Source of the DNA: a virus | IMG/VR virus record: IMGVR_UViG_3300030419_007436 | Coordinates: 32,001 to 96,000 of that record | Direction: 5' to 3' (one strand) | Length of the DNA: 64,000 bases | In this document: one piece after another, positions 1-64,000 of the stretch | How positions within the stretch are numbered: the first letter of the stretch is position 1 | Layout: every line of letters begins with the position of its first letter | Made by a program: the position numbers and the translations under genes | Notes under the pieces: generated by a model | The model's input: the letters and a program-made list of their open reading frames with translations, nothing else | What the model was told of the DNA's origin: nothing | Databases searched by the model: none

Positions 1-2
1 GT

Positions 3-1646
3 AATGGTTCCCAAAAAAGATGAAAACGCCTTTCTGGGTAAAGATTGCGTGCCTCTTGCCCAAGACAAATGTATTTCAAAAAGAGTGTCAGAATCAATTG
101 CAGAAAATATCTCTTTTATATCATTATCATGATAGGCGTTACGCGCTGTGCTGCTATAATCTGAATGGAAAAATTGTATTTTTTTTAATTTTCCTCCGAA
201 AAGAGGCTCTTTCGACACCTTCGCCACCTTTTTATTTCTTAAGAGGCCTTTGCGCGCCAGGTTTGATATGGCGATTCCACCGTAACCCAATGCGGACAAT
301 GTAACTTGGCTTATCTTCGATGCATCTGGTACTCCAAATTTTTCCACAAGAAGCTGTTTTATTTGTGTATGTAGCGCCTCCATATCGCCGCACTCTTCAG
401 GTGTTGCTGGTTTGTTATCAAGACTTGTGCCCCAAGGAAGATATCCATTTGTTTTTCCTTTATAATATGCTGAAGTTCCGTCTACATTCCATGCGGCCCA
501 ATGTCGCATTGTATATCTTTCGGCCCAGCTATATAAAAGTGGTTGTATGTGTGTTTGTTTTCTTGGATAACCGGTTGGATCTTTGACATTGCCAGCGGAC
601 CACAACATCTCTGGCATAACAAAAATAAAATTGCGGCGTCCCCCTAACTTATTTGCAGTACCATATTTTTTTGAAGTCATTTTATTCAGAGTACGACCCA
701 AACTTTCCCATTCTGCCCTGCTATTTTTAAAGCCTAAATTATCATGGAAAAAATAAATAAGCTCAAAATCAGATTTGGGGTCTGTTCCTTTCGGCATATA
801 TATAAAAGTTTGGCGCCCATTGCTTTCTATTGTTCCGACAGTATCATTTGGCCCATTTCCATCAAGTGTGCCAAACCATGAAATCCCCGGGAAAAACTTT
901 TGCTGAATCGGAGATAAAATATTTTTAAGCCACGATGCATGTGTTTCTCCGGGAATTACTTTATCTTCTGTGTTTCCTTCTCCACTAATAATTGGAGGGG
1001 CAACATTATTTAAAAGGGGTACTCTCTTAAAATTTCCAATACAATCTCCAATTGATCCGCCGTTTTTATATTGTTTATTACATATAAATTCGTTTCTTAA
1101 GCACTCGTCAAAATCATTTTTATGATTGTTGTTTTTTAATTTTGCTGCAGTCTTAGAGTCTAGAGGGCCATCATAATAAAATCTATTATTAACAGAAGTT
1201 ACCCAAATTAAATCGCCCGGCACTACGCCCTTTAATTGTGTATCAGTATCTTTTGCTTGTGCTGTTGGGTGTGTATCTATCGCTAAGCTATCAAAAGTAC
1301 TAGGATTTTTTAAGCTTTTTGGTATCGGCAATGAAAAGTGAAGTTCTGGAATTCTAATTTTGTATGTAATTAGTGAATACTTTGAGCTTCCCGGCGTTAG
1401 AGCCTGTACTGCTACATCTTGGGCTGTTTCTTCTGGAGCATTGCCGCCTGCGCAGGGGGCGTCGGTTCTAAGCAATATTGCGACCCACCGCGGACGGTTA
1501 AAATAATTTGGAGTAAATACTTTGTCACGCATGCGCGCTAGTATTGATTGCGCAGACTCAGACTGAAAATCAATACTTTCTTTTGTATTTGGATCTTCTA
1601 AACTATTAAGCGCTCCGGGTGGAGTATCTAATACATTGGCGCCCAT
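3..1646 (-). CDS. Partial ORF (>=548 aa, runs off left edge, absent from ORF track); possible virion/baseplate-associated protein with an alpha/beta-hydrolase-like region
   Basis: Manual translation from ATG at 1646 shows no stop to the window edge. Motifs YKIRIPELH..PIP and PGDLIWV, then LIYFFHD, NFIFVMPEM and LSALGYGG. Function is an inference. Confidence 0.6.
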   Translation of the reverse strand, partial: MGANVLDTPPGALNSLEDPNTKESIDFQSESAQSILARMRDKVFTPNYFNRPRWVAILLRTDAPCAGGNAPEETAQDVAVQALTPGSSKYSLITYKIRIPELHFSLPIPKSLKNPSTFDSLAIDTHPTAQAKDTDTQLKGVVPGDLIWVTSVNNRFYYDGPLDSKTAAKLKNNNHKNDFDECLRNEFICNKQYKNGGSIGDCIGNFKRVPLLNNVAPPIISGEGNTEDKVIPGETHASWLKNILSPIQQKFFPGISWFGTLDGNGPNDTVGTIESNGRQTFIYMPKGTDPKSDFELIYFFHDNLGFKNSRAEWESLGRTLNKMTSKKYGTANKLGGRRNFIFVMPEMLWSAGNVKDPTGYPRKQTHIQPLLYSWAERYTMRHWAAWNVDGTSAYYKGKTNGYLPWGTSLDNKPATPEECGDMEALHTQIKQLLVEKFGVPDASKISQVTLSALGYGGIAISNLARKGLLRNKKVAKVSKEPLFGGKLKKIQFFHSDYSSTARNAYHDNDIKEIFSAIDSDTLFEIHLSWARGTQSLPRKAFSSFLGTI

Positions 1647-1649
1647 AAG

Positions 1650-1958
1650 TTACTTTTCGCCCCCTTGAATTAAATCAAAAAGCTGTTCTTTATCACTTTC
1701 ATTTAATTCAAGTACTCCATCTTGTTTCTTACTTAAAATATTGGTTAATTTTACTAGCTGTTCATTCGAGCGTTGGAGGGTTTCAACATATTTTGAAGCA
1801 ATTAATCCTAATTGTTTGTGTGTTTCTAAATCATTTGTTTTTTTCATTTCCAATAAGAGGTCTGTTAAAAGAGTTGAAGTTACAGAACGATCATCACGAA
1901 TGTTGGCGATTGATTCGGTAATATATTTTTCAACATTTTCTAGTTTTCCGTGTCCCAC
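1650..1958 (-). CDS. Hypothetical helical protein
   Basis: Tightly packed minus-strand ORF with coiled-coil-like composition. Confidence 0.6.
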   Translation of the reverse strand: MGHGKLENVEKYITESIANIRDDRSVTSTLLTDLLLEMKKTNDLETHKQLGLIASKYVETLQRSNEQLVKLTNILSKKQDGVLELNESDKEQLFDLIQGGEK

Positions 1959-2632
1959 TTCTTTTTAAAATCCCTATATCTGGCTCTTATTTTGTTTAAT
2001 GAACTTACAACCTGTTTAGTGTTTAAACCAGTAATTTCTCGTATGTATAGGTAAATAGCTTTCTTATTAAAAATTTCTATATTTTCAGACTCCTCAAAAA
2101 GAATCTTAACAGCTTGAATAACTTTTTTCTCATTTTGCCTAACCGGTAATTTTTCCCAGGCATGAATTTGTTCTTTAAAAGAAAGCCAAAATTCTTTTTT
2201 TATTGCGTCCTGAACCACCGTGTTATAAACAACCAACGGGTTTGATCCGTTTTCGCTATCTGTTGTAGAACAATAATCTTCAATTAATACTTCTCTTTTT
2301 GATTGTTGTACTGTTTTTTTAACCTTGTGTATAAACCAGTTTTTTGTTATAACACTAAAATATGAAAAGGCTTTGGAACCCCTGTTCGGATCATACTTAT
2401 CAAGTATAGTTATTAACCAGTTTTTACAATCATCTTTTAAACAATCTACGTTTGGTAAGTTTGTAAATTTATAAGTATATACAATTTTATCTACCATTTC
2501 ATCGAAGGCTGGGCCAATATAAGTATTATATAGCTCATTTCTCGTTTTCATGTCTCTTGTTGAACAATAATCAATTATTGCCTGTTCATGTACTTTAGTA
2601 AAGTATAAGTTCTTTTTTCTAGTTCGTGCCAT
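1940..2632 (-). CDS. T4 gp55-like late sigma factor
   Basis: LYFTK...YIGPAFDEMVDKI...LDKYDPNRGSKAFSYFSVITKN resembles the gp55 FDP..(K/N)(A/P)F(S/A)YF region-2 signature. Confidence 0.65.
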   Translation of the reverse strand: MARTRKKNLYFTKVHEQAIIDYCSTRDMKTRNELYNTYIGPAFDEMVDKIVYTYKFTNLPNVDCLKDDCKNWLITILDKYDPNRGSKAFSYFSVITKNWFIHKVKKTVQQSKREVLIEDYCSTTDSENGSNPLVVYNTVVQDAIKKEFWLSFKEQIHAWEKLPVRQNEKKVIQAVKILFEESENIEIFNKKAIYLYIREITGLNTKQVVSSLNKIRARYRDFKKKWDTEN

Positions 2633-2635
2633 AAT

Positions 2636-2947
2636 TTATTCTTCTATATTGTCTTCATCATAATCTTCTTCGTCGCCAGGTTCATAATTAATATCATATA
2701 TTGCTCGAAAGCTTTTCGCTCTTTCTGAAATTGATTTTGAGTGTCTCAAAAGGTTCTCTAAGGTTGTATCGCCATAAAACCTCTCCAGTTGATATACAAG
2801 ATCAACATGGTTAGAATATTCCTCCAATAAAATAAATAAGCCCTCTAGTTCGTCAGATATATTAAGAAATTTTTTTAATAATTTAACAAGGTACCATATA
2901 AAAAAAACATTTATTAAAACTGATATGGTTAATATTATTTCAAGCAT
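2636..2947 (-). CDS. Membrane-anchored hypothetical protein
   Basis: N-terminal hydrophobic helix and acidic tail. Confidence 0.6.
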   Translation of the reverse strand: MLEIILTISVLINVFFIWYLVKLLKKFLNISDELEGLFILLEEYSNHVDLVYQLERFYGDTTLENLLRHSKSISERAKSFRAIYDINYEPGDEEDYDEDNIEE

Positions 2948-3188
2948 TTTTATTCTTTAGTTCTTCCTTTTGGTCTTTTAAATCATTTTTTGCATCTTCT
3001 ATAAATTCTTTGACGTGGGAGCCGACTTTTTGTTTTGAGTCTTTTTTAGCATTAAAAAACATCGAGGGCTTCCTAACCAAAGTACCTATAGTTTCACACA
3101 CATCACAATATTCTATTTTTTCAGACATTGAGTGACTTATTTTTGTGGAGGACCCACATTTGGTACATTCATAAATATAAATTGGCAT
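2940..3188 (-). CDS. FmdB-family zinc-ribbon protein
   Basis: MPIYIYECTKCG...CDVC. Confidence 0.8.
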   Translation of the reverse strand: MPIYIYECTKCGSSTKISHSMSEKIEYCDVCETIGTLVRKPSMFFNAKKDSKQKVGSHVKEFIEDAKNDLKDQKEELKNKNA

Positions 3189-3189
3189 T

Positions 3190-3432
3190 TTAAGTCTGCT
3201 GTGATTGTTCTACTTTAATTTCTTCGCGATCAAAATTTTGTTGCAATTTTTCCTCAAATTCATCATTAAATTTTAAAATGGGGGGATTCATAACAACTAG
3301 CCCCTCTTCTGATAATTTAAATTTAAATCCCTTTAATACAGGGACAATATCGCTCTGCTCCATCAAACTTTTTTGTAAAGCCATCATAACAGAGCCGAGG
3401 GCTTGGTCTGAAAAATTAAATTCTTTACTCAT
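3190..3432 (-). CDS. Hypothetical protein
   Basis: Operon-packed ORF. Confidence 0.6.
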   Translation of the reverse strand: MSKEFNFSDQALGSVMMALQKSLMEQSDIVPVLKGFKFKLSEEGLVVMNPPILKFNDEFEEKLQQNFDREEIKVEQSQQT

Positions 3433-4318
3433 TTTTTTCTCCTTGTAGGCTAAACTTTTTACTTAGCCAATCTGAAATATAATTTTGTAATTTAACGTTA
3501 GGGCTCCACCCTAATAATTTTTGTGTTTTAGATATATCTGCTAGTGTTATCCATGCTTCTCCGGGGCGTGCGTCGATATGCTCCACGTCTTCCTTATACA
3601 TTGCTGCCAACTCATTAATAGAGTGGTTTGTACCCGTTCCTAAGTTAAAAATCTCACCTTTCCATGTGTCTTTTGACATAGCAATTAAGGCCGAACAAAT
3701 ATCTTTAACGTTGGTAAAGTCCCTTCGTTGCTCTCCAGTGCCCGTTATTGTTAAAGGCTGGTCAAACAACATTTGTTTCTCAAAGATGCCAATAACCGTG
3801 GCGTATGGGCCTGAGCGCAGGTGTCGAGGGCCATAAACATTAAAAAATCGTGCAATTGTAGTGCTCACACCATAAACTTCTGAGTAAAGTTTACATATTT
3901 CTTCTCCTTGCCACTTGGAAAAGGCATAAGGATTTAAATATACTCCACCATAAAATGAACTGGAACCGGCGTAAACTACTTTTACATTATTTTTTCTGGC
4001 GTATTCACATACCAAAGAAGTGCCTTTGGTATTAACATCTAAAGTTTCGCTCGGTCTATCAAAACTTGGTTGAATTCTGGCTAGGGCGGCCAAATGAAAT
4101 ACAACATCAATATCTTTAAGCATTTCGAAAGAGTCTGCAATCTCAAAGACGTGTCGCAAATCTTGAAAAATATATTTTGCCTTTTCATTACAGTTTTCCA
4201 TTTTTCCTGTATCTAGGTTGTCGATAACAACGACGTTATTTTCTGGATCTTCAACAAGTATATCAACCAAATTACTCCCTATAAACCCACAACCTCCTGT
4301 AACTAAAATATTTGTCAT
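3425..4318 (-). CDS. NAD-dependent epimerase/dehydratase (extended SDR)
   Basis: TGGCGFIG, HLAALA, YAFSK (YxxxK), RFFNVYGP, RDFT. Confidence 0.9.
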   Translation of the reverse strand: MTNILVTGGCGFIGSNLVDILVEDPENNVVVIDNLDTGKMENCNEKAKYIFQDLRHVFEIADSFEMLKDIDVVFHLAALARIQPSFDRPSETLDVNTKGTSLVCEYARKNNVKVVYAGSSSFYGGVYLNPYAFSKWQGEEICKLYSEVYGVSTTIARFFNVYGPRHLRSGPYATVIGIFEKQMLFDQPLTITGTGEQRRDFTNVKDICSALIAMSKDTWKGEIFNLGTGTNHSINELAAMYKEDVEHIDARPGEAWITLADISKTQKLLGWSPNVKLQNYISDWLSKKFSLQGEKNE

Positions 4319-4329
4319 TTTCTATTTCC

Positions 4330-5142
4330 TTATATTCTTATCCAACTTTCTGGTATTAAATCCGCTGTTTCTTTTTTATTAGAAGACACTCTTTTTGGGC
4401 CAAACCAACACCATGGCGAAACCACCTTTTTGTCTTTGTTTTTGTTTAAGTAAGCTGCCCACCATGAAAAAGTAGAATTAGCTATTATATTGTTTTTTAT
4501 TTTTGACATCAAGTACATATCAACCACATCTAATTCTCCCTCAATATAAATTTTTTCAGTTGAGCCAAGAAAATCTGTGTTATTTTTTACCCAATTAATA
4601 TCATCACTGAACAATACTAGAGTATCATATTCCCCAATCTTATTTAACGCATTAAGATAGTAGCTTTCTTCCAATTGGCAATACAAATTTTCAAATTTTA
4701 GGTAATCCTTTCTTCTAAAGTGAAGTGCTACTGCATTCTTTTTATATAAATATTCATATTTTTTATCTATTGAATCTGTATAGAAATCTGGTAAGGAAAA
4801 CATGTCTTGTATATGTTCTTCATAATCGTGAAAGTATTTATACGATTGAAAGTATCCATATATACATAAATCCTCTTTATATTCAATCTTATTGTATATT
4901 GTACTGGTGTATGATTTTTCGGTATATCTATTTTTCACAAACTTTTTATCAAATGCGCTTTTATTTAATTTGTGAAATATACTGTTCCCATAAAAATCGT
5001 AAGGATGAAAATTTAAATCAGGAAATACTGCTTTATCGTTGTTTTCTTTTGCCAACCCTAGAGCAGTTGCTATACAAAACATCTGATTTCCCAATCCATT
5101 ATTAGAGGTAGGACAATAACCTAAGACATCACACGTAATCAA
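4330..5142 (-). CDS. Alpha-1,2-fucosyltransferase-like (GT11)
   Basis: GLGNQMF, GYFQSYKYF, LHFRRKDY, IIANSTFSWWAAYL. Confidence 0.88.
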   Translation of the reverse strand: MITCDVLGYCPTSNNGLGNQMFCIATALGLAKENNDKAVFPDLNFHPYDFYGNSIFHKLNKSAFDKKFVKNRYTEKSYTSTIYNKIEYKEDLCIYGYFQSYKYFHDYEEHIQDMFSLPDFYTDSIDKKYEYLYKKNAVALHFRRKDYLKFENLYCQLEESYYLNALNKIGEYDTLVLFSDDINWVKNNTDFLGSTEKIYIEGELDVVDMYLMSKIKNNIIANSTFSWWAAYLNKNKDKKVVSPWCWFGPKRVSSNKKETADLIPESWIRI

Positions 5143-5143
5143 A

Positions 5144-6067
5144 TTATATCCCCCTTATATTGGGATAGTTTTTTTCAAACCACCCACACACATTGGACAG
5201 ACTTTCATAAAAGTCTGTGTATTTTTCCTGCTTCCACCCAAGAGAAATTAACTTTGAATTATCGGACGGTTTTCTATATTGTCCTTTTGGCATATCTGTT
5301 TGCCAAACTATTTCTCCATTGTAATCCAATATTTCTGCAATCATGTTGGCTACATTTTTTATAGAATACTCTTTCGTGTTTCCGACATTGATTGGAGTTT
5401 CATCGTTATATTTATCAAGTAAAAATAAAATAATTTTTGATAAATCTTTTGAATATGTGAATTCTCTTAGAGGAGATCCATCTCCCCATAAATATACAGA
5501 ATTATTACTCTTTTTTGCTTCATATATTTTTCTAATTATAGCTGGTAGAACGTGACTATCTTCTAAATCAAAATTATCATTTTCACCAAATAGATTGTTT
5601 GGTACGATAGTTACAAAATTACAATCATATTGTCTTCTATATGCTCTAGATTGAATGTCCGCCATTCTCTTAACGTGTGCATACGCAAAATTTGACTGAT
5701 GTGGTTCTCCATTATGAATGTCTTTTTCTACAAGAGGATAGCTTACAACATCAGGATAAACACATGTACTTAAAACTGATAAAACCTTTTTTACATTATA
5801 TTCTTTCGCGTAATGCAAAACATTTGTGCTAATCATTGTATTTTCATAATAAAAGTCGGCTAACTTGTCCATATTAGCTTTTATCCCTCCGACCTTAGCA
5901 GCTAAATGAATAACACAATCTGGTTTATGATCTTTGTACATTTGCTCACACTGCTCACTTTTAATCAAGTTGTAGTCTTGTGAAGAAATATAAACCGCAC
6001 TCTCCAAATCTTGTTTAAGTGCGGTACCGATCATTCCAGAACCTCCTGTAACTAAAATTTTACTCAT
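5144..6067 (-). CDS. fcl: GDP-L-fucose synthase
   Basis: TGGSGMIG, HLAAKVGGI, LSTCVYP, SHVLPAII, WGDGSPLREF; adjacent to gmd. Confidence 0.92.
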   Translation of the reverse strand: MSKILVTGGSGMIGTALKQDLESAVYISSQDYNLIKSEQCEQMYKDHKPDCVIHLAAKVGGIKANMDKLADFYYENTMISTNVLHYAKEYNVKKVLSVLSTCVYPDVVSYPLVEKDIHNGEPHQSNFAYAHVKRMADIQSRAYRRQYDCNFVTIVPNNLFGENDNFDLEDSHVLPAIIRKIYEAKKSNNSVYLWGDGSPLREFTYSKDLSKIILFLLDKYNDETPINVGNTKEYSIKNVANMIAEILDYNGEIVWQTDMPKGQYRKPSDNSKLISLGWKQEKYTDFYESLSNVCGWFEKNYPNIRGI

Positions 6068-7032
6068 TCTATTGTTGTCATCCAGTGATTAATCATATCG
6101 TCCATCAACGTTTCAAATGTATATTCGGGGGCCCACCCAAGAACCTCTCTTGCTTTTGTTGAATCTCCCTTAAGATATTTCAACTCTTCGGGTCTCATAT
6201 ATTTTGGATTTTGTACAACATAATCCTTATAGTCTAGGCCCAGCTGTCCGAAAACATATTCACATAGATTTCTAACTGAGTGTGTTTCGCCGGTTGCAAC
6301 TATAAATTCATCAGGAGTGTGATGGTTAATAATCATGTGCATGGCCCTTACATAATCCTTTGAATGTCCCCAGTCTCGAAAAGAGTCTAAATTACCAAGC
6401 TCTAGTTTATCTCTATAACCCTTCTTAATTTCTACTGCGGTTTTAACGACCTTATTTGTGACAAAGTTAGAGCCGCGGCGAGGGGATTCGTGATTAAATA
6501 AAATCCCATTACAGGCATGTAAATTATAGGCATTTCGGTAGTGTTTAACTAGATTGTATGCTAAAAGTTTAGCGCAGCCGTAAGGACTCACAGGGTTCAT
6601 GGGAGTTGTCAGTCTTTGGCTTCCATCTTCATCAACAGAATTTCCAAACATTTCAGAAGAACTAGCCTGATAGAATTTTGCTTTTGGTACAATCGATTTG
6701 TATACTTCTAAGAGATTGAGTACTCCCATCGCGTTTGTTTGAATAGTATAAGACGGTACATCAAAACTAATTCTTACATGACTCATCGCAGCCAAATTAT
6801 ATATCTCATCTGGCTTTACCTCATTTACAACGCGAGTTAAGGAGGGGACATCCATCATATCAGCATAAAAAGTGTTAATTTTATCATTAACGTGTTTAAG
6901 TCTGCTGTCTTGATTTTCAGCAACAGAACTTCTTCTAATAAGTCCATGAACTTCATATCCCTTGTTCAAAAGGTATTCAGATAAGTAACTCCCGTCTTGT
7001 CCTGAAACACCTGTAATTAACGCTCTTTTCAT
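6064..7032 (-). CDS. gmd: GDP-mannose 4,6-dehydratase
   Basis: TGVSGQDGSYL, YQASSSEMFG, SPYGCAK, ILFNHESPRRG, LGNLDSFRDWGH. Confidence 0.95.
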   Translation of the reverse strand: MKRALITGVSGQDGSYLSEYLLNKGYEVHGLIRRSSVAENQDSRLKHVNDKINTFYADMMDVPSLTRVVNEVKPDEIYNLAAMSHVRISFDVPSYTIQTNAMGVLNLLEVYKSIVPKAKFYQASSSEMFGNSVDEDGSQRLTTPMNPVSPYGCAKLLAYNLVKHYRNAYNLHACNGILFNHESPRRGSNFVTNKVVKTAVEIKKGYRDKLELGNLDSFRDWGHSKDYVRAMHMIINHHTPDEFIVATGETHSVRNLCEYVFGQLGLDYKDYVVQNPKYMRPEELKYLKGDSTKAREVLGWAPEYTFETLMDDMINHWMTTIE

Positions 7033-7619
7033 TTAAAAATCCTCATATTTGTTAAATCTGGCCAATCTGAAATTGTCCATTGTTTTGGTTTGTTGTTGAT
7101 CGCCTCTGGCAATCTTTCTAGCCCCAAGGCTGCAGTTTCTGGTGTCATATAATAATGGTATCCCATTGAAGATATATTTTGCTCTCTCCATGGAATATTT
7201 GGCAACCTTCCGTCATATGACATTTTTTTTAATTCTTCTTGTGCTGTTTTATTGTCTGTTAAAATCATTCCGCCGCGGCCAAGACTTAAATGCTTCCTGT
7301 ATTGAAAACTCAAACACATAAACGTCTTAGGAATATAGCTGTCTTTTTTCCATAGGACCGCGGCATCTATAATATTTGTATTTCCTAAATAATAATAATC
7401 ATTCCAATTCTCCTCTCTCCATTCAAAATCAATATCTATTTTTCTTGCCAAAAAAGGAACAGATATGTATGTATGTTTTGGTATTGTTATTTTTGTTGGC
7501 TTTTCATATCTTAAACAAAGCTCCAATGCATGTGTACAACAATCAACTGCAATTCCGTGGGGCGCGCCGAAAAACTTAGCCACTTGTTGTTCAAATTTTT
7601 CTACAAGATCAAAACTCAT
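7029..7619 (-). CDS. Short DegT/DnrJ/EryC1/StrS-family aminotransferase-like protein
   Basis: AVDCCTHALELCL, IIDAA, LSFQYRKHLSLGRGGMI, GYHYYM. Confidence 0.75.
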   Translation of the reverse strand: MSFDLVEKFEQQVAKFFGAPHGIAVDCCTHALELCLRYEKPTKITIPKHTYISVPFLARKIDIDFEWREENWNDYYYLGNTNIIDAAVLWKKDSYIPKTFMCLSFQYRKHLSLGRGGMILTDNKTAQEELKKMSYDGRLPNIPWREQNISSMGYHYYMTPETAALGLERLPEAINNKPKQWTISDWPDLTNMRIFK

Positions 7620-8155
7620 TTTGTTGCCTCAACGTTTAAACTTATAAGAGTACCACTTTCTTTATCCATGTGAGGCTTGTATGCTTGAGAATGATCATCA
7701 AAAGATGCATGCTCTGTTTCTTTCCAATCATAGGTCTCAACATTAAGAAAGCCGCACTGCTCTAACAAATCAGATAAACTATTAAAATCATAAGTTGTTT
7801 TATGGTATATGGTTTTATCACCCATTTCCATTTTTCCATATAAAGGCCCCAAAAATTCTTCCAAACTATAAGCTTTATAACAATAGAGATTGACCATCGA
7901 TTCAAAGTCTGGTACTGCAACTCTCAATATTCCATTCGGCTTGAGTACACGATACCACTCTTTTAAGACAAGCTCCGCTTCTTTTCTGTCAAAATATTCT
8001 AAAACATGAGACGCATATATTAAATCAACAGTATTATTATCGAAATTTAGTCTCGTGATATCATAGTCATTTAAATGATCATAATCGCCGCCATCGATGT
8101 GCACCCAATCTTTTCCAAAATTTCTCCAACCGCAACCTAAATGTAATTTTATCAT
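7616..8155 (-). CDS. SAM-dependent methyltransferase (type 11-like)
   Basis: LHLGCG, IYASHVLEY, EWYRVLKPNGILRVAVPD. Confidence 0.88.
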   Translation of the reverse strand: MIKLHLGCGWRNFGKDWVHIDGGDYDHLNDYDITRLNFDNNTVDLIYASHVLEYFDRKEAELVLKEWYRVLKPNGILRVAVPDFESMVNLYCYKAYSLEEFLGPLYGKMEMGDKTIYHKTTYDFNSLSDLLEQCGFLNVETYDWKETEHASFDDHSQAYKPHMDKESGTLISLNVEATK

Positions 8156-8559
8156 ATAAATTCTTTATCCTGTTCAATGCCTAAGTACGGCCCAGTTTTG
8201 TATTCATATACCAAAGTGTCATCTTCCAATATTTCATACGTGTGGCCACCATATAAGGTAATACTACAATCTCCAGCATCTAAAATTTCTTCAGAAACAA
8301 CTTTGTCATCCAAATCATATAAAATAGCCTTTACTTTTCCGCTTATTACCGCCCACGATTCTTGGGCTATTGTAGTTGTTTTTTCACAAAAAACATGTTT
8401 GTGGGGCTTAAATGTCTTTCCCTTCGGTAAGCGCATCGCGGCTAACTGAATAAATTCTTTATCCTCAACAACATTAAGCCTTTCAGTTTGAACGCTGTCT
8501 TTTTTTAAAATTATATGTAATAACGTCTCTGGTTCAACTTTAGAATAAATTTTTTTCAT
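8152..8559 (-). CDS. Cupin-fold sugar isomerase-like protein
   Basis: KPHKH...QESW...GGHTYEILED...EYKTGPY. Confidence 0.75.
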   Translation of the reverse strand: MKKIYSKVEPETLLHIILKKDSVQTERLNVVEDKEFIQLAAMRLPKGKTFKPHKHVFCEKTTTIAQESWAVISGKVKAILYDLDDKVVSEEILDAGDCSITLYGGHTYEILEDDTLVYEYKTGPYLGIEQDKEFI

Positions 8560-8583
8560 GATAATGATTATACTGTAATACTG

Positions 8584-8952
8584 TCAATAATTTAAAGAAT
8601 TATCTATAAAATCTAGCACGTAGTCCCAAGAGCTTTTTTTACCTCTTTCAAATCTAATTGCTTTGTCATCAATATAACATTTAGCAGGCAATTTTGTATT
8701 TGATATCTCGTCAAAATAGTGAAGCATGTCTTGTTCTACAAGCCATTTTTTAATTGGTTCGGGGGGTCGACAAGAAACAATAACAAGCCGATATCCATTG
8801 CTCTTTAGCTTTTCTAATGCCTCTCTCGTGCCCTCTGTTGGCTTATCATAGACATTTTGTTGTCCCTTAAACCCCTTAGAATATCGATGGATAACACCAT
8901 CAAAATCTATAGCAATTGTTTTGTCTTTAACTTTTACGTCAATTTCTTTCAT
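8584..8952 (-). CDS. HAD-superfamily phosphatase
   Basis: IAIDFDGVIH (DxD), IVSCR, YIDDKA. Confidence 0.8.
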   Translation of the reverse strand: MKEIDVKVKDKTIAIDFDGVIHRYSKGFKGQQNVYDKPTEGTREALEKLKSNGYRLVIVSCRPPEPIKKWLVEQDMLHYFDEISNTKLPAKCYIDDKAIRFERGKKSSWDYVLDFIDNSLNY

Positions 8953-9680
8953 GATATACTCTCAATTATAAAATTTTCTAATGTTTTCAAAGAGTGTTTT
9001 ATATCCTCTTTGTCTGTTTCAATAGCAAGATCTTCGATTTCTGGTTCATCAAACGGGTCAGATATACCAGTAAAGTTGTATACTTTATCTGGATCTCCAT
9101 CTGGAAGGAGCGCCCTTTTATATAAGCCTTTCGTGTCTCTTCTCTTTAATTCATCCAGTCCGCACTTAATGTAAACCAGTTTTGAATCAGGTATAGTTTT
9201 TTTAATGTGGTTTCGAGTGGAGTTGTAAGGGTTGATTGCAGACATTATACATACAACATTGTTTCTTCCTAAAACCTTGCCAACAAAAGAGAGTCTCCTT
9301 ATGTTTTCTTCTCGATCTCCCTTTGAAAAACCCAAGTCTCTACATAAGTTTTCCCTGTATTCGTCTCCATCGATGACTTCTACTTTAATGCCGCGGCTTT
9401 GAAGCCTTTTTTTAACTGCCATGGCTAAAGTTGTTTTTCCGGCTCCAGACATTCCCGTCAGTTGAATATAGAGTCCCTTGGTTTTTCCCCACTTTATTTT
9501 GTTCCACACTCTTTCATGAAGCATGAATAAACAGAGCATCAAAAGGTGATACACAATTGCAACAAAGCTGGTTTGTTTAATAGAGCCTGTAATAATAAAA
9601 GCAACTAAAGATAGGATAAAAAATCCTAAAACTTTCCAGCTAACTGCTTTTGTAAAACTTCTTTTTTTTGAATCAATCAT
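8949..9680 (-). CDS. cysC: Adenylylsulfate (APS) kinase with N-terminal membrane domain (DUF2061-like)
   Basis: TGMSGAGKTT, IDGDEYRENL, LGFSKGDREENIRR, FTGISDPFDEP; N-terminus SKKRSFTKAVSWK...HERVWNKIKWG. Confidence 0.88.
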   Translation of the reverse strand: MIDSKKRSFTKAVSWKVLGFFILSLVAFIITGSIKQTSFVAIVYHLLMLCLFMLHERVWNKIKWGKTKGLYIQLTGMSGAGKTTLAMAVKKRLQSRGIKVEVIDGDEYRENLCRDLGFSKGDREENIRRLSFVGKVLGRNNVVCIMSAINPYNSTRNHIKKTIPDSKLVYIKCGLDELKRRDTKGLYKRALLPDGDPDKVYNFTGISDPFDEPEIEDLAIETDKEDIKHSLKTLENFIIESIS

Positions 9681-9683
9681 AAT

Positions 9684-10424
9684 TTAAAACCTATGTGTCG
9701 GATAATCCTTGTATTTTGTTAATTTATCAATATGTGGGTATCGATCTTCTATATATTCACAATCTTCATAGAGCGCTCGGACCAGTTCATGATCAATGCC
9801 CTCAAAAAAAGTATATAATATTGGAATGTTCATTTTCCTCGTGTGATAATAAGATTCCAAGTGTGCATTAAAGATTTTGTATTCTTCCCAATAATCATAT
9901 AAAGTTGAAAACTTATCCATGTTTTCAGAACTAGAAAAAAACCAATAATCTAAAAGCATGTTACTAGTTTTTGTTTTAATCGGATCGTGGTCATCGCATG
10001 GGGCGTAAAAGAAACTATTATCATAATTAGAAAAATTTAATTCCCTAAGAAACGCCAAATCGAACCTTGTTAACAAGACCCAATCATATTTAAAATTATT
10101 TTCTTCTTCATGTTGTTTTTTTAATTCCATGACCTTTTTTGTAGAATACCACCTACTTTTAAGAAACTCTTTTCTTCTGTTCTCCTGATTAAAAGCTAGC
10201 TGCTTTTCAAATATGCTTTTTTTTGGTTCATAATCTCTTATTATTTCACTCTCGTAATTTTCACTCCAAGAATGTATGAACACATCTACGTTATTAACAC
10301 CCATTACATGTTTTTTAAAGTGTTGAAGGGCAATCCTATAATCCACATCGCCCTTCCATTCATAGTCTTTTTTATTTTTATACACGTTTCCCACAACGCC
10401 GCATATACAAAGAGCAATTCTCAT
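9684..10424 (-). CDS. Putative glycosyltransferase-like protein
   Basis: MRIALCICG, DVFIHSW, YDWVLLTRFDL; glycan-island context. Confidence 0.55.
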   Translation of the reverse strand: MRIALCICGVVGNVYKNKKDYEWKGDVDYRIALQHFKKHVMGVNNVDVFIHSWSENYESEIIRDYEPKKSIFEKQLAFNQENRRKEFLKSRWYSTKKVMELKKQHEEENNFKYDWVLLTRFDLAFLRELNFSNYDNSFFYAPCDDHDPIKTKTSNMLLDYWFFSSSENMDKFSTLYDYWEEYKIFNAHLESYYHTRKMNIPILYTFFEGIDHELVRALYEDCEYIEDRYPHIDKLTKYKDYPTHRF

Positions 10425-11431
10425 TGAGTGTTCTCCGTCTTTTTAACGTAATCTACAACCCTTTTAATTCCTTCGTCTAAATCAACCTCTGGTTTCCAAT
10501 TTAATACTGTGTGTGATTTTTCATTAGATCCTAAGCTATATTTGTTTACTTCACTTTCTACTCTTTCTTTGCTTAGAGTGTATTCTCCAGAAAATAACTG
10601 TGGGTATTTGTCCCAGAAACTATCAGCTTTTTCAAACCTGGGTTCAATAAAAAAATCAAAATGATTACAAAAAATATTATAAATTTCTTTTACAGAATAG
10701 GCTTTTCCAGAAGCGACATTAAAAACCTCTCCTGATATATCATTTCTCTTCAAACAGATTTCAACGAGCCTTATGAGATCATCTACATACACATAGTCTC
10801 TTTTTTGTTCTCCATCGGAATAAAAAGTTGGTTGAGTTTTATTTAATAGACACTTTGTTATATATCCCAAAAGAGGAGGGTGTTTTCTCCTAAAATCTTG
10901 GTGGGGACCATAAACATTAAAGAAGCGGAGCAAAACAACATCCATCCCATAAGCTGAAACATATGATTTACATAGAATTTCGCACTGGCGCTTACTTATA
11001 GCGTATATCAGATCAGGTTCTTTTTCTAAATCATTTTCAACAAATGGGGCGTTTTTACAATTTTCATATAGCGCACTTGTGCTGGCAAATATAAACTTTT
11101 TAACTCCCATTCTTCTAGAGGCATCTAACATATTAGCAGTTCCGCATAAATTATTATCTAGAGCATTAACTGGGTTGGACTGGCAATCTGGGAGTGGCGC
11201 AATGCCAGCCATGTGAATTACTGCATCTACTCCTTCTAAATGTTTATAGATATCTTTATCTCTCACATCTTTTTTTATAAAAGTTCCAATATTTTTTCCA
11301 TCAACAGATAAATTATCTGCATGTCCATAGCTCATATTGTCTAAAAGAATAATTTCATTTCCAGATTTTTCTAAATTGTATCCTATTTGAGACCCTATAA
11401 ATCCGGCACCACCCGTAATAAGAATTTTCAT
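10421..11431 (-). CDS. NAD-dependent epimerase/dehydratase
   Basis: TGGAGFIG, YAISK, RFFNVYGP, RDYVYVDD. Confidence 0.9.
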   Translation of the reverse strand: MKILITGGAGFIGSQIGYNLEKSGNEIILLDNMSYGHADNLSVDGKNIGTFIKKDVRDKDIYKHLEGVDAVIHMAGIAPLPDCQSNPVNALDNNLCGTANMLDASRRMGVKKFIFASTSALYENCKNAPFVENDLEKEPDLIYAISKRQCEILCKSYVSAYGMDVVLLRFFNVYGPHQDFRRKHPPLLGYITKCLLNKTQPTFYSDGEQKRDYVYVDDLIRLVEICLKRNDISGEVFNVASGKAYSVKEIYNIFCNHFDFFIEPRFEKADSFWDKYPQLFSGEYTLSKERVESEVNKYSLGSNEKSHTVLNWKPEVDLDEGIKRVVDYVKKTENTQ

Positions 11432-12483
11432 AATATATAATTCTCCAAATAATCATTTCGTTTGCAAGATATTGAATGGCACGAGGGATATGGGTTTGTG
11501 TTTGAAAAATCATTCACTATAATCCGTTGTCCGTGATTGCAACCAGATATTATTTGCTTATATTTTATCCCTCTAAGCTTCATGTAGTCCTTGAATTGCT
11601 TAAGATACTTTTCTGTTCTAGACGTCATAAAAATTAATTCATAACCACTATCGGACAGCTTTTTTAGTGTCATAATGTTTTTTTCTATTGGCTCAAAAGT
11701 ATTTGACCAGTTTTTCTTGCCATATTTTCCATAGTTTTTTAAAAGAACACCATCAATATCAAAAATATAAGTTTTATGCTTCCTTACTTCTTTAAACCAA
11801 TCATCTTTTGTTCCCCAGTCAACGAACTTATCACCCTCTATGTATTCAAAAACCATCTTGTCTTCTAGGATTAAATACGAAATCACATGACTGACATATA
11901 TTTCTGAACTACTAATATTAACATGACTATTATGAATTTTATCATAAGCGCTAACAAAGTTCTCGGCTATAGTAGAATAAACGCCAAGGCAAATAATATT
12001 AGAAACAATTTCTTTCTCTACAATATCTAATACTATATCATCATCGTTTTTAACAATAAAGCTCTTTGATTGTATGTTATCAACCTTAGAATCGTGGTCG
12101 ACCGTTAAACCTACTATAAAATTTTTATTTTTTGAAAAAGAACATTCTACAAGACAGTCAGAATCCTTAATTACAACCTGATCTGTTACTTCACATTCTT
12201 TAATTGTTTTGTAAACTGTTTCTGAAGCAGAAGAAGTAGGATTTTCTAATACCAATATTTCAATATTTTCTCCGAAAGCTTGTCTCAGGATAATATCAAC
12301 GTTATGTGTATCACAATGATCTCTTATTACGGTTATGATCACTCTATCAAATTTTTTATAATTAATAGAATTCATTACCTTTTGTATCATAAGATCTCCG
12401 TCTGGATGGGTTAGCGTCCACTTTGGCCTCATGTTTGGGTATCTTGAAGATTTTCCCGCTGCCGGTATTATTAGAGTTTTCAC
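11428..12483 (-). CDS. Sugar-nucleotidyltransferase-like domain fused to a C-terminal HAD-like domain
   Basis: IIPAAGKSSRYP..PK; later FDIDGVL and FMTSR. Confidence 0.75.
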   Translation of the reverse strand: MKTLIIPAAGKSSRYPNMRPKWTLTHPDGDLMIQKVMNSINYKKFDRVIITVIRDHCDTHNVDIILRQAFGENIEILVLENPTSSASETVYKTIKECEVTDQVVIKDSDCLVECSFSKNKNFIVGLTVDHDSKVDNIQSKSFIVKNDDDIVLDIVEKEIVSNIICLGVYSTIAENFVSAYDKIHNSHVNISSSEIYVSHVISYLILEDKMVFEYIEGDKFVDWGTKDDWFKEVRKHKTYIFDIDGVLLKNYGKYGKKNWSNTFEPIEKNIMTLKKLSDSGYELIFMTSRTEKYLKQFKDYMKLRGIKYKQIISGCNHGQRIIVNDFSNTNPYPSCHSISCKRNDYLENYIL

Positions 12484-13292
12484 GATATATAAAATTTCCC
12501 TGATAAGTGATTTAAACTATTTTCTAAGAAGAATTTGGTGTCCTTGTTTTTTGCATAAGGAAAAATTCTTAATAGATTTAATATCAACATCCTCTTTATA
12601 AGCTCAAATTTTTCTTTACCAACAAAGCTTTTTAATTGTTCATAAAGAAAAATGTTTTTAATAAAAGGCTTCTTTCTTTGATTGCGCCAAGACCACATAA
12701 TTAACATATCTTGCAACAACTTAGAATAATCAATTATGTTGGTATTAACAAATGAATCTAAAAAGTCAATTAAATAAATTTTTCCCTTGTAAATTAACAC
12801 ATTTTCAAAAGTTAAGTCTCCATGACAAAAACCAGACTCAACCATGCTCCAATCATATTTTAAACAATAATTAATGTATTTTTCATCAATACCTTGCACA
12901 AGACTAGAAATATTTAATATTTTCTTTTCCATTTCATCGACGATGTTTACATGCTTTCTTTCTCCATTATTTTGTATAAATAAAAATATTTCTAATATGA
13001 TGAAATCAATATCTTTTTTACTGTTGAAAGACATGTACTTGTTTAATGATATACCATTTATATATTCCATATCAAAATAAAACAAGCCGTTATTTATTCC
13101 GCAATCATATATTTTTGGAGTTTTAATTGTGTTGCTCGAAGGACAAAAACCCTTCTGTTTGAGCATTTGTTTTTCTAGTCTGTCATTATATTTTGTTGAG
13201 CCGGATGTTTTTCTTACATATTTTCCCCTGGAGTTTTCACGTAATTCTATATTACATCCAGAGTGGCCATTTAATTTTCTTATTATAGACAT
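12480..13292 (-). CDS. APH/choline-kinase-like phosphotransferase
   Basis: GHSGC, CHGDLTFENVL, YLIDFLD. Confidence 0.8.
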   Translation of the reverse strand: MSIIRKLNGHSGCNIELRENSRGKYVRKTSGSTKYNDRLEKQMLKQKGFCPSSNTIKTPKIYDCGINNGLFYFDMEYINGISLNKYMSFNSKKDIDFIILEIFLFIQNNGERKHVNIVDEMEKKILNISSLVQGIDEKYINYCLKYDWSMVESGFCHGDLTFENVLIYKGKIYLIDFLDSFVNTNIIDYSKLLQDMLIMWSWRNQRKKPFIKNIFLYEQLKSFVGKEKFELIKRMLILNLLRIFPYAKNKDTKFFLENSLNHLSGKFYIS

Positions 13293-13294
13293 AT

Positions 13295-14164
13295 TTATTT
13301 ATCATAATATCGTCTAAATGAAAATTCTATACTATCAATAAAGTTATTCTTTGCAATTTGGAAATTATTTTTAATTGCATTCATTCTTTTCTTGTAATCA
13401 GACATGGTTAAATTATCCACAATATTTAATAAGTCTTCACGACCTTTAAAAAATATAATTCCATCCGGATCAAAATATTCTGATATTTTTTTAGCTCCCA
13501 TATATATTGGTACAACCCCTGTTAAAAAACAATCTATTATTTTTTCTGAAAAATAGTGATCAGACACATGATTTTCAATTGTGATTGAAAAAGCATAATC
13601 CCTCATAGCCTCTATTTTTCCAACAACATCTGGTAAAGGGTTGTGGCCAGTACCAAAAAGGTCAGGAACAAACTTTGGTCGGCCGGAGACTATCCGACGA
13701 CTATAAAAATGATTTAATAGGTTCACGCGATTCTTTTGCAAAGGAGTCCAGTTTTTAGTTGAACACACATAAGAACACAGCTTTGTTTTCTCAAATATTT
13801 GCCAATTTTCTTTTGGCCATATAAAAGTACCTCCGGCCGGAGTAATCCATGCCTTTGGGCCCAAAGAGTTTATGGAAATATCATCATATGTTACAACATA
13901 ATCAAAATTATGGTGATTTTTATCTATCCAATCATAAAACCATGGAACTATGCAGCGACAATCAGTTATTAATGCGACTTTGACATCTGACTCGGTTTTA
14001 TCAAACTCTTCCATTGCATCATTGATAAAATAAGTTAATTCATTATTATCTGGTTTATTATAAACAACATCAAATCTTTCAGATCCCGGGCCGCGCGTTA
14101 AAGATTCTTTAGAATACCAACCGTCCGCGCCTACAATATTTATTGTTTTTTTATTTTCTTTCAA
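13295..14164 (-). CDS. GT10 fucosyltransferase-like protein
   Basis: YAFSITIEN...YFSEKIIDCFLTGVVPIYMGA. Confidence 0.8.
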   Translation of the reverse strand: MKENKKTINIVGADGWYSKESLTRGPGSERFDVVYNKPDNNELTYFINDAMEEFDKTESDVKVALITDCRCIVPWFYDWIDKNHHNFDYVVTYDDISINSLGPKAWITPAGGTFIWPKENWQIFEKTKLCSYVCSTKNWTPLQKNRVNLLNHFYSRRIVSGRPKFVPDLFGTGHNPLPDVVGKIEAMRDYAFSITIENHVSDHYFSEKIIDCFLTGVVPIYMGAKKISEYFDPDGIIFFKGREDLLNIVDNLTMSDYKKRMNAIKNNFQIAKNNFIDSIEFSFRRYYDK

Positions 14165-15767
14165 TTAATAATCCTAGCTCATAAAAATATAAATAATCAA
14201 TTTGAGTTCCCAAAAAGCAGTTAATTGCATCCTTGGGAGTTTCAACGATTGGCTCTCTATCGTTGAAACTTGTATTAAGCAATATTGGCACACCTGTTTT
14301 TTTAAAAAATGTGTCTATCAAACCATAATACCATTCATTATCATTTTTTGTAACAGTCTGTAGTCTTGCAGTGTTGTTGAAGTGTACCACCGCCGGGACT
14401 TTTTCTTTTGCCTCATCTAAAAACTTTATTGCAAAAGACATATATGGGCTGTCTATATCCCTTACAAACCAATTTTTTACCTCTTCTCTGAGGATAGACG
14501 GAGCGAATGGCCTAAACCACTGTCTATGCTTTACTCTCTCATTAACAATATCTTTTGTTTCTGCGTGTCTTGGATCTGCTAAGATACTTCTGTTTCCGAG
14601 GGCGCGGCGTCCGGATTCGGAGCCCCCACCGTAAACTGATACTATTTTTTTATCAATCAACAAATCTACCACATTTTCATCACTAGCTTCTGATATTTTA
14701 ATTTCTCCCGCTGTGACTCTTGAAAATATTTCAGCTTTAATTAATGATTCTTGGTGTCTCTCTCCTAAGTATGAAGAAGAATTATCTTCCCACGTTATTC
14801 TTGGGTTGTCTAAAATATGGTGCCACAAATATCTTGGAGCACCGAGGGCTAGTCCAGCGTCATATGGTATTGGATCCGCATAAATATTATCAATTTCGTT
14901 TTCAAACCAATCATATATTTTTCCAGCAACTACACAGTTCAAAGAAACACCGCCAGAAATACACAAATTTCTTTTTTTAGATTTTCCAACATATTCAGAA
15001 AGAAGATCTTTTATTCTCGCCTCTGTTGCTCTTTGAAGCGCAGCTGCAACATCAAATTTATTATTTTCATTTATGGACGCAAGTTCTTTATATTTTTGAT
15101 AATCAAAATTTTGATTATTATTATAGGATGAAAGATGTTCGTAGAACTGTTTAAAATATTTTTTATGATTCCCTAGGGCGCCCATGGCCATGACTGTTCC
15201 AGCCTGATGTCCTTTTGGATATCCCGCGGACAAGCCAAAAATATCTTTAGTACATCTAGACCAAAATCCTCCAATGTTTGTTGCTTTTTTCTCGCCGTCA
15301 TCAGAAAGGACATCAACTCGATTAATCTTATTACCACTGCCCTCCCAAACTGTAAAGTGTGCTGATACAACATTGTTGCCTTCTTTTTCTTCTCCGCCGC
15401 CATCAATTGTTATAATGAGGGCATCTTCAAAGTTACTAGAAAAGAAAGCGTTTGCGGCGTGCGCCTGGTGATGTCCAACAATAACAATTTTTCCATCATT
15501 CTTTTTGACAATATCTTCCATTTTTTTCCAAGTATTAGGAAATCTTGTGTGTGGGCCACCATGCCAAAGATCAATACCAGTTGTAAAATACTTTATATTC
15601 TTAAAATCATCATATTCCTTAAAAAGAAATTCTAAAGAATCCCCAATTGGTTCTTTAAGTCTTATATATCTTTCAAGCTCTGCGTGAATTTGTGGTATAC
15701 CATTTTCAAGGACGCCAAAAGAACAGTCATGTCCTGAATGAAATCCGGCAATTAATGTTTTATCCAT
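14151..15767 (-). CDS. Carbamoyltransferase (NodU/CmcH family)
   Basis: HHQAHAA, IDGGGE, SGGVSLNC, DAGLALGA, RALGNRSILADPR, FRPFAPS, LLNTSFN. Confidence 0.92.
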   Translation of the reverse strand: MDKTLIAGFHSGHDCSFGVLENGIPQIHAELERYIRLKEPIGDSLEFLFKEYDDFKNIKYFTTGIDLWHGGPHTRFPNTWKKMEDIVKKNDGKIVIVGHHQAHAANAFFSSNFEDALIITIDGGGEEKEGNNVVSAHFTVWEGSGNKINRVDVLSDDGEKKATNIGGFWSRCTKDIFGLSAGYPKGHQAGTVMAMGALGNHKKYFKQFYEHLSSYNNNQNFDYQKYKELASINENNKFDVAAALQRATEARIKDLLSEYVGKSKKRNLCISGGVSLNCVVAGKIYDWFENEIDNIYADPIPYDAGLALGAPRYLWHHILDNPRITWEDNSSSYLGERHQESLIKAEIFSRVTAGEIKISEASDENVVDLLIDKKIVSVYGGGSESGRRALGNRSILADPRHAETKDIVNERVKHRQWFRPFAPSILREEVKNWFVRDIDSPYMSFAIKFLDEAKEKVPAVVHFNNTARLQTVTKNDNEWYYGLIDTFFKKTGVPILLNTSFNDREPIVETPKDAINCFLGTQIDYLYFYELGLLIERK

Positions 15768-16493
15768 TTAAATATATCCCCACTCTTTTAATTCATTAGC
15801 CAATATATCAGTAATTAAAGCATGATATTGTTCTGGCACTAGACTTTTCCAAGTACCATTTTTGCCTGTGTATAAATGATGCCCATGAATGTGTCTTTTA
15901 TGTAGTTTTTCTATGAGGCCTTTCTTTTGCAAATCTTCATATCCTGCCTCTTCTTCGTTCCACCCATCATGAAAATCTTTGTAGTTTTTCGATTCCTTTT
16001 TTTGAGAGGAGAAACAAAATTCTTTTTGTATATATTTTTTCTCTTCGTCCGTAATTTTTATCTCTAAAAAATTTTCAAGCTTTTCTAAAAGAAAATCAAA
16101 ATTAACATCGCCTTTTTCGCTATCAAAGAAATCTTCATATTTAAGAAAAAGTACTTCTCTATCTTTATTTTTAACATCATTTTTAAAGAAGTTTAAGTGT
16201 TGTACGGTTGTTTTTTGTGATTGTGCGTGGTTAACCATTTCATGTACGGTCATTTTTTTAGCGCCAGATGATTCGTCAAACCCTTCTTTTCTAAGACCGA
16301 GTGTGAACGTTCTCCAATGAGAAGTACAACAATCTCTAAAATCTCTATAAGTTGCAATTACTTTTTCATCTGAAGAAAAATAATTATGTTTCTGTGGTGA
16401 CGCTTGTCCTCCCCACAAATAATCAATAATATTATAAATTAAAGTTCCGCCGCTCCTGGGAACGCCAAACATTTTTGGTACATTACTACGCAT
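15768..16493 (-). CDS. Sulfotransferase-like protein
   Basis: GVPRSGGTL (5'-PSB-like loop), YRDFRD, LKYEDF, GKNGTWK. Confidence 0.7.
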   Translation of the reverse strand: MRSNVPKMFGVPRSGGTLIYNIIDYLWGGQASPQKHNYFSSDEKVIATYRDFRDCCTSHWRTFTLGLRKEGFDESSGAKKMTVHEMVNHAQSQKTTVQHLNFFKNDVKNKDREVLFLKYEDFFDSEKGDVNFDFLLEKLENFLEIKITDEEKKYIQKEFCFSSQKKESKNYKDFHDGWNEEEAGYEDLQKKGLIEKLHKRHIHGHHLYTGKNGTWKSLVPEQYHALITDILANELKEWGYI

Positions 16494-17247
16494 CTTCTCT
16501 CCCTTCGAGATATCCTCTTTGTTTAATATATGTTGAACATTTAACAGCTAATCTTGCCCTGTCGTCCGCTTCTGCAGTGCCAGAGCGTGGTTTTGAAGGA
16601 TTTCCATAAAATGTATGCATATACAACGGTTCGTCTATAAAACCAACCGATGAATAGCCACCATCCCTTTTCCAGAGTCTGTATAATATAGGCAATGTCA
16701 TTGCGTGATCAGTTGCGATTTTAAACCACTCACCATTCCAATCTAAAAAATTATTCACAGAAATTTCTTTGAGCGCTTTGGCCTTAAAGGTAGACATGTG
16801 ACTTGTTATCCAGGCGCCAGTATATGGATTCCAATTATCATTGGGAATGGGACTGCTGCAGCCAAGTTGCCCATGTGTTAACAAATATCTACTATAAACA
16901 TATTCTAGTTTGTTATTCTCTTCGTATGTTTTCTTTATGGTTTCTAGAGCGGTGTTTCTTCCTAACCAATCATCGCTATCAACAATACAAACAATATCTT
17001 CAGGATCTCTGTCTATGGCGCTGTCGTATATGTTTTTAAGCCTGTATTTTCTTTCTTCGTTTATTTTTATATCAATGCCCTCAACACCTTTATATTTTTC
17101 TAGGTATGAAGCGGTATCATCATCGCTGATGTCATCTATAACGATATGAGATTTGGGTCTAACTGTTTGACTACGTACACTATCAATACAATTAACAACA
17201 AATTTATTCGCATTTCTGCCAGTAGAAATTACATATATATTACTCAT
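16486..17247 (-). CDS. GT2-family glycosyltransferase
   Basis: NCIDSVRSQT, IDDISDD, IVDSDDWL. Confidence 0.82.
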   Translation of the reverse strand: MSNIYVISTGRNANKFVVNCIDSVRSQTVRPKSHIVIDDISDDDTASYLEKYKGVEGIDIKINEERKYRLKNIYDSAIDRDPEDIVCIVDSDDWLGRNTALETIKKTYEENNKLEYVYSRYLLTHGQLGCSSPIPNDNWNPYTGAWITSHMSTFKAKALKEISVNNFLDWNGEWFKIATDHAMTLPILYRLWKRDGGYSSVGFIDEPLYMHTFYGNPSKPRSGTAEADDRARLAVKCSTYIKQRGYLEGREDA

Positions 17248-18043
17248 TTATATATTCCTTAATAATATTCTCCCAGCCAGATATTTTCATTTTTGAAAGA
17301 TCATAAAGTTTGGAGGACATTTCTTCATATTTTTTACTTAGATAATTATAGTTTATGTCTTCCCAATTTTTAACAAATAAAATAGGAAGATCTTTAAATT
17401 CATTCATTGCGATGCTTTCTTTGACTATGGGAATGGTTCTCAAATATAAAGCTTCCCAAGTTCTATGGCAGTCCACGCCATTTCCTCGTGGAGAAAATAC
17501 GAACTTATGAGAGGCTATATCTCTATAATATTCTTTCCAAGATATATTCTTTTTATTAGTAACCCAACTCTCATTTTGAAACAAATCTAAAACGCGCTGT
17601 CTTTCTACGGGGTAAGTTTTGGGATTGATATTTAAGTATACAAAATTTTTGTGTTGTAGTTTCTCTTTGGCTACACCGTTTATGTACACCGCCTTCTCCA
17701 ATGAATTTTGGGGTTGTGATGAATATTTTCCAAGATGACTTGTCATATTAATTCTAAGGTTCATATTTTCTAAACCAATTGGAATTCCAATTAGCCTACT
17801 ATCTTTATAATCCTTGTTTTGAGCAAACCATTTTGTGACATTTTTAGGTATATAAGAGAATCGGTTTTCCTCAATATGATAATCACTATTGTGTGTGACA
17901 AAAACAGACTGTTCTGTGTTGGTATACTCTGTTAAAAAATCTGTTTTACAAAAAGTTATATTTAAATTTTCACATATATCTATAAATTTATTGCCTGTAA
18001 TATATTCTTTTATATCAATATTGTGTTCTAAAAAATTCTCCAT
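17240..18043 (-). CDS. Exostosin/GT47-like glycosyltransferase
   Basis: HKFVFSPRGNGVDCHRTWEALY. Confidence 0.75.
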   Translation of the reverse strand: MENFLEHNIDIKEYITGNKFIDICENLNITFCKTDFLTEYTNTEQSVFVTHNSDYHIEENRFSYIPKNVTKWFAQNKDYKDSRLIGIPIGLENMNLRINMTSHLGKYSSQPQNSLEKAVYINGVAKEKLQHKNFVYLNINPKTYPVERQRVLDLFQNESWVTNKKNISWKEYYRDIASHKFVFSPRGNGVDCHRTWEALYLRTIPIVKESIAMNEFKDLPILFVKNWEDINYNYLSKKYEEMSSKLYDLSKMKISGWENIIKEYINE

Positions 18044-18880
18044 TTACACTAGCTCTACAAATTTCTGTTTATATCCTTCAAAATAGGCGCGCTCTAATTC
18101 TGAAAAAACCAGAGACATAATTATTTTAGTGTCCGCCCATATTTCATCTTTATATGGATCTCTATGTAGGTGTACATCAATTACACTGCTGCTTATACAT
18201 TGCATAAATGTCTCTTTCCAAGCACCTCTATCAATTCTTCCGTTTCTCATTCCATATTGGTTTCCGCCGCGCTCAAACATTTGACAATTGTTTGGATAAT
18301 ATTTACTTTCGAAAACTCTTTTAGTTAATATATATTCATCTAAATTCCAACCTTGATCCCAGGTCGATTCCTTAGATAGCATTTTAGAAAGACAATCAGA
18401 CAGGTTTTCTCTCAATGATTTATCACTTATCCCAATCACCTCTTTCCAGATCTTTGCTTTCATTCCTATGTTTCCAATTTTTAAACGTGTATAGTTTGTT
18501 TCATCCGGATCAAATATGTGAATGTCTTTTGAAAAATCTTGCTGATTGAACCATTTGTCTGATATAACAAATTTATCCATATCGTCTGTTATAAGATAAT
18601 CATCATCATTAAATAAAGGATCTGCAGCTGCAAATAACCTTGAGATTTGGGCAACATTACAAGTTCTATATCCCTCAATATGTTTAAAATGATTTATGTG
18701 GGCGCCCACTTTTTCGGCGCTAGTTAAAATCAAATTTAAAATATCGGGAGATATATCGTTGTTATCAACCAAAACAACATAAGGGTGATAGCCCAGCTTT
18801 TTCCAAAAAGCACATGTAATTGGAACAAAAAACAAATAATCTGTATTTGAGTCTACGGATAAGACTGAATATTTTTTCAT
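18044..18880 (-). CDS. Hypothetical glycan-modifying protein
   Basis: Start reassigned to MKKYSVLS (ATGA overlap with upstream stop); AQISRLF, ITDDMD, RIDR. Confidence 0.5.
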   Translation of the reverse strand: MKKYSVLSVDSNTDYLFFVPITCAFWKKLGYHPYVVLVDNNDISPDILNLILTSAEKVGAHINHFKHIEGYRTCNVAQISRLFAAADPLFNDDDYLITDDMDKFVISDKWFNQQDFSKDIHIFDPDETNYTRLKIGNIGMKAKIWKEVIGISDKSLRENLSDCLSKMLSKESTWDQGWNLDEYILTKRVFESKYYPNNCQMFERGGNQYGMRNGRIDRGAWKETFMQCISSSVIDVHLHRDPYKDEIWADTKIIMSLVFSELERAYFEGYKQKFVELV

Positions 18881-20418
18881 TTTAACCTCTCTACGCAAAG
18901 TCTTCTTTTTTTGGAATTTTTACACTCGCCAGTTTTTAAATTAAACTTCCAATTATGAAGTGGACAAACCAAGTTATCATTCTCATCAACAAACCCTGTT
19001 GTTTCTAGGTCTGCGAGCATATGAGGACAATATTTCTGAACCTTATATTTATCACCTTTGTGTTCTAAAATAAAATTTTCTTCTGTTGATACTCTTTGGT
19101 TATAAAGACTTTCAGATATTCTTAATCTTGTGTTGTCCATATTTCTTAGTAGAGCAAACAAAATATCATCATATTCATCTGGTCTTCTATATGCTTTAAA
19201 CTTCAAGCTTAAAAAATAATAGTCAAAATCAATAAATTTATTTCCCAATATATGTGCCAATAGGGCACCATCAAAAGAGAAGTGATATCGACAATCTTCA
19301 TTTTCATATTTTTTAAAACACCTTTCCTCATCTTCAGAAAAATTTACAACCCATTTATTTCCATCTATTTCAAATAAAATAGGATAATTTAATTTATTTT
19401 TATATATTTTAGAATTTTTTACAACTTGAATCGTTCTATATCTTAGTAAATCTTCAGCACCGTAGCCAGATTTGATTTCTACGGTTGCAACTCCCTTTTT
19501 CAACTCAAGTCTTTTTTCTTTAACATATTTGTTTATATATTCATCAACATTTTGATATATTTTGTGGCTTTCTTCCGTGTCACATAAAAATTCAATCTGT
19601 TTCTTATCTAATTTAATTATATCATTTGGTATAACCAAATGAGCGTTATGGCCACTATCTTTTATATATTGTACACCTTCATCCATTAAAGGAAAAGGAT
19701 TATGTTTCTTTGCCCTTTCATGATTCCATCTAGATTCTTCTACCCCTGAAAATATTGGGGGCCCTGCGCACGGTATAATATTTTTTGCTTTTGTCCACTT
19801 GGCATAGTTTACCGACCTTTTTAGTACGCCTTCTCTTTTTTTCTCGCATACAGAATTCATCTTTTCTTCTTCATAATTATAAACACATGGCCACCATAGC
19901 GCACTGGAACACTGAAGCATAAGTACATCAATTTGTTTCATTTCTTTAAACTTTTCTGGTTTTAGATGGCAGTCATTTAAGTTCAATATCGTGCTGTGTT
20001 CGTCTTCAACGTATATACAAGAATCCTTGTCTAAATAATCTTCTTCTTTGAATATTTTAATTTTTAAGTTTTTCTTAAAATATGTGTCATCTTCCTCCAT
20101 TTCAAGAATATTTGTAAATCCCATACTTTTTAGTTCGTATTTTAAAGAAAAGTCTTTAAATTTGGGAATACAGACTTGCACATCTTTGTTTATCTTTTGT
20201 AGTGTCCATGGGTCATAATGATCTGCGTGAGAGTGAGAAATATATAGAACGTCTACATCTTTAGTTATTTCTTTAATATCTACATTATCTATCCTGGGAA
20301 ACTGAAGCCAACTAGAAAAAAATGTACCGTCTGGGTTTAACCAGGGATCACATAAAATTTTTATACCATTGTTTTTAATAGACCACCCAGCGTGTCCTAA
20401 GTATTGTATTTCAAACAT
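18877..20418 (-). CDS. MBL-fold protein with C-terminal Rieske 2Fe-2S domain (Rv3818/CMAH-like)
   Basis: YLGHAG, LCDPW, ISHSHADH, IPCAGPP; C-terminal CPH...VCPLHNW. Confidence 0.85.
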   Translation of the reverse strand: MFEIQYLGHAGWSIKNNGIKILCDPWLNPDGTFFSSWLQFPRIDNVDIKEITKDVDVLYISHSHADHYDPWTLQKINKDVQVCIPKFKDFSLKYELKSMGFTNILEMEEDDTYFKKNLKIKIFKEEDYLDKDSCIYVEDEHSTILNLNDCHLKPEKFKEMKQIDVLMLQCSSALWWPCVYNYEEEKMNSVCEKKREGVLKRSVNYAKWTKAKNIIPCAGPPIFSGVEESRWNHERAKKHNPFPLMDEGVQYIKDSGHNAHLVIPNDIIKLDKKQIEFLCDTEESHKIYQNVDEYINKYVKEKRLELKKGVATVEIKSGYGAEDLLRYRTIQVVKNSKIYKNKLNYPILFEIDGNKWVVNFSEDEERCFKKYENEDCRYHFSFDGALLAHILGNKFIDFDYYFLSLKFKAYRRPDEYDDILFALLRNMDNTRLRISESLYNQRVSTEENFILEHKGDKYKVQKYCPHMLADLETTGFVDENDNLVCPLHNWKFNLKTGECKNSKKRRLCVERLK

Positions 20419-21232
20419 CTAATTTTTGCCTTACAGTATCGCTAACAAATCTACAATCTCCAAATTTTGACATTCTAGAAAATAAAACAATTTTATTTGG
20501 ATCTAAAGTATAAGATGGATCAAAAGATACTAATGTCTGCTGATCTCCGTATTTATTAAGTATATCACTTTCATAGTCCTGTTGTAAATTATATTTTTCT
20601 ATCAGTAACGATAAAATAGACTGATCCTGACGATGTTCTATACATAGTGATTCTGGTCCGTCAGGTTTTTTAACAGTTGTATCGGGGCCTATTATTTCTA
20701 AATTTAATGAACAATTATACATTTCATTAATAAATTGAGAGTTTGTATGATTTGATTCATAACATTGATACCCGGCCCAATATTGGGGGGCGTCGCGATA
20801 TCTTTCACTATCACACCCCATTTGTGTAAAACAAGCTTCAGTGGTCCAATATTTATTTTTTAATTGTTCTGGATGATATTTTAAAAACAAGCAGCCACTC
20901 TTTTTAACGTCTTTTTTAAGCTCAACTGTCATATTAACAAATGCATTTGTAGCATCAGAGTAAATGAAGTCATGGCCAAATTTCGAAGCGCCATGGATTG
21001 CGGCGACTTTATAGAAAAACATTCTAGGAGAGTGAGCATAATCGCAGACTCTTTCCACTTCTTTTAATATTATTTGAGATCCATATCTGTTTTGTAAAAA
21101 ATCTAAATAAACCTCATCTAAATCAAAATAATAGAATAAAATTTCTTTGTTAAAAGAGTTGTGTTTGTAGCTTTCAATTAAATTAATGGAAGAAAGAAAA
21201 AACTTATTATTTGTTACAGTAGAGAGTATCAT
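20411..21232 (-). CDS. GT-A-like putative glycosyltransferase
   Basis: IYSDA (DxD-like), HRQDQSILSLL. Confidence 0.55.
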   Translation of the reverse strand: MILSTVTNNKFFLSSINLIESYKHNSFNKEILFYYFDLDEVYLDFLQNRYGSQIILKEVERVCDYAHSPRMFFYKVAAIHGASKFGHDFIYSDATNAFVNMTVELKKDVKKSGCLFLKYHPEQLKNKYWTTEACFTQMGCDSERYRDAPQYWAGYQCYESNHTNSQFINEMYNCSLNLEIIGPDTTVKKPDGPESLCIEHRQDQSILSLLIEKYNLQQDYESDILNKYGDQQTLVSFDPSYTLDPNKIVLFSRMSKFGDCRFVSDTVRQKLDV

Positions 21233-23202
21233 GCATCTTTATATTTCTCGTATACTTCTTCTTCTTCTTTTCTTTTCCAAGAGAAATTTTCAGGATTTGT
21301 TGAAATTCCTGTAGGATTAAAATAATATAATCCAAGAGGATTAGAATTAATTTTCTTATACGTAGACCCTTTTGAAGCCGCTCTCAACCACATTTCCCAA
21401 TCCCCTGCAGATTTGTATTTTTGATCAAACAATCCAGCCTCTTTATGTAAAGATTTTCTCCACATTGGAGAAGAGTGAGGCATGTTAATCATCTTGAGAT
21501 TATCAAAAGAGAATTCTGGAAAATTATACCTTCTTTCATTTGAGGAATTTTGTTCCCATGTTTCATTTGGTTTGTCAGTTATTAACATATCCGCATAAAC
21601 TAAATCAATGTCTGAATTTTTATATAGTTCTTTTGCATGTGCCTCCAAAGACCAAGGAGCCTTTCTATCATCTAAGTTTGCATTTGTTAGATATTCTCCA
21701 CTTGACATTTCAACACCCATATTCCAAACACTATAAATGCCCGGATCAGAATCAAGTTTCTTATAAACTATATTATCAGGATATTTTTCTAAATACTCGT
21801 TGATTACTTCTTCTTCATTGTGAGGAGAGTTAGCATTAATCAAAATTAATTCACATTTATCCTTAAAGATAGTTTGTCTAGTAATGTCTTCTAGGAATGA
21901 CTTAATAAATTCATCCCCTTTATAAACAGATGTTATGATAGAGACTTTTGGTAGTTCATTAGAAGACACGGAAACCAATTTTTCTCCGGCAATCAATTCA
22001 GCCATTTTTGCATACTGATCTTCTTCTTTAAAATTTTCAACTACAAATTTTTTAAGATCTTTTGCCTGCTTTTTAAACCGACCATATTCCTTATACATTT
22101 CTCTAAGGCGCATTTTATATGAACCTTGTTGTGGATAACACCACATAGAATTTTTTTCTAATACCCCTTCCCAAACGCTACTTTCTGGAATCGGTTTAAT
22201 ATCATAATCTATTCGAGAGAAATGCGGGCGCATTTTTACTTTGCCGCTCTTTTTCTCTTTTTTTGGAGCAAAAAGAAAATCAACATGACCACTCCATTCT
22301 GGCGCCATCACAGGAAGGCCGGAATAAGCAGCTTCAAATATCGGCAGACCGAAACCTTCGCCATGAGCTAAAGAAACAAGTGCTTTAATTTGTGGATGTT
22401 TATATAGAGAGTGCATTTGTTGATCTGACATATCGCCATGAAGAAGATATATCTTACACTTTCTATTTTCATACTTGGATATAAACTTTGTTAATTTATC
22501 TACTGCATCATATCTATCACTTATTGAGTTTCCAGTTGCAAATGTTTTAACCACCAAGCCAACATCAGGGTTGTCAATAAATTCTTCCATAAACCAACTA
22601 ATCGTGTTTTCCAAATTTTTTCTTGGCCCCCATTGGGCAACAGTAAGAAAATTAAATTTAGAACTCAACTCTAAATCCAAATCAACTTCTTCATATTCCT
22701 TAACTGGGTAATGTACAACAGATATTTCTTTGTTGCACGAAAGTGTCATTTTTTGACCAGTTTCTTTATCAACCCCTTGATATGAAGACGCTTGATATAC
22801 ATTTTTTGAATGGCTCGATACAGTAATTACCCTATCCATCATATTCGCTTTTTCTAACCAAACTGGGGCAACTCTATTCGTTTCAATACCAGCCGTAATT
22901 CCAACATTAACCGGCGCCATTTTTTGCCATTCATTGGGAATTGTTACTTGTATGCTCATATCAAACCGAACATCTCCTTTAGTTTCAGTTTGATAATTAG
23001 CTGTTTTTTTGACCAAGGTGTCAAACCATTGTCGTTCTTCATCATCTGCAGATATCCATCCACATTGTCCCCAATTAACTGGTAAAACATAAAGGTCAAA
23101 GATGTCTTCATGTTTTCTCAGTGATCGGAGTACAAAACGTCCATGTTCACCATATCCAGAGCGCGTCAAAAAAGGTGCTCTTACTATTACTTTCTTTTTC
23201 AC
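21229..23202 (-). CDS. GT4-like plus GT2 bifunctional glycosyltransferase
   Basis: SGYGEHGR, PRKNLE, HGEGFGLPIFEAA; then KVSIITSVY, NANLDDR, AGDWEMWLR. Start set at GTG 23202 (RBS AAGGAG, GTGA overlap). Confidence 0.85.
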   Translation of the reverse strand: MKKKVIVRAPFLTRSGYGEHGRFVLRSLRKHEDIFDLYVLPVNWGQCGWISADDEERQWFDTLVKKTANYQTETKGDVRFDMSIQVTIPNEWQKMAPVNVGITAGIETNRVAPVWLEKANMMDRVITVSSHSKNVYQASSYQGVDKETGQKMTLSCNKEISVVHYPVKEYEEVDLDLELSSKFNFLTVAQWGPRKNLENTISWFMEEFIDNPDVGLVVKTFATGNSISDRYDAVDKLTKFISKYENRKCKIYLLHGDMSDQQMHSLYKHPQIKALVSLAHGEGFGLPIFEAAYSGLPVMAPEWSGHVDFLFAPKKEKKSGKVKMRPHFSRIDYDIKPIPESSVWEGVLEKNSMWCYPQQGSYKMRLREMYKEYGRFKKQAKDLKKFVVENFKEEDQYAKMAELIAGEKLVSVSSNELPKVSIITSVYKGDEFIKSFLEDITRQTIFKDKCELILINANSPHNEEEVINEYLEKYPDNIVYKKLDSDPGIYSVWNMGVEMSSGEYLTNANLDDRKAPWSLEAHAKELYKNSDIDLVYADMLITDKPNETWEQNSSNERRYNFPEFSFDNLKMINMPHSSPMWRKSLHKEAGLFDQKYKSAGDWEMWLRAASKGSTYKKINSNPLGLYYFNPTGISTNPENFSWKRKEEEEVYEKYKDA

Positions 23203-24470
23203 GATATCTCCTTGATTTCCCAATTCTTATAGCCCTTTCTTTCTCCCCAAGAGCCCATTTCTTCGTAAACCATTGTAAATATTTCATCCCACTGTTTAGA
23301 AAAATCATTAAAATTATAATTTTCTATTACATGCTGGCGCCCTGCGGCGCCAAGCGCTCTTCGATCTTCTTCTTTCATATTATACATTTTTTCGAGCGCG
23401 GCGACGACGACATCTTCAGATAGTCGATCTTCATATATCCATGGAATATCTTGAGAACCAATAATCGCCTTAGATGTTGGTTCTAAACCAATGCCAAACC
23501 AATTTTCCCCATCCGTCACTTGTTCTTGTAAACCACCCGTCATATTTACAATGATTGGTGTTTCACAAGCTAAAGATTCAAGAGTTGCTAAACCAAATCC
23601 TTCAGCATCTGATATGTTGATAGTACAGTCTGCAATATTATACATAACAGCTAATGTTTCTGGGTCAACTTTCTGGCGAGAGAACAGTACTTCTCCGTTT
23701 GTTAAACCAAGCTCAGAAACTATTAATTCCAAATCTTGACCATGTTGATCTTTTGTATCTGTGTGCATTATTAAAACAGCATTTTCTTTACCAACTTTTT
23801 CCAAAAACTTTGCGTACCAATAAATTAAAGTACCACTTTGTTTTCTACGAGCGTTTCTATTGTTCCAAAAAAAGACGAACTTATTGGGGTCATAGTTATC
23901 TCCAAACGACCTTGATGCAAACTCTTTTACACGCTCTTCATCATATCTTTTATAAGAGTCAGTATCAACAGCGTGTGGTAAGTATACAGACTTTACATTT
24001 GGAGAGACTTTTTTAACAATATCATCAGTAACTTTTGATATTGTCACAATTAAATCGTTTGATTCATACCACTTTTTGTTATATGTTGGAAGAGGATAAT
24101 TGTCCCACACATGATAATATACCATCGGAACAAGTGGTCTAATTTCATTTTCTATTCCCCAAAGCCATGGCCAAAACCTAGGATCAGTCATAAACCATAA
24201 AATGTCGGGCCTTTCCTGTCGCACAATAGATCTTATCATATCTGGATTTCCATAACCTTCCACGGGAAGAGTAATCCAATCATCTTTCCATTCTTCTGTT
24301 TTTATCGGATTAAAATCAGGGTGGTGCATTGCGCCGCCTAAACTAAAAAATTTATATTTTCCAGTTTTAAGCATATTCTCTATAATATATCTTGTTTGGT
24401 TGCCAACGCCGGATGGCGCGAATGGCATATCACTAATAGTTAATATTTTAATTTTATTCGTGTCAGACAA
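23199..24470 (-). CDS. GT4-family glycosyltransferase
   Basis: SGVGNQ, NRNARRKQ, AEGFGLATLESL, TGGLQEQV. Confidence 0.88.
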   Translation of the reverse strand: MSDTNKIKILTISDMPFAPSGVGNQTRYIIENMLKTGKYKFFSLGGAMHHPDFNPIKTEEWKDDWITLPVEGYGNPDMIRSIVRQERPDILWFMTDPRFWPWLWGIENEIRPLVPMVYYHVWDNYPLPTYNKKWYESNDLIVTISKVTDDIVKKVSPNVKSVYLPHAVDTDSYKRYDEERVKEFASRSFGDNYDPNKFVFFWNNRNARRKQSGTLIYWYAKFLEKVGKENAVLIMHTDTKDQHGQDLELIVSELGLTNGEVLFSRQKVDPETLAVMYNIADCTINISDAEGFGLATLESLACETPIIVNMTGGLQEQVTDGENWFGIGLEPTSKAIIGSQDIPWIYEDRLSEDVVVAALEKMYNMKEEDRRALGAAGRQHVIENYNFNDFSKQWDEIFTMVYEEMGSWGERKGYKNWEIKEIS

Positions 24471-24479
24471 TTTTCCCTC

Positions 24480-25253
24480 TTATTTACAATGTTGTGTTTT
24501 ATAAAATTCGCAAAAACCAAATCTTGTTTGACAGCTTAAACGATTTTTAATATATTTTTTTCTTTTTAAATTATAAAGCGCCTTGTCTAATAATTTAAGA
24601 GCATTCTCAGTTTTTTTAACACCACTGGTAACTTTAAATATTTCTATATTATCTTTCTTGGCGGTGCGCTTTAAAAGGGCAAAGTGTGTAACAATATTTT
24701 TAGGATCTACGTCATGTTTTAATCCAAAAAAGTGTTTATATAATGTTAGTTGATATGTGGTCATTCTGTCGCTTTTTCTTCTAGTGTCCCATCCCCACGA
24801 ACACGTCTTCCAATCGATAATATGATATTTGCCGTCATCTGTTTTTAAGACTAAATCAACATATCCTTTAAAATCAAAATCATAATCTTTTATTGGTTCG
24901 AACAATTTTTCTTCTACAGAAATTAATTCATATTTACCAAAATTTTCTTTAAGTGACGGAAGTACTTTCTTAACCAACATACATCCTTGTACACGCATGT
25001 TAGAGATTAATGATTTATTTAATTCTAGGTCATCTGGTAGTTTTTTTAACTCTTCTAGAAATTCTTTCTGAAAGTGTTCCGGGGCATCTGATATGTTATT
25101 TTCAACTAACTGCTCACATGCTGAATGTACCGCAGTACCGAATGCAGTATGTTCGTTTCCTTTGAATCCACCAATTTCATCTAAATAAACGAGTTTATGT
25201 TTCCAACCACATTCATTCCATAACTTTAACTCAGAAAAAGATATGTGAGACAT
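24480..25253 (-). CDS. PD-(D/E)XK nuclease, AddB/Cas4-like with possible Fe-S cysteines
   Basis: HISFSEL..W.EC, FGTAVH, GYVDLV, IIDWKT, C-terminal SC...FCEF...HC. Confidence 0.85.
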   Translation of the reverse strand: MSHISFSELKLWNECGWKHKLVYLDEIGGFKGNEHTAFGTAVHSACEQLVENNISDAPEHFQKEFLEELKKLPDDLELNKSLISNMRVQGCMLVKKVLPSLKENFGKYELISVEEKLFEPIKDYDFDFKGYVDLVLKTDDGKYHIIDWKTCSWGWDTRRKSDRMTTYQLTLYKHFFGLKHDVDPKNIVTHFALLKRTAKKDNIEIFKVTSGVKKTENALKLLDKALYNLKRKKYIKNRLSCQTRFGFCEFYKTQHCK

Positions 25254-25553
25254 TTATTCCTCTTCTTTAATAATTTTAGGAGCGCTTTTGGGGCGTCTCT
25301 TTGATGTCGTTTTTGTTTTTTTAATTTTTTCCACCGTTAAAATCCACGTTCCAGTAGAGCTTTCTGGGCTTATATAATTTGAAATCCTGTAGGGACCATC
25401 AGCTTCCTCAACAATATACAAGGGATGTTTCTTTTTAAATTTTTTAACAATCTCAGGTCTAGTAATTGATTTTTTTTGATCAGGTCTTGTTCCTTCATAA
25501 TCTAAAGATTCTGTAATTTTTACTGTTTTTTCATCGACAAATTCAATATTCAT
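25254..25553 (-). CDS. Hypothetical protein
   Basis: Operon-packed ORF. Confidence 0.55.
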   Translation of the reverse strand: MNIEFVDEKTVKITESLDYEGTRPDQKKSITRPEIVKKFKKKHPLYIVEEADGPYRISNYISPESSTGTWILTVEKIKKTKTTSKRRPKSAPKIIKEEE

Positions 25554-25555
25554 TT

Positions 25556-26257
25556 TTATTCTCCTTCTATATTATTATCATCTAATAAATTAGAAATTTT
25601 ATTATATAATATAGGACTTATTTTACGTAAATAGTCACTATCCCTAAGAAAAAAGTTTTCAAAACCATTTGCAAAATATTCATTTATACTTGTAATAGAG
25701 TATGGAGAGTAAAATAATCCCACTGTCAGGCTTGTCAAAGTTGGATACCCAACAATGTTGAACAGGTAATAATCTAGTTTTTTGTCGTATTCAATGTTAT
25801 TTAGTTGTTCTTCCGAGGGTTGATATCCCTCTTGTTCTAAATAATGATACAAAGTTTGTCTTTTTCCTCTAAATTCACTTTCTATGTCACCGTCTGAATA
25901 TAAATAACTTCCATATTTTTCTTCGACGGCATGCGCCAACTCGTGTATGATATCATCAATCATATCGTTTTCGTTGTCTTGTTCATTGGTTATATACAAG
26001 GCGCCATCTTTATATTTCGCGTTAAAAGGAAGGCTCTTATCTTTATTGAAATCATTAAATTTACCAATATATATTGCATCTACATTTTCAACAAAAGCTC
26101 TTGGTACAATATTCTCAATAGTTTCAATTACATAATCTAGATTAAATCCATAGGGGAGCACATCTTTTACAAAAACTAATTTGTCTCCATATATATGTTT
26201 TTCTCTACTGTTACTTTTTGCGCTTTTACTGCTTTCTAAAATATATTCAGTATTCAT
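25556..26257 (-). CDS. Zincin-like metallopeptidase
   Basis: IIHELAHAVE (HExxH) with downstream NEYFANGFE. Confidence 0.7.
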   Translation of the reverse strand: MNTEYILESSKSAKSNSREKHIYGDKLVFVKDVLPYGFNLDYVIETIENIVPRAFVENVDAIYIGKFNDFNKDKSLPFNAKYKDGALYITNEQDNENDMIDDIIHELAHAVEEKYGSYLYSDGDIESEFRGKRQTLYHYLEQEGYQPSEEQLNNIEYDKKLDYYLFNIVGYPTLTSLTVGLFYSPYSITSINEYFANGFENFFLRDSDYLRKISPILYNKISNLLDDNNIEGE

Positions 26258-26259
26258 TA

Positions 26260-26523
26260 TTAAATAAGACCATCCTTTCTCATCAACTTTTCTCCTTCAT
26301 CGACATCATTCATTGCTTGCTGATAGCCGCGGATAAAATTTTCTTCAGCAATTGGTAAAAGAAACTCCGGAAATTCTTCAGCTACAACTTTGATAATCAT
26401 TTCTACAGTTACTTCATCATCTTTTGGTGATAGTTTTTCTCCAACATATTCAACAAGCCAATTCTTCACTTCGGTGTCTGGTTCTACCGGCTTTAGAAGA
26501 TCCGGATTTTCATTTACATTCAT
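26260..26523 (-). CDS. Hypothetical protein
   Basis: Start reassigned to MNVNENPD; AEENFIRGYQQA. Confidence 0.6.
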   Translation of the reverse strand: MNVNENPDLLKPVEPDTEVKNWLVEYVGEKLSPKDDEVTVEMIIKVVAEEFPEFLLPIAEENFIRGYQQAMNDVDEGEKLMRKDGLI

Positions 26524-26524
26524 T

Positions 26525-26926
26525 TTATTTCTCCACCAAGACTGATAGTTTGCTGCGATTTTGCCACAACAAATGTGCATAAAGCACGGCAACAACGAGA
26601 GCTATAACTAGCCCAGTTGGATCTAAAAATGCATGAAAAGCCACCACATTAACTACTACGGGTGCCAAAGCTACAAGAGCTAAAGTTACGTATTTGCCCC
26701 ATAGTAAGAGAGCGCCACAAACTAATTCCACGCCTTTAAGTAGTGGAAAAAAATATGGTGCTGTGGCCAGGCCCACTAAAAATCCATGAGCCGTTTCTGC
26801 GGGAGTTGGTGAAGAAAACAGACTGAAAAATCCATTTAGTCCAAAAACAAAGAACACCAAACCCAATGCAACTCTAGAGCCGCTTTCCTTTAGGCTATCC
26901 AATAAATATAAAAGTTTAAATTTCAT
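26525..26926 (-). CDS. DoxX-like membrane protein
   Basis: Four hydrophobic helices; LGLVFFVFGLNGF, VELVCGALLL, VVAFHAF; RBS GGAGG before ATG 26926. Confidence 0.75.
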   Translation of the reverse strand: MKFKLLYLLDSLKESGSRVALGLVFFVFGLNGFFSLFSSPTPAETAHGFLVGLATAPYFFPLLKGVELVCGALLLWGKYVTLALVALAPVVVNVVAFHAFLDPTGLVIALVVAVLYAHLLWQNRSKLSVLVEK

Positions 26927-26944
26927 AGTAAACTTCCTCCTTAA

Positions 26945-26973
26945 ATAATAAACCATCATATAATATTTGTCAA
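26945..26973 (-). promoter_or_regulatory. Sigma70-type promoter for the DoxX-like gene
   Basis: TTGACA-17 nt-TATTAT. Confidence 0.65.
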
Positions 26974-26979
26974 GTTATT

Positions 26980-28290
26980 TTAAAGTATTTTAGATGCTAG
27001 AGTTGCAACCTTTGATCTTTCGCCCTTTATTAACGTTACATGACCGGCCACGTCATAACTTTTAAACCTCTCTACTGCATATGCTAATCCATTAGAAGTT
27101 TCGTCTACATATACGTTATCTATTTGGTCTATATCTCCAGTTAATACCACTTTTGTGTTTTCTCCGACTCTAGTAATTATAGTCTTTAATTCATGCGCTG
27201 TCAAATTTTGGGCTTCATCAATTATAATAAACGCATTAGATATAGAGCGCCCCCTTATATATGTAAGCGCCTCTATTTCTATTGTTCCTTGTGCTATATA
27301 CATTCTCAAAGTTTCTTTATCGTTACCCATTAGATGGCGTAAATTGTCTTGAATTGGAGCCAGCCATGGAGTCATTTTTTCCTCCATTGTGCCAGGCAAA
27401 TATCCAATATCTTTTCCCATCGGCTGAATTGGCCTAGAAACTATTAATCTTTTAAATGGAGCTAACTTATCGCTCTCGACAACCTGAGCTAAACCAGAAG
27501 CTATAGCTAATAGGGTTTTTCCGCTACCAGCTTTACCAATCAAAGTTACGACTTTGACGTCGGGATCTAATAATAAATCTAATGAAAAATTTTGTTCTTT
27601 GTTTCTTGGCTTAACTCCCCATATTCCTTTTTTATATTCTCCATTAATTCTTTTCAAAGGTTTTGAGTAATCATAAAATCTAGCTAGTGCTGTTTTTTTA
27701 TCATTTGAACTAGAAACTAACATTACAAAATGATTAGGAAAGAGCTTAATATCTTCTTTTTCTAAATAAATCTTTTCGCCCGCGTAAAATTGATCTAATA
27801 TTTGATCATCAACCAAATGTGTTTTAAAGCCCGTATAAAGATTCTCTGTGTTTTTTATCACCTGATTTACAATAAAGTCTTGTGTTAATAGGCCCAAAGA
27901 ATCACATTTAACGCGCATGTTAATATCTCGTGATACTAATATTACTTTCCTGTTTGGATGAAGTTCTTTTTCTTCTAAAGCAACTGATATAATTTCATTG
28001 TCCGCAACAGACATGTCAAGCGATTGTGATGTGCTGGTTTTTACGTATACTAGGCCTTTTCCCTTATCTATTCTCACCCCCTTATAAAGGGAACCTTTTT
28101 CACGTAAATTATCCAGCGCTCGAATTAATCTTCTTGCATTAGAGCCGACACCATCTTGTCGCTTTTTGTGATTATCTACTTCTTCCAATACTTTAAAAGG
28201 AATAACGATATCATTGTTTTGATAAGAAGTTAAAGCATTAGCGTCCGTTAAATAAACACTAGTATCAAGGATATATATTTTTTTTGCCAT
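26980..28290 (-). CDS. phoH: PIN-PhoH protein (PhoH2-like)
   Basis: ILDTSVYL, VSRDINMRVK; GKAGSGKT, DIGYLPG, RGRS, IIDEAQN, LTGDIDQID. Confidence 0.92.
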   Translation of the reverse strand: MAKKIYILDTSVYLTDANALTSYQNNDIVIPFKVLEEVDNHKKRQDGVGSNARRLIRALDNLREKGSLYKGVRIDKGKGLVYVKTSTSQSLDMSVADNEIISVALEEKELHPNRKVILVSRDINMRVKCDSLGLLTQDFIVNQVIKNTENLYTGFKTHLVDDQILDQFYAGEKIYLEKEDIKLFPNHFVMLVSSSNDKKTALARFYDYSKPLKRINGEYKKGIWGVKPRNKEQNFSLDLLLDPDVKVVTLIGKAGSGKTLLAIASGLAQVVESDKLAPFKRLIVSRPIQPMGKDIGYLPGTMEEKMTPWLAPIQDNLRHLMGNDKETLRMYIAQGTIEIEALTYIRGRSISNAFIIIDEAQNLTAHELKTIITRVGENTKVVLTGDIDQIDNVYVDETSNGLAYAVERFKSYDVAGHVTLIKGERSKVATLASKIL

Positions 28291-28398
28291 ACGTTTTTAT
28301 AAGCTAGCGCTTCATATATAAATAGTTCTTAGCAATTTAATATCAAAAAGAACCGATGTTTTATTTTTAAAAACATAGTTATTATAAGGCGGGCTCAT

Positions 28399-28854
28399 AT
28401 GAAAAATAAAATATTATTTATTTTAATGTTTATGTTTATACCATTAATTGCTGAAGCAAAAATTGTATTATGCAAAAAAACATGCTCGGAATTAAGGAAT
28501 GAACACATTGAACCGATAAAAGGTCTTATTTACGAATTGTCGCAGAGGCAGGGGGCCGAGACTAAAAAACAGTTTGCCATACATGCAGCTAAAACAATTG
28601 TTTGGATCGATAAGCTCCATAAAGATGAAAAAATCTATAATCTAGAAGATTATAAAAATGACGATAGAGCCAGCTTGGTTAATACGTGTATAAAATATAT
28701 AATTAGCGTTGTTAACGGACAAGAAGGCCTTCCAATAGATGAAACATTAAATAGATGGGGTTTAACTGGAAAAAGAGTTGTTGCAGAATATAAAGAAGAA
28801 ATAATAAAAAAACAAAAGGTTATAAAATGGAAATTGGAGTTGAGTAAAATATGA
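28399..28854 (+). CDS. Secreted hypothetical protein
   Basis: Signal-peptide-like N-terminus; ATGA overlap with the protease gene. Confidence 0.6.
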   Translation: MKNKILFILMFMFIPLIAEAKIVLCKKTCSELRNEHIEPIKGLIYELSQRQGAETKKQFAIHAAKTIVWIDKLHKDEKIYNLEDYKNDDRASLVNTCIKYIISVVNGQEGLPIDETLNRWGLTGKRVVAEYKEEIIKKQKVIKWKLELSKI

Positions 28855-29603
28855 GATTTTTTATTTTATTAGCTTTATCTTTTGTAACTTTAACTTGCAG
28901 CACAACAAATAACTATAATAAAATTCCAGTTGCATATGATTATAGCGCTGAAAAAGTTGTCAAAAATCTTCCAAGAGATTCTTTCATACATATATCAGCA
29001 AAAGAATTCACACAATTTTGTTTTAATCAAGATGGAGAAAAATTTTGCATAAGTGTAGGGAGTCCCAAACATTCCACAGGTTCTGGTTTCGTTATTGGTG
29101 CAACTGTTAATGGAAGCTTGGTAATTACTGCAGCACACGTTTGCAATCCAAAACACAAAAGTATGCAAATAGAGTTTGTATTAACTGATTTAGATGGCAA
29201 TGAATATTCTGCACATGTTGTCGCCAGAGATAATGATAGAAAAAGTGATATATGTATGTTATATTCTGAAAAACTGACCAAGCCACCAGTAAAATTGGCG
29301 GTGCAAGGGCCGTTACCCGGGGCGAAACTCTATAATGTTGCGGCGCCCATGGGAATATTTAATAAAAACATGGTGCCAATATTAGAAGGTAGATATAATG
29401 GTGTTTCTTTCAGGGGGAGCGCCATGTATTCAATACCTGCGGCGCCTGGATCTTCCGGATCGATGGTTTTAAATGAAAATTTTGAATTAGTTGGGATGAT
29501 TCATTCTCTCCATATAAGATTCCCTAATGTAACTGTTGGTCCAAAATTTGAAATATTGAGTAAATTTATAAGAAAGAATAAAGTTAAATTTAATAAATTA
29601 TGA
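28851..29603 (+). CDS. Exported trypsin-like serine protease (possible lipoprotein)
   Basis: GSGFVI, TAAHVC, SDIC, PGSSGS triad motifs; hydrophobic N-terminus ending in LTC. Confidence 0.88.
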   Translation: MRFFILLALSFVTLTCSTTNNYNKIPVAYDYSAEKVVKNLPRDSFIHISAKEFTQFCFNQDGEKFCISVGSPKHSTGSGFVIGATVNGSLVITAAHVCNPKHKSMQIEFVLTDLDGNEYSAHVVARDNDRKSDICMLYSEKLTKPPVKLAVQGPLPGAKLYNVAAPMGIFNKNMVPILEGRYNGVSFRGSAMYSIPAAPGSSGSMVLNENFELVGMIHSLHIRFPNVTVGPKFEILSKFIRKNKVKFNKL

Positions 29604-29924
29604 TTTCCACACTGTTTTACCAGAAGGTGTTTTAACATTCTTAAGAAATCTATGAATATTTAATATTGCCATAATATTGTCTTCTTCAAATCTATCTTGT
29701 ATATAATCTTCAGTTGTGCCTTTTACAAAATTACAACATCGTGCCACGTGGGAATCTATATCATCTTTTGTCGGTGTGTAAATCTTAAGATTGTGAACCA
29801 AATCAAAAATTTCTTTATTGTTTAAAAAAAAAGTTATTTTAATACCTTTGCTGCTGGTTGGTACACTTTGCGCTGTAATCATTATTTTATTTGGTTCACA
29901 GACATAGCGATGATGGTATTTCAT
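29598..29924 (-). CDS. Hypothetical protein
   Basis: ORF in minus-strand run. Confidence 0.5.
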   Translation of the reverse strand: MKYHHRYVCEPNKIMITAQSVPTSSKGIKITFFLNNKEIFDLVHNLKIYTPTKDDIDSHVARCCNFVKGTTEDYIQDRFEEDNIMAILNIHRFLKNVKTPSGKTVWKS

Positions 29925-29926
29925 TC

Positions 29927-30988
29927 TTATACCTCTGAAAATAAATAGTCATTGAACATCTTTATCTTCGAAGTATACTTCTTTCCATATATGCCATATA
30001 GTACTGCAGCTATGCTACTTAATAGAGAATTTCCATCCTGTGGTGTGAAACAAAATCCTACTATTCTTGTACCGTCTTTTACGCTGTGAGTGCTGATAGA
30101 TGGTATAGAAACAACAGTGTGATTAAATATTCTTCCATAATATCCATGATCACGACCAAAAGAAAATATCTTATTAGCTAAATTCTTATGAGTGAGTGCA
30201 ACATACGGGTTCTCTTTAAATTTATTGACAACCTTTTGTACATTTTCGTTACCTCTTACAACTACACTAAACCTAACTGTATGCATATATTGAGAATTTA
30301 CCTTCATTGCACTTGAATAAAGTGACAAATGTTTATAAAGTGTATTAAGCACTCTGGACGCGTCTGATGCATGGTGAGTGCCAAAAAGATTAACATTGTG
30401 GGCGCCCACTTCTGGGGAAGCAACAAAGCTGCCATTTTGGCTTATATCGTTTGCCCTTCTTATACAAACAAAATCAGCATCGACAATTCTATCAAATTTT
30501 GGAGACAAGCTTTTTAATACGCCACAAATATTATGTGTATTGCAGCTTACCACCTGAATGAAATTTGGTGTAGACCTAAGCAATGCATCATCATTAATGC
30601 CATATGCATATGGAAGACCGAAATTCTTTTCGCTCCCTTGGGCTATATATATTTTATTTTTTCTCTTTCTATAATATTTTTCTTTATTCTCATTTCCCGC
30701 GGGAGTACAATCAACAACAACATCACAAAGATCTAAAGCTGCCTCATAATTTAAAACTGGTTCATGTCCTAGGGATTGAAATTCTTCTACTTTGTCTGAA
30801 TCTACAACTAAATTAGCACCACGATTAATCATGCTATTTACTTTAGCAACTTCATCGACAAGCGGCGTTCTTTTATGAAAATATACATTAATTCCTAATT
30901 TTCTTTTAAAATCTGACAATAAGCCAATAAGAGGCTCTCCAATGGTGCCAGTGCCAACAACTAAAACGTTCTTTTTTGCTTTACTCAT
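29927..30988 (-). CDS. Type II (archaeal-type) GAPDH-like dehydrogenase
   Basis: VVGTGTIG, VVDCTP, QGSEK, VVSCNTH (catalytic Cys), IRRANDI. Confidence 0.7.
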   Translation of the reverse strand: MSKAKKNVLVVGTGTIGEPLIGLLSDFKRKLGINVYFHKRTPLVDEVAKVNSMINRGANLVVDSDKVEEFQSLGHEPVLNYEAALDLCDVVVDCTPAGNENKEKYYRKRKNKIYIAQGSEKNFGLPYAYGINDDALLRSTPNFIQVVSCNTHNICGVLKSLSPKFDRIVDADFVCIRRANDISQNGSFVASPEVGAHNVNLFGTHHASDASRVLNTLYKHLSLYSSAMKVNSQYMHTVRFSVVVRGNENVQKVVNKFKENPYVALTHKNLANKIFSFGRDHGYYGRIFNHTVVSIPSISTHSVKDGTRIVGFCFTPQDGNSLLSSIAAVLYGIYGKKYTSKIKMFNDYLFSEV

Positions 30989-31197
30989 AATACATTAATA
31001 GCCTTTACATTATTTGGGGAAATAAATTTCATTTTTTTATTTTTATTCTTTTTATCTGCCAGTGTTAAATATTGATTAGTATTCCAAGACAAATATTCTA
31101 TATCTTCAATAAGAAAAAGCCTGTTATTATATTTAACAGTACTTCCAACAAAAACTTTATTCTTGTGCATATCTAGCGCGTATCTTCTTGTTGTCAT
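30985..31197 (-). CDS. Small SH3/KOW-like protein (start uncertain)
   Basis: VFVGSTVKY...LIEDI. Confidence 0.4.
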   Translation of the reverse strand: MTTRRYALDMHKNKVFVGSTVKYNNRLFLIEDIEYLSWNTNQYLTLADKKNKNKKMKFISPNNVKAINVL

Positions 31198-31423
31198 TTT
31201 TTTGCCTTCTTTTATTATTTTCACCTTTCGAAAAGGATTTTTTAGATTTTTTATTTTCTTTTTTAACAACAGGGGGATCCCATACCTTAACCCTATATTC
31301 TTTAGCGCCTCTTCTTATTTTTATTAATTCATGTTTTCCAACTAACGAATCTTTATAATCACTAGCTTCTTGGTATGTTTGGAAAGTAGCAGAAGTTTTC
31401 CAAGTTTTAGTTTCACTCTGCAT
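31157..31423 (-). CDS. Hypothetical basic protein
   Basis: RBS GGGAGG before ATG 31423 (MQSETKTWK). Confidence 0.55.
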   Translation of the reverse strand: MQSETKTWKTSATFQTYQEASDYKDSLVGKHELIKIRRGAKEYRVKVWDPPVVKKENKKSKKSFSKGENNKRRQKNDNKKIRARYAQE

Positions 31424-31640
31424 TATTTGCCTCCCTTTCTTTAAAAAGGCCATTCAGGGTATTAATACAGGATTCTGATTTTTCTAATATTCCAACCCAC
31501 TTTTTTAACTCATCTAATATGTTTGTATGATCTCCAATTGCAGTAGAATTATTATATATTAATTCTATCATTGCAATTGCTTCTGCTTTTTTAGCCACAT
31601 AATGTCCAATAATTGCTGAATGTAAACTTTGTGTTTGCAT
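31413..31640 (-). CDS. Hypothetical protein
   Basis: RBS AAGGA; HYVAKKAEA...IGDH. Confidence 0.55.
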   Translation of the reverse strand: MQTQSLHSAIIGHYVAKKAEAIAMIELIYNNSTAIGDHTNILDELKKWVGILEKSESCINTLNGLFKEREANNAE

Positions 31641-31661
31641 ATATATCCTTTTTTAATTAAG

Positions 31662-32094
31662 TGGAGACGTCGGGAGTCGAACCCGAGTCCAAAAAATCTA
31701 AAATATAATATGATATACAAGAATTGGTACGTTCACCACCTAAGCACCAGCCACCCAACTCTATGTCGGGGAAATCCATTCACCACTCTTAAGGCGTTGG
31801 CTACCAAAATTATATAGTCCTTATATAATTCAATCGCCCAGCCGATTTTAAGACCTTTTTTATGGCCACAGCTAAGCTAGGTTATTCGAACCCTTAAAAA
31901 CTAATACATGATATCGTATGCATTGCCGATCTAACTTTTTTAATAAAGTGTTAGCCACTCCAGATTATGCAGCTAAGGCGTAATCAAATTCAACGTTATC
32001 GTTGGCATTTATAAAGTTTGAGTATTTTTGCTGTGATACCCACACAGTCTTGCATATTATACTTTTAATTCTCTGTCGAAACCATTTCGTCCCC
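31662..32094 (-). ncRNA. ssrA: tmRNA, tag peptide ANDNVEFDYALAA* (32006-31965)
   Basis: 5' GGGGACG pairs with 3' CGTCTCC-A including G3:U wobble; GGTTTCGAC, T-arm GGGTTCGACTCCC, PK1-like CTGTG/CACAG and GGGTAT/ATACTC. Confidence 0.96.
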
Positions 32095-32113
32095 ATTTCA
32101 AAGATCTGAAATA

Positions 32114-32142
32114 AATATATACAATATTAACTTATAAGTCAA
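32114..32142 (-). promoter_or_regulatory. Sigma70-type promoter of tmRNA
   Basis: TTGACT-17 nt-TATATT, 20 nt upstream of the mature 5' end. Confidence 0.65.
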
Positions 32143-32507
32143 GTGTTTTTAACTTCTTCTTCGAAAAAGCTTTCTGTATTATATTTTTTTATTAATTTTC
32201 TGAGATCTTGAGGGATGAGACCTAAAAATCTAGCTGCTTCCTTTTTTGATCTTGTCGTAGAAAGAGCCATTTTTAACATAGCATCTTGTACTATTTCTCT
32301 GGTAGAGTGCCATATTGGTATACCATAGCACTTTCCTCCAAATGGTTTTGTGGCTAATTCTAATTTGAGAGCAATTATATCTTCTAAAGATAAATTATTG
32401 AGCATCAATTCAAATTCTTCAGTGGATTTATTTTCTTTTCTTAATTTTTTAGAAATACTATAGTGAGCATTTTTACCTGAGAGTCTTTTCTTTTTTTTCC
32501 AAACCAT
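32139..32507 (-). CDS. Fis-like HTH protein
   Basis: ALSTTRSKKEAARFLGL...LRKLIKKY. Confidence 0.7.
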   Translation of the reverse strand: MVWKKKKRLSGKNAHYSISKKLRKENKSTEEFELMLNNLSLEDIIALKLELATKPFGGKCYGIPIWHSTREIVQDAMLKMALSTTRSKKEAARFLGLIPQDLRKLIKKYNTESFFEEEVKNT

Positions 32508-32594
32508 CTTTACTTTTGTATCAAAACATGATACCCTATTTAAGTAATTAATATAACTTATTATAATTATTAATTTAATATATTATTTAAAATA

Positions 32595-32816
32595 TTAGTT
32601 ACTTATCTTTATATTATTAATTAATTCTAAGAGATCTTGAAGATAACTTTCAACAGTGCCTGGGTTGCTTTCCCATGTTTGCAGAAGATCTTTTACTTCC
32701 GCCATCACTCCTTCAGCTTCCCTCAAATTATGTCTAGAGAGATGTAGATCGTGTCGTTCGTCTTCTTCGAATGCTTCTTTAATTAATTGCTTAAGTTTTG
32801 ATTTTGTTAGTTTCAT
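32595..32816 (-). CDS. Class-A leader protein (MKLTKSKLKQLIKE), small acidic cargo
   Basis: Shared leader; RBS AGGAG. Confidence 0.75.
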   Translation of the reverse strand: MKLTKSKLKQLIKEAFEEDERHDLHLSRHNLREAEGVMAEVKDLLQTWESNPGTVESYLQDLLELINNIKISN

Positions 32817-33054
32817 AGTAGACTCCTATTTGTGTACGTCCTCGAAAATCTTCGGTTTGGAATACCCAGCAGCCTGCCGCAAGGAAACAATTGCAATTTC
32901 CAGCTCTTTGAGAGCGCTGGCGCTATAGTTGCGCATAGCCTTAATCTCTTGATATGCTGCTACCGCATGTTGCAACGGATCATCGCGAAGCTGTTGCTGC
33001 TCTGTTATAACTTCTTTAATTAATTGCTTAAGTTTTGATTTTGTTAGTTTCATA
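32774..33054. repeat. 44-nt exact direct repeat (32774-32817 and 33011-33054) encoding the leader
   Basis: cttctttaattaattgcttaagttttgattttgttagtttcata occurs twice. Confidence 0.95.
32826..33053 (-). CDS. Class-A leader protein, small helical cargo
   Basis: Shared leader; RBS GGAGGT. Confidence 0.75.
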   Translation of the reverse strand: MKLTKSKLKQLIKEVITEQQQLRDDPLQHAVAAYQEIKAMRNYSASALKELEIAIVSLRQAAGYSKPKIFEDVHK

Positions 33055-35893
33055 TATTATATACCTCCTCTAAAGTTTCTTCTGTTGTTTCTTCAGTTTG
33101 AGGATAGTCCGGACTTTCTGGTTCTTCTCCAATTTGATCAGACATTTCTCCTTCGAATTTATCAAAATAAAGCTTAAGGTTTGTAAGTCCCCAGTCCTTA
33201 AATATATGCGCATCTTCAGGAGCAATTAATCTTTCATATGAGGAAACAATCTGCTGTTGTACATCATTCCATGCTTTTTCAGACTCTGAAGCCCCTTGTT
33301 GGACATAAGGGTCGTCTGAATCTAACTTTATAAACTCATTTTTTTCTTCTTCTTCATCTTCTTTTGCCTGCTCAATATCTTTAGATCTGGCAGGTAAAAA
33401 TTTCGACTCATCAGGTTCACTAGTGATATCATCTTGTTCGACTCCAACTTTAAAATCTAATTCTGCTAATTGCATTTGGGCGTCTCCGGGGGCCACTCTG
33501 TTTGCATCAATAGGAGCTAGAGCATTTTTGAAATTAACTAAAAAATGATATCTAAAAGATTTTCTTTCTTTCTCGCTCGATGACAAATTAGTATAAGCAT
33601 CTTCGATTTGCGTAATAATTCTTTTTAATAAATCATCTAAAACATTAATTCCAGTGTTTTTGTGTACAACTTTATCTGCCACTGCAGTTTTTCTATCAAC
33701 TTCCGGTATGACTTGGCGAATAACTTCTCCTAATTTACTTTCTTCAGAATGAATATTCTTTCTTTTTTCTTTTATAACTTTGATACCTTTTCTAATAAGT
33801 TTTCTTAGCCTTTCTTCTTCTGCATGCATTGAACTCACTCCTAATATTCTAAATAAATAGTCTTCTACTTCTCTAATTAACCCCTGTGGTTTGGCTTTAT
33901 CTCTCTTACCTGCACCCATCTCCGCAGCACCACCACCCATAGAAGAAGTTTCCTCCAACTCTTCATCGCAATCTTCTATATCTGGGTCACATTCCTCTCC
34001 ATCATCAAAACGATGTTTACCGGTATTATAATATCCTAGAGTGGCGCCCGCCTGACCATACATTCCTGTTAAACTCTCTTCTATCATCCGCAGAAAGATA
34101 CCCAGCGGAAGCTGGTTTTCCTCCAATTGTCTTAATTTATTTTTAATTAAATCATATATAAGCGGATCATAAAAACCCATTATTTGTTGAAATGATTCAG
34201 GATCTGAGCCTTTTAGTGCCGTCCTTAGTGTTGTACCAGACATTTCTCCGTGGCCCGGCACATCAATTGAAACATGCGGCGCAACTCCAATCTGCCATTC
34301 CCAGCCCTCATCTGTAGTGCCTTCTGTTTTTTGAAATCGAGGACTTTCTTTCATATCCTTTTCGCCAACTAAATAAACAACAGAATATTCTTCAGGATTA
34401 TAGTTCTGTAATATTTCTTTTGCGTTATATGGATTTTTTACTTTAATAATATTGTCTGATGAAATATCGTGAGATTGAATAATTTGTTTCTTTTCTTGAA
34501 AATTGAATGGAGATTTTGGAGTTCCTTCTTTTGTTGACATATCAACAGTATCTGATGTGGCAATAAAAACTTCATCATATTTTGGATCATTTAATATCTC
34601 TTTAAAAACTTCTGCATGATGTCTACCCATGGGCTGAAACCTTCCGGGATATACAGCAATAGTTTTCTTTTCAGTTACTTCACCAGATTCTTCAAAATCA
34701 TCTTCTATCTCAAACTCATAATCAATTGGCTCTTCAATAACTTCTGAGATTATTTCCTCTTCCTTATCAGCTTTAATCTTATCTTTTATTGCTCCCGAGG
34801 CGCCTTTTGTAATAAAATCTCCAGTCACTTTTACAGGTCTATCATCAATACCTCTAATAACAATACCTTCATGACCCTCTAAACCGCCTTTAGAGCTTGT
34901 TGAGGCGCGTTTAACGTCCATACCCAACTCATGGGTCGCGTGATTGAAAAGCGCGCCGTTAATGGCCGTTTTAACGTCTTCTGGAGTCTCTAACCATTCC
35001 ATAAGAGGTGTACCATTTAAAACGGCAAAATAAACCTCTTTACTTATTGCCCAAGCTGTTTTACCATCACGCTTTTGTACTTTTGCATCAAATGGGTTAA
35101 CTGCTTGAGATAACCAATCTTTTAATGGATAAGTTTCACTTTCTGTGCTTGTCATTTGTATAGAAAATGGAGTCGACAATGTTTCAGAAAAATCAACATC
35201 AGATTCTAATTGAGTTGAAACATCGCCAACCAAGCTAACTTCATGCTGTTCCGCGATAGGCTTCACTTTCTCAATAATAGATTCTAAAGCGCCCCGGTCA
35301 TAAGATATTTCTGTGCTGCCATGTTTTGTTGGTTTTCCGGTTTCTGGATCCACTGGTCTTTCTAATCCTGGTCGATCTATACCAATTCCTTTTCTAATTC
35401 TATGTGGTTGAGCCTTCTTTTCATAAAATTGATTGACGCCATGAAGGGCTAATATTTTTTCATCGTATTCAATTACGTTAGTTTTACCCTTTTTCATATA
35501 TTCTGTGTTAAAATATTTAGTGGGATCATCCCACATTCCAAGAGCTTTTAATTCTGGTTCAATTTGCGGCAGCGCTTCATTAAATATTTTTAGAAGCTCA
35601 TCAATTGCGGGAGGCATACCATGACCTTCGGGCCATTTTTTATAAGCATCGGCCGCCGTCATACCTCTAACAGATTCAGGTGCAGATGTGCCACGATCCA
35701 TCCTGAAGTCTTTTCCAGTTGGGGTAGATTCATCATCGACAAGTTTAAAGCTTACATTAATACCGTCAAACTTAACACTTCCGGGATTTGTAGAGAGATG
35801 TTCTGCAATTCTTTCGAAATAGTTTATTAAGTCTTGCCCTGTTTTGACATCTGGTATGTCAAATGGATGTTGCATATGTCCTGATGTGCCCAT
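33050..35893 (-). CDS. Multidomain protein: KxDG ligase-like nucleotidyltransferase, cytidylyltransferase-like domain and helical C-terminal region with a nested start at 33829
   Basis: VKFDGIN, HEGIVIRG, PVKVTG; AVYPGRFQPMGRHH, MSGTTLR. Confidence 0.65.
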   Translation of the reverse strand: MGTSGHMQHPFDIPDVKTGQDLINYFERIAEHLSTNPGSVKFDGINVSFKLVDDESTPTGKDFRMDRGTSAPESVRGMTAADAYKKWPEGHGMPPAIDELLKIFNEALPQIEPELKALGMWDDPTKYFNTEYMKKGKTNVIEYDEKILALHGVNQFYEKKAQPHRIRKGIGIDRPGLERPVDPETGKPTKHGSTEISYDRGALESIIEKVKPIAEQHEVSLVGDVSTQLESDVDFSETLSTPFSIQMTSTESETYPLKDWLSQAVNPFDAKVQKRDGKTAWAISKEVYFAVLNGTPLMEWLETPEDVKTAINGALFNHATHELGMDVKRASTSSKGGLEGHEGIVIRGIDDRPVKVTGDFITKGASGAIKDKIKADKEEEIISEVIEEPIDYEFEIEDDFEESGEVTEKKTIAVYPGRFQPMGRHHAEVFKEILNDPKYDEVFIATSDTVDMSTKEGTPKSPFNFQEKKQIIQSHDISSDNIIKVKNPYNAKEILQNYNPEEYSVVYLVGEKDMKESPRFQKTEGTTDEGWEWQIGVAPHVSIDVPGHGEMSGTTLRTALKGSDPESFQQIMGFYDPLIYDLIKNKLRQLEENQLPLGIFLRMIEESLTGMYGQAGATLGYYNTGKHRFDDGEECDPDIEDCDEELEETSSMGGGAAEMGAGKRDKAKPQGLIREVEDYLFRILGVSSMHAEEERLRKLIRKGIKVIKEKRKNIHSEESKLGEVIRQVIPEVDRKTAVADKVVHKNTGINVLDDLLKRIITQIEDAYTNLSSSEKERKSFRYHFLVNFKNALAPIDANRVAPGDAQMQLAELDFKVGVEQDDITSEPDESKFLPARSKDIEQAKEDEEEEKNEFIKLDSDDPYVQQGASESEKAWNDVQQQIVSSYERLIAPEDAHIFKDWGLTNLKLYFDKFEGEMSDQIGEEPESPDYPQTEETTEETLEEVYNI

Positions 35894-35902
35894 AAATTAC
35901 TC

Positions 35903-37309
35903 CTAAAGTGCGCCTCTGGTGCCTAAATTTTTTAAATCTTCTTTTTCCATAGCTCCGGTATCTCCACCCAGAGTGCCTCCTTCATCATCTGCGTGACTAG
36001 GCACTTCAGGCGCATCCTCCACTTGATCATCATCAAAATCAATATCTGCTATTTCTTCTTGTCTATCTTGTCTGTCTGCTCTTTTGATTCTATTTACATG
36101 TGCTCTGTGAGCAATAAATTCAGTCTCCCGGTCGACATATTCTTGTAATTGCTTTAATTTATTTATTAAACCCGGACAACAATCAGCACTAATTAATTCT
36201 TCTTGTTCTGGTCTCCAAACTTTTTCTAATTTACAACTCCCGGGAATAATTTTACCTTTTTTATCAAATTTACAAGTTTTTGGATCATAATAAAGCTTTT
36301 GTGACTCTCCTGGTATTGGCTTCCCTTCTTTATCTAATTCAACTCCCCAGTCTTTTGGCATATCTTCGGCACACATTGCCTTTATTTCTGCTATTTTTTG
36401 TTCTATGTTTCCTTGAATATTCATTAGTCTTTGATGATCTTCTTTGTTTCTAGTTAATTTACTAAAATCTTGTACGATCTTATTCCATATAGACATTGTT
36501 TCTTCTTTGTTCATTTTAAGATGGCCGCCGTATTTCTCATCTTCACCAAAAACTATTCCAACAGAACCACCAGGAACTATTCTTGCGATTATTTTTTCAA
36601 TATAGTGAAAACCGTCTAAATATTTTAAAGCCATATCATATGGTCTAATATTAGTGCCCGGTACCGTCCACGTACAATCCCAGCTTTCGAGTTGATCCAA
36701 AATTTGACCTTCAATAAATCCGTGAAACATTAGATATGCTACTACTTTTGCAGCTTTTGGATATTTCCAGGCCCATCCATATCTTGCTAACCACCTTAAT
36801 AACATATTAGGTCCTGCCCGCCACCACCACTTGGCTCCATGCGCTAGATAGGGCGCCCCCGCTCTTAGTGCGGCGCCTGTGGCGCCCACTCCCCCTCCAA
36901 GCCCCAAGAGCGCAATTGCAGCCGCGGCTTTACCGGTTTGTAGTGTATCTTCTGTTTCATCTTCATATCTATCTTTAGTGGTAAATCCACCTTTTGTATG
37001 AAAGCCCATTTGTTCGCCGGTACCAATATCTCCCCATGACCATTCTGTTTTTTCGAACGGCTGCTTGATATGTGCCGGTACTTTAGTTTTACCACCACCT
37101 CTTTGAAGAACGCCCCCACCAGCCGTACGACCAGATGGGTCTTGTGTCAAATCATATATTTTATCTGCGGCGCGCCTTCCCAAACGGCCGGGAAGATTCA
37201 TGGTCTGTTTTAGAGCATTTTTTATATCTTTCCAGTCTAACTCTTCTAATAATTCGGGATTTTCTAATAAAATTAGTTTTATCTCTTTTTTTAAATCTTT
37301 TTTATTCAT
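35903..37309 (-). CDS. Divergent class-A leader protein with a hydrophobic Gly/Ala segment; candidate ejection protein
   Basis: MNKKDLKKEIKLILLE; AAAAIALLGLGGGVGATGAALRAG. Confidence 0.6.
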   Translation of the reverse strand: MNKKDLKKEIKLILLENPELLEELDWKDIKNALKQTMNLPGRLGRRAADKIYDLTQDPSGRTAGGGVLQRGGGKTKVPAHIKQPFEKTEWSWGDIGTGEQMGFHTKGGFTTKDRYEDETEDTLQTGKAAAAIALLGLGGGVGATGAALRAGAPYLAHGAKWWWRAGPNMLLRWLARYGWAWKYPKAAKVVAYLMFHGFIEGQILDQLESWDCTWTVPGTNIRPYDMALKYLDGFHYIEKIIARIVPGGSVGIVFGEDEKYGGHLKMNKEETMSIWNKIVQDFSKLTRNKEDHQRLMNIQGNIEQKIAEIKAMCAEDMPKDWGVELDKEGKPIPGESQKLYYDPKTCKFDKKGKIIPGSCKLEKVWRPEQEELISADCCPGLINKLKQLQEYVDRETEFIAHRAHVNRIKRADRQDRQEEIADIDFDDDQVEDAPEVPSHADDEGGTLGGDTGAMEKEDLKNLGTRGAL

Positions 37310-37328
37310 CTATTAGCTCCCCTAGCGA

Positions 37329-38903
37329 TTAAATATCGTCGAACAAAGATTTGTTGACTTCAAAAATATCATCAAAATCTGGATCTGGTTCGTCTACACA
37401 CTTACCATTCTTACAAATCATTCCTGTGTAACAATCTCTATTCTTAGTACAGCCTGATGGAAGCTGTTGCTCTAAATCATAGCTGGGTTTTGGTACTGGT
37501 CTACCTTCCACATCAACAGGCTGCGTATACGGATCATCAGGAATTGGTGCAAAATCAAATAGCTTACCATCATAAAAGTTATTCAGTGCCGCGCACTCGT
37601 CTTCGTTAGGTTCTTTATCGGAATTTTCATAACATTGTTTCAAGGCCTCGGCCTTCGTCCACTCATTCCGATTTTTAAATCTTGTCATCAATTCTTTATA
37701 CATGGCCTCTCGACAACTGTCATTAGGCATCAATATCCTAGCTAACATTACCTCTTCTTTTGGAATCTCCGCTAGCTGTTTATCGCATGCTGCCTCTGGT
37801 GAATCTTCTAGCGACTCGCCTCTAGAAAGTTTACCTATGTCTTCAACACTTTTAGGAAGTAACCAGGCTGCACCAACAGCAGCTGCCGAACAAAGCATTG
37901 GAAGAGCATATCCTGTCGTTTTAACCCAAGTTATTGGGTTGAAGTCAATGTCGTGTATTCCAAATTTTTTCCCACGAAAGCGGCCACGCCATCTACACCA
38001 TCGCAAAAACTGTTTTGAAAATTTATGAAAGTGTTGAACATATACTTCAGCTAATTCAGGAGCTAGTTCTGTATATCTTCCACCTTTTGCTTCAAAATGT
38101 TCGATCATCTCTCTCACAACGTCGCGTCGCCTACCTTTGTTCATAGCCAAAGCAAACATATCAACGCCACCAGCCTCACTCTGCGCTTTTAAATATTGAG
38201 CCCATGCCAACCATGCCGCTTCGGTATTCCTGGCTTTTTTAAATATACCTGGCGCGAAGCTTTTAAGATTACTATTAAATAATTCTTTGGCTTCTTTATA
38301 GCGCTCTTTCGTTCGTTTAAGAGCCTTTGATGCACCTTTTCCTAATATTTTCATTGTGTCATCATATAGGCCTCTAGATTTTAACCACACTTCTGTTCTT
38401 GCACGTGTAAGATGTTTTCCTGTTTCATTATACCATTGTTCAAAGGCTTTGCGCCCCGCATCGGTATCTGGATATAGCCTTTCCCCACGCGAACCCTTCG
38501 CATTCTTTCTTATCAACTCGGACCACATCAAGCTCAAGACGTCTAAAATGTCGTCCTCTTGGGCTGCAATCATGTTGGCAGCCCTGGTTTTCATGTTGTC
38601 GTCAAAAGTCTTCCACGCGGGTTTCCCCGCATCATCCATTCTTTTTATCCATTTTTCCGCATTAACTATCCGTCGAGAACCCCTATCAAGCATATCTTGA
38701 AAGGAATCGATTGATATTTGAGTTAATCTTCTTGCTAATTCATCTACTATACCAGGCGCCTTCTTTTTTCCGGCCCAAAATGCTTTTCTAACTTCCTTAT
38801 CTCGCAGACCATCCGTTATTTCATCTTTAATTTCTCGTAATACAATATCTGGTATATCTAAAGTACCGTCAGTCGCTTGTTTTATTACACCCCTTTCCAT
38901 CAT
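37329..38903 (-). CDS. Large hypothetical protein; frame stays open about 100 codons upstream with no start codon, so probably the 3' part of a frameshifted gene
   Basis: Frame open to the TGA near 39200; A10 run at 39170-39179. Confidence 0.65.
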   Translation of the reverse strand: MMERGVIKQATDGTLDIPDIVLREIKDEITDGLRDKEVRKAFWAGKKKAPGIVDELARRLTQISIDSFQDMLDRGSRRIVNAEKWIKRMDDAGKPAWKTFDDNMKTRAANMIAAQEDDILDVLSLMWSELIRKNAKGSRGERLYPDTDAGRKAFEQWYNETGKHLTRARTEVWLKSRGLYDDTMKILGKGASKALKRTKERYKEAKELFNSNLKSFAPGIFKKARNTEAAWLAWAQYLKAQSEAGGVDMFALAMNKGRRRDVVREMIEHFEAKGGRYTELAPELAEVYVQHFHKFSKQFLRWCRWRGRFRGKKFGIHDIDFNPITWVKTTGYALPMLCSAAAVGAAWLLPKSVEDIGKLSRGESLEDSPEAACDKQLAEIPKEEVMLARILMPNDSCREAMYKELMTRFKNRNEWTKAEALKQCYENSDKEPNEDECAALNNFYDGKLFDFAPIPDDPYTQPVDVEGRPVPKPSYDLEQQLPSGCTKNRDCYTGMICKNGKCVDEPDPDFDDIFEVNKSLFDDI

Positions 38904-39154
38904 CTCATTTAAAGTTTCAGCAACGGGGTCAAGCAGCTTCTCTATTATTCCTCTTTCTATTTCATCTGCAGATCTGCCAAGCGACGCGCGCAGAATATCT
39001 CTAAAATCTTTTACACCTATATCAAAGAATTCTTTAAATTTTTCACGAATAGATTTTTCGACGGGATTAGCCTCTAATAAAAGACGAGACTTTTTATGAC
39101 CTTTTTTTTTGAGGTTTTTTCTTAGGCGGGGTTTGTAATTACTTTCTTTAAGTA

Positions 39155-39892
39155 TTACTTTAAAATTTGTTTTTTTTTTATTTCTGTCAAACGAGACTCA
39201 CGAGACTCTGCGCTTTGAGGGTCTTGGTGGATATTATCGACGTTAAGAGACTCTTTGTCGTCGTCGTCTTCTTCTTCTTCGTCATTTTCTCCAAGAGTTA
39301 GCTGACCAGTTTGATAATCCACCTCATCCATTGAGATGCCTTCATTAATTGGTGCCTTATATCCCCATTTTTCCATCAAAAGGTTATTGAGTTCTTTGTT
39401 TTTCCAATCATTAATTGACATGTTTTTTTCTCCTACTATATAGGCGTCCTTATAAATAGTTTCATATAACACTTTGTTCTCTGTTTTAATTCCGTCTTCC
39501 CAATCTCTAAGGCAAAGATTTCCCTCAAGGTATGCTTCCTCTTCCATTTTACGTAAAAATTCATCATTTTGTGCATACCCTGGCTCAGTAGAAAATTCTC
39601 TATCAAAGTCGCCGCGGCAATTCTGATTATGATGTACCAATTCGTGAGACAGGGATCTTAAAATGTCTTTGATGTGGCGCCCATCTACAAAGATAGATAC
39701 TTCCATATTCGAGGGATCATAATGTGCAGTTCTTCCAAGAGGATTTCTGGAGTTTTCTTCATCGGATAAAAAATTAATTGTTGGAGGTCTATTAAATCCT
39801 ATTCTTTTTTGTGCAAAAGGTAAAAATTTATTAACTAAACCCTCTAATTCTCCTAGATCGTGTGGTGTATTATTATTTATTTTACAGTGCAT
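39155..39892 (-). CDS. HExxH metallopeptidase-like protein with a nested start at 39421
   Basis: DGRHIKDILRSLSHELVHHNQ...EEEAYLEG. Confidence 0.72.
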   Translation of the reverse strand: MHCKINNNTPHDLGELEGLVNKFLPFAQKRIGFNRPPTINFLSDEENSRNPLGRTAHYDPSNMEVSIFVDGRHIKDILRSLSHELVHHNQNCRGDFDREFSTEPGYAQNDEFLRKMEEEAYLEGNLCLRDWEDGIKTENKVLYETIYKDAYIVGEKNMSINDWKNKELNNLLMEKWGYKAPINEGISMDEVDYQTGQLTLGENDEEEEDDDDKESLNVDNIHQDPQSAESRESRLTEIKKKQILK

Positions 39893-39899
39893 TATATAA

Positions 39900-41030
39900 C
39901 TAAATAGTTTTCTTTTTTCCTACAGTAACCTTAAAACTTTTAAAACTTTTGTTTAAAGACTGATAAAAATATTTAGACCAGCTTTCAAACAAAAGTGGAT
40001 CCTTTTTGTTCTCATACATTGTTGGAATATGATGCTGTCTTGAAACATCTTTGCCGGTTATATTTCCTATGTATTTTTTTCTAAAAGCTGCTGAAGGATT
40101 TTTCTCGACACCCTTTGTGCTTTTTGAATAATCATTTGGCACAACATGCTCAGAACCATCTGGCATTTTTACCTTAAGATCATCTTTTATATTAATTTTT
40201 TTAGCTACTAATTCAACCCAGGAATCCCACAATTTTCGGGAGATATCATCAGCGCCCGTTTCCTTTGCGATTTGTCTTAAAAATTCTACATATTTTTGTG
40301 CTAGTTCGACTCCACCAGAAGTAAGTTTTATTATATTACTATCAAACTCACCAGCTTGAATAACTTTTTTACCAGATGCCGTAACTGATGGAGTTTTAAA
40401 TCCTTTATCTCCCGGGGTTAATATATTAAATTCTTGCGAAATACCTTTATAAATATTTAAATTAATTGAATCAATACAGCCTAAACGACCAATAATTAGT
40501 TGGGTGGCAAAAGCAGCTTTAGGTAAACCAAATCCTGGTAGTGTTATTGTTTGTAGATAAATATTAAATAAGGCCTCTTCTTTTCTTAAACCATTAGAAT
40601 TATTATACTCATCAAATAGAGGGCTGAAGCTGGAATATATGCTTTCTCTATTTTTCCACAAAAAATCAATTGCATGTTTCCTTGGTCCCATAACCAATTG
40701 TCCAAAGCCAGAAAAATCATATCTTGGTTTGTCTTCACCAGGATTCAATAAGTTTCTATCAGTCATTAATCCATCATTTTCATGAACAAAATTTAGTAAT
40801 ATTGGAAACTTTGGTACCACATCATACCATCTCATTTGTTGTGTGCCGATTACAAACATCAATACATCAGCTAATTGATCTGGAGAGTATTGTGCGTATT
40901 CATTTATAAGGGGATTGTATTTGCAAAAGCCAGAATCAAACTCTTTTGATAAATCTAATACAGCATCCTCAGAAGCTTCTTCTTCAGCTTCTTTAATATA
41001 CTCTCGCCAATTTTCAAATAGTAATTTCAT
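39900..41030 (-). CDS. Class-B leader protein, HhH-GPD glycosylase/endonuclease III-like
   Basis: MKLLFENWREYIKE (TAATG overlap at 41030); LPGFGLPKAAF...GCIDSINL. Confidence 0.6.
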   Translation of the reverse strand: MKLLFENWREYIKEAEEEASEDAVLDLSKEFDSGFCKYNPLINEYAQYSPDQLADVLMFVIGTQQMRWYDVVPKFPILLNFVHENDGLMTDRNLLNPGEDKPRYDFSGFGQLVMGPRKHAIDFLWKNRESIYSSFSPLFDEYNNSNGLRKEEALFNIYLQTITLPGFGLPKAAFATQLIIGRLGCIDSINLNIYKGISQEFNILTPGDKGFKTPSVTASGKKVIQAGEFDSNIIKLTSGGVELAQKYVEFLRQIAKETGADDISRKLWDSWVELVAKKINIKDDLKVKMPDGSEHVVPNDYSKSTKGVEKNPSAAFRKKYIGNITGKDVSRQHHIPTMYENKKDPLLFESWSKYFYQSLNKSFKSFKVTVGKKKTI

Positions 41031-42388
41031 TATTGTCCGTATCCTGTTGGTGGCTTGAACCACGTTGGTGTTCCTGAAGCGAAAGCGGCGCCACCATCAT
41101 CGCCATGTGAATCATTAGTTAATAATCCGTGATTACCATTTCCTGATAAGTCTTCAACACTAGTCCCAGAGCCTTCATTAAATCTCCAATATCCTACAAG
41201 GCCGCTTTCGCCTGTATGGTTATAACTAGTTGCACCATCATATACACTCGCAATCCAAGTAGCATTTTTTTCTTCATTATAAATAGCTACTTCATCAAGA
41301 CCACAAGCCCATCCGTTATTATAACTAGTAGATGTTCCTGAACCTCTTACTGCGCGCATACCAAAAGATAAACCCTTACTCATTTCTGTACCTGTCTGGC
41401 TCCAATTTATATTACCCTTATATGTTGGATCTGACACTCCAGTACCCCATATTTGTTGTCCATTCATATATATTTTACGCAACATATTGTTTATTCCCGC
41501 ATCAGTACCTGCATATGTTACTGCAAAATGATACCATTTACCAATTGTTAATATCCAATCATCACCATCCTGTGTTAAATGTGTAGATTTATCTATCCCT
41601 GCTGTATCAAGCATTAATTCCCAACTTCTTTCAGATTGATTTGCTCCTACACCAAAATATCCTTTGGTATTTCTACTAATACCAAATGTAAATCTTTCGT
41701 TATTGTGAGCTTTTCTTCCAATTGCAAACATATCAGAGCCTAGTTCATCTGGTCTAACCCAATAAGATATAGTAAATCCTTTTGATGCGAGACTAAAATC
41801 ATCAGGATTAAAATCAGTTGCTACCAAATCTCCCCTCCTGGTGGCGACATTTGTATCGCCAGTAAATGACAATGCATAATTAACTGCTGCTTGTGGGATT
41901 CTTTTCTTGCGCCCGCCGGTCCTCTTGCGCCGTTTTGCCATCAAGTTGTCGCGCTTAAATATTTCCATTGCTCGATTAAAATCTAAATCAGCTAGTCTTT
42001 GGTTAACGGGATTGGATAACCAATTAGCCCAATCAAGCTCTTGAAGAGGGGGTTCACGATTTTGAATTATAATCCTTATTTCTTCAAGCTTATTATTCTC
42101 TCGTTGGATCCGGTCATCTTTTATTTTAGCTAATAAAATGTCAATCTGTTTGTCCCATCTTTCTTCTTCTAGTTTTTCTTTTCTTTGAATATTTTCTTGA
42201 CGAAAGCGCTCATCTTCCTGTTGTTCTAAAAGGAGATCTACACGTGCTGCAATTTCTTCTTGCTCGCGAATCAGCGCTTCCATTTTAGCAATTCGCTCTG
42301 CTTCTTTTTTAGCTTCTAATTCGGCCTCACGCTGCCTTTTTTTTTCCAACTGTTTTTGTTTATATATAATATATTTCTTGTTTAACAT
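41030..42388 (-). CDS. Coiled-coil plus LamG/concanavalin-A-like lectin domain; probable virion/adhesion protein
   Basis: FTISYWVRP, WYHFAVTY, IYMNG, LDEVAIYN, LVGYWRFNEGSG. Confidence 0.82.
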   Translation of the reverse strand: MLNKKYIIYKQKQLEKKRQREAELEAKKEAERIAKMEALIREQEEIAARVDLLLEQQEDERFRQENIQRKEKLEEERWDKQIDILLAKIKDDRIQRENNKLEEIRIIIQNREPPLQELDWANWLSNPVNQRLADLDFNRAMEIFKRDNLMAKRRKRTGGRKKRIPQAAVNYALSFTGDTNVATRRGDLVATDFNPDDFSLASKGFTISYWVRPDELGSDMFAIGRKAHNNERFTFGISRNTKGYFGVGANQSERSWELMLDTAGIDKSTHLTQDGDDWILTIGKWYHFAVTYAGTDAGINNMLRKIYMNGQQIWGTGVSDPTYKGNINWSQTGTEMSKGLSFGMRAVRGSGTSTSYNNGWACGLDEVAIYNEEKNATWIASVYDGATSYNHTGESGLVGYWRFNEGSGTSVEDLSGNGNHGLLTNDSHGDDGGAAFASGTPTWFKPPTGYGQ

Positions 42389-42421
42389 TTGTGTCCCTTA
42401 GTGAGAAATTTTCGCCAATTT

Positions 42422-42952
42422 TCAAACGTTTTTTTCATACATTAATTCCCCTGATTCTTCTGCCTTTTGATTTCTTTCTTTTTCGTAAGCATTCCGCAAT
42501 TTTCCAAAAATACCGTAAGGATCGGAAGGGATTGCTTCGAGACCAGCTTCTTCGGCGTCTAAAATATCTTCTGGATCATCGTCATGGTGCATCGACGAGT
42601 TTAAATTTTTAAGAGTTTCAATTTTAGCGTTGCCATTGGTAAAATATACCCCATCTACATTTAATCCATGTTCATCGAGAAACTCTTGCACAGCGCGCTG
42701 CTCTTCATTTTCTAAGGATTGGGCCTCTCTGTCTTCATATCTGGAAGTCACAACATATACTACAACATCTGGTTCCCTAATAAATTCTTTAATTCTTTTC
42801 ATCATTGGCTCATAAGGGCCCGCGTGTTTCCATGTACCGGTTTCATCATTAAAATCTGATTTCGCCAAGGTATCATCAAAATCAAACGTAACAACTTTTT
42901 TTTCTTCTTGTTCGTTTAAATACTTTCGCCAATTTTCAAATAGGAGTTTCAT
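42422..42952 (-). CDS. Class-B leader protein, HAD phosphatase
   Basis: MKLLFENWRKYLNE; FDFDDTL, VVTSR, HHDDD. Confidence 0.8.
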   Translation of the reverse strand: MKLLFENWRKYLNEQEEKKVVTFDFDDTLAKSDFNDETGTWKHAGPYEPMMKRIKEFIREPDVVVYVVTSRYEDREAQSLENEEQRAVQEFLDEHGLNVDGVYFTNGNAKIETLKNLNSSMHHDDDPEDILDAEEAGLEAIPSDPYGIFGKLRNAYEKERNQKAEESGELMYEKNV

Positions 42953-42955
42953 AAA

Positions 42956-44791
42956 TTAATCCTCTTTTAAAAAGCCGCGCCAATTTTCAAATAGACAATT
43001 TAAATTATTATTTTTTTCTATACCCTCGTTCTGCGCAACTTCAATTTCTTCCTCTCCTTTATCAAACATTGCTTTCGCATATGCTTCAAGATTTTCATCA
43101 GAAAGTTCGTCGACAGCACCAGAAAATGATTTTGTAAAGTCTTCGTCACTCAAATCAGACCCTTTAATGCCTTTTGTTGCTTTTGTTAATTCTTTTCCAG
43201 GTTCATATTTTTTATCTAAAGGAACAATATCAAATTGCTTTATGCCAAAGACATTGGCTAAAAATTTTCTTTTCGCGTCCGTGGTTCCCCTTTTACTTTT
43301 TATAAATCTTTGCAAATCTTCTTTTGTTACTTTACCATCCGGGCCCGTCAATTCATTAAACATTTCTCTGTAAGCTTTTTTCCGGGCTTTTGACGCATAG
43401 TGTACACCGCTCTTGCACCCTCTAAATTTTCTTGTTCTTTCAAAAACGGATGTATAGGGTATACCATATTCTTTGGCGCCTGCTTGTAGCGCTACGTCTG
43501 CATAACCACGGTTTTTACTATATTTCGTACATTTACCACCAAAGGGAATTCCATAAAATATAATTTCGGTACCACCGTCTTGAAGTTCTTTTAATCTTTT
43601 CATTAATTTTTTTACTTCTTTAATTTTTGATCCCGTTGGATATATCCATTGTTCCTCTGTATTCGTTGCCTGCACATTGTTTCCTCCGGCTGAGCCTATA
43701 AAAACAACCTTTGCACCATCAGCTTTTTTAAGAGAATTTCTTATCCTTCCCAATGTGTATCCAATTTTAGACACATTAATAATTCTATTATCTTCACCAT
43801 ACTTTTTTAATAAAGAAGCTCCATGTCTCTTCCAATGACCGTATGTATTCGAGTCTCCGGCAATATATATTCTTGGCCAACTTTTCTGCTGTTTTTCTAT
43901 CTCTGTTTCAGCATAATCATCCCCGACTGCTTTTCCTCGGTATCTGTTCTGTACATATTTTGGGCACCATGGAGCATTAGGCACCTTTCCAGAAAATGTT
44001 CCGTATTCATCACATATTCTATTTCTCCAGCCAGTACGATATCGTTTGCTATATGCTACGCTACTTTTACATTTTTTTATTTTCTCTGCATCCGTTTTAA
44101 TTTTTCGGTACTTCTTATGATTTCTGTATTTATCAATATTATTTTCACACCAATTTGGATCTTCATATTTTTTTGTAAAGGCCCAGTTACCAGCATTCAT
44201 CATAACTTTATTGGCTTGGCTAATTTTTCCTTTATTAATTAATCTAACGAGCCTATTTGCAGTAACACTTCCGGGCCCCGCATTGAACATTCTAGATACA
44301 ATAGCCATAAACTGACCTTTTGTTGGCGCCACCGTGAACTTTCTCACCAAACCATATATTACTGCCATGGCATCATACATCTTTAATTCAATGGCTTCTT
44401 CTTTGGTAATTTTTTGTCCGCCATCTTTCCAATATGGCGCCCACCATTCTCCCATTTTTCCACCGGCAAGGTGCGATTTAAGAACGTGCCCATATCCAAT
44501 TGTTGCTTGCCCTACATGCCGCCCATTTACATAAAAACGATACCAACCATCTTTTCCAGGTCTTCTGTTTCCTTTGCTTTGCCACTTTTTAGGAGAGTGT
44601 TCACTATATACCCCCCTATAAAGGCCTTCCCATCGTGTAATTAAATCCACATCCCTTACACTAATATTTTTAACTAAATTAGTAAGCGCCTCCCTAACTT
44701 CTTCAGAGGCATTTTTATTAAATTGCAAACCTTTTTCAACTCTGCTGAGATGTCTATTTTTATAATAATCTAAAATTTTATCAATTGACAT
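42956..44791 (-). CDS. GH24 lysozyme plus SGNH esterase fusion with a C-terminal leader-like motif
   Basis: ITRWEGL, ATIGYGH, ITKEEA, AIVSRMFNAG; IAGDSNT, GGNN, GVHY; ends LFENWRGFLKED. Confidence 0.75.
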   Translation of the reverse strand: MSIDKILDYYKNRHLSRVEKGLQFNKNASEEVREALTNLVKNISVRDVDLITRWEGLYRGVYSEHSPKKWQSKGNRRPGKDGWYRFYVNGRHVGQATIGYGHVLKSHLAGGKMGEWWAPYWKDGGQKITKEEAIELKMYDAMAVIYGLVRKFTVAPTKGQFMAIVSRMFNAGPGSVTANRLVRLINKGKISQANKVMMNAGNWAFTKKYEDPNWCENNIDKYRNHKKYRKIKTDAEKIKKCKSSVAYSKRYRTGWRNRICDEYGTFSGKVPNAPWCPKYVQNRYRGKAVGDDYAETEIEKQQKSWPRIYIAGDSNTYGHWKRHGASLLKKYGEDNRIINVSKIGYTLGRIRNSLKKADGAKVVFIGSAGGNNVQATNTEEQWIYPTGSKIKEVKKLMKRLKELQDGGTEIIFYGIPFGGKCTKYSKNRGYADVALQAGAKEYGIPYTSVFERTRKFRGCKSGVHYASKARKKAYREMFNELTGPDGKVTKEDLQRFIKSKRGTTDAKRKFLANVFGIKQFDIVPLDKKYEPGKELTKATKGIKGSDLSDEDFTKSFSGAVDELSDENLEAYAKAMFDKGEEEIEVAQNEGIEKNNNLNCLFENWRGFLKED

Positions 44792-44996
44792 TGTTTAAAC
44801 CTTTTAATTTTTTATTCATTCTAATTAATTTCTTATCTAATAAATCGAGCCTTTTCTGTTGTATTCTATTTTCACTTTCAAGAGCCTCTATTTTCAAAGT
44901 AAGAGAATTAAGATCACTTATAGTTGTATAATAGAAACCCGATACAGTGAACAATAAAGTACCTATCATTATTGCTGTTTTTAAATCAAGCTTCAA
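44781..44996 (-). CDS. Single-TM coiled-coil protein (i-spanin-like topology)
   Basis: N-terminal TM helix then heptad-rich region; directly upstream of the lysozyme gene. Confidence 0.5.
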   Translation of the reverse strand: MKLDLKTAIMIGTLLFTVSGFYYTTISDLNSLTLKIEALESENRIQQKRLDLLDKKLIRMNKKLKGLNNVN

Positions 44997-44997
44997 C

Positions 44998-45453
44998 TTA
45001 TTGTCCTCTTTTCCACTTTAAAAAATTAATTAATCTCTGACAAGTATCGATCTTATCTTTTATTTTTTTTTCTAAACCAAACTGTGTGACTATTTGATAG
45101 TCTTGAAAATTATCTAATTTTGCCCTTTCTAATCTTATCTCAGCTTCAGATAATCTAGTGAGAGCTTGCATAAACTCTAAGCTAGCCGACAAATATAATT
45201 TTTTTTCAATTAATTTTTTTCCTTCTTTGATAAAATTATCAGAATCATGATAAAGGGCGACAGCACACTCTGCTTCTGATTTATCTTTGCAATCTAATTG
45301 TGGATTACAATCATCTTGAAAAATTATTTTTACAGGACCATCTTCATATTGTGAAGTAACAAGTACTTTGGCGTTCGGATCTTTGACATATTGTGGCCCA
45401 CAGCTTACAATTAAAAACAATAAAACAGAAATATATAAAAAAATGTTTCTCAT
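44998..45453 (-). CDS. Putative lipoprotein
   Basis: Lipobox LIVSC. Confidence 0.7.
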   Translation of the reverse strand: MRNIFLYISVLLFLIVSCGPQYVKDPNAKVLVTSQYEDGPVKIIFQDDCNPQLDCKDKSEAECAVALYHDSDNFIKEGKKLIEKKLYLSASLEFMQALTRLSEAEIRLERAKLDNFQDYQIVTQFGLEKKIKDKIDTCQRLINFLKWKRGQ

Positions 45454-45457
45454 ACTA

Positions 45458-45784
45458 TTAATTAGTTATAAAAACGTGATATGCAATATTACAATGTAAT
45501 ATAAAAACATATGAATACAACATTATAATGGGAATTATTAATATTTGTGTTAATACCCTTTTTCTAACTGACCACAAATATAATATAGCAAAATTAACAA
45601 AAAATAATTTTATATACACGAATAACGTGGGGCTTAAATCTAACCAGTGTTGCATAAGAGGATTTCTCTCGTAGGCAAATCCCTCTGTTATCCAATAAAG
45701 TGTTGCACCGGTGTCTACAATGTTTAATAAAAATAAAATTATGAGTAAAATTTTTAAAATTTTCTCACTTATTATTTGTTTCAT
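45458..45784 (-). CDS. Three-TM membrane protein (DUF5658-like)
   Basis: LNIVDTGATL...ERNPLM...IKL. Confidence 0.65.
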   Translation of the reverse strand: MKQIISEKILKILLIILFLLNIVDTGATLYWITEGFAYERNPLMQHWLDLSPTLFVYIKLFFVNFAILYLWSVRKRVLTQILIIPIIMLYSYVFILHCNIAYHVFITN

Positions 45785-46191
45785 GGTTTTGGCGCTTTTG
45801 TATAAGTTATAGTATAATAGAACGTTAACCAGCCTTCAGAAACTTCCTCTTTTATTTTAGCATTAGAGTATAATCCTTTTGGATCTACGCGTTTTAGATA
45901 TTCAATATAATGTAGAGTTAATAACTCCATAGAAGGTCTACGAATTTTTTCTATTTCTGTATTTTCGTCTGTTGCAACGACTAAGAGCATTTTAACATCT
46001 AAACAGTTGTCAAATCTAACAACTACTGCGGGTCGACCTAAAACACCAACATTCCAACTTTCAGCCGGTTTACAATTATTCTTTACGTTTTGAATTGTTA
46101 TATTAGCATATGGATCTAAGTGTTCATTTTGAGTGGTGGCACAAGAAACCATAAAAGTCGCCACCATAAAAAGCATCATTAATTTTTTCAT
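45781..46191 (-). CDS. Putative lipoprotein
   Basis: Lipobox FMVSC. Confidence 0.7.
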   Translation of the reverse strand: MKKLMMLFMVATFMVSCATTQNEHLDPYANITIQNVKNNCKPAESWNVGVLGRPAVVVRFDNCLDVKMLLVVATDENTEIEKIRRPSMELLTLHYIEYLKRVDPKGLYSNAKIKEEVSEGWLTFYYTITYTKAPKP

Positions 46192-46203
46192 TTTTTACCT
46201 CTT

Positions 46204-48330
46204 TTAGTTTGTTTTTTTAATTTTATTACCACAAGCAGTTTCGTCTAAAATTTCTAGAAGACTATTATACATCTCAATCGCCTTCATTGTTAAGGGATAA
46301 ACCTTACCGCCCATACCAGCAGCTGCTAATGCTTCATAATTATCTGCCGAACCAAAATCTAATAAAAGCTCGTGTGTAAAGGCGTAGAAAGATAATTCAT
46401 CAGCTGCATTAATCATATTGACTAGCGTAGCCTCAGTGATCTCAGGTATAAGATATGATTGTCCAGCTTCATCAGAAAAAACGATTACCACGTGTTTTGC
46501 GTCCTCTCGCCAACTAATATCCCATTTTTCTTTAGGTGGGTTTGATTCTGATACCCATGTTCCCATCCACTGCAAATCTGCAAGGGGATATGGAAGGCCG
46601 TTGGCGCCAATTAAATTATGAATTGCAAGATAAATGGCGTCATAGTTTTGCTCACTACCACCGTTTAATGAAAAGCCGGAGTTTTGGAATATTTGCATAA
46701 ATGTATCAAAATCAACTAAGTCGGTCTGAAGCACTACATTTTCTTTCCACGCGACTGGATCATAAGAGGCAGTAAATACAAGGCCCCACTTAACTACGTC
46801 CGAATCACTATAGTGAGTCGCAAATTTATTAAGAGCAGTCATGACAGCGTTAATTTCCTCTACCATCGACCCTGAAAGATCCACAATAAATAATATATCT
46901 GTTGGTTCAAGTTGTTTATCTTCATCGATCATACCATCACAATTAGTATCAGTGCCGTTGCATAAATCTTCTAGCTCTGGTGTTATTTCACCCAAGCATA
47001 GTTTTTTAACAAACTGATTGTTGTCGTCGTAATTGCCCCACGTTCCCGCTATGCAAGTCATTTCGCCGGGAACACAGATACCAACATGCATTGTTTGTGG
47101 AGGTCCGCTATAACAGCCTGCAAAGAGATTTTCATCAATTAATTGGTTACAGTTATCATCATGGTTATTACACTCTTCTGGTTTTATCTCACCTAGGTAT
47201 TTATCACATGTTGCTCCCGGGGATAAAGTTTGTGGAAGCCAATGACAAGCGGCTAAACATTCACTTAATTGTAGTTCAGCACATGTTGGGTCTGTAGGGT
47301 CTGCACACTCACATGTTTTATAACCTGCGCCGCAAACTAATGGACTTTCTTGACATTTAAATAAAGTACCAATATCTTGTTTTGTACAAAGGCAATCTAA
47401 GCCTTCATCAGCTTTTCCATCACAATCATCATCTAAACCATTGCAGATTTCTTCTTTAGGTTGCTTTGCCGTACAAATCCATTGACCACCAACACAATAT
47501 TGTAGATTTTCTTCACAGTCTGTAGAACATTTGTCTATTAAATCTTCATCAATTAGGCCGTTACAATCATTATCAATCCCATCGCATATTTCATCATCGA
47601 CGGGCCCGCACTTGCCGCATGCGTTTAGCTGTCCTTCATCAGTTTCACCATCGCAGTCATTATCAATGCCGTCACAAACTTCTTCAGGTTCTTTTCCACA
47701 ACCACCACATGCATTTGCAACACCATTATCAATTACACCATCACAATCGTTATCTATAAAGTCACAAACTTCCTCTGGGACGTCTCCACACTGCCCACAA
47801 GCGTTAATAACGCCTTCATCGATCTCTCCATCACAATCGTTGTCTATAAGGTCACAGACCTCCTCTGAGCAGTCTGATTTGCAGTTTGTATATTGTATCT
47901 GTCCTTTATTACAGAGCTTATCTTTTGTCCCGGGATATCCTTCTTCTGTTGTGCATGGAATATTAGCCTCTAGAACTGGCTGTGATGGATTACACTCTAA
48001 ATGTGCTTCACATTCACCTTCAAAAACTATAGTTGGGGGGCTATTACAATTGTTGATGCAGATCTGCTTTTGCCAAACAACGTCTAAGTTGCCGCAAAAG
48101 TACCACGCGCACTCAACACAGGGATCTGTATATATTGAATATGTATCTTGTTCTATATCTTCTTCTATATCTTCTTCTACGTCTGGCTCACTAACATCTT
48201 CAATTTCTGGATATGTATATACGTGTTCATTGTTTCCATTTCCGCCCTGTTGATTATTGCTGCATGAAACTATAAAGAGTAAAGCAAATATAATAACAAG
48301 GCATATATAAATTAGTCTTTTGAAGGACAC
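46204..48330 (-). CDS. Lipoprotein with seven Cys/Asp-rich MopE-type repeats and a C-terminal vWA domain
   Basis: FIVSC lipobox; C(D/N)xxD(N/D)(D/N)C(D/N)xxxDE-type repeats; DILFIVDLSGSM (MIDAS DxSxS). Confidence 0.85.
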   Translation of the reverse strand: MSFKRLIYICLVIIFALLFIVSCSNNQQGGNGNNEHVYTYPEIEDVSEPDVEEDIEEDIEQDTYSIYTDPCVECAWYFCGNLDVVWQKQICINNCNSPPTIVFEGECEAHLECNPSQPVLEANIPCTTEEGYPGTKDKLCNKGQIQYTNCKSDCSEEVCDLIDNDCDGEIDEGVINACGQCGDVPEEVCDFIDNDCDGVIDNGVANACGGCGKEPEEVCDGIDNDCDGETDEGQLNACGKCGPVDDEICDGIDNDCNGLIDEDLIDKCSTDCEENLQYCVGGQWICTAKQPKEEICNGLDDDCDGKADEGLDCLCTKQDIGTLFKCQESPLVCGAGYKTCECADPTDPTCAELQLSECLAACHWLPQTLSPGATCDKYLGEIKPEECNNHDDNCNQLIDENLFAGCYSGPPQTMHVGICVPGEMTCIAGTWGNYDDNNQFVKKLCLGEITPELEDLCNGTDTNCDGMIDEDKQLEPTDILFIVDLSGSMVEEINAVMTALNKFATHYSDSDVVKWGLVFTASYDPVAWKENVVLQTDLVDFDTFMQIFQNSGFSLNGGSEQNYDAIYLAIHNLIGANGLPYPLADLQWMGTWVSESNPPKEKWDISWREDAKHVVIVFSDEAGQSYLIPEITEATLVNMINAADELSFYAFTHELLLDFGSADNYEALAAAGMGGKVYPLTMKAIEMYNSLLEILDETACGNKIKKTN

Positions 48331-48389
48331 ATCCTATACCTCACATTATAACTATGTTTAGGATACAATAAAAAACGTTTGTTTTAAAA

Positions 48390-48740
48390 TTATTTCTGAG
48401 ATATATCAACTGGAGGAGAAGAAAATTGTACACCCAATATCCTATCTCCTGATTCATCTTTCAATGTCGACAGTTGTTTTTTAAGAAATATGCCGTAATT
48501 TACCATTCCAGTTTCATTGACAATACATTTTATTTCTAGTACTGCTGCTTTTTGCGAGTTTGATATATTTCTTTGCTGTTCTTTGGTTTTTACGATTGTA
48601 ACACCAGGGATTGCACGAATTTTCTCAAAGATATCTGCATAAAGGTTTGCGTCCTTTTCTAAACGAACTAATACGTTAAATTCCCATCTATTTTTAATTT
48701 CTTTTAGATAGTTACGAAAATTTTCAAGAATTAGTTTCAT
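48390..48740 (-). CDS. Class-B leader protein, possible ferredoxin-like (ACT/AsnC-like) fold
   Basis: MKLILENFRNYLKE; IRAIPGVTIV. Confidence 0.6.
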   Translation of the reverse strand: MKLILENFRNYLKEIKNRWEFNVLVRLEKDANLYADIFEKIRAIPGVTIVKTKEQQRNISNSQKAAVLEIKCIVNETGMVNYGIFLKKQLSTLKDESGDRILGVQFSSPPVDISQK

Positions 48741-48748
48741 TGTTTTTG

Positions 48749-49735
48749 TTAATCTTGCCCAATTGGCGGGTACCCTCTGGGGAGCCCAAGTTTTCTTCTT
48801 GTACTCTTGCCCGCATTGGTGATAATCCAGTTTTTATGATATCTTATTACCCCGTCACCCACCAATTTCTTAAACTTTTCTAATTTATCCTCACCGAGTG
48901 ACCGAACCAAGTCGACTGAGGGATCCGGATCTTGCGCAATTGTCTGCATATATACTATGTCTGGGTCTCTCGTTTTTTTGGCCAATTTATTAACTTTGTC
49001 TAAATGTACCTGAGTATAATGCGCGCCAGAGCGCCACTCTGTCCTTCTCTTTGGCTTAACTTGCTTAACTTTTACTTTTATTTTTCGTTTTTTCCACTTT
49101 CTATATTTTGAATAATGATCTTTTAAACTCGGATATAAAATTTCACATGCTCTATCAGTTTTTTCACTGGGCGCGCCCCCATCGCCTTTTCGTGGTTTAT
49201 AATGTTCACTATCTGGGCATCTTCTAGCATTTCTTCTTTTGAAAAAGTCTTCTTTTTTACCATCCCACTCCCATTTTCGTTTTTTATTAAGCCATCTTGT
49301 CGACATTCCTAAGAAACGCTTCGGCATTGGCGATCCAAGGGCCCAAATTTCTTCAGTTACATCTCCTGGCTTGACATCGCCCATGAGATTCCACCCTCTA
49401 TCTTTATATGAAACGCATTCTCGCTCCCAGAATCCTTCAGGAGTTTGTTTTGTTTGACCTTGTTTACACGTACCTTCTTTAAAATCAAAATGTAATACGC
49501 CTGGCGATGTCCACGGATGACAGTCTGTGTCTTCTTCTGGGTTATATGTACCCGGCAAAGGTTGATATCCATCTCTACATTTAAAAGGTTCTTCTTCTGT
49601 GGTTGTCTCATCACTCCCGGCCGCTTGATGTGCGATTTGTAGTGCTCTCGGGAACCCGAAGGCGCCCCATTCTTCTAAAGTACCTCTTAATTCTTCTCTA
49701 ATTATCTCTTTTATTCTTTTTTTAGTGACATGCAT
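48749..49735 (-). CDS. Class-A leader protein with Cys-containing and basic cargo
   Basis: MHVTKKRIKEIIREEL; RBS AAGGAG. Confidence 0.7.
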   Translation of the reverse strand: MHVTKKRIKEIIREELRGTLEEWGAFGFPRALQIAHQAAGSDETTTEEEPFKCRDGYQPLPGTYNPEEDTDCHPWTSPGVLHFDFKEGTCKQGQTKQTPEGFWERECVSYKDRGWNLMGDVKPGDVTEEIWALGSPMPKRFLGMSTRWLNKKRKWEWDGKKEDFFKRRNARRCPDSEHYKPRKGDGGAPSEKTDRACEILYPSLKDHYSKYRKWKKRKIKVKVKQVKPKRRTEWRSGAHYTQVHLDKVNKLAKKTRDPDIVYMQTIAQDPDPSVDLVRSLGEDKLEKFKKLVGDGVIRYHKNWIITNAGKSTRRKLGLPRGYPPIGQD

Positions 49736-49912
49736 GCTCGCACTCCTTGAAAATGGTGATATATCTTAAATAATTAGTCAAAAAATACTCTTATTACTAT
49801 TAATATTCCATTTTTTTGTACACCAATATAGCCTAAAAAGGCATAAAAAACAGTAAAATATTACCATTTTAAGGGTATTTGGGGGTTATTTTAGGGGTAA
49901 AATAGCTTGTTT

Positions 49913-50095
49913 TTAGATGTCTAGGACGATAATTTCGCTATTTTCTTCGGTTTTTTGCTCATTTTCTGGTAAAATTGTCATTTCTGGGGCTGGAATTTGT
50001 AAAAAAGGCCTCTCGTCAAGCGTTTTTTGCTTGTTTTTCTCCATTTTTATCAAAAAATCAATCATTTCCGGTGAAAAATCGGTTAAAAATGGCAT
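49913..50095 (-). CDS. Small hypothetical protein within the phased A-tract region
   Basis: RBS GGAGG; RPFLQIPAP. Confidence 0.6.
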   Translation of the reverse strand: MPFLTDFSPEMIDFLIKMEKNKQKTLDERPFLQIPAPEMTILPENEQKTEENSEIIVLDI

Positions 50096-50140
50096 TTTTA
50101 GGCCTCCTATCTATAATAAATAGTTTTAAAAGGCCCTAAA

Positions 50141-51859
50141 TTACTCCTCGGCAGCCCCCGGTGGTGCGCTTTTTATGTATTTTGAGCTACTTTTTGCAAC
50201 CGGAAACATGCCTGTGTCGGTTTTGTTCGGCCCTTGAGACCTTAATCTATTAATAAAACTACTATAAGTGCTTCTCGCGTGTGCAACAGAGGGCTCATTT
50301 GACATTGTTGGGTCTTTTTCTTCGTCCAATTCGTCTAAATCTTCCCAATCGAACGCATCAGGGTCGAAATATTCGAATTTTTCCTCCTTTTCGGGGTCAA
50401 ATTCGTCTTTTTCTTCACTTTTTCCTTGTTTTTGAGTAATTTTGTCCGAAAATTGGTCCAAAATGTTCTTTTTCGACTTAGAAAACACAAAAAAGAAGGG
50501 ATTTTCGTCATTTTCGTGTTCTGCACCCACTTTTTTCTCTTTTTCAACCCCATATTCGTTATTTTGCATGAATTTTGCCCAAACGCGCTCTGCGTCGGGA
50601 CTAGTTTCATAAGAATCGGGCGCTAAACCTTCTTCAGCTAGCTCTAGAGCCATCAAATACATGATTGTGCCCACTTTTTCGCTGTTTAGGGGCGAAGATG
50701 ACCACGCAACCTCCCAATGGGGCACATTTGTGCGTTTTTCAAGCGAAATATAGGCATTTGTACCCTCTTTTTTGCTTTCTACGGGCTCTTTTGTCACTGG
50801 ATCAAGTAAATTGATGGTGATTTCGCTTGGAGAGGTCGTAATGTCATATAAAAAGTCATTTGGGCCCTTAATTTCAGCATTTTCGAGAAATAGGCGCCAA
50901 TTTTTAGTTATATTTTCTTTCATTATCGGTGTTTCGGTATCTTCCGGCGCAGGATGCCATGTTTTTGCTATGTCATCGTCAAAAATAGCTGATATTCCTC
51001 TTCCCGCGTCTCTAGGGTTTTCTCCTGCGACTGTTCCTGCATCAGTTCCCAACCCAAAGCCCGGATCAAGTATAACAAACTGTTTTTTTCCATTTCTCAT
51101 GGCATATCCAACATTATATGGTCTAATATCCCATGATGGAAGATTAAATTGTGCTAAAAGGTCGCGAATATTTAATATAAGAGGATCATTAACTAGCTCT
51201 TCACCGTCGCCATAAGTTATTGTATGTTCTGCTCGCTTATCTATTTGTTTTGCAGCAACTTCAGGTATTGTTTTAGTGTTTATTAGTTTTTGAAACCAGT
51301 ACTGGAAATCTTCAGTTGGCTCATCTTTCCAAACAGGGAAAAATTCTTGCATTTCTTCCCAAGATGTTATATCTTTGACTTTTTCAGAAACAATCCAGAA
51401 GTAATCTTTGGCACTGTCATAGACTTTTGGTACTAAGTCAGAAGATGTTTGATAAAATGCTTGAGCTTCGTCCCGATTCATCTCCATACTTCTTCTAGAC
51501 TCTCTACCTTGATTAACCGCGGGCCCTACAACCTTTAAAACAAGCTCTGGGTTTTCTGGAACGTTAAAAGTGGCCCTAAAAGATCCTGCGCCAAGCTTGG
51601 TGTATCCCTCCTTCTCCATACAATCATAAAAATCAGGAGGAAAAACATCAATTGATTCATTTCTAAGATCTTTTATACATTGTATACTATCAGGATTCTT
51701 TCCAAAATATGTTTCACGTGACTTTTCCGGCGTATCATCATATTCATATGGTGCACTATATTCATCAGGTTGTGTCACACCAGGCTTTTGTACTTTTGTT
51801 GTTGCAAAAGGGTCAACATTTTCATTTAAAAACTGGCGCCAGCTTTTAAAAAAGCTCAT
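50141..51859 (-). CDS. Class-B leader protein: protein-kinase-like domain plus GNAT-like domain after an internal leader copy
   Basis: MSFFKSWRQFLNE; LGAGSFRATF, VLKV, DIRPYNVG, ILDPG; ITKNWRLFLE; GTIMYLMALE...SPDAERVW. Confidence 0.72.
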   Translation of the reverse strand: MSFFKSWRQFLNENVDPFATTKVQKPGVTQPDEYSAPYEYDDTPEKSRETYFGKNPDSIQCIKDLRNESIDVFPPDFYDCMEKEGYTKLGAGSFRATFNVPENPELVLKVVGPAVNQGRESRRSMEMNRDEAQAFYQTSSDLVPKVYDSAKDYFWIVSEKVKDITSWEEMQEFFPVWKDEPTEDFQYWFQKLINTKTIPEVAAKQIDKRAEHTITYGDGEELVNDPLILNIRDLLAQFNLPSWDIRPYNVGYAMRNGKKQFVILDPGFGLGTDAGTVAGENPRDAGRGISAIFDDDIAKTWHPAPEDTETPIMKENITKNWRLFLENAEIKGPNDFLYDITTSPSEITINLLDPVTKEPVESKKEGTNAYISLEKRTNVPHWEVAWSSSPLNSEKVGTIMYLMALELAEEGLAPDSYETSPDAERVWAKFMQNNEYGVEKEKKVGAEHENDENPFFFVFSKSKKNILDQFSDKITQKQGKSEEKDEFDPEKEEKFEYFDPDAFDWEDLDELDEEKDPTMSNEPSVAHARSTYSSFINRLRSQGPNKTDTGMFPVAKSSSKYIKSAPPGAAEE

Positions 51860-52104
51860 TAGTCCCCAAACCCTATTTTTTCCCAATATTCATCATCAAA
51901 AAGTCCATCTTCGATGTCCCGACCAAATTCGAAGTCTTGACCTAAGAACGCTTCCCATGATTTTTCTAATTCTTTTTGAATTAGCATTGTTTTTACTTCA
52001 TTATAGTGTGAGTCACCTACTTTTTCTTTCATTTCTTCTAAATTTCGACGAGCTTCACTAATCGTGAGTTTTTCTTTTTCATACTCTACACAAATTAAAC
52101 ACAT
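51859..52104 (-). CDS. Hypothetical protein
   Basis: MCLIC...EARRNL. Confidence 0.6.
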   Translation of the reverse strand: MCLICVEYEKEKLTISEARRNLEEMKEKVGDSHYNEVKTMLIQKELEKSWEAFLGQDFEFGRDIEDGLFDDEYWEKIGFGD

Positions 52105-52415
52105 ATTTTTTTTACCTCTATAAGTTTTTCTTACTGCTTTTAATAAAGTGTTTTGACTTCTTTTTTACTTTGTTAAAACCATTGTTTTTTCCGTTCTTCA
52201 TATTAACTCCTATTTCCAGAATTGCCACCACTTCTTTTTCGGCCCGGAACCTAAAGATTTAAAGGTTAATTTTGCAAACATTTTTTTCAATCTTTTAGTT
52301 CCCACATTTCTAGTTCCTTGCAGTCTCCTGCTTTTTATTCGTTTTCTTCGTCTTCTTCGTCTTCTTCAAAGAGATGAGACTCATCTCTGCGCCCTTTATA
52401 TATAGGGCTCTCTGG

Positions 52416-52484
52416 TCATTCGCGAAGAGCGCTAATTTCTTCTAAAATTAACTCTTTTAAATAATCTTTTGTAAGTTTTTTCAT
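52416..52484 (-). CDS. Leader-only micro-ORF MKKLTKDYLKELILEEISALRE*
   Basis: Manual translation; RBS GGAG; class-A-like leader. Confidence 0.5.
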   Translation of the reverse strand: MKKLTKDYLKELILEEISALRE

Positions 52485-52495
52485 TTTTAGCTCCA

Positions 52496-53284
52496 TTAAA
52501 TGTTGATTTTTACAATCTCACTTCCTATTCCATTAACTGACATCATTTTATCATATGACATAATTTTTAAACTAGATAGTTTATGTAAATAGTCGTTACG
52601 GCGCAGAACTTTATAAACTAAATTCTCAACAGAATATTCTCCGCCCTTTTCTAAACCACCTTGTCTAAATTTCCTTAATTTTTCTCGAAGCTTGTTGGCT
52701 TCGTCGTGTGCAAATTTATATTTTTTTTCTGCAAAATCATCGTATATATCATCAATGTGATTCATAAACTTTGCAGCTTTTTTCTTTACGTTGGCTTCAT
52801 CAATTTGTGGATTATATCTAGAAGGTGTTTTATTCCACCTATCATATTTTATTGAATAAACACCTGTAGAATGGTGTTGCTCTCTAGAATCCTGTACATA
52901 TAATTCTACATCATGGCCTTTAATTCTAATATTGTGGGTTTTGTTCCACATTGAAGAAACACTTCTAAAAAGATCTGTTACCAGCTTTTCATTTTCATCA
53001 ACTTGAGAATAATCTACCAGTATATGCAAATCCACGTCTGAATATCGAGACCAATTATAGTTTGCTAAAGAACCTGTTAGGGTAACATCTTTTACGAGAG
53101 ACCATTCTAGGCCTAAATTTTGAAAGAAGTTTTTTGCAATTTTATAAAGATGTTTAGAAATATATTCTTTTAATTTATTTTTTTCCCATATAACGGGATC
53201 TAAATTATCCTTAATTGTAAAACCAGACATTTTAACATCTTCAGGGTCTATAATCTCTTCTAAATATTCTTTAAAAGCTTTCAT
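52496..53284 (-). CDS. Pol-beta-superfamily nucleotidyltransferase with T4 CTS-like leader
   Basis: MKAFKEYLEE; TGSLANY..S.YSDVDLH (GS...DxD), VELYVQD. Confidence 0.85.
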   Translation of the reverse strand: MKAFKEYLEEIIDPEDVKMSGFTIKDNLDPVIWEKNKLKEYISKHLYKIAKNFFQNLGLEWSLVKDVTLTGSLANYNWSRYSDVDLHILVDYSQVDENEKLVTDLFRSVSSMWNKTHNIRIKGHDVELYVQDSREQHHSTGVYSIKYDRWNKTPSRYNPQIDEANVKKKAAKFMNHIDDIYDDFAEKKYKFAHDEANKLREKLRKFRQGGLEKGGEYSVENLVYKVLRRNDYLHKLSSLKIMSYDKMMSVNGIGSEIVKINI

Positions 53285-53288
53285 TTAA

Positions 53289-53744
53289 TTAGTTCCAATC
53301 TTCTTGGTCGTCGTCCCAAAGGCCCGCACTCTCTTCTGGTGTCATCGGAGTCGACGGACCTTCTCTGCGCGCCAAGGCCTCTTCTTTGTCATAACGTCGT
53401 CTAAGGCTCTCTTCGTAATCATCTTCTGGTTTTGAGAGTGCAGGGTCATGACCAAGCATTGAACTAGCTTGTTCAGCTATTGGCAAAAGAGCATCCATCA
53501 GCAATTCTTCAAATTCTAAAGCAAGATCATTTTCGTGCATTTGCCCAGGCCCATCGCCAATTTTACCTTCGGCTTCAAACTCGCTAAGTAATACATCTTG
53601 TAGGGCGCTAACAAGCTTATCATTTATTTGATACACAGGACCAGCAGCCCATTTCGATTCAGGGTGTACATCGTCTGGCCAATCAGCAGCCTCTCTAAGT
53701 TCTTCTTTAATTATTTGTTTAAGCCTTTCGATTTTAATACGCAT
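53289..53744 (-). CDS. Class-A leader protein, acidic cargo
   Basis: MRIKIERLKQIIKEEL. Confidence 0.7.
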   Translation of the reverse strand: MRIKIERLKQIIKEELREAADWPDDVHPESKWAAGPVYQINDKLVSALQDVLLSEFEAEGKIGDGPGQMHENDLALEFEELLMDALLPIAEQASSMLGHDPALSKPEDDYEESLRRRYDKEEALARREGPSTPMTPEESAGLWDDDQEDWN

Positions 53745-53979
53745 TTTCTGCCTCCTTCATATATTGTTCTTGTACATAAACATTTTTTCCTAATTTAACA
53801 TATTTGTTATTTCGTCTTCTTTTTCTTTTTTTGAGGATTTGACAGAGGTGTTCATTTTTCATTTTTAAAGATATAATTTTATCTGTTAGACGTTTGTTTG
53901 ACCAAAGTAAAGATCCTGTCCATAACATTAACACCCCATAAAAGAAAGCTGCTTCAAGTATGTTTAATTCAAAAGTCAT
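53734..53979 (-). CDS. Single-TM protein with basic C-terminus
   Basis: Hydrophobic N-terminus; KKRKRRRNNK. Confidence 0.55.
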   Translation of the reverse strand: MTFELNILEAAFFYGVLMLWTGSLLWSNKRLTDKIISLKMKNEHLCQILKKRKRRRNNKYVKLGKNVYVQEQYMKEAENAY

Positions 53980-54014
53980 TATAAATCTCTTCCTTTATTA
54001 TAATTAGAACTTTA

Positions 54015-54635
54015 TTATCCCAGTTCCTTAATTATTTTTTCAACATCCCCATCATCATACACAATATATACATCTTCATCCAATCCAAGTACTTTTTCTT
54101 GCATGTCGCTGGCTTCTTGTCTGGCCCTAGAAAGTCTTTCTTCATATTCTTCTTGAGATTTATACTCTCCTTTATTTAGGCGCTTTAAATGTCGTCTTTC
54201 TAGCTCCTCTGTAGATGGAGGCGCCGAAAAAACAAGTATTAATTCTTTTCCGTATTTTGCTGCAACATTCCTTAAGTCATTCTCATCCTTACTTCCATCA
54301 ATACTTGTTTCGTCTGTAACTAATATTGCTTTTTGAGCATTTAAAAAATCTTCTAATTTTGTTCCATAATAATTACCACCGTATTGATTAGTATTAATTA
54401 ATTGTCCACTTTTGTCTTTTTCTAACCAGTCCTCTTCTGTTGTAAAATCATATTCAACATCTTCTTCGCCCCTCGGCGGGCGAGTAACTAATGAAACTAA
54501 TTCCTTCCATCCGTGTTTTTTAAATATATTTTTTTGTCTAGACTTTCCAGATCCAGATGGTCCAAATATGGCAACAACCTTACCAGATTTAGATTCTTTC
54601 AGATATTGGCGCCAGTTTTCAAATAAGAGTTTCAA
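54015..54635 (-). CDS. gmk: Class-B leader protein, guanylate-kinase-like
   Basis: GPSGSGKS, VTRPPRG.E..EYDF, YGGNYYGT. Confidence 0.8.
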   Translation of the reverse strand: MKLLFENWRQYLKESKSGKVVAIFGPSGSGKSRQKNIFKKHGWKELVSLVTRPPRGEEDVEYDFTTEEDWLEKDKSGQLINTNQYGGNYYGTKLEDFLNAQKAILVTDETSIDGSKDENDLRNVAAKYGKELILVFSAPPSTEELERRHLKRLNKGEYKSQEEYEERLSRARQEASDMQEKVLGLDEDVYIVYDDGDVEKIIKELG

Positions 54636-54844
54636 TCTTTTTTAAATCTCCTAAATGTGTAAGTATTCCATTGATCTAGTTGATTAGTCGTGTTAGATAA
54701 ATTCCATCGTTCTGGTATATTACAAACTGGTATTAGTGCATGCAAAAGAAATACAAGGCCTCTAAAAATTAAAGTTAATCCAATTTTACCAGCAAATAGT
54801 AGATGACTTAAGTAAGTCTCGTTATTTTCTTTTAGATGCATCAT
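54632..54844 (-). CDS. Small membrane protein (DUF6356-like)
   Basis: HLKENNETYLSHLLFA...LLHALIP. Confidence 0.55.
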   Translation of the reverse strand: MMHLKENNETYLSHLLFAGKIGLTLIFRGLVFLLHALIPVCNIPERWNLSNTTNQLDQWNTYTFRRFKKD

Positions 54845-55749
54845 TATAACAATTCCTTTGTAATAGAAAGTGATTCTTCACTACTCGCAATTTCATCTGA
54901 AGTTAATTGTACATCCACACCAAGCTGTTTGAGTTTTTCATATTTTTCAGAGTTTTGCCAGTGAGCTTTAATTTCTTCCATGGTTTCAGAATCGTATTCA
55001 TCAACTAGTTGAACCAAGACAACGCCATTATTATCGATATTCATATTTTTTATTGGCATCTCAACGTAGTCTTCAATCATATTAATAATTTCCGGATCTA
55101 ACTCCGGAGTATCTACTTCTACTTTAACTAACTCCTTTCTTTCAGGGTCTAATCTATATCCTGTAATCTCAGGATCAACCTCTCCAACTTGATCAAAATC
55201 AAATCCTGGCAATATTGCTATTTTCTGAGGGGGAAAATACCCTCTATCTAAAAAGAAAGCAGCTTGGCCCACAACCTCTGTAAACAAGGCGCCTGCAGCT
55301 GAAGGAGGAACAGTCTTCATGTGAGCATTATAAGAGGCAATTTCTCCTTCAAAAGTAAAATCGGTATCTCTCTGACAGTGTGTCATATAATCGTGTACTG
55401 CTCGTAGCTTTAAATTTAGTTCTGGGCTAAATATTTGATGTTCTGTGCCACCTTTCCATATCTTTAGTATACCATTATTAAGGGCATCAGCACACATTTC
55501 TTTTGGCCCCTCATATGGATCTTCATCAACAAACTGTATATCCACTCTAGAAGATATTCTTTTGAACATTTTATCTACAAATGGCTCTATTGCTTCGAAT
55601 GCGCCAACAGCCTCTTGATCAAATATGGGAGCTTCATCATAAGCTTTCGCTACTAATTCTCTATATTTATCCCATCCATCAGGTCCAGGCTTGAGCATTA
55701 ACTTTTCTGTTAGTAGGAATTTTCGCCAATTTTCAAATAATAGTTTCAT
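54844..55749 (-). CDS. Class-B leader protein with an HDxxxH putative metal-binding domain
   Basis: LRAVHDYMTH...FEGE...AH...FTEVVGQ. Confidence 0.65.
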   Translation of the reverse strand: MKLLFENWRKFLLTEKLMLKPGPDGWDKYRELVAKAYDEAPIFDQEAVGAFEAIEPFVDKMFKRISSRVDIQFVDEDPYEGPKEMCADALNNGILKIWKGGTEHQIFSPELNLKLRAVHDYMTHCQRDTDFTFEGEIASYNAHMKTVPPSAAGALFTEVVGQAAFFLDRGYFPPQKIAILPGFDFDQVGEVDPEITGYRLDPERKELVKVEVDTPELDPEIINMIEDYVEMPIKNMNIDNNGVVLVQLVDEYDSETMEEIKAHWQNSEKYEKLKQLGVDVQLTSDEIASSEESLSITKELL

Positions 55750-56777
55750 TATTGAGCCCTTCTGACAAATATTTTTTCAGCTGCAATATTACCAATCGCT
55801 AACACCTCTTCCTCATCTCTAAAAGTTTTTAAAACATTGACTTTGTTTTTATCTAGCGTTTTGGCAACATCAATAAATTTATCTCCAGAGGTTTGAAAAA
55901 TAATTTCAAATCTATCGCCATGCGTTGCCGTTGTTTGATCAGCAAACCTTTCAGCTTGTTTCCAACTCTTTGTAAATGATTTTCCCCCTTCTTGTGCGGC
56001 TATCGTGATTCCTGATCCTGGAAGTTTAATTTCAACCCATTTACCCGGCTGGCTCCAGACTTCTTGAAATTGTTTTCTGAAAAAATAATCTGCAGAATTA
56101 GCAGGATTTGGTCCTTTGCCCGCGCGGTACGCAATATAATCAAGCGGTTTACGATTTTTAATTCCGGGAATATTTAATTGGTCTACTAGCTGCATGAAAT
56201 TATTTGCTCTAGCTCCTCGAAAAGCTTTTCCAGAATATCCGACTGCCTTTCCCTCTTTTGCCATTTTTAAAAGTCTATTCATATCTCCCCTTTTAAGAAC
56301 ACCAAAGCCTTGAGTAGTTTCCATATATATTTTGAGTTTTTCTATGGACACTTTACCCGCGTCGTCAATTTTGTTGGCCATTTTTGCGCCATCTGAGACT
56401 CCATCAAACATCTTTTTACCTTTATCGGTAACTGTTTTTGTGGTTCTCATTAATTTGGCAGCCTTTGCTGGCGCAGCGGCTTTTCCAAGTACAGGAATAA
56501 TTGCAAGAAGTGCTAAAAGCCATTCTCCTCCAGCCTTCATTGTTCTCTGATCGTTTAAATTTTTCGTTGCTGCAGCAAATTCTGGCCACGATAAAATACC
56601 TGTCGGTTCTACAATAGAAACAATTTGTCTTATTGTATCTGCCTGTTCAACGGTCATTTTACTAGAAAGGCTTACTAAGGCATCAAGAGTACGCTCTTCA
56701 GAAGGTCCGCCCATTCCTGTTATTTCGTTTAAAGATTCTTTTCTAAAATTTCGCCAATTTTCAAATAGTAGTTTCAT
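55749..56777 (-). CDS. Class-B leader protein, predicted R-S-E ADP-ribosyltransferase
   Basis: AFRG, KSFTKS..QAERFA, DEEEVL; pre-toxin-like LLAIIPVLGKAA. Confidence 0.65.
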   Translation of the reverse strand: MKLLFENWRNFRKESLNEITGMGGPSEERTLDALVSLSSKMTVEQADTIRQIVSIVEPTGILSWPEFAAATKNLNDQRTMKAGGEWLLALLAIIPVLGKAAAPAKAAKLMRTTKTVTDKGKKMFDGVSDGAKMANKIDDAGKVSIEKLKIYMETTQGFGVLKRGDMNRLLKMAKEGKAVGYSGKAFRGARANNFMQLVDQLNIPGIKNRKPLDYIAYRAGKGPNPANSADYFFRKQFQEVWSQPGKWVEIKLPGSGITIAAQEGGKSFTKSWKQAERFADQTTATHGDRFEIIFQTSGDKFIDVAKTLDKNKVNVLKTFRDEEEVLAIGNIAAEKIFVRRAQ

Positions 56778-56786
56778 TATTATTAA

Positions 56787-56987
56787 TTAGTTGTGAGTGC
56801 GTGAAACCAACTCTAATGTGAAGTCTAGACACCAAAATTCTTCACCATCTAGCCAAAGCACTTTTACATCTGCTATTTTTTCTGGTGGTTCGAATTCTGG
56901 GGCATTTTTTATTTCTGTAACGAGGCCAAGTTTTCTGGTGCAATCAAATTGTACTAAATCTCCAATCTGAAATTTATCAGAGGGCAT
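56787..56987 (-). CDS. Small SH3/KOW-like protein (paralog of 61256-61462)
   Basis: IGDLV...GLV...VLW.DG..FWC. Confidence 0.6.
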   Translation of the reverse strand: MPSDKFQIGDLVQFDCTRKLGLVTEIKNAPEFEPPEKIADVKVLWLDGEEFWCLDFTLELVSRTHN

Positions 56988-56988
56988 A

Positions 56989-57420
56989 TTAAAACCACTC
57001 TACATCTTTAAAAATATCTTTTAGTTGGTTAAAGAAATCAGAAATAACTTTTTTGTCTTCTTCTGATATTGCTCCGTTATCTGCAATTATTACTTTATCG
57101 TTTCCATTGCCGTCAACATATTTTACAATGCCTACTGGTTTTAAATTTTGAGATTTAGAGTCTGAACTGGGAGATATTACAAAGTCCCAGCCCATATTAT
57201 CGGCTGGATTAATTGCATCCGTCCACTCACCATAATCAAATGGCAGTTCTAGTTGTGTACCACCTTTAAAGGCCTTCGTAGAGCCTTTAGGACTATCTAT
57301 ATTACGATTTTGATTTGCTTCTGGATTTTGATTTAGATATCCAATTAGATTTTCATATGAATCTAGAGATTTTTCTTCTTCGGTGAGATATTGACGCCAA
57401 CTTTCAAATAATGTCTTCAC
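56989..57420 (-). CDS. Class-B leader protein, inorganic-pyrophosphatase-like
   Basis: MKTLFESWRQYLTE; PKGS, PFDYGE....PAD.MGWDFVI, GNDKVII. Confidence 0.6.
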   Translation of the reverse strand: MKTLFESWRQYLTEEEKSLDSYENLIGYLNQNPEANQNRNIDSPKGSTKAFKGGTQLELPFDYGEWTDAINPADNMGWDFVISPSSDSKSQNLKPVGIVKYVDGNGNDKVIIADNGAISEEDKKVISDFFNQLKDIFKDVEWF

Positions 57421-57435
57421 ATTATAAGTAGTAGC

Positions 57436-57648
57436 TTATTGTGCTTCTGGCGGCTCTAAGATATGGCCGCATTCTTTGCATTGAAAACATTGTACAGGAA
57501 ACTTAAGTTCTTGACCTGTTGGCGAAATTAGAGCAGAAAGTTTTTTTACCATTATTACTGGTGTAAAATATAAACTTTCGCACTTTTCACATCCAACGTC
57601 TTCTGCTTGTTTTAAATCAACGTTAATTTGATGTTGTCCTTGTTGCAT
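57436..57648 (-). CDS. Zinc-finger protein
   Basis: CEKC...CKECG. Confidence 0.7.
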   Translation of the reverse strand: MQQGQHQINVDLKQAEDVGCEKCESLYFTPVIMVKKLSALISPTGQELKFPVQCFQCKECGHILEPPEAQ

Positions 57649-57709
57649 ATTTATTCCCTTTTATTTTATCATTAAAAACATTTTTACTGTTTCTATTATT
57701 TTATCTATT

Positions 57710-57922
57710 TTAGACTGTTGGGGTTGTTCCGCCTGGACGAAAAAGTTTTTCATGCACAACCTTAAATCTAGAATTAACATCTTCTATTAATTGTGTATAA
57801 TTTTGTTTAAGTACTACAACTTCTTCAGCTAACGCATTGTTTGCTGCAGCAAGTCTTCCAACAGTTTTACGTACATCTTCAATCGATTCTTGAACTTTAG
57901 CGTTTGAATTTTTATCTACCAT
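57710..57922 (-). CDS. Coiled-coil hypothetical protein
   Basis: RBS AAGGAGG. Confidence 0.6.
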   Translation of the reverse strand: MVDKNSNAKVQESIEDVRKTVGRLAAANNALAEEVVVLKQNYTQLIEDVNSRFKVVHEKLFRPGGTTPTV

Positions 57923-57995
57923 GGTACACCTCCTTATGTGTCATCTAGGCCTTCTAACAATACTAGCATGTTTTAAAACAATATTTAATATTTTT

Positions 57996-58187
57996 TTAAT
58001 AGGAATCGGATTCTATTAAGTCTAATAATTCTTTCTCTAAGGTATCAATTTTATTCTCTAATTCTCGGGCCTCTTCAACTCTTTCATAGTGGCCATATGA
58101 AATTAATGTTCTAACTTCTTTCAAGCTTTCTGAGGCTCTTTTGATCCTTTTCTTGAGACTTTCTTCTTTGAAACTTATAACGTTCAT
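57996..58187 (-). CDS. Coiled-coil hypothetical protein
   Basis: Likely start MNVISFKEE. Confidence 0.5.
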   Translation of the reverse strand: MNVISFKEESLKKRIKRASESLKEVRTLISYGHYERVEEARELENKIDTLEKELLDLIESDSY

Positions 58188-58269
58188 GCTATAATTATAA
58201 TAAGTATATAACTGTTTTTTAAGTTGGCACACCCTTTGCAATAAAAATAGTTATATAAGGAGTAATATT

Positions 58270-58752
58270 ATGGAAATATGTTTAATATTTATGTTATCTA
58301 ACGGTTTTGCACTAGGTACCGCTGAATGTCAACAACAACTATTTGTTGGAGATGGGTTGGTTACGCCACACGAAGTGGTATATAATTCACACCCTGAAGA
58401 ATGTTGGGATGGGTACTTATTTTATATACCGTATAATAGAGTACACGTAGCTCACCACACGCGCTACGTAAAATATCATGTTGTCCGCAAAAGACATGTC
58501 AATAGAATCAGATATCACGGTAAAGTACATCATCACAAACGCTATAAACGCTATAAGCGTTATAAAAGGCCACGGGTAAAATACCGTCGACATAAACGAC
58601 TAATAAGAATGAAACCCAGGTATGCACCTCGAAAAAGGGTTTATAATAGAACCGTAATTAATAGACATTATTATGGGAATAATTCTTCGAAAAATAAGAA
58701 TCACAGGAGAGGAAAGGGAAAGGTTAAAAAGGGCAAGAATAAGAAGTTTTAA
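58270..58752 (+). CDS. Arg/Lys/His/Tyr-rich polycationic protein
   Basis: RBS AAGGAG; tandem RYK x3. Confidence 0.65.
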   Translation: MEICLIFMLSNGFALGTAECQQQLFVGDGLVTPHEVVYNSHPEECWDGYLFYIPYNRVHVAHHTRYVKYHVVRKRHVNRIRYHGKVHHHKRYKRYKRYKRPRVKYRRHKRLIRMKPRYAPRKRVYNRTVINRHYYGNNSSKNKNHRRGKGKVKKGKNKKF

Positions 58753-58761
58753 CTAACGCCC

Positions 58762-59016
58762 CTATTCAGGGCATTTTACTTGCGACCCAAGTGTACTTGG
58801 ATCAACGGGAGCCTTCAGTCTCACAGGGCTGCATGATCCTTGACCACAATACACCTTTAAGCGTGGATTAATAAGTTTAAACACCCCTTTTTCGTCTTGA
58901 TAGCATGGATATTCTCCTTCTTTCAGGAGTGTTTCTAACAGTTCTTGCTGTTCCAATATATGATCAGTTAAAGATTCTTTGATTAGTTGTTTAAGATTGG
59001 ATTTGGTTAGTTTCAT
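58762..59016 (-). CDS. Class-A leader, four-Cys peptide (paralog of 62258-62518)
   Basis: MKLTKSNLKQLIKES; PCY.DE.GVF.LIN...KVYC....C..VRLK. Confidence 0.75.
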   Translation of the reverse strand: MKLTKSNLKQLIKESLTDHILEQQELLETLLKEGEYPCYQDEKGVFKLINPRLKVYCGQGSCSPVRLKAPVDPSTLGSQVKCPE

Positions 59017-59021
59017 GTTGT

Positions 59022-59336
59022 TTATCCTTCCCACACACTTTCACATGCACTAGGATCTCCTGAGAATTTCTGTAGTCCCAGCGTACGGACCGTATCTTCT
59101 TTGCCCCATTTTTCTAGATAGGCCCGGGCCTGTCTAGCATTATCTTCCGGAGTGTTTCTTCCACCAGCTGCAGCATAAAATTTACGTGCATTGGCAATTG
59201 ACCACCCTAGTTTACACAGCGGCACCTTCTGCGCATTAACATAAGCTAGCACGTTATCAGGATAGGGCTCTTCCATAAGAACGCTTCTTAGTTCTTCTTG
59301 GATAATTTGTCTAAGTTTTGATTTGGTTAATTTCAT
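59022..59336 (-). CDS. Class-A leader small protein
   Basis: MKLTKSKLRQIIQEELRSVLMEE. Confidence 0.75.
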   Translation of the reverse strand: MKLTKSKLRQIIQEELRSVLMEEPYPDNVLAYVNAQKVPLCKLGWSIANARKFYAAAGGRNTPEDNARQARAYLEKWGKEDTVRTLGLQKFSGDPSACESVWEG

Positions 59337-59636
59337 TTTTAGTTTTTTCCTTGTTGTTGGCTATAATAGAGGCCGTAAACCTATAGCTGATAGCTGCTCC
59401 TCATCCATCCCCGGGCGCATGGCACAACTGCGCACATCGCTAGCGGTTTTGGTGGCGTCTTGGCCAACACATTGAGAATTCCACAATCGCGAACATTTAC
59501 TCATACTATAAGCAGGTTCGCCCTGGGCCAATTCTTTACTTACCCTTACACACCAAGCGCTAGCTTCTTCTTCCATAAGAACGCTTCTTAGTTCTTCTTT
59601 AATAATTTGTTTAAGTCTGGATTTTGTTAATTTCAT
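59271..59636. repeat. 66-nt near-identical leader repeat (59271-59336 and 59571-59636)
   Basis: 60/66 identical by manual alignment. Confidence 0.9.
59361..59636 (-). CDS. Class-A leader, four-Cys small protein
   Basis: MKLTKSRLKQIIKEELRSVLMEE; RBS AAGGAG. Confidence 0.75.
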   Translation of the reverse strand: MKLTKSRLKQIIKEELRSVLMEEEASAWCVRVSKELAQGEPAYSMSKCSRLWNSQCVGQDATKTASDVRSCAMRPGMDEEQLSAIGLRPLL

Positions 59637-59753
59637 AGAGGAATCTCCTTACTAATATTAAATAGTATAAAAATACACTAAATGCATATATTTCCTTGAC
59701 ATTATTCCGAGAGTCTGTTAATCTGTATATAAGAATAAAGGAGTTCATTCACT

Positions 59754-60185
59754 ATGAATACAAATACAATCAAAAAGTGTCTCTTGGTTTTTCTCGCATT
59801 GGGGTTGATTTCTTGCGCGAAGAAAGAAGAGACAAAAAAATACCCAGAAGTTAAATGGGTAAAATTTGAAAATTATGTTAATAATAGTTATAAACAGCCA
59901 GTTTTTGTTAATGTAACTGCCGACTGGTGTGCAAACTGTCAATACATCGAAAAGACTGTGTTAGAAACTGCAGAATTTAAAAAATATGTTGAAGAGAAGA
60001 ACGTGTTAGCAGTAGAAGCAGATGTAACGCAAGAAGAAAATTTTAATAAAGTAGAAAATTGGTTTAATGAAGTTACCAAAGAGAACTTTACTGGTGCTCA
60101 AACATATGTTGTTTTTGATAGAGGGAAGACAACAGTATTACAATCACAAAATGATGTGTTGGCTTTTTTGTGGATGTCTAAATAA
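59754..60185 (+). CDS. Thioredoxin-like lipoprotein (DsbD C-terminal-like)
   Basis: GLISC lipobox; VNVTADWCANC; VEADVT. Confidence 0.85.
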   Translation: MNTNTIKKCLLVFLALGLISCAKKEETKKYPEVKWVKFENYVNNSYKQPVFVNVTADWCANCQYIEKTVLETAEFKKYVEEKNVLAVEADVTQEENFNKVENWFNEVTKENFTGAQTYVVFDRGKTTVLQSQNDVLAFLWMSK

Positions 60186-60187
60186 TT

Positions 60188-61201
60188 TTATTGGGGATCA
60201 TATTTTTTAACAAATTCTTCCCATGCTTTATATTTGTCAGAGCCCCCGTATTTCTGCGGCCCTAATCTTTCTATACGCCTTCTGAGTATTTTGGCCCGCT
60301 TCTTACGTCTTTCCGGTGGCAATGACGCCAAACGCTTGTACTCTCTTTGAGAAGCGATATTGCCTCCAAGATTAGGTACCTTGATTCCCCCAATTGGGTT
60401 CCCTGAATCAGGCGCCTGGCTTTTCTTTGGATTTTGCCCTGGAATACGTTTTTTCTTAAGGTTTTTTATAGCCTGCAACGCTTTTGATGCAGTTTGTTTA
60501 TCTGCTTCACCACTAGCGTTTTTTGATTGTGTGCGCAACGATGCAAGAATTTCTTGTCTCTTTTTAGGATCTCTTTCTGCATAATATCGATCAACCAGTC
60601 TTTGAATTTCCTTCGGGTTGACAGTTGCAGGTCCTTTTACTGTCGGCTTTGTTTTTGGATCAGCTTTTTTGGGCCCCGTTGGCGTACTGGATTTTGCTGG
60701 TGCCGCAGGCTTTTTAGCTGCGACTCCCTTCGGCGGAGGACCACCTCTATATTTACACCTAAACCATGTACGGTACGTTGCTCTTTCTGGGTGCTTTGCT
60801 GGCAGCTTTTTCCAGCCTCTGCGCAACGGAGGCCTAGGCCCACACTTACCAGACGTACGTCGACGACTTTTGCTTTTCTTGCTTTTTCTTTTAGTGCTAG
60901 TTGGTTTACCTTTCGTTTGCAGTTTTTTTAATGCAGCCATCCTTTCTTTATCGGTTTTGGTTTCTTTTTGTTTACCTCTATGATCTGCCCATGCTTTTCT
61001 AGAAGGTACCTGTCTTGGGGCTGTACCATCGGCAGGCGTGATCACGCAAAACCACTGCCCTGCTCTGGCGCCTTTCAGTGCTTTGGTACCGGGTGGGCAT
61101 GCATTTGCTGCTGTTACCTTTGATGCTTTTTCTTGTTCAAACAATATATTAGAGATTTCTTCTTGTATGATTTGTTTTAAGTAGAATTTGGTTAGTTGCA
61201 C
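60188..61201 (-). CDS. Class-A leader, Lys/Arg/Pro-rich protein
   Basis: MQLTKFYLKQIIQEEI; RBS GGAGG. Confidence 0.75.
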   Translation of the reverse strand: MQLTKFYLKQIIQEEISNILFEQEKASKVTAANACPPGTKALKGARAGQWFCVITPADGTAPRQVPSRKAWADHRGKQKETKTDKERMAALKKLQTKGKPTSTKRKSKKSKSRRRTSGKCGPRPPLRRGWKKLPAKHPERATYRTWFRCKYRGGPPPKGVAAKKPAAPAKSSTPTGPKKADPKTKPTVKGPATVNPKEIQRLVDRYYAERDPKKRQEILASLRTQSKNASGEADKQTASKALQAIKNLKKKRIPGQNPKKSQAPDSGNPIGGIKVPNLGGNIASQREYKRLASLPPERRKKRAKILRRRIERLGPQKYGGSDKYKAWEEFVKKYDPQ

Positions 61202-61255
61202 AGGACGGCCTCCAATATATATAAATAGTACCTCGGCCCTTAAATCGAAAATTTT

Positions 61256-61462
61256 TTATTCCACTGTAATGCAGAATACGTCCACCCCTCGGCCTAAACA
61301 CCAGAACCGGCTCCCATTTGCCCATTGTACGTACAAATCGCGCTCATGTTCTTGGTCTCTTTCATTGTACCAATACCTAGTTTCCAACACAATACCACTG
61401 AGGGGCGCATCCCCATCGAGGATAACCAGATCGCCAATAATAGCAGTGGTACCGTTACGCAT
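61256..61462 (-). CDS. Small SH3/KOW-like protein
   Basis: IGDLV...GIV...VQW.NG.RFWC. Confidence 0.55.
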   Translation of the reverse strand: MRNGTTAIIGDLVILDGDAPLSGIVLETRYWYNERDQEHERDLYVQWANGSRFWCLGRGVDVFCITVE

Positions 61463-61557
61463 ATAGTAACTATTAACGCGAGATTCGAAAATATTTTTTT
61501 CTTAAGAGTTTAGAATAATTATTGTCAGCATCCAATTGAAGGGCAGATCTGCATGTA

Positions 61558-62076
61558 TTAATGCATGCGTTGGAATTGTTCTAATAACACATCTTTAATA
61601 ATGCGGCGTAGATTTTCTTCGAATGTACCGCTAAAGGTGGCACCGACGCCCTTACCTTTAACTATATCTCCGGCGGTACCCACGCCTGCCGCGCCTAATT
61701 TAACATTTCCTAACTTACTATGCATACCGGTAATCTTTGCTTTTGCAATATCTCCACCGGAGCGCTTCTTAGCTACTTTTGGCGTACGCATAATGATATT
61801 TTTGTTTTTTTCGTACCATTCTTTGTATTTAAAAAAATTGTCGCGCTGCTTTTTATGATTGCCCATCATAGACTCCGCCTTACAAAGGTGAGCTACGCCC
61901 GCTGCTTTGGCATATTTACAAAAATGTTTTACACTTTGGGTAGCTGCAAAACCATCACTAGCGGTTGCTAGGGCAATTGATTTAAATTCTTTATTTTCTG
62001 TATCTGCAGCTGGCGCCACAGCTTCATGTATTTCTTCTTGTATGAGTTGTTTGAGTGTTGATTTAGTAAGCTTCAT
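61558..62076 (-). CDS. Class-A leader protein with Gly/Lys-rich cargo and a C-terminal LRRIIKDVLLE echo
   Basis: MKLTKSTLKQLIQEEI. Confidence 0.75.
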   Translation of the reverse strand: MKLTKSTLKQLIQEEIHEAVAPAADTENKEFKSIALATASDGFAATQSVKHFCKYAKAAGVAHLCKAESMMGNHKKQRDNFFKYKEWYEKNKNIIMRTPKVAKKRSGGDIAKAKITGMHSKLGNVKLGAAGVGTAGDIVKGKGVGATFSGTFEENLRRIIKDVLLEQFQRMH

Positions 62077-62092
62077 AATTATAGCTACCCTT

Positions 62093-62167
62093 CTATTTGC
62101 AGCAGCCGCACTGGCAACAGCAATGCATTGGGTTAAGCCAATTTACTAAGCGATGTAATGTTTTCAT
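62093..62167 (-). CDS. 24-aa Cys-rich metallothionein-like peptide MKTLHRLVNWLNPMHCCCQCGCCK
   Basis: Manual translation; GAGGAG RBS; ACTAGTTAT motif upstream. Confidence 0.6.
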   Translation of the reverse strand: MKTLHRLVNWLNPMHCCCQCGCCK

Positions 62168-62194
62168 GATAGTGTTCTCCTCTGTGTATAATAA

Positions 62195-62227
62195 CTAGTT
62201 CGATGCGCTAGATTTGGTTAGTTTCAT
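62195..62227 (-). pseudogene. Truncated leader relic MKLTKSSASN*
   Basis: First six codons match the class-A leader DNA. Confidence 0.5.
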
Positions 62228-62257
62228 TAGCTAATATACCCTTTTATTTAAGACACT

Positions 62258-62518
62258 TTATCTACTACACCCATCGCCAACCCACTCCCATTGATTTTTT
62301 AAAGAATCGCTGGGCTCACCCTTCAGTCTCACAACTCTGCATGGTTTTTGTTCACAATATACCTTTGAATATTGGTTATCCATATTAATAAGTTCAAATA
62401 CCCCTTCTTCGTCTCTATAACATGGATTTACAGCACCTTCCAGGAGTTGCTGTTCCAGCATTATATTTTGTAATTCTTCTTGTATGATTTGTTTAAGTTT
62501 GGATTTGGTTAGTTTCAT
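62258..62518 (-). CDS. Class-A leader, four-Cys peptide
   Basis: MKLTKSKLKQIIQEEL; paralog of 58762-59016. Confidence 0.75.
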   Translation of the reverse strand: MKLTKSKLKQIIQEELQNIMLEQQLLEGAVNPCYRDEEGVFELINMDNQYSKVYCEQKPCRVVRLKGEPSDSLKNQWEWVGDGCSR

Positions 62519-62646
62519 GGTAAACCCTCGCATAATAAGTAGTTTACAAAAAACTTAAAATCTCAAAAATTGGGCTGCGATTTATACACGTACTTAGTCG
62601 CGCTATAAGTGCCCGTAATCACTACTAGAACATACATTCCGGTATA

Positions 62647-62669
62647 GGAGGGGGGAGGGGGGGTACCCC
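62647..62669. other. G-rich tract G6-A-G7 ending in the palindrome GGGGTACCCC
   Basis: ggaggggggagggggggtacccc in an AT-rich genome. Confidence 0.8.
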
Positions 62670-62671
62670 TT

Positions 62672-62755
62672 TTAAAGGTTTTGCAAAGCTACAACAAAGC
62701 AGATAATTATTGTTACTATTGCTAGGGGAAACACATCTCTTGCTAACTCTTTCAT
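62672..62755 (-). CDS. 27-aa membrane peptide MKELARDVFPLAIVTIIICFVVALQNL
   Basis: Manual translation; immediately after a sigma70 promoter. Confidence 0.45.
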   Translation of the reverse strand: MKELARDVFPLAIVTIIICFVVALQNL

Positions 62756-62762
62756 TATATAT

Positions 62763-62791
62763 ATATTAGCATAGCCTACTGGATATGTCAA
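62763..62791 (-). promoter_or_regulatory. Sigma70-type early promoter
   Basis: A-rich UP region, TTGACA-17-TAATAT with TG extension. Confidence 0.7.
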
Positions 62792-62799
62792 GTACTATT

Positions 62800-62937
62800 T
62801 TATTTTTTAATACTCTCGCGAATACTTTTGGAAGTGACTGTAACCACTGGGGAAACTGTATCCATCCCTACAATGGTGGACTCTGTGGTTGTGGCTAGTT
62901 TCTTTATTAGCTTTTTTATTTCTTTAATCTCGCGCAT
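62800..62937 (-). CDS. 45-aa hypothetical protein
   Basis: Manual translation MREIKEIKKLIKKL... Confidence 0.4.
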   Translation of the reverse strand: MREIKEIKKLIKKLATTTESTIVGMDTVSPVVTVTSKSIRESIKK

Positions 62938-62987
62938 GTTTCTATCTCCACTAAGCGTAAGTTAAACTAAGTCATTGATATTGTTGG

Positions 62988-63179
62988 TTAATTAATTTGG
63001 GGTGTATATACGTTGTGAGGGTTCATGATTGCATCAATTGAGATGAGAGATATAGCAGTAACAATACTGTCCCAGTCTGGCTTACCATCTTCTGTGCATG
63101 TATAGCCGCATTCAAACGGCAAGACTAACAGCAACTCTTCATGCGTTAAATTTTCTTTACTTAATCGTGTACTAAACAT
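62988..63179 (-). CDS. Hypothetical protein
   Basis: Follows promoter 63197-63224; RBS GAGG. Confidence 0.55.
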   Translation of the reverse strand: MFSTRLSKENLTHEELLLVLPFECGYTCTEDGKPDWDSIVTAISLISIDAIMNPHNVYTPQIN

Positions 63180-63196
63180 CTCTCGCCTCTATAGTA

Positions 63197-63224
63197 ACTA
63201 TACCATACCTTAAGGTAAAGTCAA
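63197..63224 (-). promoter_or_regulatory. Sigma70-type early promoter
   Basis: A-rich UP region, TTGACT-16-TATAGT with TG extension. Confidence 0.6.
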
Positions 63225-63402
63225 GTACTTTTTTATTTTTATTACCCTCGCATGTGTAATTGTTACACAGCATATTTGTAGATATTATTCACTTGACAAC
63301 GCTATATATATGTGCTTTATACTACTAGCATTTATCGCTGCTTCTCTTACCACTTCACTGTCGTACCTCTTTTCATCCTTTTATTTCCTGTGGCTCCCTA
63401 CC

Positions 63403-63573
63403 TTATAAGATATTTACTACACCACCTTTATTTGTAACAATACGTACTTGACCGCTGTTGCTCTGACGTTTGGCGTAGTTCTTCGCGTGGATGTATGCTG
63501 TGTTCTCACAACCAAATGGGCCACTCACGACGTACCAATTATTAAAGTTTAGTCTCTGTACAAAATACTTCAT
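63403..63573 (-). CDS. 56-aa hypothetical protein
   Basis: Manual translation MKYFVQRL...; RBS GGGGAG; ATGA overlap. Confidence 0.55.
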   Translation of the reverse strand: MKYFVQRLNFNNWYVVSGPFGCENTAYIHAKNYAKRQSNSGQVRIVTNKGGVVNIL

Positions 63574-63746
63574 TTACTCCCCTTAGTAGTATTTTTATTA
63601 TTATTGCTCTCGCTGTTATTTTGTAGGCTAACACTACCGCTAACACCAGCAGCGCATTTACGATGACCAGTGCTCCACCAATTCTTTTTTGTATGTGCAC
63701 AAAGAGCATCCATCGCTGCATGCCATTCTAAATTTACGCTAGACAT
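63570..63746 (-). CDS. 58-aa hypothetical protein
   Basis: Manual translation MSSVNLEWH...; RBS GGAGG. Confidence 0.55.
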   Translation of the reverse strand: MSSVNLEWHAAMDALCAHTKKNWWSTGHRKCAAGVSGSVSLQNNSESNNNKNTTKGSK

Positions 63747-63774
63747 TGCTGTCCTCCAATCTTTCTATATTAAT

Positions 63775-63803
63775 ATTATCTCACAAGCTGTCGTGTTTGT
63801 CAA
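63775..63803 (-). promoter_or_regulatory. Sigma70-type early promoter
   Basis: TTGACA-17-GATAAT. Confidence 0.65.
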
Positions 63804-64000
63804 GAAGAAAATGCAACCTTTTTATCTGTGCGGTAGTAAGCAATCATTTTGTCACTGTTCCAGCCTGTCCGACCGTAGACTTGACCTTCAAAACTCACGG
63901 CATGTGGCTTTTGTGTGAAGTCATAGTAATCACAACAATCTATCATGACAACTTTAACGCCGTTTGGTAGGGTTTCTGCTTGCTTAACGCTGATTGCATT
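63800..64000 (-). CDS. Partial hypothetical protein (start beyond right edge)
   Basis: Open frame ...DYYDF...YGRTGWNSD...AYYRT. Confidence 0.55.
   Translation of the reverse strand, partial: NAISVKQAETLPNGVKVVMIDCCDYYDFTQKPHAVSFEGQVYGRTGWNSDKMIAYYRTDKKVAFSS

Follow-up and report, generated by a model that had tools for sequence, protein, structure and literature searches.

Two short leader peptides head about 21 mostly unrelated proteins of a marine T4-type phage and may act as capsid-targeting sequences

Introduction

About 21 mostly unrelated proteins encoded by an uncultured marine T4-type phage (IMGVR_UViG_3300030419_007436, 190,629 bp) begin with one of two short peptides, which raises the question of what such leaders do for their cargoes. 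The window analysed here is the whole stretch of 64,000 nt at positions 32,001–96,000 of that record. A sequence-only reading had proposed that the leaders route their cargoes into the prohead, are removed at maturation, and that the cargoes are injected with the DNA. All computational tests that we ran fit this interpretation, which is partly supported by them, and T4-type capsid targeting is the best explanation of both leaders, one that we hold with moderate confidence. The analysis itself provides the anatomy of the leaders, their conservation at the peptide level, the logic of protease and cut site, their modularity and their links to the head module.

Two leader classes at the starts of minus-strand genes

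All listed starts were translated, and the complete genome of 190,629 bp was scanned with the leader profiles in all six frames. The class A leader has the consensus MKLTKSxLKQIIKEEL and the class B leader MKLLFENWRxYLxE. The window contains 10 intact class A copies and 7 clear class B copies, all at the starts of minus-strand genes, together with a degenerate class B leader (51859), a class B leader minus four residues (53284) and two class A relics that consist of the leader only. Both motifs were recovered at gene starts in the genome-wide scan, which located two more class A copies outside the window, at genome positions 137636 and 184669. Genome-wide, the hits at E below about 1e-3 are leader starts, except for a class B-like copy at the C-terminus of a 611-aa protein and one weak hit of the class B profile; chance occurrence of the leaders is ruled out. 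The weak hit lies at genome positions 74403–74438, corresponding to 42403–42438 of the window (E 3.6e-4).

The starts listed earlier from the letters alone largely stood. All the intact class A and clear class B starts described below were among them, the start at 51859 is a weak profile match whose orthologues have full class B leaders, and those at 52484 and 62227 do carry the class A leader, both as short relics that run into a stop codon. The list was incomplete, as it lacked the two class A copies outside the window, the shortened class B leader at 53284 and the C-terminal copy on the 611-aa protein. Translation and the six-frame scans agree that every leader is on the minus strand and that positions 1–32.5 kb of the window have none, and the cargoes are indeed unrelated apart from two pairs, 59016/62518 and 61201/genome 137636. 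The 468-aa gene at 35903..37309 (−), which starts with MNKKDLKKEIKLILLEN and had been taken as divergent class A, is picked up by neither leader profile and has no match to the head-core N-terminus profile either; its membership of class A is unsupported.

Class A genes and relics

The proteins that carry a class A leader are mostly small, with a median of 109 aa, and all of the following genes are on the minus strand. The genes at 32595..32816 (73 aa, MKLTKSKLKQLIKEAF..., profile E 5e-11) and 32826..33053 (75 aa, MKLTKSKLKQLIKEVI..., E 6.5e-10) encode two of the short products. A divergent leader, MHVTKKRIKEIIREEL, heads a 328-aa protein with a basic cargo (48749..49735; E 1.4e-9; net charge +19), and MRIKIERLKQIIKEEL heads a 151-aa protein with an acidic cargo (53289..53744; E 1.6e-10; charge −22). 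The gene at 60188..61201 starts with GTG and encodes 337 aa with a very basic cargo (net +63); ACTATTTA lies upstream of it at 61222–61229. Translation and profile also identify a Cys-rich protein of 84 aa (58762..59016), its 86-aa paralogue (62258..62518, with ACTACTTA upstream at 62536–62543) and a 172-aa protein (61558..62076). The neighbouring genes at 59022..59336 (104 aa, by translation and profile) and 59361..59636 (91 aa, with ACTATTTA upstream at 59659–59666) have a common extended leader of 22 aa, with few base differences over the first 66 nt, and their cargoes are unrelated. The relics comprise MKKLTKDYLKELILEEISALRE, 22 codons followed by a stop (52416..52484; E 3.6e-5), and MKLTKSSASN, 10 codons followed by a stop (62195..62227).

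Class B genes and their cargoes

The proteins with a class B leader are larger (median 210 aa) and often enzymatic, including kinase-like, phosphatase-like, nucleotidyltransferase and ADP-ribosyltransferase-like proteins, and their genes are likewise on the minus strand. The 376-aa protein at 39900..41030 (MKLLFENWREYIKE; profile E 8.5e-9) has a class B-like segment, LLFESWSKYF, near its C-terminus that is conserved among orthologues. The 176-aa protein at 42422..42952 carries a HAD-type phosphatase or nucleotidase-like cargo, based on a weak Pfam 5'-nucleotidase match and the PHROG polynucleotide kinase family. Next to it, the 611-aa lysozyme and GDSL/SGNH protein (42956..44791 (−); Pfam Phage_lysozyme and a weak Lipase_GDSL_2 match) has no N-terminal leader and ends in the class B-like LFENWRGFLKED (E 3e-6 with the class B profile on ORF tails), coded at about 42959–42994, immediately ahead of the leader at 42952; 17 nt at the end of this gene are identical to that adjoining leader. 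The remaining class B genes encode 116 aa (48390..48740, MKLILENFRNYLKE), 301 aa (54844..55749), whose mycobacteriophage cargo homologues align from residue 33 onward only, and, from a GTG start, 143 aa (56989..57420, with ACTACTTA upstream at 57425–57432). A TTG start begins the 206-aa guanylate-kinase-like P-loop kinase (54015..54635; Pfam Guanylate_kin 5e-14; PHROG guanylate kinase), in which the Pfam domain covers residues 19–205 and starts right past the leader.

The degenerate class B leader MSFFKSWRQFLNE heads a 572-aa protein (50141..51859; weak profile match), whose residues 1–324 and 317–570 match two separate class B-led proteins of relatives by BLASTP. The protein is a fusion of these two cargoes, with a relic, NWRLFLEN, at the junction.

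The 342-aa class B protein (55749..56777) has conserved FRG, SFT and EEEV motifs. Its AF2 model has a pLDDT of 68, the best Foldseek matches are bacterial ADP-ribosyltransferases at weak E values of 0.03–0.3, and the C-terminal half of the protein probably adopts the R-S-E ADP-ribosyltransferase fold. T4 Alt is a head-packaged, gp21-processed and injected ADP-ribosyltransferase. Given its R / S-x-T / E-x-E-like motifs and the structural matches, the 342-aa cargo is plausibly comparable in function to a packaged enzyme of this kind that modifies the host, although it has no sequence homology to Alt, its fold assignment is weak, and Alt has its own propeptides instead of a capsid-targeting sequence (CTS) of the internal-protein (IP) type.

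Spread and modularity of the leaders among relatives

Pattern scans, in which the total for each class is an "at least" figure, find both leader patterns widespread in IMG/VR, and the two tags also occur widely among marine relatives, so the two-tag system is not special to the studied genome. In 2.0 Mb of related contigs there are 303 distinct class A and 256 distinct class B proteins with very diverse cargoes, and one relative alone has 11 leaders of each class. The matches in relatives are located at the start codon in 341 of 349 cases for class B and 74 of 78 for class A. A search of cellular genomes (596 Gb) with the degenerate 26-nt class B pattern gave 1 match, where about 0.5 would be expected by chance; the class B pattern is virus-only.

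Clustering by cargo divides the 378 leader proteins into 185 groups. Cargoes that are 60% identical carry class A in one phage and class B in another, and alignments of cargo homologues from unrelated phages begin only past the leader. As a self-contained module, the tag would allow cargoes to be gained, lost, fused and re-tagged freely, which may give each phage of the marine clade its own set. A general precedent for one leader serving many substrates comes from RiPP-like pathways, in which a modifying enzyme recognizes its substrates by the leader. Such a role is extremely improbable here, as no radical-SAM domain was found in the studied genome, any given non-leader gene family occurs with the arrays at 21 or fewer of 118 related loci, and the leaders show no Cys/Ser/Thr pattern typical of RiPP cores.

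Conservation acts on the peptide

The exchange of leaders between homologous cargoes would also be expected if the shared starts were joints of DNA-level recombination or duplication, comparable to the T-even ip loci or PeSL cassettes, with a peptide that has no function of its own and is kept for cassette exchange. The near-identical DNA over the first 22 codons of the neighbours at 59336 and 59636, the 17-nt leader segment that recurs where the lysozyme gene ends, immediately ahead of the leader at 42952, the leader-only relics, and the gene fusions and fissions located at leaders point in the same direction. However, the codon pairs at conserved residues are synonymous in 153 and identical in 272 cases for class A, and in 57 and 126 for class B, with synonymous variation at Thr4, Ile12, Leu and Arg9, and the DNA upstream of the leaders shows no relatedness between genes. 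Conserved residues in many synonymous codons within unrelated flanking DNA indicate selection on the peptide, and W8, E6, R9 and I12 are retained at 93–100% across hundreds of distinct leader proteins. We therefore regard pure recombination joints as very improbable; leader DNA probably helps recombination, which the shared sequence is likely to bring about and which supplies no alternative function.

A regulatory propeptide that keeps toxic enzymes inhibited until it is cut, or a start that boosts translation, would likewise need no capsid targeting. The leaders are Lys-rich with A-rich codons and AAA as the second codon, features that could favour translation initiation, some cargoes look toxic (the ADP-ribosyltransferase-like and kinase-like ones, for example), and a protease motif stands at the leader end. 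On the other hand, inhibition of some 185 unrelated folds by a single peptide of 14 residues is unlikely, the invariant Trp, Phe and Tyr together with the synonymous variation speak against a role at the RNA level, and C-terminal copies are incapable of acting in translation initiation, which makes either role quite improbable.

Leader ends and the prohead protease motif

If the leaders are capsid-targeting sequences, each would be a short, charged, amphipathic N-terminal peptide, of 14 residues in class B and 16, often 22, in class A, that docks its protein to the scaffolding core during prohead assembly. The gp21-family (S77) prohead protease would then cleave the motif [LIVM]-x-E at the leader end on the C-terminal side of its Glu; in class A the site would be I-K-E14, often with a second one at L-x-E22, and the cargo, freed within the head, would exit with the DNA at infection.

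The T4 protease gp21 cleaves after L/I-x-E, and residues 4 and 7 of the T4 CTS serve targeting and residues 8 and 10 processing (PMC9026906). The information content of class B drops to about zero immediately past [LIVM]12-x-E14. In class A, I12 is present in 100%, E14 in 98% and E15 in 94% of proteins, and 52% have another [LIVM]-x-E whose Glu is at residue 21–22. The strong block of class A extends past E14 to E15 and L16, a less neat end than that of class B, which counts against capsid targeting.

The 262-aa pol-beta-type nucleotidyltransferase (52496..53284 (−); Pfam NTP_transf_2) starts with MKAFKEYLEE, which has aromatic residues at positions 4 and 7, L8 and E10, as in the T4 CTS MKTYQEFIAE. 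Its orthologue in the relative L028, 46% identical, starts with the full class B leader MKLFFENWRQYLEE, and the alignment begins at residue 4; the 10-residue form is thus a class B leader from which four residues are missing, and it connects class B by its form with the T4 CTS pattern. The capsid proteins of six genomes of the clade (the present one and five relatives) have [LIV]-x-E before A or Y at the position of the T4 gp23 maturation site, as do those of Flavobacterium phage immuto and Microcystis phage Mel-JY01. The former, vB_FspM_immuto, is a cultured phage and has leaders like those of class A. C-terminal tags are rare. Of those that are class A-like, the two most distinct (L027 and L096) sit after ...P-I-D-E, as expected if such tags are removable; T4 Alt is processed at its C-terminus too.

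Links to the head module

The genome encodes T4-type head machinery, with Peptidase_S77 (E 6e-25), Gp23, portal, terminase and sheath. Among the matches listed, the near-complete carriers are all T4-type phages of about 180–205 kb with a gp21-family (S77) prohead protease; S77 is present in 10 of 10 class B-carrying records that are at least 81% complete, and in 15 of 25 class A-carrying records, including both 100%-complete ones, the smaller contigs being fragments. In some relatives leader genes are located within the head module; in G055, two class A genes lie directly upstream of the protease gene and a class B-like gene two genes further up. A conserved small protein encoded downstream of the protease starts with MKKxELKKxLKPLVKECIKEVLxEE. 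Among 109 head-module N-termini, the class A profile matches 9 of 11 orthologues of this protein at E<0.1, and comparison of the two by hhalign (E 2e-4, probability 46%) aligns both cut-site positions. The likeness of class A to this N-terminus is modest, and the orthologue encoded by the studied genome itself has a poor score (E 0.6). In the same profile comparison with head-module N-termini, class B shows no significant similarity to the N-terminus of the protease.

These links bear on a further possibility, that the leaders are docking peptides, cleaved or not, whose partner is not the prohead but, for example, a host structure (ribosome, RNA polymerase or membrane), a chaperone or a factory of phage replication or assembly, and that they gather many phage proteins at one site in the cell. 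The tags act as portable short linear motifs, rarely at the C-terminus or inside fusion proteins, many cargoes are cytoplasmic-type enzymes, and the genome encodes a Cpn60 (GroEL-like) chaperonin and a bS21 ribosomal protein. The cargoes of nucleotide-metabolism type (guanylate-kinase-like, HAD phosphatase-like and nucleotidyltransferase) could equally act in the infected cytoplasm, which also counts against capsid targeting. We nevertheless consider such docking unlikely, because it leaves unexplained the end of class B conservation at [LIVM]-x-E, the match of the shortened class B leader to functional T4 CTS positions, the leader genes beside the prohead protease in some relatives and the class A likeness to the head module, and because every near-complete carrier among the matches listed has the S77 protease.

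A candidate promoter motif, ACTATTTA, with 24 copies on the coding strand and 3 on the opposite strand, precedes the tail sheath gene, virion genes and class A genes, one of them embedded beside uvsX. The kinds of genes downstream are the single indication that the motif may act late, and the motif is in turn the single indication that the leader genes may be expressed late. Upstream of leader genes in relatives the candidate is not enriched (class B 9% and class A 19%, versus 10% for other genes). The T4 late promoter TATAAATA is not used in the studied genome, so T4 rules may transfer incompletely.

Comparison with known packaged-protein systems

As in T4, the tag is a short MK-starting N-terminal peptide common to otherwise unrelated proteins and has the gp21 motif, aliphatic-x-Glu, at its end; a T4-type head module and an S77 protease of the gp21 family are encoded by the phage, MKAFKEYLEE agrees with the T4 CTS at positions 4, 7, 8 and 10, and cargo sets vary among related phages. 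In contrast to T4, there are two leader classes rather than one, with longer leaders (14 and 16–22 residues) of putative function; class B contains four inserted residues, NWRx, and class A does not resemble the CTS in sequence. The number of tagged genes is about 21 per genome, versus three IPs and a small number of others in T4; large enzymes are numerous among the cargoes, and rare C-terminal and internal tag copies occur.

In phiKZ-like jumbo phages (phiKZ, 201phi2-1 and SPN3US), many head-internal proteins similarly lose N-terminal propeptides after Glu through a T4-related prohead protease, and redundant cut sites in the phiKZ propeptides (PMC9026906) resemble the two sites of class A. 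Unlike the leaders here, these inner-body and ejection protein propeptides are long and family-specific, not short portable tags, they are cut at S/A/G-x-E, and the phage lineage differs. As far as the account cited in PMC9026906 goes, the polymorphic ip loci of T-even phages encode related proteins that are basic and bear CTS-like starts, and cargo genes there would, as here, turn over behind a conserved leader among related phages. Compared with the ip loci so described, the present system heads hundreds of different proteins in ocean phage relatives; its cargo families number in the hundreds within a marine clade that is uncultured, there are two leader classes, and homologous cargoes exchange leaders.

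The phage and its head machinery

The source record (190,629 bp, rated 100% complete in IMG/VR) encodes homologues of a portal protein, large terminase, tail sheath, UvsX and SbcCD. Positions marked "genome" refer to this whole record, and bare positions to the window. A Gp23 major capsid protein is encoded at genome 158.6-160.4 kb, and a prohead protease of the Peptidase_S77 (gp21) family at genome 165220-165852 (165.2-165.9 kb; PF03420, E 6e-25, genome 165322-165735). The phage is T4-like, with a T4-type head module, whose further proteins include a 147-aa core protein, a 424-aa scaffold candidate and proteins of 271 and 199 aa. Judged by its capsid protein, it comes closest among cultured phages to Flavobacterium phage vB_FspM_immuto (49%), Microcystis phage Mel-JY01 and Rhodothermus phage RM378, of which RM378 is the cultured member of the Far-T4 lineage (PMC4360716). 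At the position of the T4 gp23 maturation cut the capsid protein reads ...AKELLRE/ASTM..., and an [LIV]-x-E is also kept there in five relatives, immuto and Mel-JY01, which suggests the same protease specificity as in T4.

Two further genes were recorded in and beyond this region. A bS21 ribosomal protein homologue of 73 aa (genome 164528-164746, minus strand, outside the window; 8528-8746 of the fetched stretch L125; PF01165, E 1.5e-10) lies within the head module, where it is the next gene after the small core protein downstream of the prohead protease; of the 11 related genomes compared, 10 have a look-alike small basic ORF at the same place. A GroEL-type chaperonin of 524 aa (genome 111443-113017, minus strand; 15443-17017 of the fetched stretch L122; Pfam Cpn60_TCP1, E 9e-71) is also found in at least nine related loci.

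Two leader classes and their anatomy

Profiles of both leaders were built and run against all six frames of the whole genome. Translation from every start listed in the sequence-only reading reproduced the two motifs, MKLTKSxLKQIIKEEL for class A and MKLLFENWRxYLxE for class B. The profile scan recovered ten intact class A leaders in the window, at 32816, 33053, 49735, 53744, 59016, 59336, 59636, 61201, 62076 and 62518, and seven clear class B leaders, at 41030, 42952, 48740, 54635, 55749, 56777 and 57420; the class A starts 52484 and 62227 are leader-only relics. Start 51859, listed as class B, gave a weak profile match, yet its orthologues in related phages carry full class B leaders. Start 37309, proposed as a divergent class A leader, was detected by no profile and was dropped from the count. 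The first 32.5 kb of the window was indeed free of leaders. Outside the window, the genome has two more class A genes, at genome 137636 and 184669.

A short leader at the extreme N-terminus, common to otherwise unrelated proteins, is one feature of a T4-type system, and it is present here. As had been noticed, both leaders end in L/I-x-E, which is [LIVM]12-x-E14 in class B and I12-K13-E14 in class A. Residues 1-14 are conserved in class B (E6 100%, W8 98%, R9 93%, [LIVM]12 92%, E14 82%) and the information content falls to about zero at residue 15, so that conservation ends at [LIVM]-x-E. Residues 1-16 are conserved in class A (I12 100%, K13 77%, E14 98%, E15 94%), where the block continues past E14 to L16, and a second [LIVM]-x-E ending at residue 21-22 is found in 52% of class A proteins.

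The leaders are charged amphipathic peptides, as proposed, with mean hydrophobicities of -0.22 and -0.18 and helical moments of 0.34-0.55. Neither a hydrophobic h-region nor a twin-arginine motif was found when Sec, lipoprotein and Tat features were sought in them, and the true lipoprotein signals of the same region look quite unlike them; this composition excludes a secretion signal.

Selection on the peptide

Synonymous codons vary among the leaders (ACA, ACC and ACT for Thr4; ATT, ATC and ATA for Ile12; CGA, CGT and CGC for class B Arg9), and the DNA upstream of the leader start codons is unrelated between genes. Selection therefore acts on the peptide, and the same synonymous variation and unrelated flanks rule out DNA-level cassette joints (PeSL-like repeats) as the sole explanation. 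Genes 59336 and 59636 share almost the same DNA over their first 22 codons, and the lysozyme gene, which immediately precedes leader 42952, carries a copy of a 17-nt leader piece at its 3' end. Local DNA identity of leaders is confined to places where duplication appears recent, and shared leader DNA probably helps cassette exchange.

Relation to the T4 capsid-targeting sequence

For T4 IPIII, a stretch of ten N-terminal residues (MKTYQEFIAE), the capsid-targeting sequence (CTS), is enough for prohead loading; residues 4 and 7 serve targeting and residues 8 and 10 processing, and gp21 cleaves after L/I-x-E (PMC9026906). Class A does not fit this pattern, and full class B fits it only given a four-residue insertion. 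The nucleotidyltransferase of this phage, however, starts MKAFKEYLEE and fits, with aromatic residues at 4 and 7, an aliphatic residue at 8 and Glu at 10. Its orthologue in a relative (46% identical) starts MKLFFENWRQYLEE and aligns from residue 4, and therefore MKAFKEYLEE is a class B leader minus four residues. What might have been a third, canonical-T4 leader class (M-K-x-[FY]-x-E-[FY]-[LI]-x-E) was accordingly reread as shortened class B; the pattern occurs once in the genome and not at all in 1 Mb of relatives. In form, MKAFKEYLEE connects class B with the T4 CTS; peptides of this length are too short to establish homology.

Links between the leaders and the head module

The portal-to-capsid region was compared in eleven genomes of the clade. 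In one relative (G055), the protease is immediately preceded by two class A genes (77 and 85 aa), at the place of the T4 small core proteins gp67 and gp68, and a B-like gene (MKVIMENWDRFILQEE) lies two genes further upstream; in another genome, the gene next upstream of the protease starts MKLTEENLKKFILEQ. All eleven genomes encode, just behind the protease, a small protein of 120-187 aa that begins MKKxELKKxLKPLVKECIKEVLxEE. The class A profile, searched among 109 head-module N-termini, matches nine of its eleven orthologues at E<0.1. In a profile-profile comparison (E 2e-4, probability 46%), residues 5-23 of the leader align with 7-25 of this protein, and both aliphatic-x-Glu positions coincide. 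Though modest, this similarity points to class A as a copy of a head-core protein's docking end. A likeness of class B to the protease N-terminus MSKKLLREYYEL was weak (E 0.4-9) and was not taken as evidence.

We lean towards reading the leaders as a T4-type system of capsid targeting and protease release with two leader classes. The sequence-only reading had them route cargoes into the prohead, be cleaved off and leave the cargoes to be injected with the DNA; docking, cleavage, packaging and ejection of the cargoes are steps that we infer. A tag that docks proteins to a target different from the prohead is less likely; it would leave unexplained both the exact end of conservation at the protease motif and the links to the head module.

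Distribution among phages and cellular genomes

A degenerate class B DNA pattern was found in at least 118 IMG/VR stretches and a class A pattern in at least 120. In 2.0 Mb of the matches listed, we counted 559 distinct leader proteins, 303 complete ones of class A (median length 109 aa) and 256 of class B (median length 210 aa). Nearly all hits in relatives begin at a start codon (341/349 for class B, 74/78 for class A). Bacterial and archaeal genomes totalling 596 Gb gave a single match to the class B pattern, where about 0.5 matches are expected by chance, and therefore the class B tag is virus-only.

The S77 protease is encoded in each of the ten B-carrying records with a completeness of 81% or more; the smaller B-carrying contigs are rated 11-55% complete and are therefore fragments of genomes similar in size. 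The protease is also present in 15 of 25 A-carrying records, both 100%-complete ones included. Complete relatives carry 2-11 class B and 1-11 class A leaders, with 11 of each in one 186-kb relative, so this genome is high-end and not unique. Beside the leader arrays of relatives there is no conserved non-leader companion gene, and the genome studied here has no radical-SAM (PF04055) match; both observations speak against the leaders being the recognition tag of a modifying enzyme, for example in a RiPP-like system with a radical-SAM/SPASM protein, which we regard as unlikely.

Class A-like leaders (MKKSQLRQIIKEAL and MKKSELVKLIKEEL, at record positions 113138 and 102244) occur in immuto, a phage cultured on Flavobacterium sp. 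LMO8; this would make the capsid-targeting idea directly testable. About ten genes of LR756508.1, a 484-kb uncultured phage in GenBank whose capsid protein is 52% identical, have class A-like starts (MKLTQTKLQKLIKEEL, MRLTERRLKKIVKEEI and others) around 152-220 kb and 440 kb; the class A tag therefore extends to a much larger phage. A profile scan found class B absent from immuto, Mel-JY01, RM378 and the 484-kb phage. Against GenBank phages, blastn with 4.3 kb of the region gave no match and tblastn with leader peptides of 20-22 aa, queries too short for the purpose, gave nothing useful; literature searches on the motifs and on the CTS in marine phages found neither a published description of the leaders nor virion proteomics for this clade.

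A candidate late promoter

Across the whole genome the motif ACTATTTA is strongly strand-biased, with 24 coding-strand copies against 3 on the opposite strand, usually 10-50 nt upstream of a start codon (in the window, for example, at 59659-59666, 61222-61229, 39901-39908 and 28319-28326). It precedes the tail sheath gene, several virion genes, phoH and the class A genes 59636, 61201 and genome 137636, the last of which has a separate copy in the gap of 38 nt behind uvsX; closely similar versions of the motif stand before 62518, 57420 and genome 184669. We regard it as a candidate late promoter, distinct from the T4 late promoter TATAAATA, which showed no coding-strand enrichment in the genome and is not used by this phage. 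In relatives, ACTATTTA shows no enrichment upstream of leader genes relative to other genes, so the motif was not relied on. Sigma70-like TTGACA-N17-TATAAT sites were too few to define early regions.

Cargoes and their exchange

The cargoes in this genome are unrelated except for two paralogous pairs, as first described, and 378 leader proteins from relatives form 185 cargo clusters, 129 of them singletons. Homologous cargoes carry different leaders in different phages; in two checked pairs the cargoes are 60% identical, with a class A leader on one side and a class B leader on the other. Cargo homologues in unrelated phages (mycobacteriophages and Lak, Synechococcus and Maribacter phages) align solely downstream of the leader, and the domain of a guanylate-kinase-like P-loop kinase cargo begins at residue 19. 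Other identified cargoes in the window are a HAD-type phosphatase and a pol-beta nucleotidyltransferase, together with very basic proteins (net +63 and +19) and small Cys-rich proteins; relatives add protein kinases and DUF6321-type basic proteins. PHROG and Pfam scans gave no match for most small class A cargoes.

For a 342-aa class B protein, the predicted model is of medium quality (pLDDT 68) and bacterial ADP-ribosyltransferases match it best in structure, at weak E values of 0.03-0.3; FRG, SFT and EEEV motifs are conserved. Tentatively, this protein may be an analogue of the packaged Alt enzyme of T4.

The 572-aa protein at 50141-51859, whose sole Pfam match is weak and sub-threshold (YrbL-PhoP_reg), is a fusion of two cargoes, each of which is a B-led protein of its own in relatives; its joint keeps the relic NWRLFLEN. 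Genes fuse and split at leaders. C-terminal leader copies are rare: a lysozyme/SGNH protein ends LFENWRGFLKED, and two proteins in relatives carry a C-terminal class A-like tag preceded by ...P-I-D-E. An ORF of about 730 aa in L010, a fetched stretch of IMGVR_UViG_3300030419_006251, contains an internal class B-like EQKIFNNWRKFLTEAQQAPHQI with about 490 residues upstream and 240 downstream, which looks like a leader kept as the joint of a fusion protein.

If capsid targeting is the right reading, the T4 trick would be no coliphage peculiarity: it would amount to a general, modular way of delivering proteins that ocean phages have greatly expanded, with hundreds of unrelated proteins, many of them enzymes, pre-loaded in virions and injected to act before phage gene expression. 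Marine phage accessory genes of unknown function would then be read differently, many of them as first-strike effectors or anti-defence proteins; virion-delivered proteins could be recognized in metagenomes by a simple sequence rule, and engineering would gain two new natural packaging tags. A bolder and more doubtful extension sees in the two tags a two-channel capsid-loading code shared by the marine T4-type phages of an abundant, uncultured clade. Class A would mimic the N-terminal docking segment of the conserved head-core protein and load small IP-like proteins, and class B, as an extended T4-type CTS, would load enzymes. The two would bind different prohead-core sites, giving separate copy numbers, and could function at either terminus and as cleavable joints within fusion proteins. 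Under such a code, a leader of about 14 codons would suffice to turn any gene into an injected effector, and enzymes by the dozen (kinases, ADP-ribosyltransferases, nucleotidyltransferases) would be delivered by these phages together with the DNA.

Other genes of the leader region

A 947-aa protein (33050-35893, minus strand) starts MGTSGHMQHPFD and has a cytidylyltransferase-like domain. It too is a fusion, residues 1-686 and 689-947 being separate genes in related phages, and its GHMxHPF start is kept in relatives. Among the leader genes at 44998-48330 (minus strand) lies a run of predicted lipoproteins or signal-peptide proteins that have no leader, one of which (708 aa) contains five MopE-type putative metal-binding repeats (PF11617). 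A thioredoxin-like lipoprotein (59754-60185; Pfam Thioredoxin_7, E 1e-9) is encoded by one of the few plus-strand genes, amid small Cys-rich class A genes.
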